Positions 1 to 64,000 of a stretch of DNA of 64,000 bases are shown one piece after another. Numbering within the stretch: position 1 is the first letter of the stretch; each line of letters opens with the position of its first letter. The DNA is from a virus. The position numbers were made by a program, and so were the translations under genes. The DNA lies in the IMG/VR virus record IMGVR_UViG_3300035661_000054. One strand, written 5' to 3'. The notes under the pieces are model-generated. The model searched no databases. It was not told the DNA's origin and worked only from the letters and a program-made list of their open reading frames with translations.

Positions 1-30
1 ATTATTTTTATTAAAAAAGAATTTATTGGA

Positions 31-747
31 TTGTATGACTATGACAATGTTTTAAAGTTAAGTGAATTTTATTATGTTACTAAAAAAAGCTCGTCTTCTG
101 GTGAAAAAGTTAAAGCAGAAAAGTCTTTTGTGTTTTATGAAGTGGATCGTTATGGTGATTTGCTTAAGTATAGTTCACAAAATTCTGATGAAGAATATAT
201 TTTAAACAACTTTTATTACAGTGAAAGTAAAGAATTAACTCACTTTCAAAAATTAGCTCTAAAAGTTAATGGTAAGAATGTAGTTTTCAATTCAAGAATG
301 AAATATTTAAAAAACATTAATGAAATTGAGATTTCTCAAGAAAGATTTGAAGAAGTTTACGCTTGGTATGCGTTACACGAATGTAGTTTAACTGAAAATT
401 ATTCAAGGAATTTTTTTGAAAAAAGGGTTTTAGGTATTATTGCTTCAAAGTTTGTTGATTTTAAGTTAAGTGAAGAATTTAGTAGCTTAAGAGGCTTAAT
501 AAATAATGTTAGGATTTTACCAAGACTTAAAACTAATTATGTTAGTTATTATGAAAAAAATGCGGAATTTTTTGATTTAATCGATGAAATTTCAAGAAAT
601 TTTTGGTTTTTGGTAAAATTAATTGATGAAAGTAGTTGTGTTAACTTTAGGATTTTTAATAATGAAAAATGTTTAGATGTATTAAGTGTTTTAGTTGACG
701 AAGAGCGTAAAGAGTCGTTTGAAAGGGTTGTTCAGTTCTTTAGTTGA
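31..747 (+). CDS. hypothetical protein
   Basis: 238-aa ORF, coding-like composition, no recognisable motif. Confidence 0.4.
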   Translation: MYDYDNVLKLSEFYYVTKKSSSSGEKVKAEKSFVFYEVDRYGDLLKYSSQNSDEEYILNNFYYSESKELTHFQKLALKVNGKNVVFNSRMKYLKNINEIEISQERFEEVYAWYALHECSLTENYSRNFFEKRVLGIIASKFVDFKLSEEFSSLRGLINNVRILPRLKTNYVSYYEKNAEFFDLIDEISRNFWFLVKLIDESSCVNFRIFNNEKCLDVLSVLVDEERKESFERVVQFFS

Positions 748-793
748 CTTGAGGCTTAATTTGTGTTAAATTGTAAGTATTAATTTTAAAAGG

Positions 794-1924
794 GTGGTTT
801 GTATGTCAAAAGGTTTATATACAATTAAAACTGGTGATAATATCGTTGTCAGTAATGGTCTTAAAACAATTAGTTTTTCGGTTGATTTCCCAAAATTTCC
901 TGAAGCGGTAAGACTTATTAATGATGGTGATTTTGATGGGCTTTCTGCTTTAATTAATAAAGCAGATGAAGTTTCAAATATTTTTGGTGGCAGTGGTTAT
1001 GAAATTGATGGTGTTGCTATCACTGAATATGTTTATAATAAAATTTTAGAATTAAAATCATTAGGTATTGGCTATGAGCCTATTTTGAATTTCATGAAGA
1101 ATTTATCTAAAAATCCAAATAAAAAGGCTGCTTCTCATTTGTTTCAATTTTTAGAAAAAGGGAATATGCCTATTACTCCTGATGGTTATTTTTTAGCTTA
1201 TAAAAAGGTTCGTGGTGATTATAAAGATATTTACACTGGAACTATGGATAACAGTGTTGGTGCTGTTGTAAGCATGGAACGTGCTGAGTGTGATGAAGAT
1301 GAAAACAATACCTGTTCAAAAGGATTGCATTTTTGTTCTAAGGAATATTTATCTATTTATGGAAGCTTGGTTGATGATGCTAAAATTATAGTTGTAAAAG
1401 TCAACCCTAAAGATGTGGTTTCAATTCCGCCTGATTATAATCAAGCTAAAGGTAGAGCTTGTTATTATGTTGTTGTAGATGATATTACGGATGAATATGT
1501 TGAATCAGGTATTGAAAATTCATTTTCTTTCCGTGTTGATTATGTGGTTGAGCCTGAAGATTTTGATTATTGTGATGAAGATTGTGGAGCTTGTAATGAA
1601 GATTGTGATGACAATCAAAATAGTAATAAGTATTTATCTGATTTTGATTACGAAGCACATATCCGTGATTTCATTAAAGGGCAAGTAAAAATTAAAGAAC
1701 ATGAAGGGTTTTATTCAAATGTTTTATATATTTTATATGGTGAAAAACACTTAGATTCTACTCTTGATGAAATTAAAGAAGAATTGTTCTTATTTATGGA
1801 TGATTATGATGTTCCATTTATTCTTAACGCTATTAAGTTAATTGTGAAACATGGATTGGTTAAAGATGATAATTACAGTTATTATTTATCTATTTTATCT
1901 GAGTATATTGATAATTTAGAGTAA
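794..1924 (+). CDS. hypothetical protein with acidic Cys/Asp/Glu-rich segment
   Basis: 376-aa ORF; start at ATG 806 (MSKGLYT) after RBS aaagggtgg more likely than 794; internal DYCDEDCGACNEDCDD acidic Cys-rich stretch; no assignable family. Confidence 0.5.
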   Translation: MVCMSKGLYTIKTGDNIVVSNGLKTISFSVDFPKFPEAVRLINDGDFDGLSALINKADEVSNIFGGSGYEIDGVAITEYVYNKILELKSLGIGYEPILNFMKNLSKNPNKKAASHLFQFLEKGNMPITPDGYFLAYKKVRGDYKDIYTGTMDNSVGAVVSMERAECDEDENNTCSKGLHFCSKEYLSIYGSLVDDAKIIVVKVNPKDVVSIPPDYNQAKGRACYYVVVDDITDEYVESGIENSFSFRVDYVVEPEDFDYCDEDCGACNEDCDDNQNSNKYLSDFDYEAHIRDFIKGQVKIKEHEGFYSNVLYILYGEKHLDSTLDEIKEELFLFMDDYDVPFILNAIKLIVKHGLVKDDNYSYYLSILSEYIDNLE

Positions 1925-1930
1925 GTTTGT

Positions 1931-1959
1931 TTGACAGGTGTTGTGTTTTTTGATATAAT
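1931..1959 (+). promoter_or_regulatory. sigma70-type promoter TTGACA-N17-TGaTATAAT upstream of ssb
   Basis: TTGACA 1931-1936, 17-nt spacer, extended -10 TGATATAAT 1951-1959. Confidence 0.6.
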
Positions 1960-2011
1960 TTACACAAGTCAAGTTGATTGATGTTTTTTAATAATGTAAA
2001 GGAAAGTTAAT

Positions 2012-2572
2012 ATGAGTTCAAAAAATAAAGTGATTTTAATTGGTCGTTTGGGTAAAGATCCAGAAGTTCGTTTTACTCAAAATGGTACAGCTATTTGTAA
2101 TTTAACAGTTGCTACTTCGGAGGAGTGGAAGGATAAGCAAACTGGTGAAAAGCAAGAGAAAACTGAATGGCATCAATGTGTTATGTATGGTAAGCTTGGT
2201 GAGATTGCTGGTCAGTATTTAAAAAAAGGTTCTCAAGTTTATTTAGAAGGTAAATTAACTACAAGTAAATATCAGGATTCTAAAACTGGAGAAGATCGTT
2301 ATTCTACCAAGGTTCAATGTGATGAAATGATTATGCTTGGTGGTAATCAAGGTGGTAATCAAGGTGGTAATCAAGGTGGTAATCAAGGTGGTGGTAATCA
2401 AGGTGGTGGTAATCAAGGTGGTGGTAATCAAGGTGGTGGTTATCAACAACAACAAGCTCCTTCTCAGCCACGTAATGCCCAAAATGCTAATAACGGATAC
2501 CAGCAACAAAATAGTGGTTATCAAGGCGGATATTCTAATATGAATGATTTTGATGATGATATTCCGTTCTAA
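2012..2572 (+). CDS. ssb: single-stranded DNA-binding protein (bacterial OB-fold SSB type) with Gly/Asn/Gln-rich linker
   Basis: N-terminal SSB OB-fold sequence ([26 protein letters not shown]..); (GGNQ)n linker; canonical acidic C-terminal tail DDDIPF. Confidence 0.9.
2338..2450 (+). repeat. tandem 12/15-nt repeats (ggtggtaatcaa) encoding GGNQ repeats inside ssb
   Basis: about 8 direct tandem copies visible in sequence. Confidence 0.8.
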
Positions 2573-2678
2573 AATGTAATGTTGTGGGTGGTTTTAAAAA
2601 ACCACCCTAAATTGTATTAAAAAATTCTTATATTGTAATTGTTTTTTAATGCAATTTAATATAAGGTGAATTTAAAGT

Positions 2679-3425
2679 ATGTCTAATGTTTATTTTTGTT
2701 CTGACACTCATTTTGGTCATAGAAACATTCATAATTTTAGAAAGCAATTTTCTGATTCTTTTGAGCATGATGATTTTGTTTGCAACTCTATTTTGTCTGT
2801 TGTTAAAAAACGTGACACTTTATGGATTTTAGGTGATGTTTGTTTTGATTTATCTGCTTTTAACTATGTCAAGTTAATTGCAAGCAAGGTAAATCAATTA
2901 ATTATAGTTCCAGGTAATCATGATTTTGAAAAAGCTTGTGCGCCAAAAATTGAAGATTATTTATCTATTCCAAATGTTAAAATAAAGCCAATGACTGTTT
3001 ATAAGGGGTTTTGGGTTACTCATGCTCCTATTTATCCTTCAGAATTGCGTGGTAAGAGAAATATTCATGGTCATACACACTTTGACAATATTAATGATAA
3101 TAATTATTATAATGTATCTATGGAGAATATTAACTATAAACCAATATTATTCCAAGATTTGTTAGACAATATCAATGATTTTAAAAGAATAGATGAGCGA
3201 TTTAAGGCAAATTTTAAAGTAAAAATTAATTCTATTTATTTTGATGCTATTGATTTTTCAGCAAACGGTTTATCATTTAAATATAGTCATCATATTTTTA
3301 ATGTTGGTGATGTTGTTGATGTTTTATTGTGTTTTGGTGAGGAAGAATTATCGAAAAAATGTGAAATTATTAGTATTAAAACGAGCTTCGAACATGGTTA
3401 TCGCTATGGGTGTAAATTTGTTTAA
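2679..3425 (+). CDS. calcineurin-like metallophosphoesterase fused to C-terminal PilZ-like (c-di-GMP binding) domain
   Basis: Phosphoesterase motifs D-x-H (CSDTHFGH), GDxxD (GDVCFD), GNHD, GHTH; C-terminal RIDER..(RxxxR) and DFSANGLSF (D-x-S-x-x-G) PilZ-type motifs. Confidence 0.5.
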   Translation: MSNVYFCSDTHFGHRNIHNFRKQFSDSFEHDDFVCNSILSVVKKRDTLWILGDVCFDLSAFNYVKLIASKVNQLIIVPGNHDFEKACAPKIEDYLSIPNVKIKPMTVYKGFWVTHAPIYPSELRGKRNIHGHTHFDNINDNNYYNVSMENINYKPILFQDLLDNINDFKRIDERFKANFKVKINSIYFDAIDFSANGLSFKYSHHIFNVGDVVDVLLCFGEEELSKKCEIISIKTSFEHGYRYGCKFV

Positions 3426-3439
3426 TTAGAGGTTTACTT

Positions 3440-4453
3440 ATGATTAGGAATGATATAATTGCTGCAATAAAATTTATAGAAGATAATGGTTTGTCTTATA
3501 GTGTTGAAGTATTGTCTGTTTGTTGTGCTTTTTTAGAAGAAAATACTAACTTTGAATTAAAAGATAAAATAAATGTTTGTATTAATAATGGCACTCGATT
3601 GAATGATAATTTCATGAAAATACTTTTTTATAAAACATTTGTTGCTCCATCTGTGGATTTAAATGATGTTCAAGAATCTTTAAATGTTATAGATGAAATG
3701 ATTGAATCTGTAAGTGAAATTCATAAAGAAAATAAAAAAATTAATTCTAATATAGAACAAAAATTAAGTGAAGTTGCTTTAGAAAATCCTGTTCTTCACG
3801 TAGCTATAGCTGAAATCAGGGAGTCGGTTGACTCTTTAATGGTTAACTATTCTTCTGAAATAAAAGCTTTTGAAAGCTTTATTAATAAAGCAAAGAGAAT
3901 TAAATTAAAGTTATCTGAAAGTATTCTAAGTAAGAATATTGATTATTTGACGGGTTTAGGTAATATTGAATATCAAAGATTTATTATGAATGAAATTAAA
4001 AAAGAACTTCATTTAGAAAATAAATATTTTGCTTTAATAACATTGAAAAACTATAAAGATTATGAAGGTAATAAAACTCTTTATTTTTCTGTTATACGTG
4101 AGATAAAGAAAATGCTTGAACCTATTACTCATAAATCTTTTATAACGAGAGTAGATCATAATAAGTTTATGATTAATTTTTGTTCAGGTAATTTTTCTTT
4201 AGTGAGTGATTTTATTACTAAATTAGTCTCAGAACTTGAAAAAAAGAATTTAATCTATAAAGGAAACAATGAAAGAATTAGTAATTTAAAACTTAATGTG
4301 GTTTTTTATGAATTAAGGCAAGAAGATGAGTGTGATATTGTTTTGGATGAAATGTTTAAGCATTCTAATGTTGGTCATCGCTTCTTGAAGAAGTTTAAAA
4401 ATGATACTGTTTTTCTAAGTTTGGATAATACAAGAAGTTTTAGGCGGGTTTGA
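3440..4453 (+). CDS. degenerate (probably catalytically inactive) GGDEF-domain protein
   Basis: C-terminal half shows GGDEF-fold landmarks: DYLTGLGN (DxLTGLxNR-like), ALITLKNYKDYEG (D-x-D-x-FK-like), VDHNKF in place of GG(D/E)EF. Confidence 0.4.
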   Translation: MIRNDIIAAIKFIEDNGLSYSVEVLSVCCAFLEENTNFELKDKINVCINNGTRLNDNFMKILFYKTFVAPSVDLNDVQESLNVIDEMIESVSEIHKENKKINSNIEQKLSEVALENPVLHVAIAEIRESVDSLMVNYSSEIKAFESFINKAKRIKLKLSESILSKNIDYLTGLGNIEYQRFIMNEIKKELHLENKYFALITLKNYKDYEGNKTLYFSVIREIKKMLEPITHKSFITRVDHNKFMINFCSGNFSLVSDFITKLVSELEKKNLIYKGNNERISNLKLNVVFYELRQEDECDIVLDEMFKHSNVGHRFLKKFKNDTVFLSLDNTRSFRRV

Positions 4454-4497
4454 CTTATTAGAGATTTTTTGATATACTTGATATTAAGTTAAGTATA

Positions 4498-4526
4498 TTG
4501 AATTATTAGTAATTGTGTTGTATAAT
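4498..4526 (+). promoter_or_regulatory. candidate sigma70 promoter (TTGAAT-N17-TATAAT) for HDOD gene
   Basis: TTGAAT 4498-4503, TATAAT 4521-4526. Confidence 0.4.
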
Positions 4527-4550
4527 CACACATAATAGAGGTTAAACGTT

Positions 4551-5483
4551 ATGAGTAAAGTGCTTGCAAGTCATGCGATGTATGCTAAAAGAACCATCAT
4601 ACCAAGTGAGGGTTCTTTAAATATTAGTTGGAGGACAGAAGAAATTAAAAAGTCTATAGATTGGATGAATAATAAAAAAGATTTTCAATTCCCAGAAATG
4701 CCAGATGTTATGTTAAAAATATCTAATGAAATTCATGCTAAGTATCCTAACATTAACAATATTATTGCTTTAATTGAATCTAACCCAGTTTTATGTGGTG
4801 AGGTTATTGGTATCTTTTTAAGATTAGGGATTGATACAAATACTCAGAAAGTAATTACAATTGAATATATTATTTATTTAATAGGTTTAGAAAGAACTTA
4901 TGATATTGTAATGTCAGCATCTTTTAAACTAATTCCAATAAAAAATGAGTTTTTTGATAAAATATTGGATCACGTTGTTAATGTTTCTATTGCTTGTGCT
5001 AACATAGCTGGATTCATGAATAATGTTGTGATAGAAGAAGCCTATCTTTTTGGTATGTTTAAAGATAGTGGTTTTTTGCTCTTATCGACTCTTGATGATT
5101 TGAGCTTTAGAAAAGAATGGGAGTGTTCTTTATCGTTCCCAGGTTCTTATTCTAAACATAATAATAATAATAATAGTAATCATGAAATATTAAGTGTTAT
5201 TATGTCAAGAAAGTGGGGTATAGGTAAGACATCTTCTGGAGTTGATATATTGATTGCTATACAAGAACATCATAATGTTGAAGCAATTAATCAAATAAAA
5301 AATGATAAAGTAAGGACACTTATTGCCATTGGAATACTTGCTGAAGTTCTGGTTCTTGAAAATTTGAGTAAGTTTTATAAATCTACTGAAATTTTTACAC
5401 TAAAAGAAGAAATGATAAAGATATTAGATTTGAGTGAAAATATTGTTAATTCTGTCATCAGAAAAATAGTTAACGTAAAGTAA
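4551..5483 (+). CDS. HDOD-domain protein (HD-related output domain, c-di-GMP signalling associated)
   Basis: N-terminal FPEMPDVMLKISNEI...IIALIESNPVLCGEVIGIFLRLG pattern and later HVVNVSIACANIAGFM..EEAYLFGMFKDSGFLLL match the HDOD consensus. Confidence 0.5.
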   Translation: MSKVLASHAMYAKRTIIPSEGSLNISWRTEEIKKSIDWMNNKKDFQFPEMPDVMLKISNEIHAKYPNINNIIALIESNPVLCGEVIGIFLRLGIDTNTQKVITIEYIIYLIGLERTYDIVMSASFKLIPIKNEFFDKILDHVVNVSIACANIAGFMNNVVIEEAYLFGMFKDSGFLLLSTLDDLSFRKEWECSLSFPGSYSKHNNNNNSNHEILSVIMSRKWGIGKTSSGVDILIAIQEHHNVEAINQIKNDKVRTLIAIGILAEVLVLENLSKFYKSTEIFTLKEEMIKILDLSENIVNSVIRKIVNVK

Positions 5484-5500
5484 ACCCATTAAATGGGTTT
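5482..5500. terminator. bidirectional stem-loop terminator between convergent genes
   Basis: aaacccatttaaatgggttt perfect hairpin between 4551-5483(+) and 5499-6341(-). Confidence 0.6.
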
Positions 5501-6341
5501 ACTTAAAAACATGAATTAAATTTTCACTATCTTGTACTGTTTCTCCTAAATTATGAACTATTTTATTTCTTCCATTGTCCTTTGCTATATATAGCAAAGA
5601 ATCAGCTATTGAAAAGAATTCATTAAAATCTTTCTTTTCTTTTATCTCAATTAATCCACCACTTACTGTAACAATACCTGAATTGTTTTTAGCATGTTCT
5701 ATTGAGAGTGATTTGATTCTGTCTTGTAGTTTTTTAGAAAGATTGATAGCATCTTCTATCTTGTTTGTTTTAAATATAGAACAGAATTCCTCTCCGCCTA
5801 ATCTAAAAGAATAATCATTCTCTCTTTTAAATACGCCCAAAATTTCTTTGGCAATTTTTTGTAATACATTATCTCCACTTACATGACCATAAGTATCATT
5901 GTAAAGCTTAAAATTATCTACATCTATTAAAAGCATATTAATAAAATAGTTTTTATTTCTTAAACTGCTTAGAATTTCTTTATAAATAATATCTAAAAAT
6001 CTTCTATTATATAAAAGGGTTAAGTTATCTTTATAAGAAATTTCTTCAAGATTTTTTTGATAAGTAACATCATTTACAATAACTAATTTTTCGTTAGTTA
6101 TATAGTCAAAGTTAATAGAAAATTCATAAATTCTATCTTCAATATTTTCCATTAAATTTTCTTTATCTTTATTTAATTTAAAAAAATCATGTATTTCTCT
6201 TGCTAATAACTGATGACTTTTTGTTTTAAATTTCTTTTTCATTAATTCAATAAATTTTTTGCTATAGGTTGTTATTTCATTGTTTTTATTTAAAACACAG
6301 AACGAAATACTGCTTCCTAATATGCAATTTTTTTCAAACAT
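5499..6341 (-). CDS. PAS-like sensor / GGDEF diguanylate cyclase (active-site GGEEF)
   Basis: LTLLYNRRFLD (DxLTxLxNRR), LLIDVDNFKLYNDTYGHVSGD, RLGGEEF catalytic motif. Confidence 0.75.
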   Translation of the reverse strand: MFEKNCILGSSISFCVLNKNNEITTYSKKFIELMKKKFKTKSHQLLAREIHDFFKLNKDKENLMENIEDRIYEFSINFDYITNEKLVIVNDVTYQKNLEEISYKDNLTLLYNRRFLDIIYKEILSSLRNKNYFINMLLIDVDNFKLYNDTYGHVSGDNVLQKIAKEILGVFKRENDYSFRLGGEEFCSIFKTNKIEDAINLSKKLQDRIKSLSIEHAKNNSGIVTVSGGLIEIKEKKDFNEFFSIADSLLYIAKDNGRNKIVHNLGETVQDSENLIHVFK

Positions 6342-6478
6342 AATTTTACCTCCTCATTCCCTGAATGGAACTTTATATAAGATAATATAGTTAATTATGT
6401 TTGTTATAATGTTAAATGATTAAAAATATTGTTTAATAAAATGATTAATGTAAATTATTTTTCTTTATTTAGATTTTT

Positions 6479-6500
6479 AACCCCCTTAAATAAGGGGGTT
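6479..6500 (-). terminator. rho-independent terminator after htpX
   Basis: aacccccttaaataagggggtt hairpin immediately 3' of the minus-strand stop. Confidence 0.6.
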
Positions 6501-6504
6501 AGAA

Positions 6505-7377
6505 TTAGTTAAAAACATCTTCCAAATGTTTAACTCTTTTCTTTATAGGAGGGTGTGTCGAAAATAAAGATGATAAACCACCATTAATACCGAAAGCTTT
6601 TAATCCAGTTGGTAATTGACTTGCTTCATGCTGCATCTCCAAGGAAAGTAAAGCACTTTTCATAGCTTTAGGTGAAGTAAGTCTTGCACCACCTTCATCG
6701 GCTTTATACTCTCTGTATCTTGAGAAAGCAGAAGTTATAATGGCGGCAAGGAAACCAAGAATAAAATCTAATATAAATACAGTTATCGTGTATCCAATTC
6801 CTTGACCATTTTCATTTTTAAATATTACTTTATCTATAAAATAACCAATTACTCTTGATAAAAATATTACAAAAGTATTCATAACACCTTGTAATAAAGT
6901 CATAGTAACCATATCACCGTTATTAATGTGCGTCATCTCATGTCCTATGACAGATTCTATTTCATCCACATTTAAATGATTTAATAGTCCTGTACTAACT
7001 GCAACCAATGAGTTATTTTTAGAATAACCTGTAGCAAAGGCGTTTATATCAGAAGATTCATATATGGCAATTTCAGGTGTTTTAATATTTAAATCTTTAG
7101 CCATTCTCTCTACAGTTGATTTTAGCCATCTTTCCGCTTCACTTCGTGGGTTTTCAATAACTACAGCACCCGTAGTCCATTTGGCTACTTTTTTGGAAAT
7201 AAGTAACGAAAATATTGATCCAGTAAAGCCAAATATTAGCGCAAAAAAGAATAGATTTTTATAATCAAGACCAGACTTAGTTATGTAGTTTCCTATTCCT
7301 AATAAATTTAAAGAAAGCATACCTATAGCAATAACAGCTATATTTGTTAATAAAAACAATGAAATTCTTTTAAACAT
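6505..7377 (-). CDS. htpX: HtpX-like M48 zinc metalloprotease (membrane)
   Basis: N-terminal TM helices, HEMTHINNGD (HExxH) zinc site, overall M48/HtpX architecture with second TM pair. Confidence 0.8.
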   Translation of the reverse strand: MFKRISLFLLTNIAVIAIGMLSLNLLGIGNYITKSGLDYKNLFFFALIFGFTGSIFSLLISKKVAKWTTGAVVIENPRSEAERWLKSTVERMAKDLNIKTPEIAIYESSDINAFATGYSKNNSLVAVSTGLLNHLNVDEIESVIGHEMTHINNGDMVTMTLLQGVMNTFVIFLSRVIGYFIDKVIFKNENGQGIGYTITVFILDFILGFLAAIITSAFSRYREYKADEGGARLTSPKAMKSALLSLEMQHEASQLPTGLKAFGINGGLSSLFSTHPPIKKRVKHLEDVFN

Positions 7378-7642
7378 ATTTTTCTCCTTTTTTAATTTTT
7401 CCTATGATAACATTATTTTTTAAAAATACAATATTAACTATATGTTTTTTTTAATTAATATTTTTAGTATGGGATTTTTTTGGCATTATTTTTGTTTTTT
7501 TGATTTTATGGTGTTGACTTTTTGACACTTTGCATCTATAATTAATTTAAGTTGGTTAAATAAGCAAAAAAATCAACGAATCTCCAAGTTTTTCTTGGAT
7601 TTTTATTAACAATAAGATGGGTAAAAAAGAAGTTGTTATCAA

Positions 7643-8008
7643 TTGATAAGACTCCATCCGATCATTTTTAATGATTTTCTTAGAGGGTTGAAAATGAATA
7701 TAAAAGCATTTGTTGAAGAAGTTTATGCAAAAGATAATCAAGTTGATTATGCATTTTTTGGGGCTTTTGAAGTTATCAAACAATATGGCAAAAACATGGG
7801 TTATGGTAAAGGCAAAGAAATGGCTAACAAGGTTCAGTTTGTAACTGATTATGGTGTTAGAATTAATTTCTTTAGAGTTCAAAGAAAAGATTTTTGGAAG
7901 TTCTCTGGTACTTATGATGAAGTATTTGCTTTGAATGAAATTGGTGAATCTTTGGGTTATTGTAAAGATAACGAAAAAATTCTTTTAGCTTTAAAAAATA
8001 GTATTTGA
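7643..8008 (+). CDS. hypothetical protein
   Basis: 121-aa ORF with RBS aggggttgaaaATG. Confidence 0.4.
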   Translation: MIRLHPIIFNDFLRGLKMNIKAFVEEVYAKDNQVDYAFFGAFEVIKQYGKNMGYGKGKEMANKVQFVTDYGVRINFFRVQRKDFWKFSGTYDEVFALNEIGESLGYCKDNEKILLALKNSI

Positions 8009-8020
8009 GAGGTATAACAG

Positions 8021-8290
8021 ATGGCTAATAAAAATAAAAAACAAGCAGTTGAAACTAAAACTGTTAAAGCAAAAGGCTCAAAACCAGACTATACACCAAG
8101 AATTGGTCAAGTAGCTGGAATGACGGTAGGTGTTGTTATGGGTCGTCAAGAAAAGGTATTGTTAATGTCTATTCGTAACAAACACAAAAGAGCGGTTATT
8201 TCTCAAATTTATATGAAAGCGGCTGTTAAAAATGTTCAAGAAAAGCGTTTTAACAAACGAAACTTAAAAATTTCTGATTTAGAAGATTAA
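8021..8290 (+). CDS. hypothetical small basic protein
   Basis: 89-aa lysine-rich ORF preceded by gagaggtataacagATG. Confidence 0.35.
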   Translation: MANKNKKQAVETKTVKAKGSKPDYTPRIGQVAGMTVGVVMGRQEKVLLMSIRNKHKRAVISQIYMKAAVKNVQEKRFNKRNLKISDLED

Positions 8291-8349
8291 CTAATGGACT
8301 GGAGAAATCCAGTCTTGATTCTATTTTTATATAATTAAAAGGTGTTTTT

Positions 8350-8967
8350 ATGAAAAAAATTTTAAATATTGGTTTTTTGTGTGTTGGATTAATGAGTGCA
8401 GGTCTTGCTCAAGCTGAACAAAAAGATCTAAATTTGTCTGCTGGGGTTGGTTACAATCCAATTAACGGTTTTGAGTTAAAAGGTAGATATGATATTAATA
8501 ATTATTGGTCTGTACAGGGTTCTTATGGGACTGGGTTTTCTTTAAGTGATTCTGGTAGTTCTAATGGCGATCAATATAACTATGAAGTAAACTTAAAACA
8601 ATCTAATATTGGTGTTGCTTTTCACCCGTTTTCTGGTTCTTTCTATGTTAAAGCTGGATATGTAATCGGTGATTCATACCTAAAAGGAAGAACTCAAAAT
8701 ATTCAGGGTAGTGGTATAGGTGCAGATGTTCGAATTAATTTAGAACAAAGCTTCATGGGTACTATCGGTTGGGTTGGTAGAAGTAAAGGGTTATCATATC
8801 AAGCAGAGGTTGGGTTAATTTCTACAACAGCAAAACTTGATAGTTTTAACACAACTGGTTCAGTCGATCAAGCTGTTATTGATAATGCAAAAGCAGACGT
8901 AGTGAAAGGATTGGCTAATATTAGTTATTTGCCAACAGCTTCTTTAGCAGTTACTTATAATTTCTAA
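8350..8967 (+). CDS. putative outer-membrane beta-barrel protein
   Basis: Signal peptide MKKILNIGFLCVGLMSAGLAQA; alternating amphipathic strands rich in G/Y/S/N; C-terminal ...LAVTYNF ending in aromatic residue typical of OMPs. Confidence 0.5.
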   Translation: MKKILNIGFLCVGLMSAGLAQAEQKDLNLSAGVGYNPINGFELKGRYDINNYWSVQGSYGTGFSLSDSGSSNGDQYNYEVNLKQSNIGVAFHPFSGSFYVKAGYVIGDSYLKGRTQNIQGSGIGADVRINLEQSFMGTIGWVGRSKGLSYQAEVGLISTTAKLDSFNTTGSVDQAVIDNAKADVVKGLANISYLPTASLAVTYNF

Positions 8968-8976
8968 AAACAAAAT

Positions 8977-9009
8977 AAAAGCCACTTTAAAAGTGGCTTT
9001 TTATTTTTT
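8977..9009 (+). terminator. rho-independent terminator
   Basis: aaagccactttaaaagtggcttt hairpin followed by ttattttttc. Confidence 0.7.
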
Positions 9010-9430
9010 CTTCATTTTATATCTTCTTAAATTCAATAAACCCACCCTAAAGGGCGAGTCTGTGTTTCTCCGTAGAACGGGTAACACTATTTTTTAAGTT
9101 AAGATTTAGGGGTAAACCTGAATCTTAACAGGACGAAAGAAGCGTCCACTACTCCTTATCTCCGAGATTAGAGAATTAGGTATACATTTACGAAGGATGT
9201 CGATTGCACCATTCGCATCTGCGTTAATCAATTGATTTACTAAGGATTAAAATAATCCACTCTTTTTATATTTACCCAAGTAAGCACTTTATTTACAAAG
9301 CGCATTACACTTTATTAAAATGTAATTATAATTAACCTTAATCAGATTGTCAACATTTTTAACAATCTTTTATGTACCACTCATCCCCCTCCTAAAAGGA
9401 AGGGGTTTGTGGCGGGATATGGATAAAATT

Positions 9431-10498
9431 TTATTTCCCACTTATCAAATTTCCAAATTGAGAAAAAATATCACTACCCATTTGAATTATCGATTGAGTC
9501 GTTGTTTGAGGAGCTTGTTCTTTCGATTGATCTATCACTTGAGGAACTTGTTCTACAGTTTGAGCTACAGTTTGAGCTATTGTTTGAGGAACTTGTTCTT
9601 TCGATTGATTTATCACTTGAGGAACTTGTTCTACAGTTTGAGCTACAGTTTGAGCTATTGTTTGAGGAACTTGTTCTTTTGATTGAACTATCGCTTGAGG
9701 AACTTGTTCTACAGTTTTAGCCACAGTTTGAGCTATTGTTTGAGGAACTTGTTCTTTCGCTTGAGATACTTGATCTTTAGCTTGAGCTACCACTTGAGAT
9801 GCTTGGTCTTTCATTTTAGCACCAGCTTGAGCTACTTGGTCTTTAATTTTAGCACCAGTTTGAGCTATTTGGTTTTTCAAAGATGTTACATCACTCATTA
9901 CTTCATTCAATTTTTCACCAAACTCTGATTTAATTTTTTCAGGAATTTGCGAAGCAGTTGAAGCATATTTATCTTTTTCAGCTTTCAATTTATCTGAAAT
10001 ATTTTTTTCTTTTTTAATTTCTTCAGAAAGTAGTGTTTTTTGTTCTTCTATTTGAGTTAAAGTTTCTTTAATCTCTGTTTTTCCTTCCTGACTTTTTCTG
10101 TAAACAGCATCTTTTGCACCAAGCTCTTTAAGTTTGTCTTCTAACTCAGATATTTTAGGTTGATATTTTGCAGTAATATCAGCAATTCCTTGTTTCATAT
10201 CAGTTGTTACTTTTAAAATAGCATCTTTATATTTTTTATTTTCTTCATCAGAAAGTGTTTTTTGAGCTTGTTTTACTTCTTGGTTTAATGTCATAAATTC
10301 TTTATATTTTGAAGAATATTCTTTATTTAGGTCATTTAATTTTTGTTTTAAAATTGAAGAAGTTTCAGTTGTTGAATCAACAGATGAAGCTGCACCTGGG
10401 GTGATTGAATTTGTTTTATAGGTATCTGTATTAGCAGATGCTATATTTAAACCAAACAATGCGGTGACGATTGATAATGATAATAATTTTTTTTTCAT
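9431..10498 (-). CDS. secreted coiled-coil protein with 26-aa tandem repeats (EQVPQTIAQTVAQTV...)
   Basis: Signal peptide MKKKLLSLSIVTALFGLNIASA; long K/E/Q-rich heptad-like sequence; three near-identical C-terminal repeats. Confidence 0.6.
   Translation of the reverse strand: MKKKLLSLSIVTALFGLNIASANTDTYKTNSITPGAASSVDSTTETSSILKQKLNDLNKEYSSKYKEFMTLNQEVKQAQKTLSDEENKKYKDAILKVTTDMKQGIADITAKYQPKISELEDKLKELGAKDAVYRKSQEGKTEIKETLTQIEEQKTLLSEEIKKEKNISDKLKAEKDKYASTASQIPEKIKSEFGEKLNEVMSDVTSLKNQIAQTGAKIKDQVAQAGAKMKDQASQVVAQAKDQVSQAKEQVPQTIAQTVAKTVEQVPQAIVQSKEQVPQTIAQTVAQTVEQVPQVINQSKEQVPQTIAQTVAQTVEQVPQVIDQSKEQAPQTTTQSIIQMGSDIFSQFGNLISGK
9506..9760. repeat. 78-bp direct tandem repeats (3 copies plus degenerate) inside CDS 9431-10498
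   Basis: tgaggaacttgttctttcgattgat.tatcacttgaggaacttgttctacagtttgagctacagtttgagctattgtt repeated at 9506, 9584, 9662. Confidence 0.85.
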
Positions 10499-10703
10499 GA
10501 TTTTTCTCCTTTTATGTTATGAATATGTCATTTAACTTTTAATAAATATTATCAGTTAATATTGTTTTTTTAATATTAAATATAAATAAAAATAGAAAAC
10601 AATGTTTTAATTCTTTGTTTTTAGATTATTTAATATTTGTTTTTTATATTTTTTAATGTATATTGATATTTTTAACCCACATTAGTGGATTTTTTTAATC
10701 TCT

Positions 10704-11447
10704 TTGGAGAGCTTTATTATGCAAAACAATTTTATTGCAGCTGTTTTTGACACAGAAACCACCGACATTAATGGTGAAATTATTCAAACTGGTTTTTTAG
10801 GTTTAAGTGGTAATTTTATTTACGACAACCAACAACCTTTAGTTTGGGGTCAAAATTATAAACCAGAAGGAAAAATTACTTTTGGTGCTATGGCAACTCA
10901 TCATATTCTTCCTGAAGAATTAGAGAATTGCCCTCCTTCAAGTTCTTTTTCTTTTCCAAAAGAAATTATTTACATGATTGGTCATAATGTTGATTACGAT
11001 TACGAAGTATCTGGAAAACCAGAGCATGTAAAACGTATTGATACTCTGGCTATGTCTCGTAAATTATATCCAGAAGATTCACACACTTTATCAGCAATGG
11101 TTTATCGTTTACAAACAGATAAAAAGGTTGCAAGAGAAATGGTGAAGATTGCTCATGATGCTCAAGGTGATGTTCGTATGACTTATTGGCTTTTATGTCA
11201 ATTAATTGAAGAAGCTAATAAGCGATTGAATGAGACTTCAAGTTCTTTCCGTCTTGTTGACTGGGAAAGTTTGTATCAGTTCTCTGAGCATTCTCGTATC
11301 CCTGATGTTATGCCTTTTGGTAAGCATAAAGGTGTTGCAATTAAAGAAGTTCCTGAAGATTATGTAAACTGGTATCGTCGTCAAGAGTCTCCAGATCCTT
11401 ACATTATTAAGGCTTTTGCTAAAGTGTTTCCAATAAAATCTGTTTAA
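10704..11447 (+). CDS. DnaQ/DexA-like 3'-5' exonuclease (DEDDh) with C-terminal DUF3820-like domain
   Basis: Exo I FDTETTD, Exo II HNVDYDYE, Exo III HDAQGDV; C-terminal FGKHKGVAIKEVPEDYVNWY resembles DUF3820 signature. Confidence 0.65.
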   Translation: MESFIMQNNFIAAVFDTETTDINGEIIQTGFLGLSGNFIYDNQQPLVWGQNYKPEGKITFGAMATHHILPEELENCPPSSSFSFPKEIIYMIGHNVDYDYEVSGKPEHVKRIDTLAMSRKLYPEDSHTLSAMVYRLQTDKKVAREMVKIAHDAQGDVRMTYWLLCQLIEEANKRLNETSSSFRLVDWESLYQFSEHSRIPDVMPFGKHKGVAIKEVPEDYVNWYRRQESPDPYIIKAFAKVFPIKSV

Positions 11448-11524
11448 AGGAACATTAACCATTTTATGAGCTTGAAATGAAATAAATATTTCAAGCTTTT
11501 AATAAAATAGCACTTGCATTTTGC

Positions 11525-11866
11525 TTGTGCTATTCTTTAAAGGAGTTATTCATGTGTAACGACTGCAATAATTTAGGTGAAGAAGATAAAGAGATTGATA
11601 TTGGAATTATTTTAGAAGAGCTTGATAATTTAACAGATGTTGAACTATCAAATCATCCTAAATTGAATTATTATATCAATACACTGAAAGATTTAATACC
11701 TTATGATTCTTATTGTCAATGTCCTCATGTGATGCCTCCGTGCTATCACTGTGAGAATTTTCAAAGGCAATCTTATGAGTTGGAGCGATTGATTAAAGTG
11801 AAAAAAGGCACTTCTAAATCAGTCATAGAACAAAATATTGAAGATATTTATTTAAATATTTTTTAA
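11525..11866 (+). CDS. small Cys-motif protein (paralogue of next gene)
   Basis: CQCPHVMPPCYHCENF and conserved C-terminus IEDIYLNIF shared with 11878-12228. Confidence 0.45.
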   Translation: MCYSLKELFMCNDCNNLGEEDKEIDIGIILEELDNLTDVELSNHPKLNYYINTLKDLIPYDSYCQCPHVMPPCYHCENFQRQSYELERLIKVKKGTSKSVIEQNIEDIYLNIF

Positions 11867-11877
11867 AAGAGGCTTTT

Positions 11878-12228
11878 ATGGAAGAGTTTAAAAAAGAAAT
11901 CATTTATTTTGGATCTTTTTCAAAAGATGAGTACAAAAAGAAAGCCAGGTTAATTTATAATGAATTAAACAAGCTTTCTGATGAACAAATTATGGAACTT
12001 GAGAATGTCGATATAGTTATAGAGAATTTTTATAACTCTATTTCTTACTTTGGCCCTTGTCGTTGCAAAGATGGAAATTCTTGCCGTTTTCATAAATTTT
12101 TAAACAAACAACTGACTTTAAAAGGAAGGTTGAAAGATATTAAAAAGAAAATTGAACAAAAAGCTACCGATGAATTTATATCAGTAGTTGAAAAAAACAT
12201 AAGAGATATTTCTTTAAATATTTTTTAG
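11878..12228 (+). CDS. small Cys-motif protein (paralogue of previous gene)
   Basis: CRCKDGNSCRFHKF and C-terminus IRDISLNIF. Confidence 0.45.
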   Translation: MEEFKKEIIYFGSFSKDEYKKKARLIYNELNKLSDEQIMELENVDIVIENFYNSISYFGPCRCKDGNSCRFHKFLNKQLTLKGRLKDIKKKIEQKATDEFISVVEKNIRDISLNIF

Positions 12229-12347
12229 TTTTATTTAAGGATTTTTGGGTTTTCCCTTAAGTCCTTGATTTTAATATTATATCTTATTATATCTTTTTAA
12301 AGATATAATAATATATAATTTTATTTAAAAAAAATAACAAAAAGCTA

Positions 12348-12376
12348 TTGACAAAATTAAAATTATGTTTTATTAT
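12348..12376 (+). promoter_or_regulatory. sigma70-type promoter TTGACA-N17-TATTAT at head of tRNA array
   Basis: TTGACA 12348-12353, TATTAT 12371-12376. Confidence 0.5.
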
Positions 12377-12559
12377 ATTTAGATAATTTGTTCTTGAGAT
12401 TTTTCTCAGGTTCGCAACAAAAGGAATTTTAAAAATGAAAAACCAAAAATTAAAATTAAATTCAAATAAATGGGGTGTAAATAATGCCTTATCCCTTTAT
12501 TTGTCTTTTTCTGGGTTTTTCATAAAAGAAATGTAATTTAAATTAATTAGATTTCATGA

Positions 12560-12585
12560 AAAACCCGCCAAAAGCGGGTTTTTTA
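12560..12585 (+). terminator. rho-independent terminator
   Basis: aaaacccgccaaaagcgggtttttt. Confidence 0.7.
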
Positions 12586-12633
12586 GTTTTTGACTTTTAT
12601 TTTTTTTTGTTGTGTTGCAATTTATAAAAATTT

Positions 12634-12718
12634 GGGCTTGTGGTGGAACGGTATACACGTTAGTCTTAGAAACTAATGCCTTTTAGGATTGAGAGTTCAA
12701 GTCTCTCCAGGCCCACCA
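12634..12718 (+). tRNA. tRNA-Leu (anticodon TAG), long variable arm, CCA encoded
   Basis: Acceptor gggcttg/caggccc, anticodon arm ttagt-cttagaa-actaa, T-loop ttcaagt. Confidence 0.8.
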
Positions 12719-12761
12719 AAAAATCTTTTAAGGATTTAATGATTTCCTTTAAGGATTAAAT

Positions 12762-12835
12762 AAGGGGTTGATGTAATGGTAGCATAAGGGATTCCAAATC
12801 CTTTTGTATGGGTTCAAGTCCTATGCCCTTTGCCA
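12762..12835 (+). tRNA. tRNA-Trp (anticodon CCA)
   Basis: Anticodon arm aggga-ttccaaa-tcctt; T arm atggg-ttcaagt-cctat; 3' gcca. Confidence 0.75.
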
Positions 12836-12904
12836 AATTAAAGTGTTTGACAATGCTAAATGGTTTTGTTATAATACTTAAAAATCCTTAGAAATAAGGT
12901 AAAT

Positions 12905-12988
12905 GTCAGGGTGGTGGAACGGTATACACATCAGACTTAAAATCTGACGCTTTCGAGATTGAGGGTTCAAGTCCCTCCTCTGATACCA
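12905..12988 (+). tRNA. tRNA-Leu (anticodon TAA), long variable arm
   Basis: Anticodon arm tcaga-cttaaaa-tctga; D arm identical to Leu(TAG) copy; 3' acca. Confidence 0.75.
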
Positions 12989-13226
12989 AATTTGACACAG
13001 TTTTGTAAGTGTGTTATAATAAATGTCATGTAATAGGCCGTTATGTTGACAAAAAATAGCGAACCTCACTACCGTAGGGTGGGTGTTTAAGAATACAGGT
13101 AAAATATACTGAACTACGGACTAATTTCATACCAACCTTTGAAACTTTCGGTGCTAAAAGGATTGTGTAAAGTTAAAGAAATGTTAGGAATTGAGTACTA
13201 TTGATTTTCTTTAAAACCGTAAAATG

Positions 13227-13309
13227 TAGGGGTGGCAGAGTGGTTGAATGCACCTGACTGTAAATCAGGCTCTTAGGACACGTAGGTTCAAATCCTACCC
13301 CTTACACCA
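13227..13309 (+). tRNA. tRNA-Tyr (anticodon GTA), long variable arm
   Basis: Acceptor gtagggg/cccttac, anticodon arm cctga-ctgtaaa-tcagg, T arm gtagg-ttcaaat-cctac. Confidence 0.8.
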
Positions 13310-13400
13310 GAATTGTGGTTCAGTTACTTTGAGAGAAATTTTATTTTTACTGAACCCAGAATGCTCCTCAAAATCCTCCTTATTTGGGTTGAGCTTCTGA

Positions 13401-13474
13401 CCTTGATAAATAACAGCCTTTACGTGGCTTCAAGGATAAGTAGGATTTAAAAATCTGAAACCAATGTTATTAAG
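13401..13474 (+). repeat. inter-tRNA repeat element copy 1 (ccttgataaataacagcctttacgtggcttcaagg + ggatttaaaaatc hairpin)
   Basis: One of 8 related copies between tRNA genes. Confidence 0.8.
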
Positions 13475-13496
13475 AATGTATGGTATATGATTAAAG

Positions 13497-13570
13497 TGGT
13501 GTTGGTGTAATGCAGTAGACTTTTAATCTGTTGATTGATGGTTCGAGTTCATTTTATTCCGCCAGATTTG
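13497..13570 (+). pseudogene. tRNA-Lys(TTT)-like pseudogene (D-arm deletion, poor acceptor/T stems)
   Basis: Shares gtaatgcag.agacttttaatctgttgattgatggttcga with intact tRNA-Lys at 14300 but lacks about 6 nt of D arm and CCA-proximal pairing. Confidence 0.4.
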
Positions 13571-13737
13571 ATCTTTAAAATTGTAAGGAACTTGGCTATA
13601 GTTTTTAAGTATGTTGTAGTAAGGTATTGGGGGTATTTGCTTTAAATGTTTGTTTAATGCGCTTACATTGTTGTTCATTATATGCCTTATAAAATAGGAA
13701 TAATAACACTTGGTAAAAATAATTAAAGTATTAGGAG

Positions 13738-14031
13738 ATGTCATTAATGAATGCGCAACGAAAATATAACAAACTAAAGAAAAGACTTGGTATTGCTAAA
13801 GAATCTATCATTCATCAAATGATTTTGTTATATGGTGATACTAACTTAGCGTATGGTAAAGCGTATACTATTCTAAAGAAATTAACTACTAAAGTCTTAA
13901 AGGAAGTTAAACCTGAAATACTTGATGATGAATACGAGTTTAATAAACATTATTGTAAGAATCAAGTTTATGTTAATTTGAAGCATAGAGGTTTTTCTAA
14001 AATTAAATCAAAATACTTTAGAATTAGATGA
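13738..14031 (+). CDS. hypothetical small basic protein embedded in tRNA array
   Basis: 97-aa ORF with aggag RBS; start may be second ATG at 13747. Confidence 0.3.
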   Translation: MSLMNAQRKYNKLKKRLGIAKESIIHQMILLYGDTNLAYGKAYTILKKLTTKVLKEVKPEILDDEYEFNKHYCKNQVYVNLKHRGFSKIKSKYFRIR

Positions 14032-14040
14032 ATAAGAAAT

Positions 14041-14114
14041 GCGGGATTGATGTAGTGGTAACATGCTATCCTTCCAAGTTGGTCTCAACGGTTCGAATCC
14101 GTTATCCCGCTCCA
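14041..14114 (+). tRNA. tRNA-Gly (anticodon TCC)
   Basis: Acceptor gcgggat/atcccgc perfect; loop c-t-TCC-a-a; anticodon stem has U30-U40 mismatch. Confidence 0.65.
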
Positions 14115-14115
14115 A

Positions 14116-14188
14116 CCATAATTAATAACGGCCTTTACGTGGCTTTAGGGATAAGTAGGATTTAAAAATCTGAAACCAATGTTATTAA
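14116..14188 (+). repeat. inter-tRNA repeat element copy 2
   Basis: ccataattaataacggcctttacgtggctttagggataagtaggatttaaaaatctgaaaccaatgttattaag. Confidence 0.8.
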
Positions 14189-14256
14189 GAATGTAGAGTA
14201 TGTGATTAAAGTAATCCTGCGGTAAGGGATAATGTTTTGATTCTTTATGTTCTTTG

Positions 14257-14285
14257 TTGACATTATTATTTCTTTGAAGTATAAT
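14257..14285 (+). promoter_or_regulatory. sigma70-type promoter TTGACA-N17-TATAAT upstream of tRNA-Lys
   Basis: TTGACA 14257-14262, TATAAT 14280-14285. Confidence 0.55.
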
Positions 14286-14299
14286 GTAAATAAATTAAA

Positions 14300-14374
14300 G
14301 GGGTGGTAGCATAATGGTAATGCAGCAGACTTTTAATCTGTTGATTGATGGTTCGACTCCATCTCATCCCACCA
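14300..14374 (+). tRNA. tRNA-Lys (anticodon TTT)
   Basis: Acceptor ggggtgg/tcatccc, anticodon arm gcaga-cttttaa-tctgt, T arm gatgg-ttcgact-ccatc. Confidence 0.8.
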
Positions 14375-14489
14375 AATTAAATGTTATCAAATGGCTTAAC
14401 ATTTGACGTTTCAATTCATAACGAAAGAATTGACTATGATAGGTAAAGAGAATAGAGTTCCGTAGATCCTATCCTAACTACGGTAAATT

Positions 14490-14565
14490 GCGTGATTGAT
14501 GTTTAATGGTAGCATGTTGTCCTTCCAAGTCAATCGTAGCGGTTCGAATCCGCTATCACGCTCCA
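14490..14565 (+). tRNA. tRNA-Gly (anticodon TCC), second copy
   Basis: Acceptor gcgtgat/atcacgc perfect; same cttccaa loop and same U30-U40 mismatch. Confidence 0.65.
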
Positions 14566-14566
14566 A

Positions 14567-14640
14567 CCCTAATTAATAATAGCCTTTACGTGGCTTTAGG
14601 GATAAGTAAGATTGAGAAAATCTGAAACTAATATTATTAA
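14567..14640 (+). repeat. inter-tRNA repeat element copy 3 (compensatory stem ccctaa/ttaggg)
   Basis: ccctaattaataatagcctttacgtggctttagggataagtaagattgagaaaatctgaaactaatattattaa. Confidence 0.8.
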
Positions 14641-14641
14641 T

Positions 14642-14729
14642 GGAATCGTGGCAGAGCGGTTGAATGCAACGGTCTTGAAAACCGTCGAGGGTAATACCTC
14701 CGTGAGTTCGAATCTCACCGATTCCGCCA
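14642..14729 (+). tRNA. tRNA-Ser (anticodon TGA), long variable arm
   Basis: Acceptor ggaatcg/cgattcc, anticodon arm acggt-cttgaaa-accgt, T arm with ttcgaat. Confidence 0.85.
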
Positions 14730-14795
14730 AATAAATTTGACATATTTATTTTTATTTGTTATAATTCACAAATATGATAATTTAGTCAATTAAAT

Positions 14796-14870
14796 TGGTG
14801 TGTGGCGCAGCGGTAGCGCAGCGGACTGTTAATCCGTTGGTCGTAGGTTCGAATCCTACCATACCAGCCA
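14796..14870 (+). tRNA. tRNA-Asn (anticodon GTT)
   Basis: Acceptor tggtgtg/catacca, D arm gcgc-agcggta-gcgc, anticodon arm gcgga-ctgttaa-tccgt. Confidence 0.8.
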
Positions 14871-14871
14871 A

Positions 14872-14916
14872 CTCTCAAAATAGAACTGGCCTTTATGTGG
14901 CTTGAGAGATAAGTAG
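14872..14916 (+). repeat. inter-tRNA repeat element copy 4 (partial; compensatory stem ctctcaa/ttgagag)
   Basis: ctctcaaaatagaactggcctttatgtggcttgagagataagtag. Confidence 0.7.
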
Positions 14917-15221
14917 TTTGCGATTGTCTTTTTGAATGGCAATTCTAACGAAACCAACAGTTTAGAGTGTGGTAAGCTCGATAGGTTAATGTTAAGCCTA
15001 ATAATGGATAAGAAGGATACTCCAATCCAGATAATTAATTAATGTATTAATTTAGTAACAATCAGGGTAATCCAGATGTTTTAGTCTCGCAAAACGATAA
15101 CAGTTACAACTGTCGAGAATAAATTATTGTTTTTTAATTTGATTAATGAATGAGTTAGATTTGATCACTAATGAGTTTATTGTGGAACTATAGTTTAAAA
15201 GCCTTCAATAACATAAATAAT

Positions 15222-15297
15222 TGCAGAGTAGTAGCAGTGGTAGCTCGTCAGCCTCATAAGCTGAAGGTCGGTGGTTCGAATCCATCCTCTGCGTCCA
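15222..15297 (+). tRNA. tRNA with anticodon CAT (Met elongator, initiator or lysidine-modified Ile2)
   Basis: Acceptor tgcagag/ctctgcg, anticodon arm tcagc-ctcataa-gctga perfect, T arm ggtgg-ttcgaat-ccatc. Confidence 0.8.
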
Positions 15298-15355
15298 AAA
15301 TATTTAGTTAGCTACAGTGATTCAATAATTATTGTAAAAATAATTATAAAAACTA

Positions 15356-15384
15356 TTGACAAATAGAAAAATATGTTTTATAAT
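15356..15384 (+). promoter_or_regulatory. sigma70-type promoter TTGACA-N17-TATAAT
   Basis: TTGACA 15356-15361, TATAAT 15379-15384. Confidence 0.55.
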
Positions 15385-15436
15385 TATTTTATGTTTTTGC
15401 TTAAGTTTTTAAGCGTTATTTTAAAGGAAGAAGAAA

Positions 15437-15562
15437 ATGAACAAAGCTCATATTAATTTTATTAGTGTTGATTTTACAGCTCAAGCTGTAAGCTTTGTTA
15501 CGCCTATGGAATTTGCTATGCCTCAAGCGCAGACTGAGATTAGCGAAAAAGGGACGGGTTGA
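15437..15562 (+). CDS. small ORF (41 aa, MNKAHINFISVDFTAQAVSFVTPMEFAMPQAQTEISEKGTG) with own promoter and terminator inside tRNA array
   Basis: RBS aaggaag 7 nt upstream of ATG; promoter 15356-15384; terminator 15590-15617; not in ORF track because <60 aa. Confidence 0.3.
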   Translation: MNKAHINFISVDFTAQAVSFVTPMEFAMPQAQTEISEKGTG

Positions 15563-15589
15563 TAATACTTCTTTAATTAGATTTTATTT

Positions 15590-15617
15590 AAAACCCGCCA
15601 TTAAAGCGGGTTTTTTT
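15590..15617 (+). terminator. rho-independent terminator
   Basis: aaaacccgccattaaagcgggttttttt. Confidence 0.7.
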
Positions 15618-15620
15618 ATA

Positions 15621-15690
15621 CCTTGATAAATAACAGCCTTTACGTGGCTTCAAGGATAAGTAGGATTAAAATCCGAAACTAATGTTATTA
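15621..15690 (+). repeat. inter-tRNA repeat element copy 5
   Basis: ccttgataaataacagcctttacgtggcttcaaggataagtaggattaaaatccgaaactaatgttattaaa. Confidence 0.8.
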
Positions 15691-15696
15691 AATCGT

Positions 15697-15772
15697 GGGG
15701 TTATGGTATAAATGGCTAACACAGTACCCTTGCAAGGTACAGTTCTGAGTTCGATGCTCAGTGGCTCCACCA
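15697..15772 (+). tRNA. tRNA-Ala (anticodon TGC) with G3-U70
   Basis: Acceptor ggggtta/tggctcc gives G3:U70 wobble; anticodon arm gtacc-cttgcaa-ggtac perfect; T arm ctgag-ttcgatg-ctcag. Confidence 0.8.
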
Positions 15773-15778
15773 AAAAAT

Positions 15779-15854
15779 TGTTTCTTAGCTCAGTTGGTAG
15801 AGCATTCGGCTGATAACCGAAAGGTCACTGGTTCAAATCCAGTAGAAACAACCA
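15779..15854 (+). tRNA. tRNA-Ile (anticodon GAT)
   Basis: Acceptor tgtttct/agaaaca, D arm gctc-agttggtag-agc, anticodon arm ttcgg-ctgataa-ccgaa. Confidence 0.85.
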
Positions 15855-15855
15855 T

Positions 15856-15931
15856 CAGTATGTAGGGAAGTTGGTATCCCACTTGATTTGGATTCAAGAG
15901 ATCGTAGGTTCGAGTCCTACCATACTGACCA
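15856..15931 (+). tRNA. tRNA-Pro (anticodon TGG)
   Basis: Acceptor cagtatg/catactg perfect, anticodon arm cttga-tttggat-tcaag, T arm gtagg-ttcgagt-cctac. Confidence 0.85.
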
Positions 15932-15938
15932 AAAATTT

Positions 15939-16015
15939 GTCTCCTTCGACTATGTTGGTTAGGTCATTACTCTCTCAGGGTGAAAAGATGGGATCGTCGC
16001 CCATAGGAGACTCCA
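15939..16015 (+). tRNA. tRNA-Glu variant (anticodon CTC)
   Basis: Acceptor gtctcct/aggagac perfect; anticodon arm ttact-ctctcag-ggtga; paralogue of Glu(TTC) at 16259; unusual T loop atcgtcg. Confidence 0.6.
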
Positions 16016-16022
16016 AATAAAT

Positions 16023-16099
16023 GGTTAATTAGCTCAGTTGGTTAGAGCGTTTCACTCATAACGAAAAGGTCGGTGGTTCAATTCCACCATTAACCACCA
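16023..16099 (+). tRNA. tRNA with anticodon CAT (second copy; Met or Ile2)
   Basis: Acceptor ggttaat/attaacc perfect; loop c-t-CAT-a-a; A31-C39 mismatch at base of anticodon stem. Confidence 0.75.
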
Positions 16100-16101
16100 A
16101 A

Positions 16102-16173
16102 CCTTGATGAATAACAGCCTTTACGTGGCTTCAAGGATAAGTAGGATTAAAATCCGAAACTAATGTTGTTAAA
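16102..16173 (+). repeat. inter-tRNA repeat element copy 6
   Basis: near-identical to copy 5. Confidence 0.8.
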
Positions 16174-16177
16174 TCGT

Positions 16178-16253
16178 GGGGTTATGGTATAAATGGCTAA
16201 CACAGTACCCTTGCAAGGTACAGTTCTGAGTTCGATGCTCAGTGGCTCCACCA
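16178..16253 (+). tRNA. tRNA-Ala (anticodon TGC), duplicate
   Basis: Identical to 15697-15772. Confidence 0.8.
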
Positions 16254-16258
16254 AAAAA

Positions 16259-16335
16259 GTCTCCTTCGACTATGTTGGTTAGGTCATCACCCTTTCAAGG
16301 TGAAGAGATGGGATCGTCACCCATAGGAGACGCCA
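16259..16335 (+). tRNA. tRNA-Glu (anticodon TTC)
   Basis: Acceptor gtctcct/aggagac; anticodon arm tcacc-ctttcaa-ggtga perfect. Confidence 0.75.
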
Positions 16336-16342
16336 AATAAAT

Positions 16343-16419
16343 GGTTAATTGGCTAAGTTGGTTAGAGTGTTTCACTCATAACGAAAAGGTCGGTGGTTCA
16401 ATTCCACTATTAACAACCA
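16343..16419 (+). tRNA. tRNA with anticodon CAT (third copy; diverged, G1-A72 mismatch)
   Basis: Same anticodon arm as 16023 copy; D arm changed (ggctaagttggttagagtg); 3' acceptor attaaca leaves position 1-72 unpaired. Confidence 0.6.
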
Positions 16420-16421
16420 AA

Positions 16422-16490
16422 CCTTGATGAATAACAGCCTTTACGTGGCTTCAAGGATAAGTAGGATTAAAATCCGAAACTAATGTTATT
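16422..16490 (+). repeat. inter-tRNA repeat element copy 7
   Basis: ccttgatgaataacagcctttacgtggcttcaaggataagtaggattaaaatccgaaactaatgttatt. Confidence 0.8.
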
Positions 16491-16493
16491 GAA

Positions 16494-16581
16494 GGAAGAT
16501 TGTCAGAGTGGTCTATTGTGCTTCTTTGCTAAAGAAGTGGGTTTAATCGCCCCACAGGTTCGAATCCTGTATCTTCCGCCA
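16494..16581 (+). tRNA. tRNA-Ser (anticodon GCT), long variable arm
   Basis: Acceptor ggaagat/atcttcc, anticodon arm cttct-ttgctaa-agaag, variable arm tgggtttaatcgcccca. Confidence 0.85.
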
Positions 16582-16583
16582 AT

Positions 16584-16657
16584 TCAGGGATCGTCTAATG
16601 GTAGGACACGAGACTTTGATTCTCGGTATTGTGGTTCGACTCCATGTCCCTGAGCCA
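16584..16657 (+). tRNA. tRNA-Gln (anticodon TTG)
   Basis: Acceptor tcaggga/tccctga perfect, anticodon arm cgaga-ctttgat-tctcg perfect. Confidence 0.8.
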
Positions 16658-16658
16658 T

Positions 16659-16733
16659 GTTTATTTAGCTTAATGGTAGAGCATTTCGTTTACACCGAAA
16701 GGGTTGGGGGTTCGAATCCCTCAAGAAACACCA
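16659..16733 (+). tRNA. tRNA-Val (anticodon TAC)
   Basis: Anticodon arm tttcg-tttacac-cgaaa, D arm gctt-aatggta-gagc, T arm ggggg-ttcgaat-ccctc. Confidence 0.75.
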
Positions 16734-16737
16734 ACTT

Positions 16738-16811
16738 GCCGCTTTAGTATAATGGCATTACAGTTGACTTGTAATCATCTGATCGCAGTTCGATTCTGTG
16801 AAGCGGCACCA
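16738..16811 (+). tRNA. tRNA-Thr (anticodon TGT)
   Basis: Acceptor gccgctt/aagcggc perfect; loop c-t-TGT-a-a; one U-U mismatch in anticodon stem. Confidence 0.7.
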
Positions 16812-16813
16812 AA

Positions 16814-16884
16814 CCTTGATGAATAACAGCCTTTATGTGGCTTCAAGGATAAGTAGGGTTAAAATCCGAAACTAATGTTATTAA
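16814..16884 (+). repeat. inter-tRNA repeat element copy 8
   Basis: ccttgatgaataacagcctttatgtggcttcaaggataagtagggttaaaatccgaaactaatgttattaatg. Confidence 0.8.
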
Positions 16885-16964
16885 TGGTGAAGTTATTGTA
16901 AAGATAGTATATTGTCTTTGAATAATCTGTTTAGATTTATAATTCCTAACTTCACCCTCAAATT

Positions 16965-17040
16965 GGTCTTGTAGTGTTAGCGGTAAGCACGTAAGCCTGT
17001 CACGCTTATAGGGTGGGTTCGAATCCCATCAAGATCGCCA
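16965..17040 (+). tRNA. tRNA-Asp (anticodon GTC)
   Basis: Acceptor ggtcttg/caagatc, anticodon arm taagc-ctgtcac-gctta perfect, T arm gtggg-ttcgaat-cccat. Confidence 0.8.
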
Positions 17041-17061
17041 GAATTTTAAAAAGGAAAAATT

Positions 17062-17205
17062 ATGGATAATTTAAATACAAATAACCCTTATAATAATCTA
17101 ACTCATGATGAGTTATTGGTTTTAGCGTCTTACTATGTTGATAAATTAGAGAAAACAATTAATAATATAGTTAACACTATTAAAAAAAATAACAATAAAT
17201 CATAA
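17062..17205 (+). CDS. small ORF (47 aa, MDNLNTNNPYNNLTHDELLVLASYYVDKLEKTINNIVNTIKKNNNKS)
   Basis: RBS aaaaaggaaaaattATG directly after tRNA-Asp. Confidence 0.3.
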   Translation: MDNLNTNNPYNNLTHDELLVLASYYVDKLEKTINNIVNTIKKNNNKS

Positions 17206-17370
17206 AATATTTTAATTAACTTTTTAGAAGTTAATGTAATGTTTTTTAGTTTGAACGTTGATTTTGGTTAAGTTAATGTTTTTAGGTATTGTGTTATTTG
17301 AAATTAATTCTCTAATATGGTATAATTAAGGAAAGGTAGATATTTTGCCTTTCCTTTTTTTGGGGGGATT

Positions 17371-18201
17371 ATGGAAGATTATATTAAAAGTTATAAAAAA
17401 AATAAATTAGGTAAAGATTATATTTGTGGTGATATTCATGGCAATAAAGACGAGTTAATGCTTTGTCTTAAAGAAATTAATTTTGATTTTAAAGCGGATA
17501 GATTGTTTTGTTGTGGTGATATAACTGATCGTGGAAGTGATGATTTTGGTTCTATGAGTCTTGTTTATGAGCCTTGGTTTTATTTTGTTTTGGGTAATCA
17601 CGAAAACATAATTGCTTCTCGTTTTTTTCGAAATGCTGAAGCTAATGGAACACTCTGGGCTTTAATGATTTCAGAAAATCCAGATTTATATCCAGAAGAA
17701 TATAAAGCTTTATCATCTTATATTGATTTTATTAGAAAAGCTCCACTTTGTATCGAATTGGAAACGGATAATGGTTTAATTGGTATTTCTCATTCTTACA
17801 CTGATGATTCTTGGTATAAAGTATTAAAACAATCTAAACTTGATTATGAATTAATTAATAAAAATGGTTATAAATTTTTTGAATGCTTAATGTTTTGGGA
17901 TAGAAGAATTAAAATTCCAAAATATCAAGATTATTTGAAAAAAAATCCTATTGATGGTGTTGATTATATTTTTCATGGTCATACTATTATGTATAGCGGA
18001 AATAAAACAATACCAAAAGCTTTTGCTAATCATGTTTATATTGATACTGGATTTTTTTTAGGAAATTGGAAAAGTTCTTTATTTAGAGGAAATTTTACTA
18101 TTTACGATGTAAGTGATGAATTATTTAATTTATTTACAGTTGATTTCAGAATGAAAAAAGTTTATAATAATATTTTAAATTTTTATGATATTTTGCAGTG
18201 A
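17371..18201 (+). CDS. PPP-family serine/threonine protein phosphatase (lambda-phosphatase/ApaH-like)
   Basis: GDIHGN (GDxHG), GDITDRGSD (GDxxDRG), GNHE motifs in canonical order and spacing. Confidence 0.7.
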   Translation: MEDYIKSYKKNKLGKDYICGDIHGNKDELMLCLKEINFDFKADRLFCCGDITDRGSDDFGSMSLVYEPWFYFVLGNHENIIASRFFRNAEANGTLWALMISENPDLYPEEYKALSSYIDFIRKAPLCIELETDNGLIGISHSYTDDSWYKVLKQSKLDYELINKNGYKFFECLMFWDRRIKIPKYQDYLKKNPIDGVDYIFHGHTIMYSGNKTIPKAFANHVYIDTGFFLGNWKSSLFRGNFTIYDVSDELFNLFTVDFRMKKVYNNILNFYDILQ

Positions 18202-18211
18202 GGTGTTTCTT

Positions 18212-18988
18212 ATGTTTAAGTCTTTTTTATTTTTATTGTCATTTTTATTTGTCCAAATCTCTTATGCTGGTTATGAAGAACTATATTCAAAAGAGCAATT
18301 AAGTAATAATTTAAAATCGTGTTCTGGTTTGTTTTTTAATTCTAAATCTGAAGAATTAAAAAATAAAATAAATTCAAAAAATATATTTGGGTATTGTTCT
18401 GATGAGTTTGGTGTTATTTATAGTGGTGAAACAAAAACCCCATTAGTTGTTTTTGAAAAGCTTAACAAACAAAAACTAAAAGAAGGTGGCGAGGAAAGAA
18501 CGGATAATTTTTATTCAGATCCAAGAATTAAGAGTAATTTTTCAGCAAATTTAAGTGATTACAAGAATTCTGGTTATGATCGTGGTCACATGTTTCCAGC
18601 AGCTGACTCAAGTACACCTAATGCTATGGCGCAAAGCTTTTCTTTAAGTAATGTTGTTCCTCAAAACCCACAAAATAATAGAAAAATATGGAGTAAAGTT
18701 GAATCAGATGTTAGAAAATTTGTATCACGCTCTAATGGTGATTTTTATATTGTAACTGGTGTGCTTTTTAAAGATAAGAATCAAAAAGTAATTGGAGATA
18801 ATGTTTATGTTCCAAGTCATTTATATAAAATTGTATATAATGATCAAACAAAAAGATCAATGGTTTTTTTAACTGAAAACTCTGAGAAAGGTAATCCCTT
18901 TCCGCCAATTTCTCTCGATGAGTTTGATAAAATGTTGACAGATGATAAATTTCATAGTAATATTAAATATAGTTTAATTTTTAAATAA
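18212..18988 (+). CDS. secreted DNA/RNA non-specific endonuclease (EndoG/Serratia NucA family)
   Basis: Signal peptide MFKSFLFLLSFLFVQISYA; active-site DRGHMFP (DRGH motif) and downstream N..P motif; ATG at 18212 with RBS tgaggtg preferred over track start 18185. Confidence 0.7.
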   Translation: MFKSFLFLLSFLFVQISYAGYEELYSKEQLSNNLKSCSGLFFNSKSEELKNKINSKNIFGYCSDEFGVIYSGETKTPLVVFEKLNKQKLKEGGEERTDNFYSDPRIKSNFSANLSDYKNSGYDRGHMFPAADSSTPNAMAQSFSLSNVVPQNPQNNRKIWSKVESDVRKFVSRSNGDFYIVTGVLFKDKNQKVIGDNVYVPSHLYKIVYNDQTKRSMVFLTENSEKGNPFPPISLDEFDKMLTDDKFHSNIKYSLIFK

Positions 18989-18999
18989 GGAGTTTTAAA

Positions 19000-19194
19000 A
19001 TGAGTGGAGTAAGGCGTGTATCAACACCAGAGCCAACAAAAGAAGAAATTTTAGAAGCTATTTCTATTATTGAAAAAACAATAAAAGAAGAAGAAGCTAT
19101 TTTAAATGATAAAGCCATTCTTGACTTGATTGATAAAAGCAAAACAGAAAGAAAATTTAGTTTATTAAAGTGGAGAGATTCTTCTAATGATTAA
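19000..19194 (+). CDS. hypothetical protein
   Basis: 64-aa ORF with RBS aaggagttttaaaATG. Confidence 0.35.
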   Translation: MSGVRRVSTPEPTKEEILEAISIIEKTIKEEEAILNDKAILDLIDKSKTERKFSLLKWRDSSND

Positions 19195-19558
19195 AATTAT
19201 TTCTTTTCTTTTTTTATTTAGTTTTTTAGGATTAGCTCAAGCAAGTAGTTATAGTGAAATAATTAAAGCAACTTTTTCTGTTGGTGGCTTATGTTATCAA
19301 GTAACTGACAGAACCTCTCAATCTTTTAAAGACGCAGACTTGAACAGGGTTAAATCTTGTTTCTTTTTAAAAGATATGGATAGAAGGGGATGTGATAATA
19401 AATCTTGTGGTGATTTAGAGAGTTGGTCTAAAGATAAAACTTGGTTTACAAAAGAATCTTACGCTGATTGGGATGCTATGGCTGAAGAAAAATTATTCAA
19501 TTCTCGTTCTAAGGGTAGAGAATTACTTCAGGAGCAAATCAATAAGGTTGGTAAATAA
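19187..19558 (+). CDS. secreted Cys-containing protein
   Basis: Signal peptide MIKIISFLFLFSFLGLAQA; 6 Cys; overlapping start/stop with neighbours (operon). Confidence 0.45.
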   Translation: MIKIISFLFLFSFLGLAQASSYSEIIKATFSVGGLCYQVTDRTSQSFKDADLNRVKSCFFLKDMDRRGCDNKSCGDLESWSKDKTWFTKESYADWDAMAEEKLFNSRSKGRELLQEQINKVGK

Positions 19559-20007
19559 TGTATCAAAATCTTGCAAATGAATACAAGCTAAAAGTTATTT
19601 CTTTTATTTTATTTTTTAGAAATTATTTTTTAACCTCTCTTCTTTTTATTTGCGCAATTCCTTTTTTGATAATTTTGTTGGATTCAAGTATTAAATCTAA
19701 TCAAAATACTTACTTTTTTATCTGTTTTTATGCTTTCTTTTTGATTGTTTTTTATTTTATGTCAACTTGGAGTTTTTGGAATTATTTATTGAAAAATTAT
19801 AATCATTTTAACAAATATAATTATGATGAGTTTTTTAAAAAAAGGATGAAAGAAGAGTATTTAAGAAATAAAGTATTTGTAAATATTCCAGTGTTAATGC
19901 ATTTTGTAGCAATGGAAAAAGCTTATATTGAATCAGAAAAAGAAAAAGCATTTGAAAGAAATCTTAAAAATTTAGAAGAAAAAGAATTACCAGAATTTTT
20001 AAGGTAG
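19558..20007 (+). CDS. membrane protein (2-3 TM)
   Basis: Hydrophobic N-terminal half, ATGA overlap with upstream gene. Confidence 0.4.
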   Translation: MYQNLANEYKLKVISFILFFRNYFLTSLLFICAIPFLIILLDSSIKSNQNTYFFICFYAFFLIVFYFMSTWSFWNYLLKNYNHFNKYNYDEFFKKRMKEEYLRNKVFVNIPVLMHFVAMEKAYIESEKEKAFERNLKNLEEKELPEFLR

Positions 20008-20231
20008 AAGCAAGGATACTGAATAACAAAATATCTCACCGTCAAAATAGAAATGTTTTGTTTAGCTTGTCGATATGTTGTTTTTGATTTTTTAAATAAA
20101 AGAAATATGTTTTACATATATTGACTTTATGGTGTTAATGGTGTTAATATCTGATTGCGTAACAATCAAGTACAAAGAAAACAGAAAAATAAATTCTTTC
20201 TGTTATTTTAAATTTAAGAGGTGTTTTTAAA

Positions 20232-20963
20232 ATGCATAAAAAAGATAATAAAAGCTGTGATTTTTGTGAATTAATTGTTGAAGCAAAATGTCCATGTAGA
20301 AATTATTTGTTTTCTATTTCTTTAATGAATTATATTAAAAATAAATTAAATATTAATTATATAAAATTTGGAACTTTAGAAGATTTTGATAATTATGAAT
20401 CATGGTTAAAGGAAAAACATCCTTACGTTTATCGTCTTGGATTAATTATGGATAAATTTCAAGATTTATTTTGCTTTATTCCAGAAAAAATAAGAAACAT
20501 AAGAAGTTATATAAATAATAGATTTATTAACAAAACGCATTACTTAGATACAAGACTTGAAAAAGGTCAATGGTTTGATTTTGATGCAAGAGTTTTTCAT
20601 GGATTAATGAATGAGTTTCAAAAATATGTCGAAAACGAAGTAGCTGAAATGAATAAAGCTTTAAGTGATAGGTCTTTATTAAAAGAAAGAAAAGATTGGA
20701 CTAAACGGGATTGGGCTTTGAATTATTTTGATTGGGAGATAAATGAAACGTCTGAACATCAATCTGAGTCAGCAAAAATTAAAAAAGAAATTTATTTATG
20801 GTGGCTTGATGTTTATCCTAAAAGAATAGATCCTTATAAATTATCAAGCGAAAGAAATATAGAATCATATCACAAAACATGGAATGAAATTGAAAGACAA
20901 ACATCTGAAGATACTGAAATGTTAATTAAATTAATTAAAGTTAGAGGCTCTTGCTGGACTTAA
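20232..20963 (+). CDS. hypothetical protein
   Basis: 243-aa ORF, RBS aagaggtgtttttaaaATG. Confidence 0.45.
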   Translation: MHKKDNKSCDFCELIVEAKCPCRNYLFSISLMNYIKNKLNINYIKFGTLEDFDNYESWLKEKHPYVYRLGLIMDKFQDLFCFIPEKIRNIRSYINNRFINKTHYLDTRLEKGQWFDFDARVFHGLMNEFQKYVENEVAEMNKALSDRSLLKERKDWTKRDWALNYFDWEINETSEHQSESAKIKKEIYLWWLDVYPKRIDPYKLSSERNIESYHKTWNEIERQTSEDTEMLIKLIKVRGSCWT

Positions 20964-21320
20964 ACTTTATTTGATTTGCTTCTTTCTTAATACAAAACAA
21001 TGTATTAAGAAAGAAACAATCCTAAGATTGTTTCTAAGTCAACCATAGTTGGACGCCTTAATTTATTGAATTTCGGATTGCCACTTATGGTTTGGATGTG
21101 ATTACTCATCATCTTTCCAGTCTAAGTTACTGGATTACTCATGTCTTCGTCATCAAATGACACATATTCTAAAAAAGAACATGCGCTACATTTGATCGGA
21201 CCCACTCATCTTGCAATGTTGGAGGTGCTTCGTAATTGATTTAAGGTTTCCATTCCTTAAGCTTGCACTAAGCTTGACTTTTTCGTGAAGTCTACCGTTA
21301 TTGCAGTTGCCTACTATCGA

Positions 21321-21632
21321 TTACTCAATAGTAACAAGTAACCACTGGATGGTGGCACCAGCAGGAAGCGTGATTGAACCTTCTTCAAGGCGAGGACCAC
21401 GATACTGACCAACTAACGCGCTTTCGCCTTTATTCAAGACTACAGTAACACGATTCATTGGAACATTACAACCTAAAACACTACCAAACACATTAGCTGT
21501 GTCAGCATGTCCTACAGCGCTTTCACACTGAGGGGCTAAAGTTTTAGCTTCTTCCAGAGACAACTCCTTCACTTGAAAAGATGCAGGAAAATCTGCAATC
21601 ATATTCAAAGAAAAAGCGTTAAGGATTTTCAT
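21321..21632 (-). CDS. conserved hypothetical protein in GC-rich islet (likely horizontally acquired)
   Basis: Clearly higher GC than surroundings; RBS ggagattagg before ATG (MKILNAF...); no family assignable from sequence alone. Confidence 0.5.
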   Translation of the reverse strand: MKILNAFSLNMIADFPASFQVKELSLEEAKTLAPQCESAVGHADTANVFGSVLGCNVPMNRVTVVLNKGESALVGQYRGPRLEEGSITLPAGATIQWLLVTIE

Positions 21633-21950
21633 CCTAATCTCCAAACCAGTCCTTATAGAACAAATTTCCATTTAGAATTACCTAAACTTTATATTGAATT
21701 TTCGGACAAAGGTTTACCCTTATACAGCAGGGTTTTGTAAATTAACTCCTGTATGAGTATAAAATTTCACCTGAAAGGTGAATTCAAAAAAAACAAAAAA
21801 TAGAAAATATATCCTAAGTATTAAAAATTATTTTTATTTTAATATAATTTTAAATTATTGTATATTTAATTACTGGTTTTTTTCTAAAATTTGACTTTTT
21901 TTCATGTTTTTGCTAAACTTAAAAAATTATAATTTTTAAGTGAGGTTTTT

Positions 21951-22973
21951 ATGGGTGGTAATGCGATAAAAAAAGTTGGTGTTGAACCTGTTAGAATTGG
22001 TAAAAACACATATAACGAAGTCGTTAGTTCTGTTTTAAGTTTTTTAAATAGTTTAGAAGAAAATGATGTAAAGCCATGCAAAGCAAAGGAGACAAAAACT
22101 TTTGACTCTAAAGATGATTTTGGTGATCTTGATGTTTTATTGTCTTTTGATGGTGGTTTTTTGAGGGATAAGTTTGAAGTTGTTTTTAATGAATTTTGTA
22201 ATGGTTCAAAATTTAAGTATGTTAATAATGGTCCTGTAACATCTTTTGTTTTTTTATTAAAAAACGAAGAGAGTTTTCAGATAGATATTAACTATGTTCC
22301 TAAAAGTGAATTTGAGATAGCTTATAATTATCATGGCAATGGCGATCTTGGTAATTTTTTAGGTAGAATTTTTCACGGAATTGGCTTAAAATTTGGTCAT
22401 GATGGTCTTTGGTATATTCATAAAAATGACACTTATGTTGTTGGAGAAATTTTATTGTCAAATGATTTCTCAGAAATACTAAAAGTTATTGGTTTAGATT
22501 TTAAAGATGTAAAATTCAATAACAATAATGAAGTTTATGATTTTGTTATGAGTTCACCATTTTTTCATCCTAATTATTTTAGTTTTGAATTTAGAAACCA
22601 TGAGGCAAGAGTGCGTGATAGAAAGAGACCAAGTTATACTGCTTTCTTAAATTACATGGACAAATTTAAATTTAGAGAAAAACCTTTAGCTGGCAAAGAT
22701 TATGCTATTGTTGTTGTTAATTACTTTGATAAGATGAAAGATTATATTGATTTAATTCAAAAAGAGGCTGGTAGGCTTGCTGTTAAGGCTGTATTGGATG
22801 CAACAAATGTAAGTAATATTTCAGGTTTCAAAGATGTTGAGTTAGGTAATTTAATGAAGCAATTAAAGTCTCTTGAAAGTTTTAATGCTGAAAGAGTTCT
22901 TCATAGTGGTTTTGATAAAAGCTTTAAAAATTTAAAAGAATTACTAAAACCTGTTGGTGTAAATGGTTCTTAA
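21951..22973 (+). CDS. hypothetical protein
   Basis: 340-aa ORF, RBS tgaggtttttATG, promoter-like TTGACT-N17-TAAACT upstream. Confidence 0.45.
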   Translation: MGGNAIKKVGVEPVRIGKNTYNEVVSSVLSFLNSLEENDVKPCKAKETKTFDSKDDFGDLDVLLSFDGGFLRDKFEVVFNEFCNGSKFKYVNNGPVTSFVFLLKNEESFQIDINYVPKSEFEIAYNYHGNGDLGNFLGRIFHGIGLKFGHDGLWYIHKNDTYVVGEILLSNDFSEILKVIGLDFKDVKFNNNNEVYDFVMSSPFFHPNYFSFEFRNHEARVRDRKRPSYTAFLNYMDKFKFREKPLAGKDYAIVVVNYFDKMKDYIDLIQKEAGRLAVKAVLDATNVSNISGFKDVELGNLMKQLKSLESFNAERVLHSGFDKSFKNLKELLKPVGVNGS

Positions 22974-23096
22974 TTTGTTAAGTGATTAATTTTAGAAATA
23001 TTAAAAACAAAGAAAAGGTGGATTAATTCTACCTTTTTTGACTTTTAAGTGTTTTTTTGTTAAAATATAGGTTATTAGATGTTTTAGGATTTAATT

Positions 23097-23372
23097 ATGT
23101 GTAAAAAATTATTTTTTGTAAAAGTTAAGAAAGAAGATAAAGATATTATTTTATGTTCTTTTTCTAAAGAAGATCCATTTAAGTTTAATGTGAGTATTGA
23201 GGATGGTTTTGACTTTTTTGATTCAAGCTTAGGGTTGGGTGTTAAAGGTAGTTTTGCATCATTAAGTTGTACTGAGTTTAATTTATTTTTTGGTGATAGA
23301 TTAAAAAGATATTTGGGTAACTGGGCAGATATTAAAAATTTTGATTATAATTTTACTTATTTTTTGCGGTAA
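23097..23372 (+). CDS. hypothetical protein
   Basis: 91-aa ORF. Confidence 0.3.
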   Translation: MCKKLFFVKVKKEDKDIILCSFSKEDPFKFNVSIEDGFDFFDSSLGLGVKGSFASLSCTEFNLFFGDRLKRYLGNWADIKNFDYNFTYFLR

Positions 23373-23377
23373 TTTTA

Positions 23378-24127
23378 ATGGAATTAATTTACGGTTCTAC
23401 AGCCATAAAACACTGGTATCCTGATTTTAATAGATTGCCAAAAGATGTTGATATATTAACCGATATTGAAAAAGAAAACTCTAATGGGGTTGAGTTTTAT
23501 CATCATTCTATTATTTCAAAAATAATGATTTTAAATGAAGATGAGCAATATTTAGATTCTAACTTGATTTATACTTTTAAAATATCACATTTATCTTACC
23601 CTATTAACTGGGATAAACACATGAAAGATGCTATTTTTTTACAAGAAAAAGGTTGTGTTTTAAATTATGATGTTTATCTTATGCTTATGGAGCTTTGGGA
23701 GGAGATTCATAGTAAAAAATATGGTTCTAAAAGTAAAATCAACCTAAACACAAATAATCAAAGTTTTTTTAATGGTAATGTAAAAAGAAAATATGATCAT
23801 GATTGGTTGCATGAACAATTTGCTTTTTATGATAGACCATTACATGAATCAATAAGAAGGGATATGAACAATCCTTTTCCTGTTAAAGAAAAGTGGGATG
23901 CTTTAAGTCATGAAGATAAAATAAAATGTGCATTAGAAGAGTGTTATGTTATTGCATTTGAACGTTTTTCTGATTTACCTTATAGAATTGCTTTAATAAA
24001 ATCAATTAAAAAATTAATTACAACAATGACTAAAGGTTGGTTTAATTTATTTTTGAAAGAAAATTTCAAAGATTTGATTAATTTTAACGATGAGCACTAT
24101 AAAAAAGTATTTAGTTCTTTAGTTTGA
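23378..24127 (+). CDS. possible nucleotidyltransferase-fold protein
   Basis: N-terminal YGSTAIKHWYPDFNRLPKDVDIL resembles GS-x(n)-DxD Pol-beta-like NTase signature, spacer longer than usual. Confidence 0.35.
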   Translation: MELIYGSTAIKHWYPDFNRLPKDVDILTDIEKENSNGVEFYHHSIISKIMILNEDEQYLDSNLIYTFKISHLSYPINWDKHMKDAIFLQEKGCVLNYDVYLMLMELWEEIHSKKYGSKSKINLNTNNQSFFNGNVKRKYDHDWLHEQFAFYDRPLHESIRRDMNNPFPVKEKWDALSHEDKIKCALEECYVIAFERFSDLPYRIALIKSIKKLITTMTKGWFNLFLKENFKDLINFNDEHYKKVFSSLV

Positions 24128-24181
24128 TTTTTTTGGTTTTTGTGTTAATATTATCCAATGTTTTCATTTAAAGGGGTTTTT

Positions 24182-25399
24182 ATGAAATTGGTTACAGGTC
24201 TTGAAGAAAGAGAAAATAAAAAAGAGCGTCATGAAGAAATAGGTTTTATTTATTCTGATATTGAAGGTATGTATTGGAATGAAACTATGGCTGTTCAATT
24301 TACAGAAAGTGAAATAGATACTTTGGAAGAGGCTGGGACTTATTGTCATAATTTAGCTATGAAAGCTGTTGAATTAATTATAGAAAGTGAAGATGATATT
24401 CAATTATTACAGATAGGTATTCCTAAAGATTTAATTCCATTGGTTCGTTCATCTTGGGCGGAAAGAGATAAAAATCCAAGCCTATATGGAAGGTTTGATT
24501 TTGCACTTACATTTAATGAAAAAGGTGAATTAGTGCCACGTTGTTATGAATACAATGCGGATACGCCTACTTCTTTATTTGAAGCTTCTATTGTTCAATG
24601 GCAGTGGCTTGAAGATTCTGGATTAAATGATCAGTTTAATTTTATTCATGAAAGTCTTGTTATGGCTTGGGATAAGGTAAAAGAAAAACTTGGAGAAAAT
24701 TCTCGATATTATTTAACTGCACTGCCAACAAGAGAAGATTGGTCTACTGTTGTTTATTTACAAGATACTGCATTAGAATCAGGTATCAATTATTGTGACA
24801 CTATTGATATTATTGATATTTCATTAAATCATGAAAAAGGTTTATTTGTTGATAATCGTAATCATTCTCATCAAGAAAAGCATATTGACGTTTTGTTCAA
24901 GCTTTACCCTTGGGAGTATTTGGTTAATGATGAGTTCTTTCCGTATATTGCGGGTTCAAAAACAACATTTATTGAACCAGCATGGAAATTAGTGCTTTCA
25001 TCAAAAGGCTTGTTGGCTAAAATGTATGAATTAGAACCAGAATGTCCTTATTTAATACCTACAAGGCTTGCTGATGAAGATGATTTAACTGTTTTATCTA
25101 ACTTAAGGAATGATAAATATTTTGTTAATTCATCTGAAAGTTATGTTATTAAGCCTTGTCTGTCAAGAGAAGGTTCAGGAGTTTTAATTGTAAAAGATGG
25201 AAAAATAACTAAAACTGAGTCAGATTTGAGAAACTCAAAACAACATATTATTCAGGATTATGTTCCTTCTTATAAAACAGAAAAAGGAACGATTATGGCT
25301 GGTGTTTGGGTTATTAACGATGTTTCTTGTGGAATGGGTATTCGTTTGGATGGCGATATTACAGGAAATAATGCTCAATTTATTCCTCATTTTTTCTAA
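24182..25399 (+). CDS. glutathionylspermidine synthase-like (pre-ATP-grasp / GspS family) protein
   Basis: YGRFDFALTF..RCYEYNADTPTSLFEASIVQWQW matches GSP_synth family core (RFD...E.NaDTP); start at ATG 24182 after aaagggg RBS. Confidence 0.55.
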   Translation: MKLVTGLEERENKKERHEEIGFIYSDIEGMYWNETMAVQFTESEIDTLEEAGTYCHNLAMKAVELIIESEDDIQLLQIGIPKDLIPLVRSSWAERDKNPSLYGRFDFALTFNEKGELVPRCYEYNADTPTSLFEASIVQWQWLEDSGLNDQFNFIHESLVMAWDKVKEKLGENSRYYLTALPTREDWSTVVYLQDTALESGINYCDTIDIIDISLNHEKGLFVDNRNHSHQEKHIDVLFKLYPWEYLVNDEFFPYIAGSKTTFIEPAWKLVLSSKGLLAKMYELEPECPYLIPTRLADEDDLTVLSNLRNDKYFVNSSESYVIKPCLSREGSGVLIVKDGKITKTESDLRNSKQHIIQDYVPSYKTEKGTIMAGVWVINDVSCGMGIRLDGDITGNNAQFIPHFF

Positions 25400-25451
25400 A
25401 TGGTATTTTGTTGATTATCAAAAAAAGAAGTTATTAAATTGATTTTTAGTA

Positions 25452-25479
25452 TTGACAGATTTTTTAAATGTGGTATAAT
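25452..25479 (+). promoter_or_regulatory. sigma70-type promoter TTGACA-N16-TGgTATAAT upstream of pspA homologue
   Basis: TTGACA 25452-25457, TGGTATAAT 25471-25479. Confidence 0.55.
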
Positions 25480-25539
25480 TGTATAAATATTTAGCGTTAA
25501 TCGTTTTATATTTTTTTATTAATTAAAGGAGAAAATATT

Positions 25540-26196
25540 ATGGCAAAAGGTTTTTGGCAAACAGCTTGGACAATGATTGTGGGAACGGCAAATGATGCTT
25601 TGGATAAAGCAGTTGATCCAGCAGTTGTGATGCGTCAAGGTATTCGTGAGTTGGAAAATCAAATTTCAAGCTTTCAACATTCTTTAACAGATGTTATTGC
25701 TCAGAAAAATATGGTTAAGGCTCAATTTAAACAACAACAAGAAGATGCTAATGAATGGAAGGAATTGGCTTCCGTTGCTAAAGCTAAAGGTGATATGGAA
25801 AGCGCACGTAACGCAGCGTCTCGTTCTATTGATTCGCAAGCCACAGCAGACTCTTTAGCTTCTACGCTTGAAACTATTGAGAAAAATATTGTTCAGTTAA
25901 AACAACAATTAGAGCAATTGAAGAACAAAAAAGATCAAGCTGAAATTGAAGTAAAATCTATCGAAGCTCGTACAAAAGCAGCTGATGCTTCTATCGCTGT
26001 TCGGTCAATTGATATTGGTGGAACTGATATGGGTGATATGATTGATTTGGCTCGTAAAAAAGCATCTGAAAAAGAAGCTAAAGCTCAAGCCATGAGTGAA
26101 GTTGCTGATACTGGTAAAGACTTGAAAACTCAAATTCTTTCTGGTGGAAACTCATCATCATCTCAAAAGGTTGATGATTTTTTAGCTAAACTTTAA
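25540..26196 (+). CDS. pspA: PspA/IM30/Vipp1-family protein (phage-shock protein A homologue)
   Basis: N-terminus ANDALDKAVDPAVVMRQGIRELENQI aligns to PspA [25 protein letters not shown]; coiled-coil throughout; about 218 aa. Confidence 0.7.
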   Translation: MAKGFWQTAWTMIVGTANDALDKAVDPAVVMRQGIRELENQISSFQHSLTDVIAQKNMVKAQFKQQQEDANEWKELASVAKAKGDMESARNAASRSIDSQATADSLASTLETIEKNIVQLKQQLEQLKNKKDQAEIEVKSIEARTKAADASIAVRSIDIGGTDMGDMIDLARKKASEKEAKAQAMSEVADTGKDLKTQILSGGNSSSSQKVDDFLAKL

Positions 26197-26207
26197 TTTT
26201 TTATTTT

Positions 26208-26226
26208 AACCCCCTTTACGGGGGTT
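26208..26226 (+). terminator. stem-loop (aaccccctttacgggggtt) after pspA-like gene
   Basis: perfect GC-rich hairpin; weak T tract. Confidence 0.45.
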
Positions 26227-26262
26227 AATTTCTTATCTTCTAATAAATAAAAAGTTTGATTC

Positions 26263-26553
26263 ATGGATAATTACATAGATAAAATTTCTTGCATTAAAAA
26301 ATTAGATGAATATATATGTGGATTGCTTTTTTCAAGTAGAGAGGCTGAAATTCTATTTTTTGCTAAATTTTTATGCAATGGGTGTGAGGTTTGTGCAAAA
26401 AAGTACGAGTTAATTGATTGTAGTTTTAATTCTGAATCTTTTAAGTATGTTGCTATGGATTTAAACGGAAATCATTTAGCTAATTCGAATTCATTATTAG
26501 AAGTTTTAGAGTTTTGCGGTAAACATGATTATTTGAGGTTTATGGATGCGTAA
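26263..26553 (+). CDS. hypothetical Cys-containing protein
   Basis: 96-aa ORF. Confidence 0.4.
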   Translation: MDNYIDKISCIKKLDEYICGLLFSSREAEILFFAKFLCNGCEVCAKKYELIDCSFNSESFKYVAMDLNGNHLANSNSLLEVLEFCGKHDYLRFMDA

Positions 26554-27067
26554 TAAAAAAAATAAAAAGTTTCCTTCATTACTTATGATGTCTGTTCTTG
26601 TTTCTTTGCAAGCTCAAGCTGCAATAACAAATCCAGATCAAGAAGAGTTTTTATGGAGAGATATTAAACAATCTCCAATTAAAGAAGGTGGAGCTGAAAG
26701 TAGTTCTTCTGGTTCTTCTGGTTCTTCTGGTTCTTCTGGTTCGTCATCAAGTTCTTCATCTGGCTCAAATCAAATGTTGTGGTACTTTTTAGGGCAAATG
26801 AGTTCTTCTTTAAATAATGGTTCTAATTATAATAATGGTTCTAATTATAATAATGGTTCTAATTATAATAATAATGCTTATGAAAATAAAAAGTTTGATA
26901 ATCAAGGAAGTTCTTTGAATAGTAATAAAACTTATAATAGTTATTTAAGTAATAGTAATAGTTCAGGTTCATTATTAAGTGATTCTAAAGTCTCCTCTGG
27001 TGGATTTGGTTCTACAGGTGGACGCTCGTCATCTGGTGGCGGTAGTTCAAGCAGTGTAGGTGGTTAA
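26546..27067 (+). CDS. secreted low-complexity Ser/Gly/Asn-rich protein
   Basis: Signal peptide; (GSS)n and (NGSNYN)3 repeats from tandem 9- and 18-nt DNA repeats. Confidence 0.4.
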   Translation: MRNKKNKKFPSLLMMSVLVSLQAQAAITNPDQEEFLWRDIKQSPIKEGGAESSSSGSSGSSGSSGSSSSSSSGSNQMLWYFLGQMSSSLNNGSNYNNGSNYNNGSNYNNNAYENKKFDNQGSSLNSNKTYNSYLSNSNSSGSLLSDSKVSSGGFGSTGGRSSSGGGSSSSVGG

Positions 27068-27467
27068 AATGCAAGATATTAATGTTGTGCTTATTGATGC
27101 AGATGAGATAGATGACTTTCTAAAAGAATATGCACGAGAATATTCTGCTATCAACCCAGAATGTAAAAAACGCGACGATTTTTTTCGCATGTTTCGTAAT
27201 GTCGAACAGTCGCAAGGTATATTTACCAAGGTATACATTGTAAAAGGTATCGATCTTATTGAAGGTAATTTACATGTCTGTGAAAGCAAAGAAGAAGCAG
27301 ATGAATTGTGTGCTTCTTGTAATGAATATCAGAGAAAAGCAAAACGCAATTGGTTTTCTGGTGATTTAGACCCTCTTCATCCATTGGGTGTTTATTCTGA
27401 AAATGGATATTATGTTGTTGAAGCGAATTTTCAGTTCGCAAAGGAAGGTAGAAATGCAAAGCAATAA
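27060..27467 (+). CDS. hypothetical protein
   Basis: 135-aa ORF, somewhat higher GC. Confidence 0.4.
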   Translation: MVKMQDINVVLIDADEIDDFLKEYAREYSAINPECKKRDDFFRMFRNVEQSQGIFTKVYIVKGIDLIEGNLHVCESKEEADELCASCNEYQRKAKRNWFSGDLDPLHPLGVYSENGYYVVEANFQFAKEGRNAKQ

Positions 27468-27662
27468 CGGTGGTTATAACATATCCATAGTAGGTAATTC
27501 TGTAACTGGAATGACTTTTGTTCATAAGTTAGATCTTAGTCGCCAGTTGGTTATGATTGATCCAGGATTAGACACTGGTATGTGCTACGATAAGTTAATG
27601 GAGAGACTCAAGCTTGCCGAGCGCATCAAAAATCGCATTAACAAAAAAATAGGATTAATCTA

Positions 27663-27818
27663 ATGTTCAAAAAAATCATTCCTTGGCTCGGTGGTGGTAT
27701 TATCGTTTTCGCTCTTTCTTGGTACTTAGCAATCAAGTTTGCTATTGTCTTAATTGCTACTGTTATTGGTTTTTTTGCTGGCTTTTCTTATGGGCGTTAC
27801 AAAAATGGCAAGAAATAA
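27663..27818 (+). CDS. small membrane protein (51 aa, MFKKIIPWLGGGIIVFALSWYLAIKFAIVLIATVIGFFAGFSYGRYKNGKK)
   Basis: Two TM helices; preferred over overlapping track ORF 27683-27889 in another frame. Confidence 0.35.
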   Translation: MFKKIIPWLGGGIIVFALSWYLAIKFAIVLIATVIGFFAGFSYGRYKNGKK

Positions 27819-27925
27819 CATTAAGAGGTTTTGATATGTTAAATATTGTTTTTTTTATTGCTTTTTGTTTTAATGTTCTTTATAATTAAAAATATAGTTT
27901 TAGGTGTAATAGTTAAGGAGTTTTT

Positions 27926-28309
27926 ATGTTAGATTTTGTTATGTATTTTTCTTTTTCTATCTTTTCTTTGATTGTTTTTTCTTTTTTATATATTAAGACA
28001 ACTCCTTATAATGAAATTGAATTAATATTTACTGAGGGAAATAAGGCAGCGTCTTACGCATTTATAGGAGCATTAATCGGTTTTACCTTTCCGATTGCAA
28101 GCGTTGCGATTCATTCTCTAAGTTTTGAAGACTTTGCAAAATGGACGATGATTTCAGTGGCTATTCAATTGGTTTTTGCTATTGTTTTAACCAGAGGCTT
28201 TAAGGTTATTGCTAATCAGATTAAATCTGGACTTGATTCAGCGGGTATCTTTTTAGGTGGAAGTCATTTATCTTTAGGGATTATTAACGCTGCTTGTGTT
28301 TCATATTAA
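27926..28309 (+). CDS. membrane protein (3 TM)
   Basis: RBS aaggagtttttATG; hydrophobic segments. Confidence 0.4.
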   Translation: MLDFVMYFSFSIFSLIVFSFLYIKTTPYNEIELIFTEGNKAASYAFIGALIGFTFPIASVAIHSLSFEDFAKWTMISVAIQLVFAIVLTRGFKVIANQIKSGLDSAGIFLGGSHLSLGIINAACVSY

Positions 28310-28322
28310 TTGGGTGTTTTAA

Positions 28323-29195
28323 ATGATTAAATATTTATTAATTTTTATATTGTTTTTTAGTTTTTCTAAACAATCATTTTCAGATACACAAGAAAATGAA
28401 GCAAAACAAGAAGTAAGTGCTAATTCTGAAGTTAAAAAAGAAGATGAAACAAAACAAGAAGTAGGTGTTAATCCTGAAATTAAAAAAGAAAATATAAATA
28501 ATTCTGTTCAATATTATCAAAATTTGATTAATAATAAAGAATGTGGAAGAGCTTTAATTGAGTTGCAAAAACTTAGTTCTTTAAATTCTGGTAAAAGTTC
28601 ATATATATTTGACGCTTTATTTGTAGAGGCAGCTTATTGTGATGGACGATTTACTTATGAAAATAAAAAAGACGCTTTAAAAATTTTAGACTCTATTAAA
28701 AAAGAACAGCCTTTATTGGTTGGTCTTAATAAAGCTGAATTTGAAAGGATTTATAAAGATATTGAAGGTTTAGAGTGTAAAGACTGTACAAGTGGAGGTG
28801 ATATGTTAATAGGATTAATTTCTTTAATTGCATTTTTAGGAGCATTGTATTTATTATTTATTTTGTTTGAAAATAAATTTAAAAAAATAAGCAATGCAAT
28901 TAACTCAAAAAAAGAGTTAGAAAAGATTAAAGTTGAGTTCGATATTATAGAAAATGAAACTTCAATGTTGCTTGATGAAACTATTTTAAAATTTGAAAAT
29001 ATGGTTCAAAAAGCAGAAATTGAAGATAAAAATGGGAAATATGTTGAATTAAATAAATTATTTGATTCTTTGTTTAATATTAAAAAAGAATTTGATTCAA
29101 TTAAAAATGAAGTTAGTTTAATTAACTTGAATAAATTAAAATTTCTAAAGAAAAGAATTAAAAATATTGAGGTTATTTCAAGAGCTTCTTTTTAG
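28323..29195 (+). CDS. signal-peptide protein with short tandem peptide repeats and central TM
   Basis: EAKQEVSANSEVKKEDE / ETKQEVGVNPEIKKENI repeats; TM LIGLISLIAFLGALYLLFILF. Confidence 0.45.
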   Translation: MIKYLLIFILFFSFSKQSFSDTQENEAKQEVSANSEVKKEDETKQEVGVNPEIKKENINNSVQYYQNLINNKECGRALIELQKLSSLNSGKSSYIFDALFVEAAYCDGRFTYENKKDALKILDSIKKEQPLLVGLNKAEFERIYKDIEGLECKDCTSGGDMLIGLISLIAFLGALYLLFILFENKFKKISNAINSKKELEKIKVEFDIIENETSMLLDETILKFENMVQKAEIEDKNGKYVELNKLFDSLFNIKKEFDSIKNEVSLINLNKLKFLKKRIKNIEVISRASF

Positions 29196-29216
29196 GATTA
29201 AGAGAAACCCTGTTTT

Positions 29217-29258
29217 TAAACCCCGATAGGAATTAATCCTGTTGGGGTTTTTCTTTTT
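29217..29258 (+). terminator. rho-independent terminator
   Basis: aaaccccgataggaattaatcctgttggggtttttcttttt. Confidence 0.6.
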
Positions 29259-29394
29259 AAAAGATGATTTTGAGTGGTTCGAATCACTCTTAAAATCATC
29301 TTATTGGGCTAACGCCAGTGAAACAAATTTAAATGTTTTAAAAATTATTTCGATAAAATATAAAATCATTTTTAAAATCATTTAAAATAATGTT

Positions 29395-30222
29395 ATGAAT
29401 ATCAAAACACTTTTAACCCTAAGCCTATTAGCTGCTTCATTTAATGCACAATCAGCGGTTACTGCTTGCCCTTCAGGGTGGACTAAATCGGCTGACGGGT
29501 TAACTTGTGTTTTAGAAACGAAAACCACACAGACACCTAACCAAACATCTAATACTGCTAAACCTGTTTGCATCTCAGGTTTTACCTATTCATCTACTTC
29601 AATGAAATGTGAACAAAATACGATTGCTCCTCAATTTACGGCTAATAAAGCTTACGGATTTACTGGCGGTTTAAAGTTTGGTAATAACCCAGTAGAGCAA
29701 TGTCCTTTAGGAGGTTATTACAGCAATGACTATTGTTTTCTTGATACAAGTGCTGTAACTTATAACAAAGGATATAATTCCCCTCTTCCTTTACAGGGTT
29801 CTGCCACTAAGATATATGATGGTTATGCGCCACCAGATGGAACTGTTTGGACTGATGGTTCAGCGTACATTTTTGGAGATACATTATATTTTAATGTAAA
29901 CGACCCTTTTTCTACTATTAACTCTATAGTATTGTCAGCAGACAATAACGATATTTACAGAATTGACTTTAGTTTAGATGGTTATAATTGGTGGACGGTT
30001 GCAGATATTGATCCTGGTTGTTGTTGGGGTATATTTAGCACACAGGTTAATATTAGTCCTACAAAAACAAGATTTGTTAGAGCATATCCAATATCAGGAG
30101 ATGGAATGTATTCTATCGCTGAATTAAAATTAATGTCTTATGAAACTTCTTATTGTACAAACAAGGGTACTTTGAGTTACAATGGTTGCTCTAAATATTC
30201 TTATTTAGCGACAAAGCCGTGA
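29395..30222 (+). CDS. secreted protein (signal peptide), function unknown
   Basis: MNIKTLLTLSLLAASFNAQSA signal; Cys pairs, G/Y/T-rich. Confidence 0.5.
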   Translation: MNIKTLLTLSLLAASFNAQSAVTACPSGWTKSADGLTCVLETKTTQTPNQTSNTAKPVCISGFTYSSTSMKCEQNTIAPQFTANKAYGFTGGLKFGNNPVEQCPLGGYYSNDYCFLDTSAVTYNKGYNSPLPLQGSATKIYDGYAPPDGTVWTDGSAYIFGDTLYFNVNDPFSTINSIVLSADNNDIYRIDFSLDGYNWWTVADIDPGCCWGIFSTQVNISPTKTRFVRAYPISGDGMYSIAELKLMSYETSYCTNKGTLSYNGCSKYSYLATKP

Positions 30223-30238
30223 ATTCATGATAACCTTT

Positions 30239-30262
30239 AAACCCATCGAATTCGATGGGTTT
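30239..30262. terminator. bidirectional terminator hairpin between convergent genes
   Basis: aaacccatcgaattcgatgggttt. Confidence 0.6.
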
Positions 30263-30276
30263 AAAATAATAAAAAG

Positions 30277-31689
30277 TTAAGAATTACTTAATCTTTGTTC
30301 TGCTTGTTCTGCCAAAGGCGATCTAACAGTATCATTTAATATCAAAGAACCTGAACCACTCCAACCTTGCATTCTTTTAACTACGTGAGTTAACCCAGAA
30401 GTGTTTTCAGTCATGTAAGGCGTATCTATTTGAGCTAAGTTGCCCATACAAATAATTTTAGTTCCTTCGCCCGCTCTGGTTAATAGCATTCTCATTTCTT
30501 TAGGAGATAGATTTTGAGCTTCATCAATAATAATGAATCTATGTTGGAATGAACGACCACGCATAAAGCCAATAGATTTAACTTCAATTTTATCCAATAT
30601 AAATTGCATTGAATCCTTTTTAGCGGATAAAGCTCCGTGTGTTTTCTTTTCTGCTTCTTTGTCAAAATTCATTAAGGATTCAAGGTTATCATACATGTTA
30701 CCCATCCAGGCAGCCATTTTTTCTTCTTCAGTGCCTGGTAGGAAACCTATTTCTTCACCAACAGTAACCGTTGCTCTTGTTATCAATATTTTTGAGTAAA
30801 TATTTTCATCCAACACTTGTTCCAATCCAGCGGCAAGAGTTAAAAGTGTTTTACCAGTTCCAGCAGGTCCTAACAATGTAACAAAAGAAACAGATGGATC
30901 TAATAAAAGATTTAATGCTAAATTTTGCTCAAGATTTTTAGATTTTATACCCCAAACCTTTGACTTGTTTGTGTAATCCATTACTTTTTTAGCTTTAACT
31001 AATTTCCCTTCTTCTGTTTCTTCCAAGTAAACAACTTGATAAAACATATCCTCATCCTCATCTATACAAATAAAGTTATTGTAATTGATTTCTATTTTTG
31101 CTTCTTTATCTAAACAAAATGTAATAAAATCTTTATTTTTTTCATGTTCAGCAATTAAATCTCCACAAAGATCTTCGCAATCTAAATAAACAATTCCTGT
31201 TGATAGTAGCTCATTATCTTTAATAGCGTAATCGTTTTCATAGTCTTCAGTAGTCATTCCAAGAGAGCTGCCTTTAATTCTGACATTAATATCTTTTGAA
31301 ACAAGAATTACGTCTAAATATTTTTTGTTTTTTGATTTATTTGATAATTCAAGTTGAATTAAAGCTTGAGAAATAATAATATTATCGTTTACATTTGAAC
31401 CACTTTTTTCCAAATCTTCTTTACTTAATTTTGAAAAAAACAATCTTCCTAAATTTTCACCCAATTCAAAACCATTATTTAAATCTTCATTGTTAATTAC
31501 TGATTCAATCATTCTTGATGCTTGTCTTGCATTTCTTGATATTTCAGTTTGTCCTTTTTTATGTTTATCTAATTCTTCTAAGACGGTAAAAGGTATAAAT
31601 ACATCATGTTCTTGAAATTTAAAAATAGAACTTGGGTCACTAATTAAAACATTAGTATCTAATACAAATAACTTTTTATTTTTTCTCAT
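30277..31689 (-). CDS. phoH: PIN-domain / PhoH-like ATPase (YlaK-type)
   Basis: N-terminal PIN (FVLDTNVLISDP), C-terminal PhoH core with Walker A LLGPAGTGKT and Walker B IIIDEAQN. Confidence 0.85.
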   Translation of the reverse strand: MRKNKKLFVLDTNVLISDPSSIFKFQEHDVFIPFTVLEELDKHKKGQTEISRNARQASRMIESVINNEDLNNGFELGENLGRLFFSKLSKEDLEKSGSNVNDNIIISQALIQLELSNKSKNKKYLDVILVSKDINVRIKGSSLGMTTEDYENDYAIKDNELLSTGIVYLDCEDLCGDLIAEHEKNKDFITFCLDKEAKIEINYNNFICIDEDEDMFYQVVYLEETEEGKLVKAKKVMDYTNKSKVWGIKSKNLEQNLALNLLLDPSVSFVTLLGPAGTGKTLLTLAAGLEQVLDENIYSKILITRATVTVGEEIGFLPGTEEEKMAAWMGNMYDNLESLMNFDKEAEKKTHGALSAKKDSMQFILDKIEVKSIGFMRGRSFQHRFIIIDEAQNLSPKEMRMLLTRAGEGTKIICMGNLAQIDTPYMTENTSGLTHVVKRMQGWSGSGSLILNDTVRSPLAEQAEQRLSNS

Positions 31690-31835
31690 AAACTTCTCCT
31701 TGAGGGTTGTAAAACCTGGGATGACTCGCTTTCGCCCTTTCTCAAATAAATGTCATCTAACTTTATAAATATTAGCATGGTTAAATATTTTGTTTTACAT
31801 TAAGTGTTGTTTTTTTGGGTTCATTATTTAATTAA

Positions 31836-31864
31836 TTGACATCTGTTGTTTTTTTTGTTAATAT
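31836..31864 (+). promoter_or_regulatory. sigma70-type promoter TTGACA-N17-TGtTAATAT
   Basis: TTGACA 31836-31841; TAATAT 31859-31864. Confidence 0.5.
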
Positions 31865-31872
31865 ATGTTTAA

Positions 31873-32778
31873 TTGGTGCAAAAAGGGGTTTTTATGAAAG
31901 ATAATAGATATGAAGAATTTAATGAAATTGTTAGTCTTTATAAAAATATTGATTTAATAAGTCATGAAGAAGAAAAAGAGCTTTTTAAAGAATATTTGAA
32001 AACTAAAAGTAAAACAGCGAGAGAAAAAATTATACTAAGTTGTATTCCTTATGTTGTTAAAGAAGTTTCAGGAAGAAAAAATGGTTTTCAGAACTTAGAT
32101 TTTGTTGATATGTTTCATGCTGGAGTTTCTGGTATTGTTGAGGCTTTTAATAATTTTTCTTTTGATTTTTCAAATAGGTTTTTTACTTATGCTTACTTTT
32201 ATATTAATAAAGAGATTAAAGGATATATAGAAAAAAACTTTTTTCACAGCTCGGCTTTAACAACAGCTGATAAAAAGAAAGTTTTTTGGTTTCTTTTAAA
32301 AGATAGTAGCAAGGATTACAGAAAATGTGATCAATTTGAGTTAAAAACAATTGTTGATGAGCTTGGTGTTACAATTGGAGATTTTAATTTTGTTATGAAT
32401 GCTTTTTATGGAAATAATTCCGTTTCTTTTAATGAATCATTTGATGAAGATGTTAATTTAAATGAAGAATTTTTAATTGAAAGTGTTAGTTCCGATGTTG
32501 AGGATGAGTTTTTTCTTTCTGTTTATGATGATGTAGAAGGAGAAGACATGGATAACTATTTAAAAGAAGAAATTAAAAAATCTTGTGCTATGCTTAAAGA
32601 TAATGAAAGAGAGATTATTAATTATAGATTTTTAAGCCCAGAAAGTAAGACATTAAAAGAAATTGCTGAAATTATGGGTTTAAGTATGCAGCGTGTGTCC
32701 GTTATTGAAAAAAATGCTAAAGCAAATTTATTTAAAATTATGAGTGATAATGGTTTTGGAGTGGAGTATTTTTATTGA
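31873..32778 (+). CDS. sigma-70 family RNA polymerase sigma factor
   Basis: Region 2-like FSNRFFTYAYFYINKEIKGYI and region 4 HTH TLKEIAEIMGLSMQRVSVIEKNAKANL; real start probably ATG 31894. Confidence 0.65.
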   Translation: MVQKGVFMKDNRYEEFNEIVSLYKNIDLISHEEEKELFKEYLKTKSKTAREKIILSCIPYVVKEVSGRKNGFQNLDFVDMFHAGVSGIVEAFNNFSFDFSNRFFTYAYFYINKEIKGYIEKNFFHSSALTTADKKKVFWFLLKDSSKDYRKCDQFELKTIVDELGVTIGDFNFVMNAFYGNNSVSFNESFDEDVNLNEEFLIESVSSDVEDEFFLSVYDDVEGEDMDNYLKEEIKKSCAMLKDNEREIINYRFLSPESKTLKEIAEIMGLSMQRVSVIEKNAKANLFKIMSDNGFGVEYFY

Positions 32779-33446
32779 TCTTGTTTTTAAAGAGTTTTGT
32801 TTTTGTTGTTTTTGTTGTTCTTATTTTTTACCAGGTTTTTAATAAAGACTTTAATTATTCTTTATTACAAGTAGAAAATTCAGAAAAATTAGATTGGCAT
32901 GATTCTTTTGATATTAATAAAGCTATTGTAGAAATTAACAGCTTGGAAGAAAATGAAAAAATAAAATCAGAGAGTATATCAAGAAAAGATAGAAAAATAT
33001 TAATTGATGGTGAATACTTTATTAATGATAATGATTTAAACTGCATGACAACTGCTATTTATTTTGAATCTAAATCTGAAGATTTTTCAGGCAAGTTAGC
33101 GGTTGCTGATGTAATTAAGTTAAGAATGGAGAGGACTGGTCTTTCCGCTTGCGATGTAATTTTTAAACATGAGACAAAATATAGAAAACACGAATTTATT
33201 AAATCAAAATGTGCTTTTTCTTGGTATTGTAATGGTAAAACAGAAGTATTAAATGATGATGAAATATTTTTATTTGAAGATGCTCGAAAAGCAGCTATTT
33301 ATTCATTGGGCGCTCCGATTAAATTAAAGGCTGATTTTTTTCATTCTATTGATCAGCCATATCCTTATTGGGCTTATCATAAAGATTTTAAATTTGTGAA
33401 ACAAGTTGGAAAACACAGATTTTACCTATCTAAGAACCAATATTGA
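32775..33446 (+). CDS. SleB-like cell-wall hydrolase (Hydrolase_2 family) with N-terminal TM anchor
   Basis: MTTAIYFESKSEDFSGKLAVADVIKLRMERTG...CDVIF matches SleB/CwlJ catalytic domain pattern; candidate endolysin. Confidence 0.65.
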   Translation: MILFLKSFVFVVFVVLIFYQVFNKDFNYSLLQVENSEKLDWHDSFDINKAIVEINSLEENEKIKSESISRKDRKILIDGEYFINDNDLNCMTTAIYFESKSEDFSGKLAVADVIKLRMERTGLSACDVIFKHETKYRKHEFIKSKCAFSWYCNGKTEVLNDDEIFLFEDARKAAIYSLGAPIKLKADFFHSIDQPYPYWAYHKDFKFVKQVGKHRFYLSKNQY

Positions 33447-33514
33447 TTTGATTCTTGTTTTGCTTTTTATAACCAACTAATTACTTACCTATCAATTTAA
33501 AAAAGGGGAAAAAT

Positions 33515-34633
33515 ATGAATATCAATGACATGAAGTTAGCTTTAGAGCGTGAAGAAATTCGAGTTCGTAATGAAACTGTGGATGGTGTTAATTTATCTAT
33601 TGTTTCTTATATGGTAGCAACTCCTGATTTATGGGATGTTGAAAATGCATTGGAGGCTCGTGGCATTACTTTTGACGAAAATGGTAATTGTGTTGCTCGT
33701 ACTATGGAAAAATTCTTTAATGTTGGTGAAAATAAATACACTCAACTTTCTGAATCTGATTTTTTAGGTTCTTATGTTTTTGATAAGCTTGATGGTTCTA
33801 TGATTTCCGTTGTTATGATTAATGGAAAATTATTTGCTAAAAGTAAGAAGTCTTTTTATTCCGATGTTGCTTTAATGGCTCAAAAATTTATTGATATTAA
33901 TCAGAATTATCAAGAATTTTGTAGAAGAATTATTGGTTCTGGTTATACTCCTACATTTGAGTTTGAATCTCCTGATGCTCAAATTGTAGTAGAACAAAAA
34001 GAAGAAAAAATGACTTTGCTTTTGGTTAGGGATATTGAAAGTGGAAAATATCTTGAATTTGATTGTTTAGTAAATTTGGCTAAAGAGTACAATATTCCTG
34101 TTGTAAGTGGCATGTGTTTTGATGATTTTTATAATCGTTTTTTGGTTTCTCAAGATGAAAACTTTTTAGATTTTTTACGAAAAAATGTAAAAGATGTTGA
34201 AGGTTGGGTTTTCTTGTTATCAACTGGACAACGTGTTAAATTAAAAACTGATTGGTATTTGTTGCGTCATCGTTTAACTTCTTATCATGAGAGAAATATT
34301 TTTGATTTAATTATTAATGAAGAGATTGATGATATTATGCCTTTGATTGAGAAAAAAGATGGTGCTGTTGATATTGTTAATCAAATTGGTCATCGTATTG
34401 CTCATTTTTATAAAGTTACTATGGATGAAACTATTGGTTTAGTTAATTTATGGAAAGAACAAGGTTTATCTTTATCTGAGATTGGTAAAAATTACTCAAA
34501 TAATATTTATTTTGGTTTAGCGATCAAATTATTCAAAGAACAAGAGCCAGATTATAAAAAATTTATTGTCAATACTTACCGTAAGGATTTCCACACTAAA
34601 TCTGTTTTTTGGGGTTTTGATACTGATTCCTAA
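33515..34633 (+). CDS. rnlA: RNA ligase 1 (T4 RnlA-like)
   Basis: CVARTMEKFFNVGEN vs T4 IASRPMEKFFNLNEN; LDGSMISVV vs EDGSLVSTY; PTFEFESPDAQIVV...KMTLLLVRDIESGKYLEFD vs T4 ANFEFVAPTNRIVL...KIILLNVRENETGEYISYD. Confidence 0.8.
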   Translation: MNINDMKLALEREEIRVRNETVDGVNLSIVSYMVATPDLWDVENALEARGITFDENGNCVARTMEKFFNVGENKYTQLSESDFLGSYVFDKLDGSMISVVMINGKLFAKSKKSFYSDVALMAQKFIDINQNYQEFCRRIIGSGYTPTFEFESPDAQIVVEQKEEKMTLLLVRDIESGKYLEFDCLVNLAKEYNIPVVSGMCFDDFYNRFLVSQDENFLDFLRKNVKDVEGWVFLLSTGQRVKLKTDWYLLRHRLTSYHERNIFDLIINEEIDDIMPLIEKKDGAVDIVNQIGHRIAHFYKVTMDETIGLVNLWKEQGLSLSEIGKNYSNNIYFGLAIKLFKEQEPDYKKFIVNTYRKDFHTKSVFWGFDTDS

Positions 34634-34644
34634 AGTTTTCTGAA

Positions 34645-34672
34645 GAAACCGCTTAAATTGGGTTTCTTTTTT
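34645..34672 (+). terminator. rho-independent terminator
   Basis: gaaaccgcttaaattgggtttctttttt. Confidence 0.7.
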
Positions 34673-34674
34673 GT

Positions 34675-34703
34675 TTGACTTAATTTGTTGTTTTTGATAT
34701 AAT
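34675..34703 (+). promoter_or_regulatory. sigma70-type promoter TTGACT-N17-TGaTATAAT
   Basis: TTGACT 34675-34680, TGATATAAT 34695-34703. Confidence 0.6.
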
Positions 34704-34730
34704 AAGTAAAAGTTAAATAAGGGAATTTTT

Positions 34731-35102
34731 ATGAGATTTTTATTTTTAATGTTTTTCTCAATATCTGCTTTTGCTGATATGGTTGTGCCAGAAAAAGATA
34801 TTGTTATTGAAAATTACGTTCCTCAATATAAAGATTATCCAGAGTTTATTTGTCAAAAAAATCAAGAAGAAATGTTAGGTAAAAATGAATACCTTGTTAG
34901 TTCTAATGGTTATTTTGCTGATGAATCAACGGCAAGAATTTTCACAGAGAAGTCTGTTCTTAATCTTTATCGTTCTAAAAAAGGAGTTTTAAGCACTTCT
35001 GGCGTTTTAGATTTTTTAACCAATAAGCAATGTATGGAGGTTGCTTTAAAAGATGGTAATCCTTATTATAAAGTTTATCATTTTGTCAGTTTTAAAGATT
35101 GA
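34731..35102 (+). CDS. secreted hypothetical protein
   Basis: Signal peptide MRFLFLMFFSISAFA. Confidence 0.4.
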   Translation: MRFLFLMFFSISAFADMVVPEKDIVIENYVPQYKDYPEFICQKNQEEMLGKNEYLVSSNGYFADESTARIFTEKSVLNLYRSKKGVLSTSGVLDFLTNKQCMEVALKDGNPYYKVYHFVSFKD

Positions 35103-35193
35103 TTTTTAAATCAGTTAATATTTTAATGGTTGATTTTTAAAGCAAATCTTGATATAATATAATTTTCCAATCAATAATTAAGAGGTTCTTATT

Positions 35194-36072
35194 ATGCCTA
35201 ATCATGTCGCAAATATTATCAAGTTTAATAACGTTTCTGATGATGTTCCATCTGAAGTGAAAATTTTTGATGAATCAGTTGTTGCTTTTAAGCTATCTTT
35301 GCTTATTTTAAATGAGCCAAATAATTCTGAATATATTGGTTATCTTGATCATTCAATTTCTGATAAAGATATTGTATTAAAAATTATTAATGATTTTGAT
35401 TTAAAAATTTCTGATGAGTTTATGGTGGGTGTTTTAATGAAATACTCTAAAGATTTGCCTGAAGTTTTCCGATTTAGCGATTTTTATGGAAATAATTATT
35501 TTAATGAAGATGGTACAATTAACCTTGAAAAGCTAAAAGAAAAAATAAAGGATTCTTCATGGGATCATTTAAAGTCTGTAGGGTTTTTTTATACTGATGC
35601 TTGGCGTCCTATGAAGTTGCTTTATGCGGTTGCTGGATTTAATAACACTTTTATTAGATCAGGTATTGTGAAAGATTTTAATTTATATGGTTTAAGTTTT
35701 TTAAGTGGTTATGATGCCAGTGTTAATTATTATGGTACTAAGTGGGGTATTTATAATACCAGTTACGAAAATGGTGTTTTATATTATGAAACCGCCTGGA
35801 GTCCTTTGAATGATGAATCTTTAATTGCTCTGGTTAATTATGTTAAAGAAAAAACTGGAATGATTGCTTACGAACATATTTACGCAGAACAAGGTATTGG
35901 TTTTTGTGGTAATAATATTTTCTTAGTAGAGAATGGTTCTCTTGAGTTTAATATTCGTCGAGAGGATGAATTTTCTTTATTTTATAGTGATGGGGATTGT
36001 TATTTCAATATTGAGAATTCGGAAATGCCTGAATATTTGCGTGAAATGGAAAATTATAGTTTTGGTGGTTAA
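35194..36072 (+). CDS. hypothetical protein
   Basis: 292-aa ORF, promoter TTGATT-N17-TGaTATAAT upstream (35131-35160). Confidence 0.45.
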   Translation: MPNHVANIIKFNNVSDDVPSEVKIFDESVVAFKLSLLILNEPNNSEYIGYLDHSISDKDIVLKIINDFDLKISDEFMVGVLMKYSKDLPEVFRFSDFYGNNYFNEDGTINLEKLKEKIKDSSWDHLKSVGFFYTDAWRPMKLLYAVAGFNNTFIRSGIVKDFNLYGLSFLSGYDASVNYYGTKWGIYNTSYENGVLYYETAWSPLNDESLIALVNYVKEKTGMIAYEHIYAEQGIGFCGNNIFLVENGSLEFNIRREDEFSLFYSDGDCYFNIENSEMPEYLREMENYSFGG

Positions 36073-36073
36073 T

Positions 36074-36102
36074 TTGACTTAGTTGTTTATTTTTGATATA
36101 AT
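36074..36102 (+). promoter_or_regulatory. sigma70-type promoter TTGACT-N17-TGaTATAAT
   Basis: TTGACT 36074-36079, TGATATAAT 36094-36102. Confidence 0.6.
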
Positions 36103-36237
36103 AATCAACAAGAAAGAGAAAAATGGTTAAAATTTTGATGCTGATAAACATTTCCACAAAAGCTCTTTAGATATAATTATAACTTTTGTCAAAACCTTCA
36201 GCTTCTCTTATTTTTTTAATTTTTTGGAGTAATAAAC

Positions 36238-36900
36238 ATGGGATATACAACTGAGTTTCGTGGTAATATGGTGTTAAAAGATTTTGCTGAATCTGGAAAA
36301 ATGCAAGAAATTAAGGATTGTCTCAATCGTCTTGATGTTTTTGAAGACTATACCTTTGATGATTATTATGCTTTGTTAAATGGTGATTTTTTTATCAATC
36401 CAGTTGATGTTGAAGCAACTGCTTTACTTAGAAGTAAGTCGAAGGATGGTGAAGATTTAATTCCAGTTATGCAAAACTCTACAGGCTCTATTTTAACTGA
36501 TTTAACACCAGTTGGTGTAATTACATTGTTCAATTTAATGGCTAATTCTCGTCGTATGAAGCGTGATACATCTGTTATCGATTATCGTGTTGGTTATTAC
36601 GGTGTAGATGGTGTTTATTTTGTAAGTAAAAAATCTTTATGTAACTTTGGTCAGAATCATGATGAAAGTATTATTGATTATAATGTCGCTCCTCTTGATT
36701 TATCTCTTTGGCTGCAATGGAATTTTTCAATTTACGATGAAGAAATTGTTATTGAATGGGATGGTGGAGAGAAGTTTTATGATTATAAGGAATGGTTAGA
36801 TTTTATTCATAATTCACTGTTGTCTATTGGTCTTTCTTTTTCTGGAAAAATTGAATATCGTGGTGAAGATTGGGATGATAGGGGTGATATTATCTATTAA
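36238..36900 (+). CDS. hypothetical protein
   Basis: 220-aa ORF with RBS ttggagtaataaacATG. Confidence 0.45.
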   Translation: MGYTTEFRGNMVLKDFAESGKMQEIKDCLNRLDVFEDYTFDDYYALLNGDFFINPVDVEATALLRSKSKDGEDLIPVMQNSTGSILTDLTPVGVITLFNLMANSRRMKRDTSVIDYRVGYYGVDGVYFVSKKSLCNFGQNHDESIIDYNVAPLDLSLWLQWNFSIYDEEIVIEWDGGEKFYDYKEWLDFIHNSLLSIGLSFSGKIEYRGEDWDDRGDIIY

Positions 36901-36920
36901 CTATTTACTAATTTTAAAAG

Positions 36921-36956
36921 GCTTGCTATAATGATATTGTTGTAGCAAGCTTTTTT
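36921..36956 (+). terminator. rho-independent terminator
   Basis: gcttgctataatgatattgttgtagcaagc + tttttt. Confidence 0.65.
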
Positions 36957-37012
36957 GTTGCAAGGTTTAAAATTTTTAAAAGTGTGGCCAAAATGCACAC
37001 AAAAGGAAAAAA

Positions 37013-38707
37013 ATGCAAAAATTAAATTCACAGATTTTAATGTCTGCGGACAGTTACAAATTAACACATGTCGATCAAATTATTGAGGGGACTACTCATA
37101 TTTATGAGACTTTTACTCCTCGAAGTCTAAAACATTTACCAAAAGAAGTTAAAGAACTTACAAATAATAAAATTATTTGGTTTGGTTTTCAGTCAACTAT
37201 CAAAATGATTCATGATAAATTTCAAGAAGAATTTTTTTCTAAAAATTATGATGAAGCTGTGCATTACTTTCTAAGTCAAGTAGGATTTTTTACTGGTGGT
37301 TCTTACGATGATTCTCATATTTATGAATTACACAAGCTTGGGTATTTACCGATTAAAGTAAAATCTCTTGAAGAAGGTAGTTTGGTTAATGTAAAAATCC
37401 CATGTATGACCATTATTAATACTGTTCCAGGCTATGCTTGGTTGGTTGGCTATCTTGAAACTATTTTATCGAATGAAACATGGAAATCTACCACTAATGC
37501 AACCATTGCTTTTGCTTATCGTAAATTGTTTACAAAGGCAGCTATGGAAACAGTTGGTAATGATGAGTTCGTTAAATGGCAAGGTCATGATTTTTCAGCC
37601 CGTGGTATGTCTGGATCGGCTGATGCTTCAAAACAAGGAATGAGCCATTTGACCTCGTTTTTTGGTTCTGACGCTTTTGGAAGTATGTTACCTATTAGTT
37701 ACTATTATAATGAAAGTATTAATAATTTCATTGCTGGTTCTATTAGAGCTTCTGAACACATGACAGAAACATTAGCTATTCAGGTTTTAGCAAAAAAACA
37801 CAATGTTGATTTAGATGAAGCTGAATATATGCAAATGAAGCGATTGATAACTGAGGTTTACCCTACAGGTATTGTTGCTCGTGTTTGTGATTCTTATGAT
37901 TATTGGAATGTTGTAACAAATATTATTCCGAGATTAAAAGAAGATATTATGAATCGTGGACAAGATTCTAAGGGTTTTTCAAAAGTTGTAATTCGACCAG
38001 ATTCAGGTGAACCTGTAGATATTATTTGCGGTACTGCTATTCCTGTTTTTACATTAACAGATGTTGAGCGTTGGTTTAAAGAAAACAAACATAAAGAATC
38101 TCAAATCTTTGTAAAAATTGATGGTAATAATGTGGCTCATTATATGAATTGTGAAGTAACTGAAAATGGTATTGTTACTAATGAAATTCCTTCTAATAAA
38201 GTTACAGCAGAAATGAAAGGTACTGTTTCTTGTTTATGGGAAATTTTTGGTGGTACAATAACTGAAAAAGGTTATAAACTACTTGATAATCATATTGGTA
38301 TGATTTATGGTGATTCAATCACTATTAAAAGAGCTGAAGAGATTGTTTTTCGTTTAAAAATGAAAGGCTTTGCTTCTATTAATACTTTGCTTGGTATCGG
38401 TTCTTATACATACCAAATGGTTAGTAGGGATACGCTTGGTATGGCTTTAAAGGCGACCTTTGCTATTGTTGATGGTCAAGAAATTGATTTAAATAAAAAC
38501 CCAAAAACAGATGATGGAACAAAAAAATCTGCAAAAGGAAGAGTAAGGGTTGAAAAAAATAATTCAGAATATGTTTTATTTGATCAGCAAAGTGAACAAG
38601 AAGAAGCTGGTGGATTATTAAGAATTGTTTATTGTGATGGTAAATTCTTAAATCAACAAACTTTTTCTGATATTAGAACAATTATTGATTCTAATGTTTT
38701 GTTGTAA
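37013..38707 (+). CDS. nadV: nicotinamide phosphoribosyltransferase family protein (NadV/NAMPT-like; alternatively NARP1 Namat-like)
   Basis: NAMPT family hallmark VIRPDSGEPVDII and overall type II phosphoribosyltransferase organisation; 564 aa is longer than canonical NAMPT. Confidence 0.8.
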   Translation: MQKLNSQILMSADSYKLTHVDQIIEGTTHIYETFTPRSLKHLPKEVKELTNNKIIWFGFQSTIKMIHDKFQEEFFSKNYDEAVHYFLSQVGFFTGGSYDDSHIYELHKLGYLPIKVKSLEEGSLVNVKIPCMTIINTVPGYAWLVGYLETILSNETWKSTTNATIAFAYRKLFTKAAMETVGNDEFVKWQGHDFSARGMSGSADASKQGMSHLTSFFGSDAFGSMLPISYYYNESINNFIAGSIRASEHMTETLAIQVLAKKHNVDLDEAEYMQMKRLITEVYPTGIVARVCDSYDYWNVVTNIIPRLKEDIMNRGQDSKGFSKVVIRPDSGEPVDIICGTAIPVFTLTDVERWFKENKHKESQIFVKIDGNNVAHYMNCEVTENGIVTNEIPSNKVTAEMKGTVSCLWEIFGGTITEKGYKLLDNHIGMIYGDSITIKRAEEIVFRLKMKGFASINTLLGIGSYTYQMVSRDTLGMALKATFAIVDGQEIDLNKNPKTDDGTKKSAKGRVRVEKNNSEYVLFDQQSEQEEAGGLLRIVYCDGKFLNQQTFSDIRTIIDSNVLL

Positions 38708-38747
38708 ATAGGGTGGATTATTCCATCCTTTCTAAAAGGAAATAAAT

Positions 38748-39608
38748 GTGTTAAAAATTATTACAGAAAGTGGAAAAGAAATTAACTTCAAAGAAATTAA
38801 TTATCCAAGTGGTGAATTTGATTTTAATATTGTTTTTAATCATGAAATAATGTCTTTAGTTAAACATGAATATGTTGTAATTAAAAATAATTTTTCAAAT
38901 ATTAACAATGTTTTTAAAATTCCTTTCTTAGTTAATGCTCTAATTCAATCAGGTTTTAAGGAAATTAAAATTCAGTTTGATTACTTGCCGTTTAGTAGAC
39001 AGGACAGGTCTTTTATTGCAAACTCTTCTTTTGGCTTAGAATCGTTCATTAAAATTTTATCTGGTTCTGGTGTTAATGAGATTATTGTTGATGATCCGCA
39101 TAATGAAGATGTTTTAAGTTTGCTTTGTAGTAAATACGGATTAAAAATTACTGTTAATACACAAAGCTTTTTAATTAAAAGTAAATTAAATCAACATTTT
39201 TCACTTGATGAAAAAACAGCTTTGGTTTGTCCTGATAAAGGTGCTTTAAAAAAGATTATACCTTTATCTGACGAATTAGGTTTAACGGTTGTTTTGGCTG
39301 AAAAAACTCGTTCCTTAGCTGACGGAAAGATTGTTGACACTAAAATTGTTGGTTATCAACAAAATGGAGAAACAACTTTATTTTTAAATGATGTTGATTT
39401 TTTAAATAATTTTGATAAATTAATTATTGTAGATGATATTTGTGATGGTGGTGCTACTTTTATTGCTTTAGCAAATGTTATTAGAAGTCTTGACTACAAA
39501 GGTGAAATGATTTTGATTGTAACTCATGGGTTTTTCTCAAAAGGACTTGAACCTTTGTTAGCTAAATTTGATTCAGTTTTAAGTATTCATTATTACTCTA
39601 AAATTTGA
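38748..39608 (+). CDS. ribose-phosphate pyrophosphokinase-like protein (Prs homologue; alternatively NARP1 Adps-like)
   Basis: GTG start after RBS aaggaaataaat; PRPP-binding-type motif LIIVDDICDGGATF; immediately downstream of nadV-like gene. Confidence 0.6.
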   Translation: MLKIITESGKEINFKEINYPSGEFDFNIVFNHEIMSLVKHEYVVIKNNFSNINNVFKIPFLVNALIQSGFKEIKIQFDYLPFSRQDRSFIANSSFGLESFIKILSGSGVNEIIVDDPHNEDVLSLLCSKYGLKITVNTQSFLIKSKLNQHFSLDEKTALVCPDKGALKKIIPLSDELGLTVVLAEKTRSLADGKIVDTKIVGYQQNGETTLFLNDVDFLNNFDKLIIVDDICDGGATFIALANVIRSLDYKGEMILIVTHGFFSKGLEPLLAKFDSVLSIHYYSKI

Positions 39609-39612
39609 TTTT

Positions 39613-39641
39613 TGACTTCCTTGGTGTTTTGTTGTATAATA
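39613..39641 (+). promoter_or_regulatory. sigma70-type promoter TTGACT-N17-TATAAT
   Basis: TTGACT 39613-39618, TATAAT 39636-39641. Confidence 0.55.
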
Positions 39642-39690
39642 ATTAAACATTAAGGAAGTTTCCTTTATTTAATTTTGGAGTTCTTGTTTT

Positions 39691-40695
39691 ATGAAGGCAT
39701 ATATCACTATTGGAGTTTCAGCTTCAGGTAAAACAACCTGGACTAATCAATTTTTAAAAAACCATGAAATGCTTTTAAAATCAGGAAAATCTTCTGGTGT
39801 TTATTGTAATATTAATTTTGATGAAATCAGGGCTTTGGTTTTGGTTGAAATGGGTATTATAAAATCTATTGAGGATTTTTCTTGGGATTTATGGAATCTA
39901 AAATACGAAAAAGCCATGTCTAAAAAAGCAAAATATATTTTTGATAATGCTGTCGCACAGGGTTGTTTTATTATTTTGTCTAATACAAACCTAAATAAAG
40001 ATAATCTTATTGCCAAAACAAAAGAGCTTGAATCTTTAGGTTATTCTGTTGAGTGGGTTTATTTTGATATTTCTTATGATGAAGCTTTGAAACGTGATGC
40101 TGGTCGTAAAAATGGTGTTGGTGCTTATGTTATTCGTAAACAATGGAAAAGCTATCTTGAGTTGAAGAGTAAAAGTTTTGTAGTTGAAAATGCTAAATAT
40201 ATATCTTCACTTTGCTCAGTTCAGGCTATTGAACCTTATGTTTTTTCTGATGAAAAAACAGAAGCTTTGATGTTTGACATTGATGGTACTATTGCCAATA
40301 TGGTTGACAGAAGAGCTTATGATTGGGATAAAGTTGGTCAAGATAAGCCAGATTTTGTTATGCAAATTTTAATTGACGGTTGGCTTTCTTTGGGTAAAAA
40401 AATCGTTTTCCTTAGTGGTCGTGATGGTCAATGTTATAAAGAAACTAAAGAATGGATTTTAAAGTATTTTTCAAAAGTTGATTTTGATAAAGAAAAAGGA
40501 AATTCAGTTCTTTTCATGCGTGAACATCAAGATATGAGAAAAGATTATATTGTAAAAAAAGAAATTTTTGATAATAAAGTTAGAAATTCTTATAATATTA
40601 TTGCTGTTTTTGATGATCGTCCTCAAGTGGTTAGGATGTGGCATGATTTAGGTTTAAAAGTTTGGTCTACTGGCGATCAGTTAATTGATTTTTAG
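39691..40695 (+). CDS. pseT: polynucleotide 5'-kinase / 3'-phosphatase (T4 Pnk-like)
   Basis: N-terminal P-loop GVSASGKTTW kinase domain; C-terminal HAD-type phosphatase with FDIDGT (DxDGT) motif. Confidence 0.8.
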   Translation: MKAYITIGVSASGKTTWTNQFLKNHEMLLKSGKSSGVYCNINFDEIRALVLVEMGIIKSIEDFSWDLWNLKYEKAMSKKAKYIFDNAVAQGCFIILSNTNLNKDNLIAKTKELESLGYSVEWVYFDISYDEALKRDAGRKNGVGAYVIRKQWKSYLELKSKSFVVENAKYISSLCSVQAIEPYVFSDEKTEALMFDIDGTIANMVDRRAYDWDKVGQDKPDFVMQILIDGWLSLGKKIVFLSGRDGQCYKETKEWILKYFSKVDFDKEKGNSVLFMREHQDMRKDYIVKKEIFDNKVRNSYNIIAVFDDRPQVVRMWHDLGLKVWSTGDQLIDF

Positions 40696-40765
40696 GTGAT
40701 TATTAAGCTATTTATTTTTATTTTTTTTGATATAATTGAGATTTGTTAATTTCTAAGGAGTTTTT

Positions 40766-41812
40766 ATGAGTTGGTTTGTTAAAGATTTTAAATGGTCTTT
40801 TTTCTTTACTCTGGTGGCTGTTTTTTTAGCTTATCAATGGGCTGGTTTGATAGGTTCTTTTACAGTTTTAATATTGATTGCTTTAGAAATCAGTATTTCT
40901 TTTGATAATGCTGTTGTTAATGCAAAAATACTAAATGGAATGGATAAAATTTGGCAAGATAGGTTTTTAACCTGGGGTGTATTTATCGCTGTTTTTGGGA
41001 TGCGAGTGATTTTCCCGATTTTAATTGTTGCCTTATCTGCAAGTCTTCCTTTTACTCAAGTTGTTGATATGGCTTTAAATGATCAAAAGCTGTATGAGCA
41101 ACATGTTATGGCTTCCAGTTATGTTATTAGTGCTTTCGGTGGTATTTTCTTATTAATGGTTTTTCTTGAATTTTTATTTGATTATGAGCGTGAATTATTG
41201 TGGATTTCTTTTATTGAAAAACAATTTTCAAAATTGGGTAAAATTGAATCATTAAGTATTGCAATTGGGTTATTTGTTTTAACTTTGGTTACTTATCAAG
41301 TTCCAGAGAAAGAAAAATTAAGTGTAATGATTTCTGGTGTTAGTGCTATGTTTTTATTTATCATTCTTAGTTCTTTATCATCTTATATGAAAAAATTAAA
41401 AGAAGATATTGATTTGGGAAAAACATCTAAAAAAAGTATTGTTTCAGCAGGTTTTATGACTTTCGCGTATTTAGAAGTTTTAGACGCTTCTTTCTCTCTT
41501 GATGGTGTTATTGGTGCTTTTGCAGTTACCAAGGATATTATCGTTATCATGCTTGGTTTAGGTGCTGGTGCTTTATTTGTTCGTTCTATAACTATTTCAT
41601 TAGTTAGACGTGGAGTATTAAATAATTATGTTTATTTAGAGCACAGTGCTCATTATGCTATTGGTGCTTTGGCTATGATTATGTTCTTACACATGTTTAT
41701 GGACATCACAGAGGTTGTTACTGGCGGTATTGGAATTGCTTTCATTTTAGCTGGTATTTATAGTAGTAGTATTCGTCGCAATCAAAAAAAAGAGGTTAAA
41801 AAATGTTGTTAA
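40766..41812 (+). CDS. integral membrane protein, DUF475/TerC-related family (tentative)
   Basis: 8-9 TM helices; paired motifs EISISFDNAV and SFSLDGVIGAF. Confidence 0.45.
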   Translation: MSWFVKDFKWSFFFTLVAVFLAYQWAGLIGSFTVLILIALEISISFDNAVVNAKILNGMDKIWQDRFLTWGVFIAVFGMRVIFPILIVALSASLPFTQVVDMALNDQKLYEQHVMASSYVISAFGGIFLLMVFLEFLFDYERELLWISFIEKQFSKLGKIESLSIAIGLFVLTLVTYQVPEKEKLSVMISGVSAMFLFIILSSLSSYMKKLKEDIDLGKTSKKSIVSAGFMTFAYLEVLDASFSLDGVIGAFAVTKDIIVIMLGLGAGALFVRSITISLVRRGVLNNYVYLEHSAHYAIGALAMIMFLHMFMDITEVVTGGIGIAFILAGIYSSSIRRNQKKEVKKCC

Positions 41813-42252
41813 TTGAAAAATACGAAGAAAGAGTTTTAAGACTTGAGCAAGATTTAGCAGAAGCTTATCAAGTAATTGGTTGTTTTTTACGTTCTGGTAC
41901 ATCTGTTAAGGATTCTGAAATAGAAAAAGCTTTAGATAATATTATAAGTGCTATTGATGATGAGCCAAGAGAGCATGAAGATTTACTTCCTTTTCCTAAA
42001 GAAAGTAAATTAAATATTAAAGAATTATTAAAAGAATTGAGTATAATTTCTAATAATGCTGAAAATGAATCTTTGCCAGATTCTATGAAAAGCTCTCATT
42101 TAAAATATATGATTGATCAAATGAAAGATCCTATGATGGAATGGGATAAATTTAATCGTTGGCTTGGGTGGATTCAAGCTTCTTTGGTTGCTAACGGTGT
42201 TAGTAGCTTAGAAGAACAAAAAGAAATTATTAGAAAAAATCTTTCTAAATAG
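41803..42252 (+). CDS. hypothetical protein
   Basis: 149-aa ORF overlapping upstream stop (operon). Confidence 0.4.
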   Translation: MLLIEKYEERVLRLEQDLAEAYQVIGCFLRSGTSVKDSEIEKALDNIISAIDDEPREHEDLLPFPKESKLNIKELLKELSIISNNAENESLPDSMKSSHLKYMIDQMKDPMMEWDKFNRWLGWIQASLVANGVSSLEEQKEIIRKNLSK

Positions 42253-42290
42253 TTTTTTTGTGTTATAATTGTTTTTTTAATTAATGAGGG

Positions 42291-43118
42291 TTGCTTATTA
42301 TGTTTAAAATGTTATCTGTTGTATTGCTTTCTTTTTTCGTTCTTAGTGGTTGCGTAAAACCTATTACTACTGAACCATCTCATGAAACTGTTTTAGTGGA
42401 TAAACCTTATATTTTTGGTCATGGTGGAGTTCGTAGTGAAACACAAAAACCTGGTTTAGGTTGGTTTTTCTGGTCAACAAGTGGGATTCAAGTTCCAGTT
42501 TACGAATTTAAAATTGATGAGCCTTTTGATGATTTGCCAACTAAAATGCAATCTTTGATTGATTTTCATAGTTATTTAAAATTAGAAATTACTAATCCAG
42601 TTTTACTTGTTGAGAAGTTTAGATATGTAGATGATGGTAAGGATGTTTGGTATAGTTCTGCACTTAAAGAACAATATAGAACTATTGTTAGAAATGTTGC
42701 ACGAAATTATACGATGGAATCTATGTTGACTGATTCAACTACAGTAAATACAATGGAATCTGAAATTAGAGCGGAAATGGATAAATATATTAAATCAATT
42801 GGGATTCCTGTCGTGTTAAAAGATTTAAGTTTGGGTGCTATTAGACCTAATCAGGCTGTAATGGCAGAAATTGATAATACAGCTTCACAACAACAAAGAA
42901 TCAAAACTGAGATTGCAAGAAATGAAGCAGAAATGTCTCGTAAAGACGCTGAAAAATCAAGAGCTACTGCTGATAAAGCATATCAAGAAGAGCTTGGTTT
43001 AAGTTCTAATGAAATTGTTTCTTTGCAGATTGCTAAGGTTTACGCTGACGCATGTGCTAAATCTGCAACTTGTGTTATTAACAATTCTCCTACAGGTGTA
43101 GCAGTTTCTGTTAAATAA
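42291..43118 (+). CDS. lipoprotein, possibly SPFH/band-7-like
   Basis: Lipobox LSGC; C-terminal Ala/Glu-rich region reminiscent of SPFH tails; weak. Confidence 0.35.
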   Translation: MLIMFKMLSVVLLSFFVLSGCVKPITTEPSHETVLVDKPYIFGHGGVRSETQKPGLGWFFWSTSGIQVPVYEFKIDEPFDDLPTKMQSLIDFHSYLKLEITNPVLLVEKFRYVDDGKDVWYSSALKEQYRTIVRNVARNYTMESMLTDSTTVNTMESEIRAEMDKYIKSIGIPVVLKDLSLGAIRPNQAVMAEIDNTASQQQRIKTEIARNEAEMSRKDAEKSRATADKAYQEELGLSSNEIVSLQIAKVYADACAKSATCVINNSPTGVAVSVK

Positions 43119-43210
43119 TTATACTTGGCTACTATTAATTTAGTAGCCAAATTGATATAATCGTTTACTTGGGGTTTAAAGCCTCGTTATTTAAAATAAG
43201 GAAATTATAT

Positions 43211-43717
43211 ATGAGTGAAAAAATTATTGATAAATCAACTAATGTTAATGTAGTTAAAGCTGGTGCTGAATTTGAATTTGAAGAAGGTGTAATTATTTTA
43301 TCTTTCACCAAAGAAGCAACCACTATTTTTGTAGAAGAAAGTATTATTAAGCTTGCCGCTGAGGATAAGTTTGACCGTCATTATGCTTTAGCATTGTCTA
43401 TTTTTATGAAAGTTCATGATGAATCTGAGTTTGTTAAAAAAACAATTAAATTTATTTTTGAACAAGAAGCTAAAAAAGATTTTTCTGTTAATGAAGTTAA
43501 AGTTGGTGATAAGTTAAAAGTTGAAAAAGATCAAGTATTAATTGTTTTCACTAAAAAAGGTTTAGCTTTGTTTGCAGAAGAATCACTTTCTGAACGTGGT
43601 CAACAAAATTCTTACGATAGTCATTATGCATTAGCTTTAGCTATTCATTCTAACATTGTTCATAATCCAGATTTTTTCGATGAAGTTACATCTGGATATT
43701 TTGGTGTAAAATCCTAA
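43211..43717 (+). CDS. hypothetical protein with internal two-fold repeat
   Basis: ILSFTKEATTIFVEESIIKLAAEDKFDRHYALALSIF vs LIVFTKKGLALFAEESLSERGQQNSYDSHYALALAIH; ATG 43211 with RBS aaggaa. Confidence 0.45.
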   Translation: MSEKIIDKSTNVNVVKAGAEFEFEEGVIILSFTKEATTIFVEESIIKLAAEDKFDRHYALALSIFMKVHDESEFVKKTIKFIFEQEAKKDFSVNEVKVGDKLKVEKDQVLIVFTKKGLALFAEESLSERGQQNSYDSHYALALAIHSNIVHNPDFFDEVTSGYFGVKS

Positions 43718-43831
43718 AATAAAAATAAATAATAATAATAAACCCAATAATTAAGCCACTTTTTAGTGGCTTGTTTTTTATTCACTTTTTTGGTATAATG
43801 TCTTTAGTTTAAAAGATTTAAGGGTTTTGAT

Positions 43832-46105
43832 GTGGAAAAAGTAACTGTAACTGGTTTTGTAGAAAAGATTAATTTTGAGAAAGGTAATTTTTCTATTTTT
43901 TCTATTACTGAAAGTCGTCATTATTCTCGTATGAGTGCTAAAGGTTTTGTTATTAAAAACCCTGCTGATTATGTTGGTCACAATGTTGTTTTTACTGGTG
44001 AAATTGAAGAAAATAAATTTGGTAAAACAATTTCATTTACATCTGCTGTTATTCAAGAAAGTCCTATTTATTTTTGGGAAAGCGTTGCTAAACTACAAAA
44101 AAACGTATTAAAAGAAGTTATTACTATGTTTGGTTCTGATCCAAGTTGGTTACTTGGTGCTCATGATGAAGTAAAAAAGAAATTAACTTCTATTGCTGGT
44201 ATTAATGACAAGAAAGCGTTAATAATAATTAAGTCTTATAAAGAATATAAACTTATTAAAGAGTTTATGGAGGCTGTTTCTGTTTATGCAATTTCCGAGG
44301 CTATGGCTGTTAGAATTGTTAATCATTTTGAAGAAAAGGCAACATACATTGTATTAAATGACCCTTATCGATTGGTTGAAGTTAATGGTTTTGGTTTTAA
44401 AAAAGCGGATGAAATTGCATTAAAGGTTGGTGTTAGTGAGAAAGACCCTAAAAGAATTATCGCAGCGTTTAATTATGTAATGAGCTTGGTTATTCAAGAT
44501 GGTTCAACATTAATTAATGATTATAAATTTATGTCTGAATTGAATGAAGTTTTGATTTTGAAAAATGGAGAAAAAATATTTAAAACTATTTCTCAAATGC
44601 GTGAATTTATTCAAAAAAGCAAAGATTTTCATGATATTGTTTATTTATCAGAAAACCTATTAACTCAGAAAAAATTTATTATCATGGAAGGTTATTTGCT
44701 TGATAAAATAAAATCAAGTGTAGAATATAATACCTTTAAGATTAGTCGAGATGAAGCTTTGGCTTTCTGCGAAGAACGGAAAGATTATGAATTGCTTGGT
44801 GATGAACAAAAACAAGCTGTTATTGATGTCTTAACTTCTGGATCTGTTTCTGTCGTTAAAGGTTTTGCTGGAACAGGTAAAACCACAACAACAAAAACTT
44901 TATTAAATATTTTTTCTGATTATTTTGGTCTTGATAGAAGCGATATTATTGGTTGTGCTTTGTCTGGTGTTGCGGCAAACAGAATTAAAAATCAATCTGG
45001 TTATAATTCTGGAACAATTCATTCTGTATTAGGTTTTCTTGAAGAAGGTGGTTTTTTATATAATGAATCTAATCCTTTAGATAAAAATCTTGTTGTTTTA
45101 GATGAATCTGGAATGGTTGATGTTTTTTTATTTTATTCTTTACTTAAAGCGATTGATTTAGATAAAACAAAATTAATTATTCTTGGTGATACAGCGCAAT
45201 TGTCTCCTGTTGGTGCTGGTCAACCTATGCTTGATATTGTTAATTCTGGTGTTTGTTCTACTTCATCTTTAACTAAAATCTACAGAACATCAGAAGATAA
45301 AGTTATTTCATTAGTGGCTTCTTATGTTAGAAATGGCGAACGTCCGCCTATTCTTAAAAGTTATGATGATGTTTTTTCATACCGTATTGATGGACAAAAT
45401 TTAGATGAAGCTAATTTTAATACAGAAAATCAGATTCTTAATATTGCTGAGAAATACAAATTAAAAGCCCCTGATTTAAATAATTCAGAAGAGGTTATTA
45501 ATTATTTGTATCATTTTCAAGTTATTACCCCAAGAAGAACAGGTGTATTAAGTCAAGATGAATTATCAAAAAAAATAAGAAGTATTTTATTACCTGGATT
45601 TGGTAGTGGTGATGTTATTTGTAAAGAATCTAACCCTATTGGTTTATATGATAAAGTAATTCATTTAAAAAATGAAAAAATGACAACTATAGGTGGTGAA
45701 GAAGTTAAAATTTATAACGGCATGGTTGGTATTGTTTGTGATGTTCAATCTTATGATGATTGTGTTATTGTTTATTATCCTTTTGAGGATATTAAGGTTA
45801 AATATACAGAATCAATGTTTAAGAAAAAATGGATTGGTTATGCTTGGTCTTTAACTGTTCATAAAACACAGGGTTCTGAATATAATAATATTGTTATTCC
45901 TTTTACAAGTAGTCATTGGAGAATGCTTGATAACCAGTTGACCTATACTGCTATTACTCGTGCAAAAGAAAGTTGTCACTTAGTTGGTACTGTTAAAGCT
46001 TTTCATCAAGCTTGCACAAATACAGATACAATTAAAAGAGATACTGTTTATCAGTATTTATTTAATAATAATTTAACATCTTTGGATGTTTTGTATCCAA
46101 ATTGA
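43832..46105 (+). CDS. recD: RecD-like (SF1B, RecD2/Dda-type) ATP-dependent DNA helicase
   Basis: Walker A GFAGTGKTTT, Walker B VVLDESGMVD, motif LGDTAQLSPVGAG, C-terminal TVHKTQGSEY (motif VI); N-terminal OB/HhH-like region. Confidence 0.85.
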   Translation: MEKVTVTGFVEKINFEKGNFSIFSITESRHYSRMSAKGFVIKNPADYVGHNVVFTGEIEENKFGKTISFTSAVIQESPIYFWESVAKLQKNVLKEVITMFGSDPSWLLGAHDEVKKKLTSIAGINDKKALIIIKSYKEYKLIKEFMEAVSVYAISEAMAVRIVNHFEEKATYIVLNDPYRLVEVNGFGFKKADEIALKVGVSEKDPKRIIAAFNYVMSLVIQDGSTLINDYKFMSELNEVLILKNGEKIFKTISQMREFIQKSKDFHDIVYLSENLLTQKKFIIMEGYLLDKIKSSVEYNTFKISRDEALAFCEERKDYELLGDEQKQAVIDVLTSGSVSVVKGFAGTGKTTTTKTLLNIFSDYFGLDRSDIIGCALSGVAANRIKNQSGYNSGTIHSVLGFLEEGGFLYNESNPLDKNLVVLDESGMVDVFLFYSLLKAIDLDKTKLIILGDTAQLSPVGAGQPMLDIVNSGVCSTSSLTKIYRTSEDKVISLVASYVRNGERPPILKSYDDVFSYRIDGQNLDEANFNTENQILNIAEKYKLKAPDLNNSEEVINYLYHFQVITPRRTGVLSQDELSKKIRSILLPGFGSGDVICKESNPIGLYDKVIHLKNEKMTTIGGEEVKIYNGMVGIVCDVQSYDDCVIVYYPFEDIKVKYTESMFKKKWIGYAWSLTVHKTQGSEYNNIVIPFTSSHWRMLDNQLTYTAITRAKESCHLVGTVKAFHQACTNTDTIKRDTVYQYLFNNNLTSLDVLYPN

Positions 46106-46162
46106 CTTAAAAAGTCTTTTGGGTTAAAATACAACAAAGAAACTAATGAAAGGTGATGTATA

Positions 46163-46888
46163 TTGAAAACAATTATTTTTGCTGATGGTGATAATTTTTC
46201 ATATAAAAGATTGGGCGATGTTATTCAATGTATTGGTAAAACAACAAAATTGAGTATTAAGTTATTTGCCAATCATATAGGTTTGATTGATTGCTGGAAA
46301 AAAGAAATTATTAAATATGGTTTTGAATCTGTTAATATCTTTCAAAGTAAATTTGGTAAAAAGAATTCGAGTGACATTGTTTTAAGTGTTGAGGCATTAA
46401 AGTCTCTTTACGAAGAAGATTGGGATAGATTTGTTTTTATTAGTGGTGATGGTGATTTTGCTTATTTATTTAAAACAATTAAAAACAATAAAAAAATTGT
46501 AAGTATTTTTAGTGGTGAACATTCTTCTTGTGCGTCAAGATTAGAATGTACTGATTATCATATTTTATATGAAAAATCAATGGTTAATGTTGAGAGAAAT
46601 GACACTGGTTATTCTTTTTATACTAAATATTTTAATAAAAGCATTGCGCATAAAAAGTTAATGGTTGTAAAAAGAATTAATGATTTGATAAATTTAGCTG
46701 GAAATGATGGTTGTGTTGAAATTCCTGGTTCTCTGTTAAGAGAGATGTCTGCGAAAGAAGGTATTATAGTAAGTAAAAGAAATACTAAAAAACACATAGA
46801 ACATCTTGGTTTTTCTCTTGTTGCTAAAGACAAAAGGGTTTATGTTTGCAAAGGCGAACATACAGATTATTTACTAAGTTTGATTTAA
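46163..46888 (+). CDS. NYN/LabA-like domain protein (putative RNase)
   Basis: TTG start after RBS aaaggtgatg; IIFADGDNF ... FISGDGDF match NYN core. Confidence 0.55.
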   Translation: MKTIIFADGDNFSYKRLGDVIQCIGKTTKLSIKLFANHIGLIDCWKKEIIKYGFESVNIFQSKFGKKNSSDIVLSVEALKSLYEEDWDRFVFISGDGDFAYLFKTIKNNKKIVSIFSGEHSSCASRLECTDYHILYEKSMVNVERNDTGYSFYTKYFNKSIAHKKLMVVKRINDLINLAGNDGCVEIPGSLLREMSAKEGIIVSKRNTKKHIEHLGFSLVAKDKRVYVCKGEHTDYLLSLI

Positions 46889-46904
46889 TTTTTGGGTAAA
46901 ATAT

Positions 46905-48116
46905 ATGTTAATTAATAATAATTATTTTAGAATGAATATTTTTTGTATTGATTCACAAAACATTCAAGTTATTATGCATAAAAAAAGAGATGGTGAGGAA
47001 GGTTACATATCTCAAAATTATGACCCTTTAGAGTTTAATAAAAGTTTCAGACCAAAATTTGATTATCTTGAAATTAAACTTCCTGATAATTTAAAAAAAT
47101 ATCTTATTGTTCGTTTTTCACCAAGAAAAAAATACAATGAAGATGTGAAAATTTCTTTTACAATAAATGATTTGATATTTTTAGATGAAAAAAGTTATGT
47201 TGAATTTGCTATTTCTTTGAGTTCTCACACAACAAATAATCATTTAAACAGTATTATAAGAAATTTTAATGGTTTTTTTGCCGATAATGGTTTGGCTGAT
47301 TTTAAAACAGCTAACTTAATAATTAAAGATAATGGAAAATCTTTGGTTGATCGTTATGATTTTACTAATTTTTATTACGATAGAATTTCTATTAATTTTT
47401 ATAAACAATTCAGCATAGAATATATTGTTTTTGGCATTGTTAATCAAGTTGAAGGTTGTGATATTTCTTTGCTTACATCACCAAATATGCCTTTTAAATT
47501 AAGTAATTTTAAAGAAGGTTTTTCTGGTCTTATGTTTAGAAATATTTTTATTAATTCAGTTATTGCCGAAGAAATAACGAATAGTTTCTTTGATTTACAT
47601 ATTTCACATAAATACATATTTAATTTCTTTGATCAAAAATCTGAAAGATTGGTTTTATGTAATCAATCGGATATAGATTCTGAAAACAAAGAAATTATAG
47701 TTGAGTTGAATTTTAATGGTTGCAATATTGATTTTTTAAATATTAGATTAAATGAATTATCTAATATTGATATTTTTAGTCTTGAACACTCTAACATTAA
47801 AGAGTTAATTATATCTAAAAATGAATATGGAAGAAAAACCCATTTAAAATTAAATGAATCAATTATTAACAATATGATTTCAGATAACCAATTTCTTGTT
47901 GGTTATTGTAGGAAATCTTTATTAACTATTGGTGGTTTGAATTTGGATAATTTTTCTTTAGCTTTTGAAAAAAAACTTCCAGTATGGCCTATTGAATTAG
48001 AGGATAATTTGTTTTTAGTGCTTAAAAGAAGTATTAAAGATAAAAAGAAGAATCTTATTAAAAGTGTTAAAGAAAATATAAAAATGATTTCTAATGAATA
48101 CGCAAACTTTTTTTAA
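46905..48116 (+). CDS. hypothetical protein
   Basis: 403-aa ORF. Confidence 0.45.
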   Translation: MLINNNYFRMNIFCIDSQNIQVIMHKKRDGEEGYISQNYDPLEFNKSFRPKFDYLEIKLPDNLKKYLIVRFSPRKKYNEDVKISFTINDLIFLDEKSYVEFAISLSSHTTNNHLNSIIRNFNGFFADNGLADFKTANLIIKDNGKSLVDRYDFTNFYYDRISINFYKQFSIEYIVFGIVNQVEGCDISLLTSPNMPFKLSNFKEGFSGLMFRNIFINSVIAEEITNSFFDLHISHKYIFNFFDQKSERLVLCNQSDIDSENKEIIVELNFNGCNIDFLNIRLNELSNIDIFSLEHSNIKELIISKNEYGRKTHLKLNESIINNMISDNQFLVGYCRKSLLTIGGLNLDNFSLAFEKKLPVWPIELEDNLFLVLKRSIKDKKKNLIKSVKENIKMISNEYANFF

Positions 48117-48125
48117 AAATAAAAA

Positions 48126-48154
48126 AACCCAAATAGACAAGTCTGATTTGGGTT
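48126..48154. terminator. bidirectional terminator between convergent gene blocks
   Basis: aacccaaatagacaagtctgatttgggtt. Confidence 0.6.
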
Positions 48155-48161
48155 AAATGTA

Positions 48162-48407
48162 TTAACCATGAATATATTCTTTTTTCATGGTTGAAAAAAT
48201 TTGTTCTAATTCTTCATTAGAAACAAAATTTATTCGTTTTTGTTTTAGAACTTTTCCATTGCGGACAATGGAAATGACAAAAAAGGAGCCATTTCTGGCT
48301 ACCTCAACAGATGAGTTACGCATCTGGAAAGCCCTATAAAGGCTTAGAAAAAAATTGTTCATGATAATATATCCTAAAATTAAAGATAAAAATATAAAAT
48401 AGCACAA
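48162..48407 (-). CDS. hypothetical protein
   Basis: 81-aa ORF, first gene of minus-strand block. Confidence 0.3.
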   Translation of the reverse strand: MCYFIFLSLILGYIIMNNFFLSLYRAFQMRNSSVEVARNGSFFVISIVRNGKVLKQKRINFVSNEELEQIFSTMKKEYIHG

Positions 48408-48446
48408 AAAAATAATTGTTTTATTTTTAAGTGCTATATTTTTAAA

Positions 48447-48782
48447 TTAATCAACTAAAGTTAGTAGGTGAAAAGAAATAGAACCATGATATTCTAAAGT
48501 AGAACCATCATTATCTATGACATTAGTATCTGATTTTAACAAATCAGTATTTAAGTCAGAGATATTGACAGAAAAAACAATAATATCTTCAGTCCATTCT
48601 TCTTCAACTTCAGTGCATTCAGCATAACTTAAAGCAACATCATAGGATGTCGCTAAATAAGTTACACCTTCAACAGAGTCGTTAAAGTTTTTCTCTCCTA
48701 AACCATTTAAACCGTATTTTTGAATACTATCTAAATGTTTTCTGAAAGTTGCATGAAAAAGTTTCATTTTACTGTAATCCAT
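48447..48782 (-). CDS. hypothetical protein
   Basis: 111-aa ORF. Confidence 0.4.
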   Translation of the reverse strand: MDYSKMKLFHATFRKHLDSIQKYGLNGLGEKNFNDSVEGVTYLATSYDVALSYAECTEVEEEWTEDIIVFSVNISDLNTDLLKSDTNVIDNDGSTLEYHGSISFHLLTLVD

Positions 48783-48832
48783 ATTTCAACCAATTTCAGT
48801 TCTTAAATATCCATAACAATTTAAAAAATCCT

Positions 48833-49024
48833 TTAAATTGAAACGATTCCAAGAACGTAACCTTTGAAAACAACATGAAACTTATCAAAATTATCTGAAA
48901 CATTTAACAGAAAAATATTTTCTGATAATTGTTCTTTATTTTTGTTTAAAGCCTTCATGTCACGGCAAGATTTTAAAATAATATCTTTCATTTTATTCAC
49001 CTTGTTCTGAATAGTCGTTAGCAT
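48833..49024 (-). CDS. hypothetical protein
   Basis: 63-aa ORF. Confidence 0.3.
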   Translation of the reverse strand: MLTTIQNKVNKMKDIILKSCRDMKALNKNKEQLSENIFLLNVSDNFDKFHVVFKGYVLGIVSI

Positions 49025-49202
49025 ATTTAAAGGCTTGTTTTAAGCCTTCTTCATTTAAATTAACTAAACCGTCATTGCATCCATCTGGAGTTCTTAATTC
49101 AATATAAGAATCAGCAGGAATACCAAAGAATGAATAACCATTTGATAAGGAAATGCTTCCACCTTGTTTTAGAATTTCTAAAACGCTATTTGTAAATTCC
49201 AT
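48993..49202 (-). CDS. hypothetical protein
   Basis: 69-aa ORF. Confidence 0.35.
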   Translation of the reverse strand: MEFTNSVLEILKQGGSISLSNGYSFFGIPADSYIELRTPDGCNDGLVNLNEEGLKQAFKYANDYSEQGE

Positions 49203-49221
49203 AGGGGTTTCTCCTAAAAAT

Positions 49222-49578
49222 TTAATTTAAACGATTTGTTTTAATTTTGAAAGTAACCCCTTCATTAGGGATTAACTCAAAATCACGACTCTTTTGAACA
49301 ATTGATTTAAAATAACCAGATCCTAAATCAAAGTCGTAAGATTCTCCAAACCACATTTTTCTGTGTTTCCAGCAAATGAAAACACGAATTTTATTGTTGG
49401 TATTGAAAAAACAAAATCCTTTATAATTTATTTTTTTCGCAGCTCCAACTGTATAAATACGATTGGAAGCTATTTGACGAATCAAACCTTCCTTGGTTTT
49501 GCTTTTATATTCATTACTTGGTGTAATAAGCAAGTGAGTTTTTATTTCAATCATTTTTTCAATCCTTTTGACGAACAA
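49222..49578 (-). CDS. hypothetical protein
   Basis: 118-aa ORF. Confidence 0.4.
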   Translation of the reverse strand: MFVKRIEKMIEIKTHLLITPSNEYKSKTKEGLIRQIASNRIYTVGAAKKINYKGFCFFNTNNKIRVFICWKHRKMWFGESYDFDLGSGYFKSIVQKSRDFELIPNEGVTFKIKTNRLN

Positions 49579-49702
49579 ATACTCGGAATTTTCATACTAA
49601 TCGTATCGCTGTTTAAAAATAAACTCGATAAACTTTAGCTTCTTTTTCCTTGTAATTTAAAACATTTTTACGAAGTGTAGAAGGTTTATTAATCCACGCT
49701 AT

Positions 49703-49894
49703 TCAATTCTCTTTAGAGAAATGTTTTTGTAAAAACGAAATATCATACCAATCCATTGTTCTTGAACCGAAATCAATAAGAACTTTATCTTTATCAACTT
49801 GAGTTACTTGAACTTTAGCACCTTTTGAAAGTGAAAAGGATTCGTATCCCGCAATGAAACGCTGTTCATGTTTTAAAACATAAATACCTTTCAT
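49703..49894 (-). CDS. hypothetical protein
   Basis: 63-aa ORF. Confidence 0.35.
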   Translation of the reverse strand: MKGIYVLKHEQRFIAGYESFSLSKGAKVQVTQVDKDKVLIDFGSRTMDWYDISFLQKHFSKEN

Positions 49895-49905
49895 TATAAT
49901 CTCCT

Positions 49906-50562
49906 TTAAAGCATTTTATCCATTTCTGCCATGATTCTCATAGCTGGAGTTGATTTAATCATTTCTTCAAAATATTGACGACAAATACTGTGAGTTTTAT
50001 CATCCATTTTAAAGCCTTTTGAAATTGAAAAACGATACGCTCTCATAATTCTGAGTTTGTCTTCATTTATTCTGTCTTTAGCTTTTCCTACAAATCTGAG
50101 CTTTTTAGATTTAATATCTTCCAAACCCAAACCAGTAGGATCAATTATTTTATCATTTACTATATCGTAATACAAAGCATTAACTGTAAAGTCTCTGCGA
50201 TTAGCATCATCAAATATAGTGCCTATTGAAGTTGAATCAGGTCTCCTACCATCGGTATAAGTACCATCTTTTCGATATAAAGCAATTTCAAACTGTTGTT
50301 CGTTCTTACTTACAATCATAACAAGAAAGTTTTTTCCTGCTTCATTTACTTGCCAGTTGTTTGAGGCGAAAGCCTCTTTAATATCATCAAGATTTCCATT
50401 GCAAACAATGTCAAAATCTTTAATTTTATGACTTTCTTTATGATAAAGATTGGTTAAATAATCTCTAACACAACCACCAACCAACATAACCTCTGATGAA
50501 CAACTTTTTAAAATTAAAAAAAGTTGTAAAAGAGTGTTATTTTTTTCGATTGTTTCTATCAT
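49906..50562 (-). CDS. cca: tRNA nucleotidyltransferase (CCA-adding enzyme) head domain protein
   Basis: GGCVRD, DFDIV (DxD), RRDFTVNALYYD signatures of class II Pol-beta CCA-adding/poly(A) polymerase head; only 218 aa. Confidence 0.75.
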   Translation of the reverse strand: MIETIEKNNTLLQLFLILKSCSSEVMLVGGCVRDYLTNLYHKESHKIKDFDIVCNGNLDDIKEAFASNNWQVNEAGKNFLVMIVSKNEQQFEIALYRKDGTYTDGRRPDSTSIGTIFDDANRRDFTVNALYYDIVNDKIIDPTGLGLEDIKSKKLRFVGKAKDRINEDKLRIMRAYRFSISKGFKMDDKTHSICRQYFEEMIKSTPAMRIMAEMDKML

Positions 50563-50573
50563 AGAAACCTCTT

Positions 50574-50822
50574 TTAAAAAACAAGCTTTGATTCAAAAAA
50601 GCAAAGTTCTTTATTTAGATTATACTTATCTAAAGGATCAGTCATTAAAACAATATAGCGTCTTTCACTATATTGTTGAGTAGGTGAATCAATTACTTCC
50701 TCACCAACGATAACGCCTGAACCAACACCTGGAGCTGTACACTTAAAACCGTTTAGTTTTGAACCAACGATTTTTGTGTCATTTACTGGTTTTTTCATAT
50801 TTTTCTCCTTAGAAAAATTCAC
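50574..50822 (-). CDS. possible GroES/Cpn10-like co-chaperonin
   Basis: KPVNDTKIVG...GVGSGVIVG pattern resembles GroES; weak. Confidence 0.3.
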   Translation of the reverse strand: MNFSKEKNMKKPVNDTKIVGSKLNGFKCTAPGVGSGVIVGEEVIDSPTQQYSERRYIVLMTDPLDKYNLNKELCFFESKLVF

Positions 50823-51216
50823 TTTTAGAAATTAGACAGGTAAACTCAATATTTTTCTCACTTAATAGCGAACAAAAATAATTAATTTTAGCCAAGGATT
50901 TCTCGCTAACTACTTCAGATTTTAAACAAACTAAAGAAGGTTTTTGAGATTCAATAAATTCAGCAAGCTTTAATATTAATTTATTCATAGAACCAAGACC
51001 TCTAAAGTCTGTTTTAGTATAAATAAAGTCAATATTTAATTCAAGTATGCCAAAATTATCAATTAAAGAAAAGACAAGAAATGAATGTTTGTTTTCTAAA
51101 AGAAAAGCATTTTCATTTCCCATTAACATGTAAGAAGGTATAATATCACCGATCTCTGAAAGATCAATTTTATCATCCAACTTATCAATTAAGAAAGCGT
51201 TAAGCTTAATAGGCAT
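50809..51216 (-). CDS. possible GNAT-family acetyltransferase
   Basis: TKTDFRGLGSMNKLILKLAEF resembles GNAT motif A (R/Q-x-x-G-x-G/A). Confidence 0.35.
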   Translation of the reverse strand: MPIKLNAFLIDKLDDKIDLSEIGDIIPSYMLMGNENAFLLENKHSFLVFSLIDNFGILELNIDFIYTKTDFRGLGSMNKLILKLAEFIESQKPSLVCLKSEVVSEKSLAKINYFCSLLSEKNIEFTCLISKSEFF

Positions 51217-51362
51217 ATAGCCTCCTAAAAAACTGATTAACAGTTATAAATTTAAAAATTTAATTATATATTTAAATTGTTTTAGCATAAATATTAAATC
51301 GATTTTTTTTTAATTAATTAAGTTTTTAATATTGATTTTTTTTGTGATATAAATTAAACTTA

Positions 51363-51391
51363 TTGACTTTTAAAAAAACTTATGATATAAT
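51363..51391 (+). promoter_or_regulatory. sigma70-type promoter TTGACT-N17-TGaTATAAT
   Basis: TTGACT 51363-51368, TGATATAAT 51383-51391. Confidence 0.6.
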
Positions 51392-51421
51392 AAGATATTA
51401 TTTTTAAAGGAGGTTTTTTTA

Positions 51422-51691
51422 ATGTTGTTTTTTAATTGGGTATTGTTTGGGGTTTCAATACTTATTGCTCTTTCTGTTTTTGTTTCTGGTTCTTATTACG
51501 TAGTAACTCATAATGGAGTTTTACTTTTTGCTTTCATGGTTCCAATATTTTTACTTATTTCTTTTATTACTTTTATCTCAATGGTGCTTTTTAGTAACGC
51601 AGTTTTTTCTATTTTCTCTAAAAGAAAATTAAATCCTAATCTAATGTTGTATTGTTTAGATAGAACAATTTCTGTTATTCGTTCAAAATAA
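51422..51691 (+). CDS. small membrane protein (3 TM)
   Basis: 89-aa hydrophobic ORF behind strong promoter; RBS aaggaggtttttttaATG. Confidence 0.4.
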   Translation: MLFFNWVLFGVSILIALSVFVSGSYYVVTHNGVLLFAFMVPIFLLISFITFISMVLFSNAVFSIFSKRKLNPNLMLYCLDRTISVIRSK

Positions 51692-51744
51692 CTATTGACA
51701 AACATTATTTGGTTTGTTATACTTATATCAAATGGTTGTGGTCT

Positions 51745-52037
51745 TAAGACATAGTTAAATATTTTTAAGCATCTGGAAGGCGGTTCGATTCCGCCCATCT
51801 CCACCAAAAAATATATTGTTTAGTATGTTTTTTAATGGGGATGACCAGGTTTCGACAGGTGTGTTAAGGGTATTGATGACAACTTCGCAAGGTGGAAGCG
51901 ATCTCTCTATGAGAAAAGAAACAAAAAAATAAATGCAAACGACGAAAACTTTGCTATTGCAGCTTGATACTGCTTGGGTTTGAGATACCTCTAAACAGAA
52001 CATCTCAATCGAACCTTACCTAACGGTAAGGTTTTTT
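51745..52037 (+). ncRNA. ssrA: tmRNA (ssrA), apparently circularly permuted two-piece form
   Basis: Acceptor piece ends 51806 with T arm ggcgg-ttcgatt-ccgcc, 3' acceptor catctcc, A, CCA. Coding piece starts 51837 with ggggatgaccaggtttcgacagg (GGGGnUGA..GGnUUCGACGGG tmRNA 5' consensus), pairs with G3-U70. Tag ORF 51935-51967 is gcaaacgacgaaaactttgctattgcagcttga (ANDENFAIAA-stop). Terminator 52011-52037. 5' boundary of acceptor piece uncertain. Confidence 0.6.
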
Positions 52038-52042
52038 AATTA

Positions 52043-52119
52043 GCACAGGTGTCAGAGTGGTCTATTGAGGTGGATTGCAAATCCATTGTTCAGCGGTTCG
52101 AATCCGCTCTTGTGCTCCA
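52043..52119 (+). tRNA. tRNA-Cys (anticodon GCA)
   Basis: Acceptor gcacagg/cttgtgc, anticodon arm gtgga-ttgcaaa-tccat, T arm agcgg-ttcgaat-ccgct, 3' tcca. Confidence 0.75.
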
Positions 52120-52193
52120 AATTTTCTAAGTCTTTGACTTTTCTTCCTTATTTTGTTAAAATATACTCATTGATTGATTGAGGTATAATTAAA

Positions 52194-53228
52194 GTGTCTA
52201 ATGTTTTTATGATGATTTCTGGTGGAATTGATTCTATGGTTTTAGCTCAATATTATGTTAATAATGGTATTGAATTTAAAGCTATTTTTATTGATGATTC
52301 AGAATATTCTAAAGGTGTTTGTTCTAAAAATGTTGTGGAATTATTTTGTCAAAAAAACAATATTAAATTGTATCAAAAAAAATATGTTAAAAATAAAAAC
52401 GGAAACAATAACCTTGAAGCGAATATGAGAGATTTTAGATATAATTTTGCTTTTGAAGTTATGGCTGGTTTTGAAAATCCTATCTTAATTACAGCTCATC
52501 ATTTAAATGATCGTGTTGAAACAATGCTAATGAATTTTGTTAGAGGTTCTGGTGTTTTAGGATTGAGTAATATGAATGAAATTGAATCTAAAAACAAAGG
52601 TTTTAATTATCAGCATCATCGTCCTTTTATTAATAAATCAAAAAATGAAATTAAATTAATGGCTAATGAATACGGATTTATTGAAAATATTCATTATGTT
52701 GAGGATTTAACTAATAATGATACTGATATTACAAGAAACTGGTTTCGTCATAATGTTGTTAATAAAATTATGAGTGAATTTTCTCATAAAGGTATTTCTC
52801 GTAGCTTTGAGCTTCTTTCTCAAGAAAGTGTTGATTTAAATAATTTAAAAATTAACTTAGAAGATGGTTATATTTGTAGTGATTTTATTGATATGAATTG
52901 CATTAATAAAAGTCAGGTTTATTATTTGGCTAAAAAGTTTTTTGAAAAATCTGGTATTGCTTTTACAAAAAAAGGTGCGGAGTTGTTTGCATGGCTCATT
53001 TTTAACGGAAAGGAATTTTCTTTAAGAAGTAAAAATGGTGACATTCAATTTGGTTTTACTATTATTTCTAATGAAGAATCAAATGATGATTTTGAATCAA
53101 ATAAGTTTATTAAAGTTTTTGCAATTAATAAAAATGAAAAACAAGAGTGTAAGCAAAAATTTGATCAACATACAAAATATCTGTATGTTTCACCAAAATT
53201 AAGATTTTACAATATTAATATCTATTAA
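52194..53228 (+). CDS. tilS: tRNA(Ile)-lysidine synthetase TilS-like PP-loop ATPase
   Basis: N-terminal PP-loop ISGGIDS (SGGxDS), HHLNDRVETMLMN downstream as in TilS/MesJ N-domain; 344 aa. Confidence 0.65.
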   Translation: MSNVFMMISGGIDSMVLAQYYVNNGIEFKAIFIDDSEYSKGVCSKNVVELFCQKNNIKLYQKKYVKNKNGNNNLEANMRDFRYNFAFEVMAGFENPILITAHHLNDRVETMLMNFVRGSGVLGLSNMNEIESKNKGFNYQHHRPFINKSKNEIKLMANEYGFIENIHYVEDLTNNDTDITRNWFRHNVVNKIMSEFSHKGISRSFELLSQESVDLNNLKINLEDGYICSDFIDMNCINKSQVYYLAKKFFEKSGIAFTKKGAELFAWLIFNGKEFSLRSKNGDIQFGFTIISNEESNDDFESNKFIKVFAINKNEKQECKQKFDQHTKYLYVSPKLRFYNINIY

Positions 53229-53239
53229 GGCGGTATATT

Positions 53240-53848
53240 GTGGTTTTTTCATATTTAGAATTTTTAGGAATGACTTTAGGGGTTATTGGCTCAATCTTAA
53301 TGGCAGCTTCAAGTAAAGAAGAAACCAAGCCTTTGCTTTATGCTTATTATGCTTATGGTTTATCTAATTATGTTCTGCTTTTTGTTGTAGCGAATGCTGG
53401 ACTTGTTTTTGTTTATTCTCAAATGATTATTTTTGGTCTTTTGGGTTTAAGAGGTATTTATACTTTCGGAAATAAAAATACAGTATTTTATTTTGCTTCA
53501 ATTTTATTTTTATCTATTATAAGTTCGTCTTTCTTTTTTAATAAAAATGTATTTGTTTTGGATTTTAAAGAACTTATATTGACAGTCTTTGCGATTGTTG
53601 GAACGGTTTTTTTAGCAAATAAAAACCATATTATTAGGGAATATGCTTTTATCTTATTTATATTGTCTGATATTGGTTTTGTTTACTTGTTTTTTAGTAA
53701 TAATTTAATCTTTATGACAATGCAATATGCTTTTTATTTAATTACTTCAGGTGTTGCATTATATAGAAACGAAGGTTACTTATATAACTTGATGCGTAAT
53801 TCTTTCCGTTCTTATGCTCGTGCTGTTTTGGATTGTTATGTGCATTAA
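53240..53848 (+). CDS. PnuC-like nicotinamide riboside transporter (tentative)
   Basis: 7 predicted TM; N-terminal YLEFLGMTLGVIGSILMA resembles PnuC WIEAVGTIAGLLCIGLAS. Confidence 0.4.
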   Translation: MVFSYLEFLGMTLGVIGSILMAASSKEETKPLLYAYYAYGLSNYVLLFVVANAGLVFVYSQMIIFGLLGLRGIYTFGNKNTVFYFASILFLSIISSSFFFNKNVFVLDFKELILTVFAIVGTVFLANKNHIIREYAFILFILSDIGFVYLFFSNNLIFMTMQYAFYLITSGVALYRNEGYLYNLMRNSFRSYARAVLDCYVH

Positions 53849-53958
53849 TTACTTACAGCTTAGTAGTTATGCTTATATTTGACTTATTATGCTTAGTTTG
53901 TTATACTTATAACAAGTCAGAAAGACTTATTTAATTTTGTTAATTGTTGAGGTGTGTT

Positions 53959-55152
53959 ATGGAATATAGTAATTACGTTGAATTTTGTGAAACTAAAGTT
54001 GAAGCTAATGTTTTAAATCTTTTGTCTACTGGTAAAAAACGTTCCGTTGTTGCTTATGAATTAGATATTAGTAGCCGTACTGTTGATCGCATTATTGCGC
54101 GTGTTAAAAGTCGTGCTTCAATGCAGGGTTTTAGTCCTGAGCATGGTATGACTCACAAAGTTCCACAAGAATACTATGTTAAAGGCACATCTACTCTTTA
54201 TGATGCTGATGGTCAAAAGAAAATGGAATGGGTTAAAACTAACGCAAAAGCAATGTCTATGATTGAAATTGTTCAAGGCGTTGTTGATTCTCTTCAAGAA
54301 TCTGTTCATGCTAAATTTGAGCCTGTTAAATTAAAATCCAATCCAGAAAAACTACATACAGATTATTTAACTGTATTACCTATTGGTGATGCTCATGCTG
54401 GTTTAATGTCTTGGGAGCGTGAAACTGGTGAAAATTATGATTTAAAAATCTGGGAAAAAGATATTATTACAGCCTATGATTACTTAATTGATCGTTCTAT
54501 GAATACTCGTGAATGTGTTTTGGTTAATCTTGGTGATTATTTGCACGTTGATGACTCAACTAATTCAACTCCTCGTTCTGGTAATCAGTTAGATGTTGAT
54601 TCACGTTTTCATAAGATTTTTGATGTAGCAGTTCAATCATTGGTTTATGTTGCTAAACGTGCTTTAGAGAAATTTGAGAAAGTTACTTTAATTAATGTGA
54701 CTGGTAATCATGATTTAATGTCATCTTATGCGTTATCAATGGTTTTAAAAAGTTATTTCCATAATGAACCACGTATTGATGTTCGTGCAGAACCAAAAAC
54801 ATTTCATTATTTTGAATTTGGTAAAGTAATGCTAATGGCTACTCATGGTGATACTTGTAAAATCGACCAAATGACAGGTGTTGCTGCAAATGATGAATGT
54901 GAAATGTGGGGTCGTACCCGTCATCGTTATGCTTTAACTGGTCATATTCACCACACATCTAAAAAAGAGATTAATGGTATGGTGATTGAATCTTTCCGCT
55001 CTTTAGTTGCTAAAGATGCTTGGCATTTTTCATCTGGTTATCGTGCTGGTCGTGATATGAATTTAATTACTTATCACAAAAACTTTGGTGAAGTTGGTCG
55101 TGTTATTGCTAATCTTGATTTAATTAAATCTTTACAAGATGAGCAAGATTGA
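53959..55152 (+). CDS. HTH domain fused to calcineurin-like metallophosphoesterase
   Basis: N-terminal LSTGKKRSVVAYELDISSRTVDRIIARVKSR (sigma70-r4/LuxR-type HTH); MPE motifs GDAHAG, GDYLHVDD, GNHD, THGD, GHIHH; ATG 53959 after gaggtg RBS. Confidence 0.55.
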   Translation: MEYSNYVEFCETKVEANVLNLLSTGKKRSVVAYELDISSRTVDRIIARVKSRASMQGFSPEHGMTHKVPQEYYVKGTSTLYDADGQKKMEWVKTNAKAMSMIEIVQGVVDSLQESVHAKFEPVKLKSNPEKLHTDYLTVLPIGDAHAGLMSWERETGENYDLKIWEKDIITAYDYLIDRSMNTRECVLVNLGDYLHVDDSTNSTPRSGNQLDVDSRFHKIFDVAVQSLVYVAKRALEKFEKVTLINVTGNHDLMSSYALSMVLKSYFHNEPRIDVRAEPKTFHYFEFGKVMLMATHGDTCKIDQMTGVAANDECEMWGRTRHRYALTGHIHHTSKKEINGMVIESFRSLVAKDAWHFSSGYRAGRDMNLITYHKNFGEVGRVIANLDLIKSLQDEQD

Positions 55153-55308
55153 TTAATTTTACTTAATGCTGTATAATAACCCTTGTCTGTTGATAAGGGT
55201 TTATTTTTAAAGAGGTTTTTTGTGATGAAAAAATTGACTTCATGTTGGAAAATTGATTCTAAAACTAAAAAACTTTTTCTTTATTGGTTTTTAAAAGGTT
55301 GATTTAAA

Positions 55309-55758
55309 ATGGAAAATTCTGAATTAAAGTGGCATAAGCGTTTTGCTGAAATGACAAAAATGGTTTCTTCATGGTCTAAAGATCCATCTACTCAAGTTGG
55401 TGCTGTTATTGTAGATGAAGATAATCGCATTATTTCTTGTGGTTATAACGGGTTTCCTAAATCAATTCCTGATGATGAACAGCTTTTAATGGATCGTGAT
55501 TTTAAGTATGATGTCATTATTCATGCTGAAGAAAATGCCATTATGTTTGCAAATACAAGTTTAAAAGGTAAAACTATTTACGTTACGCATCACCCATGCC
55601 CTAAATGCGCTTCTAAAATCGCTCAAACTGGTATTTCTCGTGTTGTGGTAACAACTAAGCCAAGTGCTGATTTTATGGAACGTTGGAAGGTTTCTATGGC
55701 TCGTTCTAAATATATTTTGCAACACGCAGAAGTTGATGTTTTAATTTTAGAGGATTAA
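55309..55758 (+). CDS. cd: dCMP deaminase (deoxycytidylate deaminase)
   Basis: CMP/dCMP deaminase zinc-binding motifs HAEENAI and PCPKCA. Confidence 0.85.
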   Translation: MENSELKWHKRFAEMTKMVSSWSKDPSTQVGAVIVDEDNRIISCGYNGFPKSIPDDEQLLMDRDFKYDVIIHAEENAIMFANTSLKGKTIYVTHHPCPKCASKIAQTGISRVVVTTKPSADFMERWKVSMARSKYILQHAEVDVLILED

Positions 55759-55760
55759 TT

Positions 55761-56336
55761 ATGTTTGATTTAGAGCAAGCTAAAAAATCTTTCTTTAATT
55801 GGATTGAATCTTTTTTAGAACAGAAAATATATGCCATTGTTGCTACTGATGTTAAAGGTGGTATTGGTTTGGAAAATAAATTACTTTTTAAATCAAGAAA
55901 AGATTTAAGTAATTTTAAAAATCTTACAGTTGGCAATATTGTAATCATGGGTAGAAAAACCTTTGATTCTATTTTTGATTATATTGAATCTGCTTTACCT
56001 GATAGGGTTAATATTGTAATTACTTCAAAAAAACAAGAAATGGAAAACAAATTTCGTTTTGATAATTTGTTTTTTGTAGAATCTAAAGAGGAAGCAATTG
56101 CTTTAAGTAAAGAATTTTATTTTAAAGATATTTTTGTAATTGGTGGTGGAAGTGTTTACGAGTTATTTAAAGAAGATTTTGATGGTGTTTTTTTAACTGT
56201 TTGTGATTTTGAGTTTAAAGCTGATACTTTTTTTGATTTAGAATATTGTTTTAGTAATTTTGATGTATTTTTTAATTTTAAGTTTTCTGATAATGGTTTA
56301 AATTTTTCTTTTAAAGAGTTGGTTAGAAAAGAATAA
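55761..56336 (+). CDS. frd: dihydrofolate reductase
   Basis: IYAIVATDVKGGIGLENKLLFKSRKDLSNFKNLTVGNIVIMGRKTFDSI matches DHFR N-terminal consensus (GIG..N.LPW, FK..T, MGRKT). Confidence 0.75.
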   Translation: MFDLEQAKKSFFNWIESFLEQKIYAIVATDVKGGIGLENKLLFKSRKDLSNFKNLTVGNIVIMGRKTFDSIFDYIESALPDRVNIVITSKKQEMENKFRFDNLFFVESKEEAIALSKEFYFKDIFVIGGGSVYELFKEDFDGVFLTVCDFEFKADTFFDLEYCFSNFDVFFNFKFSDNGLNFSFKELVRKE

Positions 56337-56350
56337 TTTTTGGAAGTTTT

Positions 56351-56782
56351 TTGTGGGTTTTGAACATTGGGGAAACTGGCGACTTGACTACGTTAGAAAA
56401 GCTTAATAAAACCATTCCGTTATTAGAAAAATTTAATGGTTGTAAAATTATTGATATTTTAGAGGAACTGAAAAACATCAAAGAAAATGATTTTTGGTGT
56501 TTTGTTGTTCATATAAGCTATAAACCTTTAAATGGCATGATTTCTTTTAATATTGATAATTATTCTCTAACTGATATGCATAACCTTAATGATATTTTTA
56601 ATACAGATATGTTGTATTATCATTTAAATAAAAGAATTAATTCTTTTAGTAACAATTATAAAAGCGAAAACAATTTTACAAGCAAAAAAAATATAAATAA
56701 AAAAACCATAAGTAAAACAAAAAAAGAATCCGATAAAAAGCAAAATAATGAAACAGTTGAATTTCAGCAAAGCTTGTTCTGA
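56351..56782 (+). CDS. hypothetical protein (TTG start)
   Basis: 143-aa ORF. Confidence 0.35.
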   Translation: MWVLNIGETGDLTTLEKLNKTIPLLEKFNGCKIIDILEELKNIKENDFWCFVVHISYKPLNGMISFNIDNYSLTDMHNLNDIFNTDMLYYHLNKRINSFSNNYKSENNFTSKKNINKKTISKTKKESDKKQNNETVEFQQSLF

Positions 56783-56846
56783 TTGACTTAATATGGGTTT
56801 TGTTATATAATAATCGCATGTTCGTTAGTTGATTGGTGGCTTCAAA

Positions 56847-57740
56847 ATGCATAAAAACATTAAACTTATTTCATCTTATGTTAATGGTGATACCTTGGTT
56901 AGTATTTACGAAGATGGAACAAAGGTTAGAAAGGGGATTGGTGAATCTGTTTTTCCTGAATCTATGGATGTTAAAATTACTGACTATTGTGATGCTGGTT
57001 GTAAGTGGTGTCATGAAGATTCTACATCTAAAGGCAAACATGGTGATTTAGAATCTGTTGTTAATATTTACAAACAAATGCCTAAAGGTGTTGAAATTGC
57101 TATTGGTGGTGGCAATCCATTATCTCATCCTCAATTTGATGAATTTGTTCGTGAGCTTTCTTCTTTTGGTGTAATTTGTAATGTAACAGTTAATGAATTT
57201 CATTGGACAAGTGAAACTGTTTCTCGTTTAGAGAAATTAATTTCTGATGGTGCAATTAAGGGTGTTGGTTATTCTTATACTAAAAAGCCTTTGGATTGGG
57301 ATTATGAACATGCTTGCACTCATTTAATTGCTGGAATTAATCACTATGATGAACTTGATGAAATTGTGAAAAACAATTCTAAAAAAGTTTTGTTGCTTGG
57401 TTATAAAGATTTTAGACGTGGTTCGCATTATAAATCAAAACATGATGAAACTGTTATGGAAAACATTTCTATTTGGTATCGTTTTCTATTTACAGCGGCA
57501 AGAAAAGCGCATTTATCTTTTGATAATTTAGCTATTAGCCAGCTTAACCCTAAACGTTTGTTTGTTAATGATTCTGATTATGATAAATTTTTTATGGGTG
57601 AAGATGGTACAAGAACTATGTATATGGATGCAGTTAATCAGGAATATGCTTACAGCTCAACGGGTATTTTTAGAAAAAAATTTGATAAAGATACCAATGT
57701 TTATCAAATGTTTGATTCTGTTAAAAAATTAAAAGCTTGA
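56847..57740 (+). CDS. radical SAM domain protein
   Basis: CDAGCKWC (Cx3Cx2C) cluster motif followed by GGGNPLSHPQF (GGEPLL-like); ATG 56847 with GGTGG RBS. Confidence 0.55.
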   Translation: MHKNIKLISSYVNGDTLVSIYEDGTKVRKGIGESVFPESMDVKITDYCDAGCKWCHEDSTSKGKHGDLESVVNIYKQMPKGVEIAIGGGNPLSHPQFDEFVRELSSFGVICNVTVNEFHWTSETVSRLEKLISDGAIKGVGYSYTKKPLDWDYEHACTHLIAGINHYDELDEIVKNNSKKVLLLGYKDFRRGSHYKSKHDETVMENISIWYRFLFTAARKAHLSFDNLAISQLNPKRLFVNDSDYDKFFMGEDGTRTMYMDAVNQEYAYSSTGIFRKKFDKDTNVYQMFDSVKKLKA

Positions 57741-57794
57741 TTGTTTTTGTTTTTTTTGTTAAAATAGCTTTATTGTTAATTAAGGGAATTTAAA

Positions 57795-58247
57795 ATGGAA
57801 AATAATGTTATAGGTTTTGGTCTTTCAATTCGTCAATCTGTTTTTGAAACAAATTCTTCTTCTATGCACTCTCTTTCAATTAGTGAGAATAACCAGATTT
57901 TAGAACAACCTTTTAAAAAGGAAACAACTTTACGTGGTTGGATTGAAGTTACTGGTGGTGATTTTGGTTGGGGATATGAAGAACTTGATACATCTGAAGA
58001 AAAATTGAATTATATTTTTCAAGAAATGTATCTTAATTCTAATGAAGAGACAATGAATCAATTTGCTCAATATTTTAAAGAAATGACTGGTATTGAGTTG
58101 AAAATTGATTTAGAAATGCTTAAAAGCGGTTATATTGATCATCAATCTTTTGGATTAATTAATGATAATTATCATGGTGACTTTAAGAAAATGTATCAAT
58201 TTGTTGTTTCTAATAGCTCAATTATCATTGACAATGATAATCATTAA
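57795..58247 (+). CDS. hypothetical protein
   Basis: 150-aa ORF behind TGtTAAAAT promoter. Confidence 0.45.
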   Translation: MENNVIGFGLSIRQSVFETNSSSMHSLSISENNQILEQPFKKETTLRGWIEVTGGDFGWGYEELDTSEEKLNYIFQEMYLNSNEETMNQFAQYFKEMTGIELKIDLEMLKSGYIDHQSFGLINDNYHGDFKKMYQFVVSNSSIIIDNDNH

Positions 58248-58261
58248 AAAAGGATTTAGTT

Positions 58262-58678
58262 ATGAAAGTTAAATTTAATTTAAAAGCTTCTGATATTAAA
58301 ACAAGTGAAGATGTTTCTAAGTATGTTTTAGGTATTGTAAAACTTATAAAAAATTATGATGAAGATTTTGACCTTTCTTATTCAGAAGCTGCGGAAATGT
58401 TTGATTCTAATATTTTTACGAATTATGCTCCTTTGCACCATGTTATTCAATATGATATTTTTGGTTTCGAGTTGACTTTAGAAAAAATAGATGCTTCCGA
58501 ATCTAATCATGATGGTGAGCCTATGAATAATATTTACAAAATCACTGATCCAAGTGGCTCTATAGAGTTTATGATTACAAGTGTTTATTCCTCTTGGTCT
58601 GACCCTTATTATCATAATGAATCTATTTCTTTGTTTGATTATTATATTAAACAAGTTAAAGTTTATACTCCAAAATGA
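58262..58678 (+). CDS. hypothetical protein
   Basis: 138-aa ORF, RBS aaaggatttagttATG. Confidence 0.45.
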   Translation: MKVKFNLKASDIKTSEDVSKYVLGIVKLIKNYDEDFDLSYSEAAEMFDSNIFTNYAPLHHVIQYDIFGFELTLEKIDASESNHDGEPMNNIYKITDPSGSIEFMITSVYSSWSDPYYHNESISLFDYYIKQVKVYTPK

Positions 58679-58800
58679 ACTATATGACCGCTAATCATGG
58701 CGGTCACTTTTCTTTCCGTTTTTTGGGTAAAATTTATCCATCTCCCGCCTAAAAAACCTTCCTTTAAGGTTGGTTTTATTTAATTATTTTTTTGTTTCAT

Positions 58801-58829
58801 TTGACTTAACTTGTTATTTTTGCTATAAT
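58801..58829 (+). promoter_or_regulatory. sigma70-type promoter TTGACT-N17-TGcTATAAT
   Basis: TTGACT 58801-58806, TGCTATAAT 58821-58829. Confidence 0.6.
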
Positions 58830-58863
58830 TAACACATGGTAAAACAAGTTGCAGGTGATTAAA

Positions 58864-59307
58864 ATGGAATTCAAAAAAATCTCTATCATCAGAACCCCAG
58901 ATTCTTCTGCTTTATCTTTTTTTGGTTTTGGTTTATCTGATGAAGATAAGGTTTTTATGTTTTTAAATTACAAAAACAACTCTGTGATTTATTGTTACGA
59001 AAGTCTTATTGATGATTATTCTTCTTGTGAAATTGATTTTGATTTTTTTCCTTTTCATATTTCTTCTATTAAAAAATACTTTATTAATGAAAATAATGAT
59101 AATGGTTATTTTTCAAATAAATATGTAAAAATTAAAGCTTTTGATTTTTTCTCTAATAGTAATATTGAAGAAGTTTCTATTTCAGGAAAAAGAATATCTG
59201 AATCTGATTTTTTTAACTGTTTTAATTTAATTGTTAAAGTTGACTTTGATTATACTAATTGTAAAGGTATTGATTTTAAATTTGAACTTCCTTGGTTTAT
59301 GGCTTAA
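58864..59307 (+). CDS. hypothetical protein
   Basis: ATG 58864 after gcaggtga RBS (track start 58849 is TTG). Confidence 0.4.
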   Translation: MEFKKISIIRTPDSSALSFFGFGLSDEDKVFMFLNYKNNSVIYCYESLIDDYSSCEIDFDFFPFHISSIKKYFINENNDNGYFSNKYVKIKAFDFFSNSNIEEVSISGKRISESDFFNCFNLIVKVDFDYTNCKGIDFKFELPWFMA

Positions 59308-59404
59308 TCCAATATCCAGCCACAAAAGATTGTTAAAAGTGTTGACAATCTGATTAAGGTTAATTATAATTACATTTTAATTTTTAGTTAGGGGTGTATT
59401 TAAA

Positions 59405-59992
59405 ATGTCGAAAAAAGCAGAAAATAAAATTAGTGCAAGAAAAGCGTCAATTATTGAGCAAGAGTTAAGTAGAATTGTTGTTGGTTTTTTGAGCAACAAT
59501 AGAAATACTGTTTTAAATGCAGATGCTTTTGAAACAAATATTGAAAAGTTTTACGAAAAACATAAAAATGCGTTTTTTGATGCTTATGTGAATTTTGAAA
59601 CAGCTGTAGCGGCTAAATTTTCTATTCGAGAAAAAATTTCTCAGTTTAATTGTGAACATGGTATTAATACACGTTTAACCAATATTGAGCGTATTAAAAC
59701 AATGATTCGTGGATGTGATCCAATTATTTCAGCGGATGAAATGGATTATAGCGATATTAAAGAACGTTTTGCTGTTTTCTTATCTGATGGTAAATCTGAT
59801 CAGCGCACACGTTTTTCATTTCCAGTTGGAATTATTGATTCAAAATCTAAAAAAATGGTTACTGATGAAGTTAATAGATTGAAAATTGAGATGCGTACAT
59901 TGCAAGACGAAATTGCAGTTATTAACAACTCAATGTATATCGAATTAGGTGGTGAGTTGGTAGAAGATTTAAAAAAATTAGGTCTTTATTGA
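59405..59992 (+). CDS. hypothetical protein
   Basis: 195-aa ORF, RBS ttaggggtgtatttaaaATG. Confidence 0.45.
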   Translation: MSKKAENKISARKASIIEQELSRIVVGFLSNNRNTVLNADAFETNIEKFYEKHKNAFFDAYVNFETAVAAKFSIREKISQFNCEHGINTRLTNIERIKTMIRGCDPIISADEMDYSDIKERFAVFLSDGKSDQRTRFSFPVGIIDSKSKKMVTDEVNRLKIEMRTLQDEIAVINNSMYIELGGELVEDLKKLGLY

Positions 59993-60266
59993 TCTAAGGC
60001 GTATTTAAATAGTTTAAAATAATATGAACGGCTCTGATTTTTAAAAGAATCAGAACTAAATTGGGTCTTGTTTTAGGTTAAGATAAATTTATTTGTTGAT
60101 TGTTTATTGTTACCTTATTTTATACCCTTATGTTGGTTGTTGATTGTTATTTGTTGGTTGTACTATAAACTATTTAAATACTTGATTTACTTAAACTTTC
60201 GGTGTAGAGTAAATTGAAATTAGTTTTGTTTTAGCCAAACAATAAACCGTTCAAAGGAAATTAAAA

Positions 60267-60953
60267 ATGTCTTTAAGTCACGATCAAATATCTGAACTTG
60301 GTGCTAAATGGTTAACCAGTAAAGGATACAAATACGTATTCTCTAACATGCGTTCTTCATTTGCTAATGAAAATCCTGATGCTCTTGGTTTTAAAAATGG
60401 TTTTACTGATGCTTTTGTAATAGAAGTTAAAGTTAGTCGTTCTGATTTTTTAGCTGATTCTAAAAAAGATAGTAGAGAGCTTGGAAAAGGTATTGGGTTG
60501 CATTATGCCTACTTAACACCTAAAGGACTATTAAAACCAGAAGAAATACCCTATGGTTGGTGGTTATTAGAGGTTTCAGATGGTAAAAATCCAAAAATCA
60601 AAATCATAAAAGGTGTTTCAAAAAGTAAAGGTAAAATAATTTATCCTAATACTGATTGCGAAGAAATGCTTTATTTTAGAAATTATTTTTCAGAAAATAA
60701 AGAAAAAGAACTATATAGAAATCAAACTGTAATGGGTTGGATTTGCCGATTCTTTGATAGGTTGCACGAGTCTGATATTAACCTTTCCGATTTAGGTAAT
60801 GGGAATTTTGTCATAAATAGGACGAAATACAAAGACGAAAAAATATCGCTTTTAGAACAAAGAATTAAGCAATTAGAACAACAAAACTTTTTCTTTAATC
60901 AACAAAAAAGAACCCAAGAAAATAATCAAAAATTTCTTAATAATTTGATTTAA
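60267..60953 (+). CDS. possible PD-(D/E)xK nuclease-fold protein with C-terminal coiled coil
   Basis: ENPDALGF...TDAFVIEVKVSRSD gives PD...(D)-x-E-V-K arrangement. Confidence 0.35.
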   Translation: MSLSHDQISELGAKWLTSKGYKYVFSNMRSSFANENPDALGFKNGFTDAFVIEVKVSRSDFLADSKKDSRELGKGIGLHYAYLTPKGLLKPEEIPYGWWLLEVSDGKNPKIKIIKGVSKSKGKIIYPNTDCEEMLYFRNYFSENKEKELYRNQTVMGWICRFFDRLHESDINLSDLGNGNFVINRTKYKDEKISLLEQRIKQLEQQNFFFNQQKRTQENNQKFLNNLI

Positions 60954-61003
60954 TTGTTTGTTTTTGATATAATTAACTTAATTAATTATGGGGGGTTGAT
61001 TTT

Positions 61004-61453
61004 ATGCTTTATGATTACTGTTTTTATTCTAATATTACAAAATCTTTGGAAAACTTTCCTAAAGCTCCTTCACGATTAAGGATTGATGATTCACTTCTTT
61101 TTGATAACTTTAAAATTAGAAAACAAGATTTACATTTCTTGAAAAGTATTGGTGCTGTTCCTGACTTTGATTCTCCTTCTGGTTGGTGTAAACTTTCACA
61201 AGATGTTGATGAACATAAAGACGGTTTTGGTAAGACGCTTCTTTACTGTGATTCAGGTGCTTCTACTTTTAATTATTATAATGGTGTTGATTTTTTTTAT
61301 ATTGCTTTAACCAGAGGTTCTTATTTGGTTTTTAATGACTATAATGAGCATAGTTTAACTATTCATACAAGAACGACTAATCTTATGGTTTGTGGTGTTA
61401 AAGATTTTCTAAAAAAACAGGATAATTGTTTTTTTAAGGGTAATTTTAAATAA
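61004..61453 (+). CDS. hypothetical protein
   Basis: 149-aa ORF behind TGaTATAAT promoter. Confidence 0.4.
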   Translation: MLYDYCFYSNITKSLENFPKAPSRLRIDDSLLFDNFKIRKQDLHFLKSIGAVPDFDSPSGWCKLSQDVDEHKDGFGKTLLYCDSGASTFNYYNGVDFFYIALTRGSYLVFNDYNEHSLTIHTRTTNLMVCGVKDFLKKQDNCFFKGNFK

Positions 61454-61465
61454 AGGGGTTGAAAA

Positions 61466-61933
61466 ATGTTTTTAAATAAAGAAGTTGAAACTGATACGCA
61501 TATTCACGGTTTTTTTGGTAAATATCGTTTTTTAAGTAATTTTCATTTGTGTCCTGTTTTTGTATGGAATGATGGTTTAACTTATCCATCTTCTGAAAAT
61601 GCTTATATGGCTCAAAAAACAAGCTCTAAGCTTGTTAAAGAAATTTTTGCTATGAATTGTGTAACACCAAAACATGCCAGAAATCTTGGTCAACAAATCA
61701 TTGTCGAAGATGATTGGGATGTTTTGAGAGTTGGTATTATGTACTTTTGTGTTAAATTAAAATTTCTTCAGAATCCAGATATTTCTGAACTTTTATTGGC
61801 AACTGGTGATAAAATATTGGAAGAAACTAATGGTTGGAATGATACCTTTTGGGGTGTCTGCAATGGTGTTGGTGAAAATAATCTTGGTAAGATTTTGATG
61901 AGTGTTAGGGAAGAAATTATTAAAGGAATTTAG
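61466..61933 (+). CDS. NADAR (YbiA-like, DUF1768) domain protein
   Basis: GFFGKYRFLSNFH...P...ENAYMAQK and later W..D conserved stretch typical of NADAR family. Confidence 0.6.
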   Translation: MFLNKEVETDTHIHGFFGKYRFLSNFHLCPVFVWNDGLTYPSSENAYMAQKTSSKLVKEIFAMNCVTPKHARNLGQQIIVEDDWDVLRVGIMYFCVKLKFLQNPDISELLLATGDKILEETNGWNDTFWGVCNGVGENNLGKILMSVREEIIKGI

Positions 61934-62091
61934 TATATGTTTATGTTTTTAATTGAAAAGCTAATTCAGTAATTGTAGATAGATGTTTTAATTAATAACG
62001 GTAAATATTGATTAATTTTTAGTTTTAATGTAGTTTCAAGGGGATTTTTATGAAAAAAGTTTTTAAATTTGTTAAATAAGGAGATGCAGTA

Positions 62092-62367
62092 ATGGTAGAA
62101 GTTCCTCTTTTGCTTGTTATTTTTTCAATCGGAATGGTTATTGCATTAGTTCTATATTTGATTGAATATCTTCTTGAAGAATACCAGCATAAAAAGAAAG
62201 ATAAACCGTTAGAACAGATTAAGGAATCTCAAATTGACATTAATGAACTAACTCCAGACGAAATCGAGTTAATTAGGTGCAAACGCACTGCTGAATCAAT
62301 AAATTGCCAAAAAGATGACAAGGAAAAGACAACTAAGAAAATAGTGGTTTTTCTGATTTCGATATAG
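62092..62367 (+). CDS. small membrane-anchored protein
   Basis: N-terminal TM LLLVIFSIGMVIALVLYLIEYLL; 91 aa. Confidence 0.3.
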   Translation: MVEVPLLLVIFSIGMVIALVLYLIEYLLEEYQHKKKDKPLEQIKESQIDINELTPDEIELIRCKRTAESINCQKDDKEKTTKKIVVFLISI

Positions 62368-62598
62368 GTATTAGAATTGTTGATGATATATCTTTAATAT
62401 CTAAAAGAAATATTCTGCCTTTTTAATTTACTTTTATTAAATTAAAGCAAAAAATGCAGGTAGATATTTTAGTTAATGGTATTAAACTTGATTAATTTTT
62501 GGTTTTGATGTATAATTACTATTATGCTAAATAGAAAGGGTTTTACTTTTTTGATTGTTGTAGTATTTTTTGTTTAATGTTGTTTCAAAGGGGTTTTT

Positions 62599-63672
62599 AT
62601 GAAAAAAGTTTTTAAATTTCCATCAATCGAAAGTTTTAGTTCTATTGTTAAAAATGTTCGTGAAAAAGCTAAATTTGTTGGTTTAGATGATGAAGGTAAA
62701 GCAATTTTTGATGAAACCTTACGTGCGCCTGTTTACGAATTTCATGGTACTGTAAAGATTCATGGTACAAATTCTTCTATTTGTTACAATGAAAAGCATG
62801 GTTTATGGGTTCAGTCTCGCACAAACATTATTACGCCTTTAAGTGATAATGCTGGTTTTGCTGGTTACGTAGAGGCTAATAAAGAAGCTTTTATGGAATT
62901 GATTAAAGACTATGTTTCTAAAAATAATCTTGATGTTTCTGAAAATACCATTTGCATTTATGGGGAGTGGTGTGGTGGTTCTATTCAAAAAGGTGTTGCA
63001 GTAAACAAATTAAGTAAAATGTTTGTTATTTTTGGTATTAAATTAATGCAAGAAACGGATGAGATTGATCCAGAAACTGGTGAAGTTTTATTAAAGGGTT
63101 CTTGGTTGAATCATGTTGGTGTTAAGAATGAATCTATTCGATGCTATAATATCGAAGATTTTCCAACATTTAAGGTTGTTGTTGATTTTGAAAACCCTAA
63201 GCTTTCTAAAAATGAAATTGTTGATTTAACGATTCAAGTTGAGGAAAAATGTCCTGTTGGTCTTAAATTTGGTGTTGAAGGTATCGGAGAGGGTATTGTT
63301 TTCTCTTGTACTCTTGATGATGGAAGTGTAATTCGTTTTAAATCAAAAGGTGAAAAACACTCCAAAACTAAAGTAAAAGTATTAAAAGAAGTTGATAATG
63401 AACTTGAGGCTTTAAAACAAGGTTTGGCTTTAGAATTAACTCCAGATTGGCGTGTTGATCAAGCTATTCAAGAAGTATTTAATACTTTAAATAATGGTGT
63501 TGTTGACGTGAAAGGTTTGGGTGATGTTATTAAGTGGGTATTGGCTGATATTGTTAAAGAAGAAATTCATAAATTAGCGGAAGCTAAAATTGAATTAAAG
63601 CAATTATCTTCTTATATTTCTGCTAATGTTAAAAAACGATTCTTTGTTGTTTTGAAAGAAAATTTAGTTTAA
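62599..63672 (+). CDS. rnlB: RNA ligase 2 (T4 Rnl2-like)
   Basis: FKFPSIESF...KIHGTNSSI (motif I KxHGTN) parallels T4 Rnl2 KYSSLENHY...KIHGTNFSL; EWCGGSIQKGV vs EFAGPGIQKNV. Confidence 0.7.
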   Translation: MKKVFKFPSIESFSSIVKNVREKAKFVGLDDEGKAIFDETLRAPVYEFHGTVKIHGTNSSICYNEKHGLWVQSRTNIITPLSDNAGFAGYVEANKEAFMELIKDYVSKNNLDVSENTICIYGEWCGGSIQKGVAVNKLSKMFVIFGIKLMQETDEIDPETGEVLLKGSWLNHVGVKNESIRCYNIEDFPTFKVVVDFENPKLSKNEIVDLTIQVEEKCPVGLKFGVEGIGEGIVFSCTLDDGSVIRFKSKGEKHSKTKVKVLKEVDNELEALKQGLALELTPDWRVDQAIQEVFNTLNNGVVDVKGLGDVIKWVLADIVKEEIHKLAEAKIELKQLSSYISANVKKRFFVVLKENLV

Positions 63673-64000
63673 AAAGGATTAAAAAATGAGTAAAAATGTT
63701 TTAGATGAATTAACAGATATGGAAAAAGATACTGTTATTGCGTTATCAATGGATAATGACCTATTTAATTCTTACATGGATAGTGGGGATGAAAGAATGA
63801 AAGAATTGGCGACATATTCTTTAGATAGTTCTATTATTGGTTCTATTGTTAAATATTTCGGTTTTGATTAAATTTGTTTTGAAAGAAAATTTAGTTTAAA
63901 AAGGATTAAAAAATGAGTAAAAATGTTTTAGATGAATTAACAGATATGGAAAAAGATACTGTTATTGCGTTATCAATGGATAATGACCTATTTAATTCTT
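63654..64000. repeat. tandem direct duplication of about 219 bp containing a small gene
   Basis: 63654-63780 is identical to 63873-64000 over the visible length. Confidence 0.85.
63686..63871 (+). CDS. hypothetical small protein (tandemly duplicated; second copy begins 63913)
   Basis: 61-aa ORF; 219-bp unit 63654-63872 repeated from 63873 to window end. Confidence 0.4.
   Translation: MSKNVLDELTDMEKDTVIALSMDNDLFNSYMDSGDERMKELATYSLDSSIIGSIVKYFGFD

Follow-up and report, generated by a model that had tools for sequence, protein, structure and literature searches.

The window, a 64,000-nucleotide stretch of DNA from an uncultured AT-rich phage (GC about 28%, T4-like or jumbo-type), probably encodes a two-layer translation maintenance system combining the repair of RNA breaks with the supply of tRNAs, a reading to which we assign a probability of roughly 65%. 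The underlying gene set is real: every item named in the original prediction was found, each at its predicted position and on its predicted strand, the matches to protein families are much too strong to be accidental, and the catalytic genes look intact, since alignments and motif inspection recovered all of the catalytic motifs of Rnl1, Pnkp, the Rnl2-like ligase, the CCA enzyme and TilS. The interpretation of this set as a tRNA repair and supply kit is largely supported. The concept is not new, as the same combination has been published for jumbo and huge phages together with a counter-defence reading (Iyer et al. 2021, PMC7824862; Al-Shayeb et al. 2020, PMC7162821), and these proteins have their best GenBank relatives in the jumbo phages RsoM2USA, ME3, X1 and BcepSaruman. 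The features are as follows.

12634..17040, + strand: array of 23 tRNA genes (ARAGORN and Rfam agree)
16023..16099, + strand: tRNA-Ile2(CAU), predicted to receive lysidine from the phage TilS (E. coli tRNA match)
16343-16419, + strand: second, weakened tRNA-Ile2(CAU) copy (E. coli tRNA match)
33515..34633, + strand: RNA ligase 1 (T4 gp63/RnlA family), 372 aa (PF09511, phrog_562, T4 structure alignment)
39691..40695, + strand: bifunctional polynucleotide 5'-kinase/3'-phosphatase (T4 PseT family), 334 aa (AAA_33, HAD_PNKP, phrog_505)
49906..50562, - strand: minimal class II CCA-type tRNA nucleotidyltransferase, 218 aa (PolyA_pol head, phrog_24229)
51709..52036, + strand: two-piece (circularly permuted) tmRNA (ARAGORN permuted flag, Rfam)
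52043..52119, + strand: tRNA-Cys(GCA) (ARAGORN and Rfam, 57.8 bits)
52194..53228, + strand: TilS-like tRNA(Ile)-lysidine synthetase, 344 aa (TIGR02432, ATP_bind_3, PDB TilS matches)
62599..63672, + strand: distant Rnl2-family RNA ligase, 357 aa (PF09414, phrog_548, profile and fold search)

Healing, sealing and 3'-end enzymes

In the proposed first layer, Pnkp would remove the 2',3'-cyclic or 3'-phosphate left by metal-independent anticodon nucleases and phosphorylate the 5'-OH at the same breaks, after which Rnl1 would rejoin the cut anticodon loop. Nicks in duplex RNA would be sealed by the Rnl2-type ligase, and the minimal CCA-type nucleotidyltransferase would restore damaged 3'-CCA ends of tRNA or tmRNA. 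These substrates and this order of reactions are suggested by published comparative genomics and by the T4 PrrC paradigm, in which the reversal of PrrC damage by Pnkp plus Rnl1 is established (cited in PMC10264068).

The Rnl1 homologue matches PF09511 (1.7e-24) and phrog_562 (4e-67), aligns to the T4 Rnl1 structure 2C5U (E 7e-29) and keeps all of the ligase motifs (K91-LDG, motif I; FEFES148; EGWV229; K242-L-K244-TDWY); its TIGR02308 score of 143.6 bits is below the equivalog cut-off of 242. The Pnkp homologue matches AAA_33 plus HAD_PNKP (1.8e-41) and phrog_505 (3.5e-71) and aligns over its full length to T4 Pnkp 1LTQ (E 1e-24). Both of its activities are represented by conserved motifs, on the kinase side by the P-loop GVSASGKTT (8-16), D44/R47 and KRDAGR134, and on the HAD phosphatase side by DIDGT196, LSGR241 and FDDR307. 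The healing-and-sealing core, Pnkp plus Rnl1, thus appears intact.

The third enzyme, predicted as Rnl2, has a nucleotidyltransferase domain and a helical C-terminal domain, matches PF09414 (8e-13) and phrog_548 (4e-45), and carries the motifs K53-IHGTN, YGEW121, EGIVF231 and FK248-S-K250. A plain phmmer search against the PDB gave no match for it, and a profile of 32 sequences ranked T4 Rnl2 2HVQ first (E 5.4e-6, residues 53-342). Foldseek of its AF2 model (pLDDT 88.8) returned T4 Rnl2 2HVR/2HVQ as the best match (E 1.7e-12), with REL1, NgrRnl, Trl1 and Rnl1 ranking below. Profile and fold therefore place the ligase with T4 Rnl2, as predicted, but the relation is only distant: the protein is a divergent Rnl2, from which T4 Rnl2 was reached by these two kinds of search only. 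The two points on which the original prediction had staked itself, the family placement of the ligases and the kinase plus HAD-phosphatase domains of Pnkp, were both borne out. We know of no established biological role for Rnl2, even in T4.

The CCA enzyme matches the PolyA_pol head (1e-29) and phrog_24229 (4.8e-49), and its alignment with CCA-adding enzymes of 420 aa covers residues 42-241 of the latter (6IBP/7OTR, E 3e-24). The description of this gene as a head domain was correct but too narrow, since the neck is also present, with motifs A to D (motif A, GGCVRD29 and DFD49-51; motif B, RRDFTVNA122; motif D, EDKLR167). The protein shares head, neck, these motifs and the flexible loop (DGRRPDS104) with class II CCA-adding enzymes (Geobacillus 1MIV, Planococcus 6IBP), but is without their body and tail of roughly 180-200 residues, the domains that bind tRNA in characterised enzymes of this class. 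The short head-and-neck form is a conserved family, as it recurs at 207-230 aa in dozens of homologue clusters and in the cultured Acinetobacter phage ME3 (gp258, 220 aa, 50.5% identity); a literature search found no biochemical study of it. CCA is encoded in each of the 24 phage tRNA genes, as it is in the acceptor piece of the tmRNA. These tRNAs therefore need no CCA addition to mature, and repair is a sensible role for a CCA enzyme encoded by the phage.

tRNA supply, TilS and tmRNA

In the second layer, the 24 phage tRNAs would provide a near-complete decoding set, TilS would convert C34 in both tRNA-Ile(CAU) of the phage into lysidine so that AUA is read, and the two-piece tmRNA with host SmpB would free ribosomes that have stalled because a tRNA or mRNA is broken. 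The array, predicted at about 25 genes, is real but has 23, or 24 tRNAs together with tRNA-Cys. This set covers 17 amino acids (Arg, His and Phe tRNA genes were not found in the window) and decodes 67% of the window's codons under strict wobble and 89% under U34 four-way wobble. The codon usage is biased toward A/U endings, with TTA at 54% of Leu, AAA at 85% of Lys, AGA at 48% of Arg and ATA at 17% of Ile codons. Array members include Lys-UUU, Tyr, Asn, Asp, two Glu and Gln, and all of the species commonly cleaved by anticodon nucleases are present except Arg and His. The match of anticodons to nuclease targets, put forward as a check of the repair reading, does not discriminate, because an array of this coverage is nearly complete in any case.

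The TilS-like protein has a PP-loop ATP_bind_3 domain (1.2e-36), scores 135.2 bits against NCBI TIGR02432 lysidine_TilS_N (cut-off 93.6), and finds only TilS among its PDB matches (1NI5, 1WY5, 3A2K). It keeps SGGIDS9-14, HHLND102, ET109 and the other invariant TilS residues, including all catalytic ones, and its full length of 344 aa is retained in relatives. The assignment holds for the N-terminal 190-210 residues but not beyond: the C-terminal 145 aa are an orphan region with no credible homologue found and a structure model of low confidence. In bacterial TilS, the C-terminal domain recognises tRNA. The natural TilS substrate is tRNA-Ile2(CAU), and two of the three CAU tRNAs in the array are Ile2-like, with an annotated E. 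coli tRNA-Ile of anticodon CAT as the closest match, unlike the Met-like third (15222-15297), which matches tRNA-Met. TilS had been listed as part of a tRNA repair and maintenance toolkit; it is not a repair enzyme but a maturation and decoding enzyme, whose simplest partner is these two phage genes. TilS homologues are rare in phages, with matches in 31 of 50,697 GenBank phage records, many of which look like bacterial fragments.

The predicted tmRNA was found by both ARAGORN and Rfam (beta_tmRNA, 131.3 bits, gathering 84; tmRNA_permuted, 112 bits, gathering 47) and can be refined to the permuted two-piece type. In the alignment, the acceptor piece ends in UCUCCACCA, and the tag frame is on the coding piece. 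The tag reads ANDENFAIAA*; close relatives keep the tmRNA with the tag ANDKNFAIAA, one residue changed in the same frame and with the same C-terminus. No SmpB gene was found in the window. The predicted tRNA-Cys gene lies 6 nt 3' of the tmRNA and 74 nt 5' of TilS, and the order tmRNA, tRNA-Cys, TilS is kept in close relatives (L004-L006). A two-piece tmRNA was described in Melnitz, an OM43 phage, in a study that found tmRNA in 2.3% of phage genomes and 53 unique two-piece forms, mostly in aquatic phages (PMC9004378). A circularly permuted ssrA in a T4-like phage is common to both, whereas the window tmRNA fits the betaproteobacterial-type model (RF01850) and that of Melnitz is of alphaproteobacterial type. 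A search of the window at Rfam gathering thresholds detected no glutamine riboswitch.

Gene linkage and alternative readings

The repair genes in the window are spread over 30 kb on both strands and form no operon; NAD salvage, membrane-stress and DNA-metabolism genes lie between them. In a relative (L003, an 82-kb contig), the four orthologues are clustered in one orientation within 5.3 kb, in the order Rnl2, Rnl1, Pnkp, CCA enzyme (60.5%, 45.5%, 44.7% and 69% identity, respectively). Four more distant relatives, namely L003, L010, L011 and L012, the last three of 320, 384 and 142 kb, have Rnl1 and Rnl2 no more than 5 kb apart. A kinase gene shares this run in L010 and L011, and in L010 the stop codon of Rnl1 overlaps the start codon of Rnl2. 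This linkage, which is new evidence, shows that the four genes belong together functionally.

The two-layer system might counter host tRNA-targeting defence or make good the loss of host tRNAs, and by analogy with T4 the phage may "expect" PrrC, RloC, PARIS or retron defence, as the original prediction had it. No anticodon nuclease trigger or inhibitor (e.g. Stp) was identified in the window. This counts against the two-layer reading, as do the dispersed gene order, the second role of Rnl1 in T4, the CCA enzyme's missing tRNA-binding domains, the unrecognisable TilS C-terminus, and the failure to find SmpB or tRNAs for Arg, His and Phe in the window.

A possible but clearly less probable reading is translational autonomy without defence. 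Here, the tRNAs, TilS, CCA enzyme and tmRNA would sustain A/U-rich codon translation in an AT-rich phage that outpaces the host's tRNA supply or breaks it down, Rnl1 would be a tail-fibre attachment chaperone, and Pnkp and Rnl2 would serve general end processing. T4 Rnl1 has a second, non-enzymatic role in tail-fibre attachment, so the presence of Rnl1 alone is no proof of repair, and its PHROG label is indeed "RNA ligase and tail fiber protein attachment catalyst". The strong A/U-ending bias, the near-complete array rather than a few targeted species, and the presence of TilS in the AT-rich phages PA5oct/MIJ3, whose GC is far from that of their host (PMC6892783), also fit this reading. Two established hypotheses, reviewed in PMC10264068, are that phage tRNAs compensate for codon usage and that they replace a host pool that has been degraded. 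However, the recurrent Pnk-Rnl1-Rnl2 linkage, joined in L003 by the CCA enzyme, ill fits a purely morphogenetic Rnl1, and the ligase and kinase/phosphatase catalytic residues are all kept. For the tRNA, TilS and tmRNA layer, repair and autonomy are not mutually exclusive.

That the ligases and Pnkp heal the ends of the phage's own RNA or DNA in general, such as mRNA processing products, 3'-phosphate nicked DNA or intron/RNA-splicing by-products, is improbable. T4 Pnkp acts on DNA ends besides RNA ends, an ATP-dependent DNA ligase gene lies between Rnl1 and Rnl2 in L011 and L012, and the window encodes several nucleases (NYN, PhoH2 with a PIN domain, endonuclease NS). Nevertheless, enzymes of the Rnl1 family are characterised as sealing tRNA anticodon loops, the CCA enzyme adjoining Pnkp in L003 points to tRNA, and no DNA ligase gene lies beside the repair genes in the window. 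Finally, although the scattered positions, the half-length CCA enzyme and the unrecognisable TilS C-terminus could suggest a listing artefact of unrelated, partly decaying accessory genes, this very improbable reading is largely refuted by the conservation of the short CCA form and of TilS and by the clustering of the four repair genes in relatives.

Comparison with known phage systems

The window encodes the same three enzyme families as the T4 pathway against PrrC, PseT (Pnkp), RnlA (gp63) and RnlB (gp24.1), and these agree in catalytic motifs and domain architecture; in both phages the repair genes are dispersed and accompanied by the phage's own tRNAs. The two differ in that their proteins share little sequence identity, the third ligase being detectable only by profile or fold search, and in that the window phage has 24 tRNAs, compared with 8 in T4, as well as a CCA enzyme, TilS and tmRNA, none of which T4 is known to encode.

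With the jumbo and huge phage systems (PMC7824862; PMC7162821), the window shares many tRNAs, Rnl1, Rnl2, PNK-HAD, a CCA-adding enzyme, tmRNA, NAD+ salvage (NAMPT) and NADAR, but RtcB, RlaP (PF10127), 2H phosphoesterase, Pth2, KptA and Thg1 were not found in it. Conversely, TilS, present in the window phage, has 0 occurrences in the text of the jumbo-phage survey (PMC7824862). The Pseudomonas jumbo phages PA5oct and MIJ3 (PMC6892783) share with the window phage a PP-loop TilS in an AT-rich large genome and several CAU ("tRNA-Met") genes. Their TilS is only about 31% identical to the window protein, in the N-domain only, and the latter has the orphan C-terminal region and directly follows tmRNA and tRNA-Cys. 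In the window phage, moreover, sequence links TilS to Ile2-type CAU tRNAs.

RNA ligases and a kinase-phosphatase related to the T4 repair enzymes

The ORFs and RNA genes from which the original prediction had assembled a tRNA repair and maintenance kit, directed against host defences that target tRNA, were all recovered at the expected positions.

33515-34633, + strand: RNA ligase 1 (Rnl1)
39691-40695, + strand: polynucleotide kinase-phosphatase (Pnkp, PseT family)
49906-50562, - strand: CCA-type nucleotidyltransferase
51709-52036, + strand: tmRNA
52043-52119, + strand: tRNA-Cys
52194-53228, + strand: TilS-like protein
62599-63672, + strand: third ligase, Rnl2-like

Homology and motifs placed the two ligases in the Rnl1 and Rnl2 families and identified kinase and HAD-phosphatase domains in Pnkp, in agreement with the original prediction. 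Rnl1 matched PF09511 (1.7e-24), phrog_562 (4e-67) and the T4 Rnl1 structure 2C5U (E 7e-29). The nucleotidyltransferase motifs I (KxDG), III, IV (EGxV) and V (KxK) are all present, and the motif residues in the 2C5U alignment are K91-LDG (I), FEFES148, EGWV229 and K242-L-K244-TDWY. In T4, tRNA specificity stems from the Rnl1-specific C-terminal domain; in the phage protein, the phrog_562 match covers residues 9-360, whereas the PDB alignment stops at 277. The score against TIGR02308, 143.6 bits, is under the equivalog cut-off of 242. The alignment of Pnkp with T4 Pnkp (1LTQ, E 1e-24) covers the full length. Its kinase domain (AAA_33, 8.5e-10) contains the P-loop GVSASGKTT at 8-16, D44/R47 (NFDEIR) and KRDAGR134, corresponding to T4 K15/S16, D35/R38 and R122/R126, and its C-terminal HAD/DxDxT 3'-phosphatase domain (PF25109 HAD_PNKP, 1.8e-41) contains DIDGT196, LSGR241 and FDDR307, which align to DVDGT, VSGR and IDDR of T4. 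NCBIfam yielded no model for Pnkp or Rnl2, nor for the NYN and PnuC proteins described below.

The third ligase is a distant but genuine two-domain ligase of the Rnl2 family, as judged from its profile and fold matches to T4 Rnl2 and its retained motifs. It matched PF09414 (8e-13) and phrog_548 (RNA ligase, 4e-45), and phmmer found no relative of the single sequence in the PDB. The family comprises 2,820 homologues, many of them on 260-385-kb contigs, and an alignment of 32 sequences was built. With the resulting profile, the best PDB sequence was T4 Rnl2 (2HVQ, E 5.4e-6), aligned over residues 53-342 of 357 and thus including the C-terminal domain. The AlphaFold (AF2) model (mean pLDDT 88.8) has four helices at 267-356, and its top Foldseek matches were again T4 Rnl2 (2HVR and 2HVQ, E 1.7e-12), ranked before trypanosome REL1, Naegleria NgrRnl, fungal Trl1, T4 Rnl1 and archaeal Rnl3. 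Profile alignment, AF2 and Foldseek all indicate that the all-helical C-terminal domain, which T4 Rnl2 requires for nick sealing, is present. The TM score to full-length T4 Rnl2 was only 0.43-0.47, perhaps because the domains are oriented differently. Motif I (K53-IHGTN) is identical to that of T4 Rnl2 at all six positions and, together with YGEW121, EGIVF231 and K248-S-K250, is invariant in the 32-sequence alignment.

A short CCA-type nucleotidyltransferase, linked to the repair genes in a relative

The CCA-type enzyme has 218 aa and aligns to residues 42-241 of the 420-aa class II CCA-adding enzymes (structure matches 6IBP/7OTR, E 3e-24, and 1MIV, 2.8e-21). Its head carries motif A (GGCVRD29, DFD49-51), the flexible loop DGRRPDS104 and motif B (RRDFTVNA122), and its neck carries EDKLR167, a form of motif D (EDxxR), which is the nucleotide template in class II enzymes. 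The latter are about 390-420 aa at full length, and their body and tail domains anchor the acceptor/T-arm of the tRNA. Both domains are absent from the phage protein, which stops at 218, where the body would start, and neither is supplied by any downstream ORF, including a 63-aa ORF without a family. Scores against the NCBIfam full-length equivalogs were all under the cut-off (e.g. 139 vs 290).

The length of 218 aa is not a truncation artefact, because the short form is kept in dozens of homologue clusters (207-230 aa, 45-97% identity), in the cultured Acinetobacter jumbo phage ME3 (a 220-aa orthologue, 50.5% identical and annotated as tRNA nucleotidyltransferase) and in PHROG 24229, the family of this enzyme, which has 245 positions. 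Of 50,697 phage records, 483 contain a CCA-type nucleotidyltransferase, and our literature search turned up no biochemical work on the short form. The enzyme also scores with PcnB models (TIGR01942, 120.8 bits, below the cut-off), and its sequence is compatible with CCA, CC-only, A-only or poly(A) addition alike. Since the 3'-CCA is encoded in 24 of the 24 tRNA genes, the enzyme would not be needed for the maturation of phage tRNAs, which favours a role in repair.

The repair genes are spread over 30 kb in the window and are clustered in relatives. In L003, an 82-kb contig of a more distant relative, they lie on one strand within 5.3 kb. The Rnl2-like ligase comes first, followed after a 121-aa ORF by Rnl1 and, beyond three small ORFs, by Pnkp and the 218-aa CCA enzyme; their identities to the window proteins are 60.5%, 45.5%, 44.7% and 69%, respectively. 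An Rv2179c-like exoribonuclease is next. The contigs of other distant relatives carry kinase, Rnl1 and Rnl2, the stop of Rnl1 overlapping the start of Rnl2 (L010, 320 kb); kinase, Rnl1, DNA ligase and Rnl2 (L011, 384 kb); and Rnl1, DNA ligase and Rnl2 (L012, 142 kb). This linkage, found in all four relatives examined, a small sample, argues for a functional module more strongly than any other new result. Coming from independent contigs, it is evidence that Rnl2, Rnl1, Pnkp and the minimal CCA-type enzyme act together.

tRNA supply and its probable combination with repair

ARAGORN and Rfam concur on 23 tRNAs at 12634-17040, in addition to tRNA-Cys. A relaxed Rfam scan of the array (E<=1) detected no Arg, His or Phe tRNA and added only a sub-threshold pseudo-tRNA at 13504-13561. 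Under strict wobble, the phage tRNAs decode 67% of the 16,131 codons in the window, and 89% if U34 reads whole four-codon boxes. We regard the array as a near-complete decoding set and not as a few rare-codon supplements. The original prediction had proposed comparing these tRNAs with the anticodons typically cleaved by anticodon nucleases, and Lys-UUU, Tyr, Asn, Asp, Glu and Gln are present. However, they do not separate the competing explanations, since a nearly complete array would contain these species anyway.

The tmRNA is a permuted two-piece form (RF01850, 131.3 bits vs 84; RF04321, 112 vs 47) and carries the ARAGORN permuted flag. Its acceptor piece, ending in CCA, lies upstream of the coding piece, and the tag frame reads ANDENFAIAA*. 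The order tmRNA, tRNA-Cys, TilS is kept in close relatives, where the tag varies by one residue. Immediately upstream, at 51422-51691, is a conserved 89-aa ORF without a Pfam family, which has a 90-aa counterpart in close relatives (L004-L006) and is not SmpB. As no SmpB was found among the window ORFs, the tmRNA would have to use the SmpB of the host. tmRNAs have been described in phages before, two-piece forms in aquatic phages among them (PMC9004378; PMC7162821).

The TilS-like protein had been listed in the repair and maintenance kit; its predicted function is decoding and tRNA maturation, not repair. It scored 135.2 bits against TIGR02432, the NCBI curated model of the TilS N-domain (cut-off 93.6), and its PDB matches were TilS structures only. 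The PP-loop ATP-pyrophosphatase domain with its SGGxDS motif is present, and every residue invariant in an alignment with bacterial TilS is retained (S9, G10, G11, D13, S14, R82, H102, D106, E109, T110, D171, N174, R181 and R185 are kept). The C-terminal tRNA-binding domain(s) of bacterial TilS are PF11734 / PF28558; in the phage protein, no Pfam match was found beyond residue 187 and nothing recognisable past about 210. Bacterial homologues align over only about 54% of the query. An exhaustive HMMER search with the last 145 aa against 1.84 billion representatives returned three matches, all multi-stretch and in proteins of 1,235-2,163 aa, which we judged spurious. In the AlphaFold model, only the N-domain is confident (pLDDT <50 at 221-232, 273-319 and most of 328-344). 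Phage records seldom contain a TilS homologue (31 of 50,697, many being unannotated fragments of bacterial look), the clear cases belonging to the PA5oct/MIJ3 group, whose TilS was reported as the first to be seen in a phage (PMC6892783).

Three tRNAs of the array have a CAU anticodon. Those at 16023-16099 and 16343-16419, which are paralogues, best match an E. coli tRNA annotated as tRNA-Ile with anticodon CAT, and that at 15222-15297 matches tRNA-Met. ATA accounts for 17% of the Ile codons of the phage. With Ile2-type CAU tRNAs and TilS in one window, the phage is predicted to encode both the enzyme and its natural substrate, tRNA-Ile2(CAU).

We consider that the genes probably form a combined system of tRNA repair and tRNA supply (probability about 0.65). 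In such a system, a T4-type healing-and-sealing pathway for tRNAs would operate, Rnl2 would seal nicks in duplex regions and the minimal nucleotidyltransferase would restore damaged 3'-CCA ends. TilS would mature the phage tRNA-Ile2, the array would replace or supplement the host pool, and the tmRNA would clear ribosomes stalled by broken tRNA or mRNA. Pure translational autonomy, with no part for defence, appears rather unlikely. General end-healing, for which the same ligases and kinase could be invoked, receives little weight in comparison with the combination of repair and supply. Chance co-occurrence is likewise given little weight: for all the scatter of the genes in the window, it sits poorly with their clustering in every relative examined.

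Iyer et al. 2021 described jumbo phages in which tRNA provisioning is accompanied by Rnl1, Rnl2 or RtcB ligases, PNK-HAD and CCA-adding enzymes (PMC7824862), and Al-Shayeb et al. 2020 reported the corresponding combination from huge phages (PMC7162821). The gene combination of this phage is already covered by these counter-defence sets, and is thus of a kind known from jumbo/huge phages. Our findings fit the current picture of phage counter-defence and do not change it; an uncultured, very AT-rich phage lineage would join the large phages with a full system of tRNA repair and supply. Three features are less ordinary. The minimal form of the CCA-type enzyme is conserved, and in L003 its gene adjoins that of Pnkp; TilS, rare among phages, has an orphan C-terminal domain here and is paired with tRNAs of the Ile2 type, two in number; and CCA is encoded by every tRNA gene. 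The 218-aa enzyme may be the fourth member of an Rnl2-Rnl1-Pnkp-nucleotidyltransferase module, contiguous in L003, and not a degenerate housekeeping CCA enzyme, and may reach its substrate without body and tail, for instance via a partner protein or by recognition of damaged acceptor ends. Likewise, TilS with its orphan domain and the phage tRNA-Ile2 may be a phage-private pair, which, if true, would free the decoding of AUA from any dependence on the host. The joint proposition, a dedicated repair nucleotidyltransferase together with a private TilS/tRNA-Ile2 pair, strikes us as doubtful, and either part, if true, would represent a biochemically new form of a tRNA enzyme familiar from textbooks. 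The naturally minimal class II nucleotidyltransferase is of practical value, as it could define the smallest functional CCA-adding core; the second enzyme of practical value is the rare phage TilS, with its new C-terminal domain and its predicted substrates alongside.

The tRNA array has further features of its own. A non-tRNA repeat of about 75-80 nt occurs seven times in its spacers, usually directly after a tRNA 3' end (13395-13474, 14110-14189, 14561-14640, 15615-15694, 16096-16175, 16416-16495 and 16808-16887), and has no copy elsewhere in the window (chance expectation 0 matches). It folds into two hairpins, with compensatory changes at three base pairs. The tRNA cluster of T4 contains RNAs C and D, and by analogy the repeat could act as a signal for processing or be itself a small stable RNA. 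A tandem block duplication spans 15620-16495, its copies being 93-94% identical and arranged as Ala-[Ile-Pro]-Glu(CTC)-Ile2(CAU) and Ala-Glu(TTC)-Ile2(CAU), so that the Glu anticodons differ. A G1-A72 mismatch and a weakened D stem mark the second Ile2 copy (16343-16419; Rfam 51.8 vs 70.8 bits). At about 13504-13575 there is a degenerate paralogue of tRNA-Lys (25.9 bits, under gathering). A sub-threshold Rfam Trp_leader match at 15554-15619, in a 399-nt gap of the array (34.6 bits, gathering 41), ends where one repeat copy starts and is probably no more than a hairpin with a U-run behind it.

Genome context and neighbouring genes

The GC content of the window is 24-36% (about 28% overall), and coding is mostly on the + strand. 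Megablast of two sub-regions against 50,697 GenBank phages gave no match, and thus no annotated close relative. The window Rnl1 and Rnl2 are at most about 38% identical to their best GenBank phage matches, which come from the Ralstonia jumbo phage RsoM2USA, the Stenotrophomonas YB07 group, Xanthomonas X1 and BUDD, and BcepSaruman. Fragments identical or 94-97% identical to the window were found in the metagenomes JGI 3300036715, SRR11723145, SRR27869036, ERR5100012 and SRR22746124. An Rnl1-based search for related loci in IMG/VR gave no confirmed relative, and an exact 44-mer scan of genome contigs gave no match and hence no host or prophage clue. The distant relative L003 carries the T4 hallmarks RegA, DsbA, NrdAB and Td. 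On the strength of these hallmarks and of the jumbo-phage and metagenome matches, we regard the window as a section of the genome of an uncultured, AT-rich phage of T4-like or jumbo type. At 12426-16161 of L003, the large subunit of ribonucleotide reductase is split over two ORFs that are separated by an HNH-like ORF, and the second of the reductase ORFs has a weak match to an intein-splicing domain, which suggests an intein or homing-endonuclease insertion.

Further genes of the window
2679-3425, 4551-5483, 5499-6341 (-): cyclic-di-GMP signalling set, comprising a metallophosphatase-PilZ fusion, an HDOD-domain protein and a GGDEF diguanylate cyclase (6e-35) with intact GGEEF motif
6505-7377 (-): HtpX-type M48 protease, adjoining the cyclic-di-GMP set
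21951-22973: Pol-beta-type nucleotidyltransferase-like ORF, 340 aa, 'GDLDVLL' motif; phrog_24943 'DNA polymerase', 7.7e-33
24158-26196, 40766-43118: host-physiology genes, namely a glutathionylspermidine synthase homologue (1e-102), PspA/IM30, a DUF475/TerC membrane protein and an SPFH/Band 7 protein
30277-31689 (-): PhoH2-type protein, PIN plus PhoH RNA helicase/RNase (NF053827, 2e-61)
37013-38707: NAMPT (NF006629, 466 bits), upstream of Pnkp
38748-39608: ribose-phosphate diphosphokinase-like protein; this and NAMPT lie immediately upstream of Pnkp
46163-46888: NYN-domain nuclease (PF01936, 5e-19), beside a RecD2-like helicase in relatives too
53240-53848: weak PnuC-like NMN transporter, directly after TilS
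61466-61933: NADAR domain protein, upstream of Rnl2

The NAD+-related genes are interleaved with the RNA-repair genes, and no NMN adenylyltransferase was found in the window. NAD+ salvage and NADAR also belong to the jumbo-phage counter-defence set (Iyer et al. 2021; PMC7824862), and the genes found here are consistent with the published phage NAD+ reconstitution counter-defence. Homologues of the ORF at 21951-22973 are confined to 28 GenBank phage records, largely the phages with the top Rnl1 matches (Stenotrophomonas YB07 group, Xanthomonas X1/BUDD, Acinetobacter ME3). We rejected its assignment to RlaP, the RNA-ligase-associated Pol-beta nucleotidyltransferase defined by PF10127 (PMC12776372), as it showed no PF10127, no Pfam family at E<=0.001 and no PDB match; it may be another RNA-end nucleotidyltransferase. 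The NYN nuclease or the PhoH2-type protein could process tRNA/tmRNA precursors or host RNA, and the host-physiology genes suggest manipulation of envelope or redox stress by the phage.

Follow-up and report, generated by a model that had tools for sequence, protein, structure and literature searches.

A gene for a protein of the NAMPT family and a gene for a protein resembling PRPP synthetase (Prs) lie side by side in the DNA of an uncultured, AT-rich phage lineage. The question is whether the pair serves plain NAD salvage or constitutes a NARP1 module of Namat and Adps, a choice that the original prediction left open. NARP1 is a known system and is present in about 4% of phages. Its references are the modules of the Bacillus phages SPbetaL1 and FADO and of the Escherichia phage Bas63 (Osterman et al., bioRxiv 10.1101/2024.02.11.579819); the structure of Namat has been solved (9W5X/9W5W, PMC12774641).

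In the window (the whole analysed stretch of 64,000 nucleotides) both ORFs are present as predicted, as neighbours on the + strand that are separated by 40 nt. They are referred to here as namat and adps (Table 1). In a consensus scan, promoter-like sites were found outside the pair only and none inside. The site upstream of namat is likely the start of a two-gene unit, and the two genes are probably co-transcribed, as predicted from these sites. A small hairpin occupies the gap between the genes; the terminator scan made no call there.

The PNKP gene downstream (39691-40695) looks like a separate unit because a near-consensus promoter-like site stands ahead of it. PNKP, which contains a HAD phosphatase, was considered as an analogue of the phosphatase Adpp (see below) and rejected as a member of the system: besides having this site of its own, it lacks homologues at the 80 related NARP1 loci and is located among further genes of tRNA repair. 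In ~10% of related NARP1 loci, a looser grouping of RNA-repair genes recurs. The upstream ORFs 35194-36072 and 36238-36900 were rejected as well, as they show no association with NARP1 loci. A megablast search of positions 36000-42000 against phage records returned zero matches; therefore, the lineage has no close cultured relative. For the pair itself, PADLOC returned nothing meaningful.

Table 1. Features of the namat-adps locus, in the order of their positions in the window.
Feature	Position	Strand	Description and basis
Promoter-like site upstream of namat	36904..36932	+	TTTACT-17-TGcTATAAT (extended -10); consensus scan, 10/12 with TG
namat	37013..38707	+	ATG start; 564 aa; NAMPT family, nicotinamide ADP-ribose transferase homologue; contains VIRPDSGEPV
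Namat selectivity-clamp loop (SCL)	37118..37171	+	residues 36-53, PRSLKHLPKEVKELTNNK; K40-H41 at the stacking position, aligned with SPbetaL1 R40
Namat catalytic RPDSG	37994..38008	+	R328 = SPbetaL1 R306, D330 = D308; invariant in a 66-sequence alignment
Namat insertion of 57 aa	38036..38206	+	residues 342-398; folded helix and three-strand sheet in the AF2 model
Namat selectivity-clamp helix motif (SCH)	38399..38431	+	GSYTYQMVSRD, residues 463-473; matches the Namat consensus
Intergenic hairpin	38711..38728	+	GGGTGGA-ttat-TCCATCC, then TTTCT; downstream of the namat stop and ahead of the adps RBS; read from the sequence
adps	38748..39608	+	GTG start, preceded by AAAAGGAAA; 286 aa; Prs family, ADP-ribose pyrophosphokinase (ADPR-PP synthetase) homologue; contains DDICDGGATF
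Adps catalytic loop K186-T-R188	39303..39311	+	K186 = SPbetaL1 Adps K162 = E. coli Prs K194; alignment
Adps insertion of 14 aa	39351..39392	+	GYQQNGETTLFLND; lineage-specific, between catalytic loop and substrate loop; ordered in the AF2 model
Adps substrate loop (ribose-5'-phosphate / ADPR)	39432..39458	+	DDICDGGAT, where Prs has DDxxDT[GA]GT; invariant in the Adps alignment
Promoter-like site ahead of the PNKP gene	39612..39640	+	TTGACT-17-TATAAT; 4 nt past the adps stop; 11/12 consensus match

The NAMPT-like protein

The membership of the first protein in the NAMPT family was borne out. It matches NCBIfam PRK09198 with 466 bits (cutoff 405), a model that all tested proteins pass and that cannot tell Namat from Nampt, and Pfam returns NAPRTase (a match of the 1e-31 class) and NAMPT_N. 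The best PDB sequence match is the Namat of SPbetaL1 (9w5x/9w5w) with 418 bits, compared to ~160 bits for mammalian NAMPT. The AF2 model (pLDDT 94.9) has 9w5x as its top Foldseek match, with a TM-score of 0.93 on the target. A Namat HMM scores 612 bits and a NARP2-Nampt HMM 177 bits, a difference of 435 bits. The sequence identity is 38-47% to Namats and 27-30% to KVP40-type Nampts; in tblastn it is 34-44% to phages carrying Adps and 27-28% to KVP40-type phages. In the trees, which are NJ trees of modest sampling with one archaeal Prs fragment included, the protein falls within the most recent common ancestor (MRCA) of SPbetaL1 and Bas63 Namat in 79-82 of 100 bootstraps and with Nampt in none.

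These values bear on a NARP2-like arrangement, in which the NAMPT-like protein would make NMN, the Prs-like protein would supply PRPP and an Nmnat, encoded by the phage beyond the 64 kb of the window, would complete NAD+. The window is part of the genome only, which leaves room for such a gene elsewhere. Among the ORFs of at least 90 aa in the window, however, none matches the Nmnat, Nudix or Macro families, and the window holds no RyR gene, so that the locus is neither NARP2 nor NARP1-AP. Both the identities and the HMM difference given above argue against this arrangement; furthermore, Osterman et al. (bioRxiv 10.1101/2024.02.11.579819) found no phage with both pathways, and NARP2 Nampts occur without an Adps partner. 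It is extremely unlikely.

The position in the Namat clade alone is no proof, because NadV of Haemophilus ducreyi (HdNadV; PDB 9ke8 was identified as this protein from its Foldseek description), a working Nampt, nests there in 87 of 100 bootstraps. The active site was therefore compared residue by residue. The catalytic core is fully conserved in the alignment (equivalents of D13, Y15, F189, R192, D215, the catalytic His, R306, D308 and G360-D361). Mutation of R306 in SPbetaL1 Namat abolishes NARP1 activity.

Two clamp elements contact the adenine part of the substrate. In the SCL, the adenine-stacking residue is an Arg at the third position or the residue that follows a Lys or Tyr there (PMC12774641). 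As aligned, K40-H41 fits this rule; the same K-H is found in LAh_6, and Bas63 has K-W. The consensus of the SCH is GS-X-phi-X-phi-X-phi-TRD, in which position 3 is aromatic and position 7 most often so (PMC12774641). The window protein has Y465 at position 3, a position that is aromatic or His in 182 of 182 homologues. It has T, Q and V at the phi positions and S in place of T before RD, an SRD ending shared by 18 of the 182. Position 7 is not aromatic but Met469. Met is found here in 20 of the 182 homologues (11%), among them L178, whose Adps is conventional and encoded upstream; Adps-linked PsIn has Cys here, and Chaser has His. Y396 aids adenine binding in SPbetaL1 Namat, and single clamp mutants such as Y396K lose only ~1.3-1.7-fold activity. 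Elsewhere the helix motif reads GGGLLQ[QK]xDRD (Nampts) or GAQTYQRNTRD (HdNadV). The equivalents of residues 362 and 391 are Ser as in validated Namats, unlike in NARP2 Nampts and HdNadV.

The protein had been described as unusually long. This applies in comparison to canonical Nampt only; within the family, the proteins of Bas63 (validated; 593 aa) and of Bas62 (577 aa) are longer. The length results from a folded insertion (helix 348-357 and strands 363-369, 375-383 and 386-391 in the AF2 model; pLDDT of the block 94-97) at a hotspot common to the validated Bas63 Namat. Bas63 (validated), Bas62, LAh_6, PsIn and a Listeria phage have an insertion at this site; SPbetaL1 and FADO lack it. The spacing across this site is bimodal over 171 homologues and amounts to 79 residues in the window protein (median 74).

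The Prs-like protein

The second protein had been called PRPP-synthetase-like. Homology to Prs holds but is weak in sequence; both domains of the Prs fold are complete in the AF2 model (TM-scores of 0.64-0.73). TIGR01251 gives 76 bits, below its cutoff of 113; validated Adps reach 96-139 bits with this model and E. coli Prs reaches 423. All Prs equivalog models score far below their cutoffs, and Pfam Pribosyltran matches with 28.8 bits. The Adps HMM scores 164 bits and the Prs HMM 53 bits. The protein matches PHROG 619 with 173 bits. It lies within the MRCA of SPbetaL1 and Bas63 Adps in 98 of 100 bootstraps, and this clade is free of Prs in 93 of 100. The Prs reference set of this tree is narrow, since the scan of genome contigs with E. 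coli Prs gave only gammaproteobacterial Prs of at least 80% identity; PDB-derived fragments were added.

All catalytic residues of a pyrophosphokinase are kept: R84, D86 and R87 (RQDR), H118, D163, K186, R188, D229, D230 and T237. In SPbetaL1 Adps, the exchange K162A abolishes NARP1 activity. The positions at which Prs and Adps differ are of the Adps type in the alignment, with S at Prs D37 and G at Prs T225. Of 208 Adps-like proteins, 202 have G at the latter position and one has T, whereas all 11 Prs examined have T. No Adps structure exists, and these specificity determinants are thus empirical correlates rather than an established mechanism.

The residues and groupings of both proteins bear on the salvage explanation. 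Here, the Prs-like protein would make PRPP from ribose-5-phosphate, the NAMPT-like protein would join this PRPP to nicotinamide to form NMN, and NAD+ would be completed by NadR, NadD or PncC of the host. Both proteins belong to the corresponding families, Namat enzymes keep NMN-forming activity with PRPP in vitro, and the working Nampt HdNadV lies inside the Namat clade. On the other hand, the Prs-like protein, which lacks the DTGGT loop and D37 of Prs, groups with Adps and stays far under the cutoffs for Prs; validated SPbetaL1 Adps yields no PRPP-synthase product. The NAMPT-like protein has clamp residues that are missing in HdNadV and Nampts. Furthermore, NARP1 of Bas63 is active in hosts that lack pncC or nadR. 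A plain boost of salvage is thus improbable.

The original prediction had proposed to examine the ribose-5-phosphate residues of Prs and the clustering of the NAMPT-like protein. Both comparisons were carried out: the Prs loop is not kept (DGGAT compared to DTGGT) and its protein groups with Adps, and the NAMPT-like protein has the Namat clamp and groups with Adps-linked Namats, not with KVP40-type NadV. NARP1 is thereby favored over salvage. Of the two options that had been left open, NARP1 is supported and salvage is not.

Relatives and other candidate genes of the window

The window Adps is very divergent. Apart from a 95%-identical twin (P0001), its identity to any protein is at most 38%; it is 23-35% to reference Adps, 25-27% to the three validated ones and 19% to E. 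coli Prs. Due to the 14-aa insertion, the spacing between K.R and DD is 43 residues, compared to a median of 29 (5-95% range 27-32) in 207 homologues, and it recurs in P0001 only. Within the lineage, Namats of relatives are 59-68% identical; their Adps partners are 28-29% identical, 4 kb away or absent nearby. The sequences indicate that namat and adps probably have separate histories in this lineage, by independent evolution or by exchange of adps. The closest relatives of this Adps were located in 80 IMG/VR loci; 76 of these have a Namat gene within 7 kb on the same strand. The order in the window, namat followed by adps, is reversed with respect to 75 of 76 related loci. Gene order is no part of the published NARP1 criterion.

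In another reading, the pair derives from NARP1 but has shifted chemistry: the insertion in Adps and Met469 in the clamp would reflect the use of a modified ADPR derivative or another acceptor. The uniqueness of the spacing to the lineage, the unequal conservation of Namat and Adps among relatives and the lack of a Macro phosphatase among the ORFs searched would fit this idea. However, the residues of the catalytic sites and loops are without exception those usual in Adps and Namat, the Met is common to 20 homologues including L178, and an insertion alone is uninformative on specificity. Shifted chemistry is therefore very improbable. It is likewise very improbable that the window Adps has an altered substrate range, e.g. 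that it accepts ADPR-1''-phosphate made by aRES-type defences. If it did, resistance would be possible without a Macro phosphatase. Genes flanking the pair (within two genes) have no Macro Pfam match, and the PsIn macro protein as a query found no match in the window lineage; macro is present in 13 of the 80 related loci.

A PnuC-like transporter and a NADAR protein had been named as linked genes. The first identification was not confirmed. ORF 53240-53848 reaches 24.0 bits with Pfam PnuC (PF04973), under the gathering score of 27.3, and has no PHROG match and no PDB match at E<=10; its one database homologue (93% identical) has no Pfam match, and the protein contains no tryptophan. PnuC was accordingly rejected as a functional partner of the pair. 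The NADAR assignment of ORF 61466-61933 stands (PF08719, 89.5 bits, cutoff 35.1; TIGR02464, 75.7 bits, cutoff 73.7; PHROG 1017). Since the NADAR protein AdfN is a phage anti-DarTG1 factor (PMC11825919), this ORF is better explained as a putative anti-DarTG factor than as a part of the pair. The claimed linkage is not supported for either, as the PnuC-like ORF is 13.6 kb and the NADAR ORF 22 kb away from the pair, with many unrelated genes between.

Predicted pathway and comparison with known systems

Taking together homology, fold, catalytic residues, clamp residues, the Adps-type loop, clade, adjacency and probable co-transcription, the pair is very probably a NARP1 module of Namat and Adps. 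By analogy with the validated enzymes, we infer the substrates and the anti-defence phenotype as follows. A host NADase of the SIR2, TIR or SEFIR type would split NAD+ into ADP-ribose and nicotinamide. Adps would transfer a pyrophosphoryl group from ATP to the free ribose of ADPR, which produces ADPR-pyrophosphate. In the Namat reaction, nicotinamide would displace the pyrophosphate and yield NAD+ directly. NAD+ would thus be rebuilt without NMN and without a host adenylyltransferase, and the most likely role of the pair would be to defeat NAD-depleting bacterial defences.

Several observations speak against NARP1: the Met at SCH position 7, HdNadV within the Namat clade, the strong divergence of Adps, its unique insertion beside the catalytic loop and the reversed gene order. 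The order, the Met and the insertion are real but minor peculiarities.

The locus extends NARP1 to a deeply divergent phage lineage, and published structural criteria settle the choice between salvage and NARP1 here. The understanding of the pathway itself is unchanged. Adjacent phage genes labelled 'ribose-phosphate pyrophosphokinase' and 'nicotinamide phosphoribosyltransferase' usually hide NARP1. As markers of a Namat, the clamp residues and, in the partner protein, a Gly at the position of Prs T225 are more reliable than the place in the clade.

Compared to Prs of classes I and III, the window Adps has the same two-domain fold and the residues for ATP/Mg binding and pyrophosphoryl transfer (RQDR, H, K.R, DD). 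It differs by DGGAT in place of DT[GA]GT in the 5'-phosphate loop, by S for D in the FxDGE motif, by a catalytic loop of the K.R....G.I type and by scores below the curated Prs cutoffs. HdNadV (PDB 9KE8/9KEO) is likewise a NAMPT-family protein of the Namat clade, with 42% identity to the window protein and the same fold (TM-score 0.93). This NMN-forming Nampt has E at 40, G at 362, A at 391, Q at 392 and R at 396, in contrast to K-H, S, S, Y and M in the window protein.

NARP2 (NadV and NatV of KVP40, i.e. Nampt and Nmnat) also relies on a phage enzyme of the NAMPT family to restore NAD+ from nicotinamide, as is predicted here. The window protein, however, lies outside the KVP40-type Nampt clade, has GSYTYQ instead of GGGLLQ and has an Adps partner, and no Nmnat was found among the window ORFs of at least 90 aa. 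NARP1-AP (Adps, the Macro-domain phosphatase Adpp and Namat; Vibrio phage Gary; bioRxiv 10.64898/2026.01.28.702374) shares the two core enzymes. Unlike in NARP1-AP, no Macro-domain gene was found within two genes of them or among the other window ORFs of at least 90 aa, and the neighbour that contains a phosphatase is a T4-type PNKP with a promoter-like site of its own.

The closest correspondence is to NARP1 of SPbetaL1, FADO and Bas63. These modules also consist of two adjacent genes on the same strand for an Adps-clade Prs homologue and a Namat-clade NAMPT homologue, with conserved catalytic residues and the SCH/SCL clamp, and the long-form insertion corresponds to that of Bas63. The window differs from them by the order namat-adps instead of adps-namat, by Met for an aromatic residue at SCH position 7 and SRD for TRD, and by a divergent Adps with a unique insertion and a short C-terminus. 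The namat-adps pair is a divergent new member of the already described NARP1 and not a new system.

Identity of the two proteins

The NARP1 pathway is defined by a Prs homologue of the Adps clade beside a NAMPT homologue of the Namat clade; 859 of the phages analysed (4.3%) carry it, and for 97% of Adps genes a Namat gene lies no more than ten genes away (Osterman et al.). Both predicted ORFs are present in the window with exactly the predicted boundaries.

The 286-aa Prs-like protein is a Prs homologue, albeit a weak one. It scores 76 bits against TIGR01251 (cutoff 113), compared with 96–139 bits for validated Adps and 423 bits for E. coli Prs; the one Pfam domain recognised is the generic Pribosyltran. 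In its AF2 model (pLDDT 91.7), both domains of the Prs fold are present in full, and TM to human, archaeal and bacterial Prs is 0.64–0.73. All pyrophosphokinase residues examined are kept (R84, D86, R87, H118, D163, K186, R188, D229, D230 and T237). K186 aligns with K162 of the Adps of SPbetaL1, a validated NARP1 phage, and mutation of K162 abolished activity (Osterman et al.).

The 5'-phosphate loop reads DDICDGGAT, whereas that of Prs is DDxxDT[GA]GT. The position of Prs T225 is occupied by Gly in 202 of 208 Adps-like proteins and by Thr in one, but by Thr in all 11 Prs sequences with the loop located. The FxDGE aspartate is replaced by Ser, as in Bas63; S, N or G is found there in nine of ten Adps references, and ICP1 keeps Asp. 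These discriminators are empirical, since the PDB holds no Adps structure. Class HMMs gave 164 bits for Adps and 53 bits for Prs (leave-one-out: reference Adps, 127–261 versus 51–107; bacterial Prs, 87–136 versus 186–613). In a tree with bacterial Prs as the root, the SPbetaL1-Bas63 Adps clade includes the protein in 98 of 100 bootstraps and is free of Prs, a Sulfolobus fragment counted, in 93 of 100. On sequence grounds, the Prs-like protein is an Adps.

The 564-aa protein is assigned unambiguously to the NAMPT family by NCBIfam PRK09198 (466 bits, cutoff 405) and the Pfam domains NAPRTase and NAMPT_N. Its top PDB match is the SPbetaL1 Namat (418 bits versus ~160 bits for mammalian NAMPT); the identity of 9w5x as SPbetaL1 was verified by a 100% tblastn match. 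In this structure (9W5X/9W5W), a two-part clamp is the seat of ADPR-PP selectivity (Lan et al., PMC12774641). One part is a variable loop, which contributes R40 or else Lys/Tyr with a stacking residue just after it (PMC12774641).

The window protein was aligned with three validated Namats (SPbetaL1, FADO, Bas63), seven further homologues linked to Adps and two Nampts of the NARP2 type. The clamp-helix motif is GSYTYQMVSRD in the window, GS[FY][TS]YQ..TRD in Namats and GGGLLQ..DRD in Nampts. SPbetaL1 positions 40, 362, 391, 392 and 396 separate validated Namats from Nampts; here they hold K (then H), S, S, Y and M, each the Namat state or an Adps-linked variant. All catalytic residues are intact. 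Clamp position 3 is aromatic or His in all 182 homologues; 20 of them have Met at position 7, and most of the nearest relatives are among these 20. Class HMMs gave 612 bits for Namat and 177 bits for NARP2 Nampt. The protein falls within the SPbetaL1-Bas63 Namat clade in 79–82 of 100 NJ bootstraps and with Nampt in none. As judged from these comparisons, the NAMPT-like protein is a Namat.

NARP2 consists of a KVP40-type Nampt and an Nmnat, and no phage analysed carried both NARP1 and NARP2 (Osterman et al.). Nmnat, Nudix, Macro and RyR families were not detected among window ORFs of at least 90 aa, which argues against NARP2 and excludes, within the window, the NARP1-AP variant with its Macro-domain phosphatase. 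NARP2 with an unseen Nmnat is very improbable.

Length and arrangement of the pair

The length of the Namat, considered unusual in the original prediction, is ordinary: the Namats of Bas63 (validated) and Bas62 have 593 and 577 aa. The ~70 surplus residues are mainly a 57-aa insertion directly after the RPDSGxPVxIICG strand; a second, smaller two-helix insertion lies around residues 249–282. Insertions at the former site are also present in Bas63, Bas62, LAh_6, PsIn and a Listeria phage. In 171 homologues, the spacing across the insertion point follows a bimodal distribution (~25–40 or ~60–120 residues), with 79 in the window and a median of 74. In the AF2 model (pLDDT 94.9, pTM 0.94) the insertion forms an ordered helix and a three-stranded sheet. 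Many Namats share this mini-domain. It goes undiscussed in the Namat structural paper (PMC12774641), but in Bas63 NARP1 function is compatible with it.

The window is AT-rich (GC ~28%) and derives from a large uncultured phage; its gene order recurs on metagenome contigs from Logan SRR11723145 and JGI 3300037010. The consensus scan found no promoter-like site between namat and adps. With a gap of 40 nt and such sites only outside the pair, the two genes most likely form a bicistronic unit and the PNKP gene a separate one. The repeated single-gene promoter-like sites (see table) are consistent with independent promotion of many early genes.

Features of the window
Feature	Position	Strand	Remarks
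NAMPT-like ORF (namat)	37013-38707	+	564 aa, includes VIRPDSGEPV
Long-form Namat insertion	38036-38206	+	residues 342-398; alignment and AF2
Prs-like ORF (adps)	38748-39608	+	GTG start, 286 aa, includes DDICDGGATF
Promoter-like, extended -10	36904-36932	+	upstream of namat; consensus match only
Promoter-like, TTGACT-17-TATAAT	39612-39640	+	near-consensus, 11/12, consensus match only; 4 nt past adps stop, ahead of PNKP gene
Promoter-like, same motif	34675-34703; 36074-36102	+	11/12 each
23-tRNA array	12634-17040	+	most amino acids; three tRNA-Met; Gly, Ala, Leu, Ser, Glu duplicated
Permuted (two-piece type) tmRNA	51709-52036	+	Rfam beta_tmRNA 131 bits (gathering 84); tmRNA_permuted 112 (gathering 47)
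Separate tRNA-Cys	52043-52119		follows tmRNA
PhoH+PIN	30277-31689	-	
Rnl1-type RNA ligase	33515-34633		
T4-type PNKP	39691-40695		kinase and HAD phosphatase
NYN nuclease	46163-46888		
CCA-adding-enzyme head domain	49906-50562	-	
TilS-like PP-loop ATPase	52194-53228		
Second RNA ligase	62599-63672		
TerC/DUF475 membrane protein	40766-41812		
SPFH/Band_7 membrane protein	42291-43118		
DUF350 membrane protein	27926-28309		
PnuC-like ORF	53240-53848		
NADAR ORF	61466-61933		

The closest relatives of the window Adps are encoded at 80 IMG/VR loci, 76 of which have a same-strand Namat homologue within 7 kb. The window has the order namat-adps; adps comes first in 75 of 76 related loci and in all ten annotated reference phages. 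Relatives of the Namat share 59–68% identity with the window protein, and their Adps partners only 28–29% (upstream in contig L178, ~4.3 kb downstream in L183). No Adps was found near the Namat of contigs L180, L182 and L184 within the ~3–8 kb of flank at hand. The histories of the two genes are discordant. Additionally, the Adps has a 14-aa insertion (GYQQNGETTLFLND), ordered in the AF2 model, between the catalytic and substrate loops; among 207 homologues it recurs only in a 95%-identical twin. The Namat has Met at clamp position 7. Order, discordance, insertion and Met are variations inside the family and do not point to another system; that the pair is a NARP1 derivative acting on a shifted substrate is quite improbable.

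In L183, too, there is a Band_7 gene, located between namat and adps. The T4-like contig L182 (Namat relative 63% identical, no Adps within 8 kb) encodes a Pfam Acb3 protein at 6060–6719, two genes upstream of Namat.

Neighbouring genes

PnuC-like and NADAR genes had been proposed as linked to the pair. The NADAR ORF is real. Among 80 NARP1 loci, only 3 have a NADAR gene at a distance of 7 kb or less. Phage NADAR proteins are orphan antitoxin-like ADP-ribosylglycohydrolases that neutralise DarTG1, an independent role (AdfN; PMC11825919). The PnuC assignment is unconfirmed: its sole support is one sub-threshold Pfam match, with no PHROG or PDB match. This ORF has one near-identical homologue, ~6–7 hydrophobic segments and no tryptophan, and the window encodes no NR kinase or NadR able to use an imported riboside. 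Both are best treated as separate items sharing an NAD/ADP-ribose theme.

Seven genes of tRNA/RNA repair and maturation are densely placed in the window (PhoH+PIN to second RNA ligase in the table). In Mycobacterium phage Chaser, Namat is immediately followed by a PNK that shares 32% identity with the window PNKP; Rnl1 and an ATPase lie upstream of NARP1 in Pseudomonas phage PsIn, and Bas62 is among further loci cited for NARP1 beside RNA-repair genes. Within 7 kb of NARP1 in 80 IMG/VR loci, PNK/ATPase-like (9 loci), Rnl1-like (7 loci) and phosphoesterase (11 loci) genes were counted; the association is a minority one.

ARAGORN gives the tmRNA tag peptide as ANDENFAIAA. A betaproteobacterial-type tmRNA is odd in a phage of 28% GC and may hint at the host. 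An aggregate Pfam scan of 1–27500, unmapped to single ORFs, detected GGDEF diguanylate cyclase (2e-35), HDOD, PilZ, glutathionylspermidine synthase (1e-102), PspA/IM30, M48 peptidase, non-specific endonuclease and SSB. Genes of c-di-GMP signalling are unusual in a phage.

Function and comparison with known systems

The second-best PDB match of the window Namat, 9KE8, is by its Foldseek description Haemophilus ducreyi NadV (9KEO is the same enzyme), which was employed as a working Nampt for making NMN (PMC6095924). It is 57% identical to the SPbetaL1 Namat and nests in the Namat clade in 87 of 100 bootstraps, but no longer has the clamp residues. Therefore, clade membership alone is insufficient to establish ADPR-PP preference. 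What is informative is the set of clamp residues together with the presence of an Adps partner, both of which are found in the window. The original prediction left plain NAD salvage and NARP1 as alternatives; clamp residues, Adps-type loop and clades favour NARP1, and plain salvage is a minor, improbable alternative.

The window pair is very probably a functional NARP1, given its homology, fold, residue conservation, clamp, clade and synteny, with substrate use and phenotype read across from validated homologues. By analogy, Adps would pyrophosphorylate ADPR freed by host NADases to ADPR-PP, which Namat would join with nicotinamide to NAD+. Phage replication would thereby be possible in hosts defended by systems such as Thoeris type I, DSR1/2, SIR2-HerA and SEFIR.

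Where the window Namat has K(-H), S, S, Y and M at positions 40, 362, 391, 392 and 396, H. ducreyi NadV has E, G, A, Q and R; with its place in the Namat clade, this suggests a Namat-derived gene reverted to, or retained for, PRPP-dependent NMN synthesis. The window pair itself adds a divergent new member to a phage counter-defence system that is already known and fairly common; it is useful for annotation and of little surprise.

Follow-up and report, generated by a model that had tools for sequence, protein, structure and literature searches.

The stretch of DNA under analysis, referred to here as the window, comprises 64,000 nucleotides of the IMG/VR virus record IMGVR_UViG_3300035661_000054 and belongs to a large phage. 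It encodes RIIB, Rnl1, Pnkp, Rnl2, PhoH, NAMPT, a RecD2/Dda-like helicase, a CCA-adding enzyme and a TilS-like enzyme, while 24 tRNAs are carried by the phage besides the tmRNA detailed below. Searches based on the RecD2-like, SbcD-like, Rnl1 and PhoH products returned phages of various Proteobacteria and Firmicutes at 28 to 41% identity, the best isolate matches of Rnl1 being the Ralstonia jumbo phage RsoM2USA and Stenotrophomonas phages of the Mendera/Marzo type (approximately 37% amino-acid identity). No smpB was detected in the window by tblastn with an E. coli SmpB query, a search that a divergent phage SmpB could escape, and one may be located outside the window.

Within the window, this AT-rich phage carries a complete permuted two-piece tmRNA gene of the "betaproteobacterial" type, in which the acceptor piece precedes the coding piece. 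The features of the locus, all on the plus strand, are as follows.

51695..51723, + strand: sigma-70-type promoter (TTGACA, 17-nt spacer, TATACT; 11/12 consensus matches), whose -10 box is of the extended kind, being preceded by TG
51730..51806, + strand: acceptor piece, ~77 nt (from the sequence and the ARAGORN 3' tRNA domain; helices from RNAcofold and RNAfold)
51734-51739, 51741-51743 and 51758-51775, + strand: 3'-side strands of P2, within the acceptor piece
51744-51757, + strand: 14-nt internal loop or mini-hairpin of the acceptor piece
51779-51795, + strand: T arm (GGCGG 51779-51783, loop TTCGATT, CCGCC 51791-51795)
51796-51802, + strand: 3' acceptor strand CAUCUCC, followed by the discriminator A (51803) and an encoded CCA (51804-51806)
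51807..51836, + strand: intervening sequence of 30 nt, with a 12-bp hairpin (51806-51817 with 51822-51833) stacked on the acceptor stem, ending in AAU before G1
51837 to ~52037, + strand: coding piece, ~200 nt (from ARAGORN, Rfam, folding and pair comparison)
51837-51843, + strand: 5' acceptor strand GGGGAUG, the first part of the coding piece
51844-51855, + strand: D-loop analogue ACCAGGUUUCGA, after the 5' acceptor strand
51856-51884, + strand: 5'-side strands of P2, before PK1; an A-rich linker lies between PK1 and the tag frame
51885..51910, + strand: PK1 (stem 1, UCGC 51885-51888 with GCGA 51898-51901; stem 2, 51892-51896 with 51906-51910)
51935..51967, + strand: tag frame GCA AAC GAC GAA AAC TTT GCT ATT GCA GCT TGA, encoding ANDENFAIAA
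51980..52008, + strand: post-tag hairpin of 7 bp (UUGAGAU/AUCUCAA), aligning to the penultimate RF01850 hairpin and found in the MFE and centroid folds
52011..52037, + strand: 3'-terminal hairpin (52011-52034) and U run, an intrinsic terminator at the 3' end of the coding piece (terminator scan), aligning to the last RF01850 hairpin
52043..52119, + strand: tRNA-Cys(GCA), a complete, separate tRNA 6 nt past the U run (ARAGORN and Rfam)

The initial annotation of this region had proposed a permuted tmRNA of the kind known from alphaproteobacteria and some cyanobacteria, and had named ARAGORN and Rfam as the means to verify it. ARAGORN, when applied to the window, called the locus as "tmRNA* permuted" with the tag ANDENFAIAA, and two Rfam models were matched above their gathering scores by cmscan, namely, RF01850 (beta_tmRNA; 131.3 bits versus a gathering score of 84, E = 9e-40) and RF04321 (tmRNA_permuted; 112 bits versus a gathering score of 47, E = 5e-21), the latter being covered full-length across model positions 1-213. 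RF01850 represented the top match of clan CL00001 at the locus, with one weaker overlapping clan match suppressed; as clan competition retains the best match alone, RF01849 (alpha) and RF01851 (cyanobacterial) carry no individual scores here. The permuted two-piece order is supported by ARAGORN, Rfam and the structure-keeping substitutions of a second haplotype, while the proposed lineage requires correction, the best match being to a third, "beta" type (RF01850). Every sequence feature named in that annotation was found at its place, and their combination is far beyond what chance would produce. The locus matches RF01850 by both sequence and structure, yet its carrier is a phage, which, like other phage copies, lies outside the nominal betaproteobacterial taxon.

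The tRNA-like domain was assessed on the basis of a 7-bp acceptor stem, a G3-U70 pair, the discriminator A, a GGUUCGAnUCC T arm and the D-loop analogue GGUUUCGAC. An alanine-tRNA-like domain is present in its entirety, incorporating G3-U70, the discriminator A, the T stem GGCGG/CCGCC and ACCAGGUUUCGAC. The 5' half, GGGGATGACCAGGTTTCGACAGG, begins at position 51837, and its GGGGAUG (51837-51843) forms the expected 7-bp stem with CAUCUCC, in which G51839-U51800 constitutes the G3-U70 pair. In a reading without a permuted gene, the CCA element would terminate an ordinary tRNA or tRNA fragment, and GGGGATG would begin a one-piece tmRNA whose 3' half is located elsewhere or has been lost. The flanking tRNA-Cys gene could, in principle, mislead in this regard, and the next T-loop-like element after the tag does belong to it rather than to a tmRNA 3' half; however, this tRNA folds completely on its own, using its own acceptor stem (GCACAGG/CTTGTGC), and is no partner for the GGGGATG 5' end, as had been surmised. 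Neither ARAGORN nor Rfam called a tRNA over positions 51730-51806, so that the CCA element is not part of a complete tRNA, and no second CAYCYCC-N-CCA occurs in the 64-kb window, the sole instance being that at 51796, upstream of the coding piece. Because this single 3' acceptor half is located upstream of, and not following, the tag, a one-piece gene (RF00023) is excluded. Furthermore, a pairing of approximately 27 bp joins the strand that precedes the T arm to the one directly after the 5' half, as permuted models require. No actual support was found for the non-permuted reading, which is already refuted and to which we assign a negligible probability.

The two halves are separated by the intervening sequence, which would be lost on maturation. 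Its hairpin appears in both the MFE and centroid folds and, in a comparison of spacers, was given -6.3 kcal/mol and z = -3.1 (row L058, the window's own contig), and its sequence resembles those of the spacers at loci L038 and L020. Although their sequences differ, most spacers of 25 to 37 nt, the majority of which come from beta-type loci, adopt a comparable hairpin, whereas those of 10 to 21 nt do not; as a mark of the beta type, this hairpin represents an observation drawn from these loci rather than a curated criterion.

Folding of the two pieces (RNAcofold) and of the precursor (RNAfold; -84.2 kcal/mol, z = -4.13) consistently produced the acceptor stem, T arm, spacer hairpin, a long P2 and the terminal hairpins. 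P2 is composed of the pairings 51758-51775/51856-51874, 51741-51743/51875-51877 and 51734-51739/51879-51884, amounting to approximately 27 AU/GU-rich base pairs; it follows the GGUUUCGAC position, as RF01850 demands, and is set apart from the consensus through approximately 12 to 14 inserted nt. The cmscan alignment of this part was poor, with four non-pairing positions flagged, and the middle of P2 is unlike the Rfam beta consensus. The alignment offered by cmscan for RF01850 positions 1 to 50-70 was rejected, as it set the -10 box on the -35 region of the model and AGUUA (51753-51757) on the GGUUG strand, creating non-pairs. GGUUGU at 51734-51739 is preferred because it fits the promoter spacing, the complement ACAACU (51879-51884) and the MFE structure, the P2 model across 51734-51757 being founded on thermodynamics and promoter spacing as opposed to covariation.

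Downstream of P2, stem 1 of PK1 is aligned by RF04321, while stem 2 was derived by hand; other beta-type loci harbor a hairpin plus a downstream complement at the same position. Where the initial annotation had envisaged PK1 to PK4, PK1 alone is present, and the tag is followed by simple hairpins, as in the beta-type model, in place of PK2-PK4. The tag frame itself, as originally read at 51935-51967, is corroborated by ARAGORN, which found its resume consensus, and by the alignment of both Rfam models to the tag region. AUAAAU precedes the resume codon GCA (51935), and a small hairpin (51959-51962 with 51970-51973) holds the UGA stop codon (51965-51967) in its loop.

Transcription is predicted to start near position 51730. 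The P2 strand GGTTGT begins 10 nt past the -10 box, compared to 9 nt from UAuAAU to gGUUGU in the Rfam beta consensus, and the second haplotype has an identical promoter sequence. With the promoter beginning at 51695, a start near 51730 and the P2 strand GGTTGT at 51734-51739, the gene start first assigned, 51745, is too far downstream by approximately 11 to 15 nt. The promoter (51695-51723) and terminator (52011-52037) bracket a precursor of approximately 310 nt, the terminator having been correctly anticipated, since the terminator scan identified the hairpin at 52011-52034 followed by a T run. No promoter-like site for tRNA-Cys was found between 51723 and 52134, and this tRNA adjoins the tmRNA in the second haplotype also; it may be co-transcribed with the tmRNA through read-through, without being a part of it. 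The terminal hairpin, the weak U run of the second haplotype and the promoterless tRNA-Cys may, tentatively, point to a shared precursor from which RNase P would release both the 5' end of the coding piece and the tRNA.

The second haplotype is represented by contigs L089 and L093-L098, which originate from other metagenomes or sequencing runs and share 96.3% identity with the window; these close relatives were reached solely via the TilS-like protein cluster, of which member P0041 was left out. The phage is present in samples SRR11723145, SRR27869036, the SRR227461xx runs and JGI 3300036715. All of the 81 proposed pairs form in both haplotypes, and no substitution breaks a helix, in a comparison of two distinct haplotypes only and with a weak shuffle control, in which 53 of 500 shuffles reach the observed values. 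Three compensatory double changes were apparent. PK1 stem 2 contains one of them (G51895-C51907 in the window, A-U in its counterpart), and the terminal hairpin contains the other two (52013-52032, A-U to G-C; 52020-52025, C-G to U-A), together with one G-U to A-U change. Three single changes are wobble-compatible; P2 retains all of its pairs in both haplotypes with two wobble-compatible changes, and the sole substitution in the post-tag hairpin (51980-52008) is situated in the loop, at 51992. The junction at 51807-51836 is the same in the independent contigs L089 and L093-L098. Because pairs are kept with compensatory changes, the tmRNA is, on this comparative evidence, judged to be under structural selection across the pairing between its two pieces, PK1 and the terminal hairpin. 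Two antisense open reading frames were also considered as genes and rejected, namely, 51508-51807 and 51755-52003, the latter being considered noncoding because five amino-acid changes result from seven substitutions.

A freshly captured copy of a host ssrA gene, or a remnant of attP-type integration, would represent a passenger without phage function. The ssrA gene is a frequent integration site, and prophages do hold ssrA fragments (PMC9004378, PMC11915505); moreover, the tRNA-like domain and tag of the window are near-identical to those of Gallionellaceae MAGs (ANDENFAMAA). However, both halves, the promoter and the terminator are present, which is not the content of a 3' fragment, and the same locus recurs in the second haplotype with structure-preserving changes. 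The GC content of the tmRNA gene is 37.7%, in a phage of 29% GC, versus 50 to 56% in bacterial look-alikes, and P2 has been remade with A-U and G-U pairs, which argues for a long stay in an AT-rich genome and against recent capture. The context is, in addition, that of a large, virulent-type phage, with no integrase among the 26 window ORFs screened. A passenger of this kind is, in our assessment, very unlikely.

We consider it highly probable, on the basis of the sequence features and comparisons described above, that the phage encodes a functional ssrA gene at this locus, one which is circularly permuted and belongs to the beta-type two-piece class. By homology, we infer a two-piece state, alanylation and tagging for the window tmRNA; the two-piece form of tmRNA was reportedly established in Caulobacter by Keiler et al. 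in 2000. RNase P is proposed to cut 5' of G51837, and 3' trimming would expose the CCA end at 51806, producing an acceptor RNA of approximately 77 nt and a coding RNA of approximately 200 nt, which would remain joined by the 7-bp acceptor stem and the AU/GU-rich P2 of approximately 27 bp. The host AlaRS would then charge the CCA end through recognition of G3-U70 and the discriminator A73, and host SmpB and EF-Tu would bring the complex to stalled ribosomes. Translation is presumed to resume at GCA 51935, adding (A)ANDENFAIAA and thus targeting the product to host proteases, while the UGA stop codon would free the ribosome. The benefit to the phage is likely to be that ribosome rescue is kept running as host transcription and mRNA integrity collapse in infection, a role proposed because of the host-type promoter and the presence, in a large phage, of 24 tRNAs, a CCA-adding enzyme, a TilS-like enzyme, Pnkp, Rnl1 and Rnl2.

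Alternatively, the RNA may be made and yet act against the host, either as a decoy which titrates SmpB or AlaRS and so blocks trans-translation in the host, or by re-tagging host proteins so as to recycle amino acids. A decoy role of this kind has been proposed for an RNA of mycobacteriophage DS6A which consists of a tRNA-like domain only and is inhibitory in E. coli (PMC11915505, PMC4131195), and selective tagging of host proteins has been raised as a possible role of the tmRNA of phage Melnitz (PMC9004378). The host-type, probably early, promoter of the tmRNA gene is compatible with such a function, as is the single internal residue (E to K) by which the tag of the second haplotype, ANDKNFAIAA, differs, its frame being intact. 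A decoy, however, could dispense with a maintained coding apparatus, yet PK1 has undergone a compensatory change, and both haplotypes keep intact AUAAAU-GCA, a frame of 10 codons, the canonical ...AIAA terminus and the stop codon; tagging is, in any case, the ordinary activity of a tmRNA. An anti-host function is, therefore, deemed improbable, and ribosome rescue remains the preferred role.

The initial annotation had also suggested that a phage-borne permuted tmRNA would hint at the host lineage. This hint is weak, because Stenotrophomonas phages carry the beta type and the type carried by the OM43 phage Melnitz differs from that of its host, its gene being of the alpha type while its host lies on another branch (PMC9004378). 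It is conceivable, though we hold this only tentatively and regard it as less than an even prospect, that beta-type permuted ssrA circulates among large phages in a portable translation-support module (tRNAs, CCA-adding enzyme, TilS) and was not captured from the current host. If so, this 29%-GC phage would infect a host with a tmRNA of another type, its RNA would depend on an SmpB, an AlaRS and protease adaptors that are foreign to it, and the tag, with its NFAIAA end and E/K polymorphism, would be host-tuned. While the locus opens no new category and the tmRNA alone does not identify the host, it adds a divergent, very AT-rich, clean and complete example to the known two-piece tmRNAs of phages, it indicates that P2 can be rebuilt almost wholly from A-U and G-U pairs, and it is useful for annotation of an uncultured phage lineage. 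It also bears on the question of why large phages hold ribosome-rescue RNAs beside sets of tRNAs and RNA-repair enzymes.

A blastn search of 50,697 phage records with the locus as query matched tRNA-Cys only, with no similar isolate-phage tmRNA at that sensitivity, and an IMG/VR search for related loci from the TilS-like neighbor returned no relatives. Pattern scans for the permuted tRNA-like domain collected 57 viral (IMG/VR), 6 genomic and 23 metagenomic loci, none of which is close, identity to any collected tmRNA other than that of the second haplotype being approximately 65% at most. Twenty of the 57 IMG/VR loci were scanned with Rfam, and 19 of these 20 matched best as beta type. Phage-borne permuted tmRNAs are already documented in isolates and frequent in IMG/VR. 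The exact tag ANDENFAIAA is absent from the other collected loci and from the literature searched.

A beta-type "third lineage" of two-piece tmRNA was reportedly described by Sharkady and Williams in 2004 in betaproteobacteria of the Nitrosomonadales/Rhodocyclales type. The bacterial beta-type gene (RF01850) shares with the window the order of P2 3' strand, T arm, acceptor CCA strand and hairpin spacer of approximately 30 nt, followed by the acceptor 5' strand, P2, one pseudoknot, the tag and two hairpins, with a promoter directly before GGUUGU. Six MAGs of Gallionellaceae/Nitrosomonadales share the tRNA-like-domain pattern of the window and encode the tag ANDENFAMAA, one residue removed from ANDENFAIAA, although the genome pattern was narrow and built on the window's own acceptor stem, such that these Gallionellaceae matches are a biased sample, which does not place the gene phylogenetically. 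The window gene differs from these bacterial genes in overall sequence (approximately 53 to 55% identity), in its 29%-GC phage carrier, in the longer continuous A-U/G-U helix of the middle of P2, whose acceptor strand bears a 14-nt asymmetric loop or mini-hairpin, in the sequence of PK1 and in its stop codon (UGA rather than UAA).

Among cultured phages, Stenotrophomonas phages vB_SmaS-DLP_6 (KU682439) and Marzo (MZ326868; Menderavirus) carry beta-type permuted tmRNAs. Like the window gene, these and the other phage beta-type genes (L001-L057) are permuted, mostly match RF01850 best, possess a hairpin spacer, encode AND...(L/I)AA tags and are often located beside tRNA genes; however, the best of them reaches approximately 65% over the gene, their flanking genes are not shared with the window save for a distant PhoH, and the IMG/VR loci range from 33 to 66% GC versus 29% for the window. 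Alpha-type genes are found in the Pelagibacter phages HTVC008M and Mosig, the OM43 phage Melnitz and phiCbK-like Caulobacter phages, the tmRNA gene of Melnitz being located behind an early promoter and proposed to support host translation (PMC9004378). The alpha-type and cyanophage two-piece tmRNAs are likewise permuted ssrA genes of large phages, but fall within another permuted lineage (RF01849 or RF01851); the alpha-scoring or unclassified IMG/VR loci possess short, unstructured spacers of 10 to 21 nt, unlike the window, and the window has no glutamine riboswitch match at Rfam gathering thresholds. Finally, the one-piece tmRNAs of the mycobacteriophage Bxz1 group, Bacillus phage G and Streptomyces and Lactococcus phages resemble the window gene in harboring a tag frame and in usually residing in tRNA-rich genomes, whereas they are colinear, with the 5' half, coding region and 3' half in succession, while the 3' half of the window gene lies upstream.

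The initial annotation had proposed a permuted (two-piece) tmRNA gene at 51745-52037, and ARAGORN indeed called a permuted tmRNA ("tmRNA*") at 51714-52058 with the tag ANDENFAIAA. The Rfam 15 models RF01850 (beta_tmRNA) and RF04321 (tmRNA_permuted) matched at 131.3 bits (gathering score 84, E = 9e-40) and 112 bits (gathering score 47, E = 5e-21), respectively. The elements on which the proposal was founded are present as described: a tRNA-like 3' half with the T arm GGCGG-TTCGATT-CCGCC (51779-51795) and the 3' acceptor strand CATCTCC (51796-51802), followed by the discriminator A and a CCA ending at 51806; a 5' half, GGGGATGACCAGGTTTCGACAGG, beginning at 51837 after a 30-nt spacer; a 7-bp pairing of the acceptor strands, including G51839-U51800, the G3-U70 alanine determinant; the tag frame GCA AAC GAC GAA AAC TTT GCT ATT GCA GCT TGA (51935-51967); and a terminator, comprising a hairpin and T run, at 52011-52037. 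The arrangements named in that annotation as capable of overturning it were each checked in the window, and each fails. A one-piece gene is contradicted by the upstream CAYCYCC-N-CCA, which is the sole such element in the whole 64-kb window; the upstream CCA element is not part of a complete tRNA, as ARAGORN and Rfam call no tRNA there; and the nearby tRNA-Cys is complete in its own right, acceptor stem included. Where pseudoknots PK1 to PK4 had been anticipated, only PK1 is present, PK2-PK4 being absent as in the beta-type model.

Folding of the two pieces together, or of the whole precursor, produced a single coherent structure (-84.2 kcal/mol, z = -4.13), in which the T arm and acceptor stem were recovered along with P2, the helix joining the acceptor and coding pieces. 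The elements of the transcription unit are as follows.

51695-51723: near-consensus sigma-70 promoter (TTGACA, 17 nt, TATACT); a TG precedes the -10 box
51734-51739: putative first (distal) P2 strand, GGTTGT, 10 nt past the -10 box
51734-51739 with 51879-51884: P2 pairing, predicted fold
51741-51743 with 51875-51877: P2 pairing, predicted fold
51758-51775 with 51856-51874: P2 pairing, predicted fold, one bulge at 51863
51806-51817 with 51822-51833: 12-bp spacer hairpin, predicted fold
51885-51888 with 51898-51901: PK1 stem 1
51892-51896 with 51906-51910: PK1 stem 2
Between PK1 and the tag: A-rich linker, ending in AUAAAU just before the resume codon
51980-51986 with 52002-52008: 7-bp hairpin after the tag
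3' close of the gene: terminator hairpin

Transcription probably starts near 51730, and 51734-51739 would represent the first strand of P2, since the spacing of GGTTGT from the -10 box is comparable to that of the Rfam beta consensus (UAuAAU, 9 nt, then gGUUGU). The start at 51709 reported by Rfam is an alignment artefact, as cmscan moved the 5' flank of RF01850 by approximately 25 nt in the AT-rich window and thereby mis-assigned the distal P2 strand; the cmscan alignment of the P2 region, which flagged mispairs, was set aside in favour of the coherent fold. The RF01850 model itself carries a bacterial promoter in this unpaired flank (model positions 1-70 versus window 51709-51757). A 4-bp hairpin carries the tag stop codon in its loop.

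The adjoining TilS-like gene is a member of a protein cluster (at least 90% identity) present in several other metagenomes, and the same tmRNA locus was found in contigs L089 and L093-L098, forming a second haplotype 96.3% identical to the window. Nine of the 16 differences across 436 nt fall within the 81 proposed pairs, and pairing is kept in all nine. These comprise three compensatory double changes, namely G51895-C51907 to A-U in PK1 stem 2 and, in the terminal hairpin, A52013-U52032 to G-C and C52020-G52025 to U-A, as well as three wobble-compatible single changes (51759, 51773 and 52011). The other differences lie in loops, linkers, the region before the transcription start, the U run, the tag (GAA to AAA, giving ANDKNFAIAA) and tRNA-Cys (G-U to A-U). 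Sliding the partners by 1 to 3 columns reduced pairing from 100% to 43-49%, with the loss of all double changes; in a shuffle control, which is weak because there are only two haplotypes, the observed values were reached in 53 of 500 shuffles. RNA evolution at the locus is structure-preserving, which points to selection on the RNA. An antisense open reading frame (ORF) across the locus was rejected as a gene, since seven substitutions cause five amino-acid changes in it. Within the acceptor piece, GUC-UUAA-GAC (51741-51750) may constitute a 3-bp mini-hairpin, the loop of which is GUAA, a GNRA tetraloop, in the second haplotype; it could form in competition with the modelled 51741-51743/51875-51877 pairing of P2.

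The locus is demonstrated here to be a self-contained transcription unit with permuted order, all helices of the tRNA-like domain, P2, PK1 and an intact tag frame, and its processing and activity may be projected from established tmRNA biology. Two-piece tmRNA was reportedly described in Caulobacter by Keiler, Shapiro and Williams in 2000, and its beta lineage reportedly by Sharkady and Williams in 2004. By analogy, RNase P would cut before G51837, the 3' end would be trimmed to the CCA at 51806 with loss of the spacer hairpin, and the acceptor and coding RNAs would remain paired. Host AlaRS, SmpB and EF-Tu would then use this two-RNA complex to rescue stalled ribosomes, adding AANDENFAIAA; a search of the window revealed no smpB. 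Taken as a whole, this functional rescue reading is considered highly probable, and only a small weight is assigned to the locus being a decoy and, likewise, to its being a passenger. The promoter, being of host type, suggests that the gene is expressed early. With translation and RNA-repair genes as neighbours, the tmRNA may help host ribosomes to stay productive during infection, the same ribosome-support role having been proposed for the tmRNA of OM43 phage Melnitz (PMC9004378).

The window is viral, and additionally encodes RIIB, PhoH, NAMPT, a RecD2/Dda-like helicase, an SbcD-like nuclease and glutathionylspermidine synthase, together with the following features.

12634-17040, plus strand: array of 23 tRNA genes
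33515-34633, 39691-40695 and 62599-63672: T4-style RNA repair set (RNA ligase 1, polynucleotide kinase/phosphatase, second RNA ligase)
46163-46888: NYN-domain (ribonuclease-like) protein
49906-50562, minus strand: short CCA-adding or poly(A)-polymerase-head enzyme, 218 aa, 1.2 kb upstream of the tmRNA
51422-51691, plus strand: small ORF immediately preceding the tmRNA promoter, 89 aa, hydrophobic on visual inspection
52043-52119: tRNA-Cys beside the tmRNA, beginning 6 nt past the terminator U run
52194-53228, plus strand: TilS-like PP-loop enzyme, 344 aa, directly after the tmRNA and tRNA-Cys

The nearest homologues in isolates, including Stenotrophomonas Menderavirus, Ralstonia RsoM2USA, Xanthomonas XaC1 and other jumbo phages, share only 28-41% amino-acid identity. 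The 89-aa ORF, which has no family match, possesses its own near-consensus promoter (51363-51391) and is kept as a 90-aa gene in related contigs. No promoter of its own was detectable for tRNA-Cys in a promoter scan, and in the second haplotype the terminator U run is interrupted (TTTCTAATT; L093 2839-2850 versus window 52032-52043); it seems likely that tmRNA and tRNA-Cys are co-transcribed by read-through. The CCA-adding gene is complete in L093, and in L089 (3300-3554) it retains the C-terminal 85 residues only. In the tRNA array, a block from tRNA-Ala(TGC) to Glu-Met occurs twice (15697-16099 and 16178-16419) and two tRNA-Gly(TCC) are present; tRNA gene calling returned no Arg, His or Phe tRNAs in the window. 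The TilS-like protein is shorter than bacterial TilS (~440 aa) and lacks the C-terminal domains of the latter. Three tRNAs bear a CAT anticodon ("tRNA-Met"; 15222, 16023 and 16343), one of which may be a tRNA-Ile2 needing lysidine; it would then form a phage-encoded decoding pair with the TilS-like enzyme.

A scan of IMG/VR with a degenerate pattern (acceptor 3' strand, CCA, spacer, acceptor 5' strand) matched 57 contigs, all of which ARAGORN called as permuted tmRNA; Rfam, applied to 20 of these, assigned 19 to the beta type and one to the alpha type. Most spacers of 25-37 nt (mostly beta-type loci) harbor a hairpin, with differing sequences, and those of 10-21 nt harbor none; in sequence, the window spacer is similar to the L038 and L020 spacers. 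PK1 directly follows P2 in other beta-type loci, positioned as in the window. No relative collected by the pattern scans is close, the best overall identity being ~65%, with bacterial look-alikes at ~53-55%. PhoH homologues lie within a few kb of beta-type permuted tmRNAs in many unrelated viral contigs from IMG/VR and their JGI metagenome copies (L017, L020, L031, L034, L035, L038, L044-L046, L052, L057, L065, L068 and L082), whereas the window PhoH (30391-30885) is 20 kb from the tmRNA.

A narrower pattern, built on the window's own acceptor stem and biased accordingly, retrieved six bacterial species only, all Gallionellaceae/Nitrosomonadales metagenome-assembled genomes, whose tag, ANDENFAMAA, is one residue removed from that of the window. 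These contigs have a GC content of 50-59%, to which the 29% GC window is a poor fit despite the shared tRNA-like domain. The tmRNA gene has 37.7% GC versus 28.9% for the window and its P2 consists mostly of A-U and G-U pairs, a composition which indicates that the gene has long resided in an AT-rich genome. The initial annotation had further suggested that a phage-borne permuted tmRNA would hint at the host lineage; however, the host cannot safely be read from the beta type. Permuted tmRNAs of this type occur in the cultured Stenotrophomonas phages DLP_6 and Marzo (RF01850, 103.7 and 94.6 bits; tags ANDDSFAPMAIAA and VAANDDSYTVRIAA). The tmRNA of their Xanthomonadales host is probably of the standard one-piece kind. 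The Melnitz gene is of alpha type although its host lies on the other branch (PMC9004378).

The first phage-encoded tmRNAs to become known date back to Bxz1. A survey of 18,146 phage genomes reported 133 unique tmRNAs, 53 of them permuted, with permuted entries including Caulobacter, Pelagibacter, Synechococcus, Stenotrophomonas and Bordetella phages (PMC9004378, Table S1), and the 2025 tmRNA database from which RF04321 originates holds 79 phage sequences (PMC11915505). The tag ANDENFAIAA was absent from all other collected loci and from the literature searched. As phage tmRNAs, permuted ones included, are already documented, the locus is a divergent addition to a known kind which standard tools detect at once, distinguished, besides this tag, by its very low GC content, a rebuilt P2 with an extra loop and natural compensatory changes.
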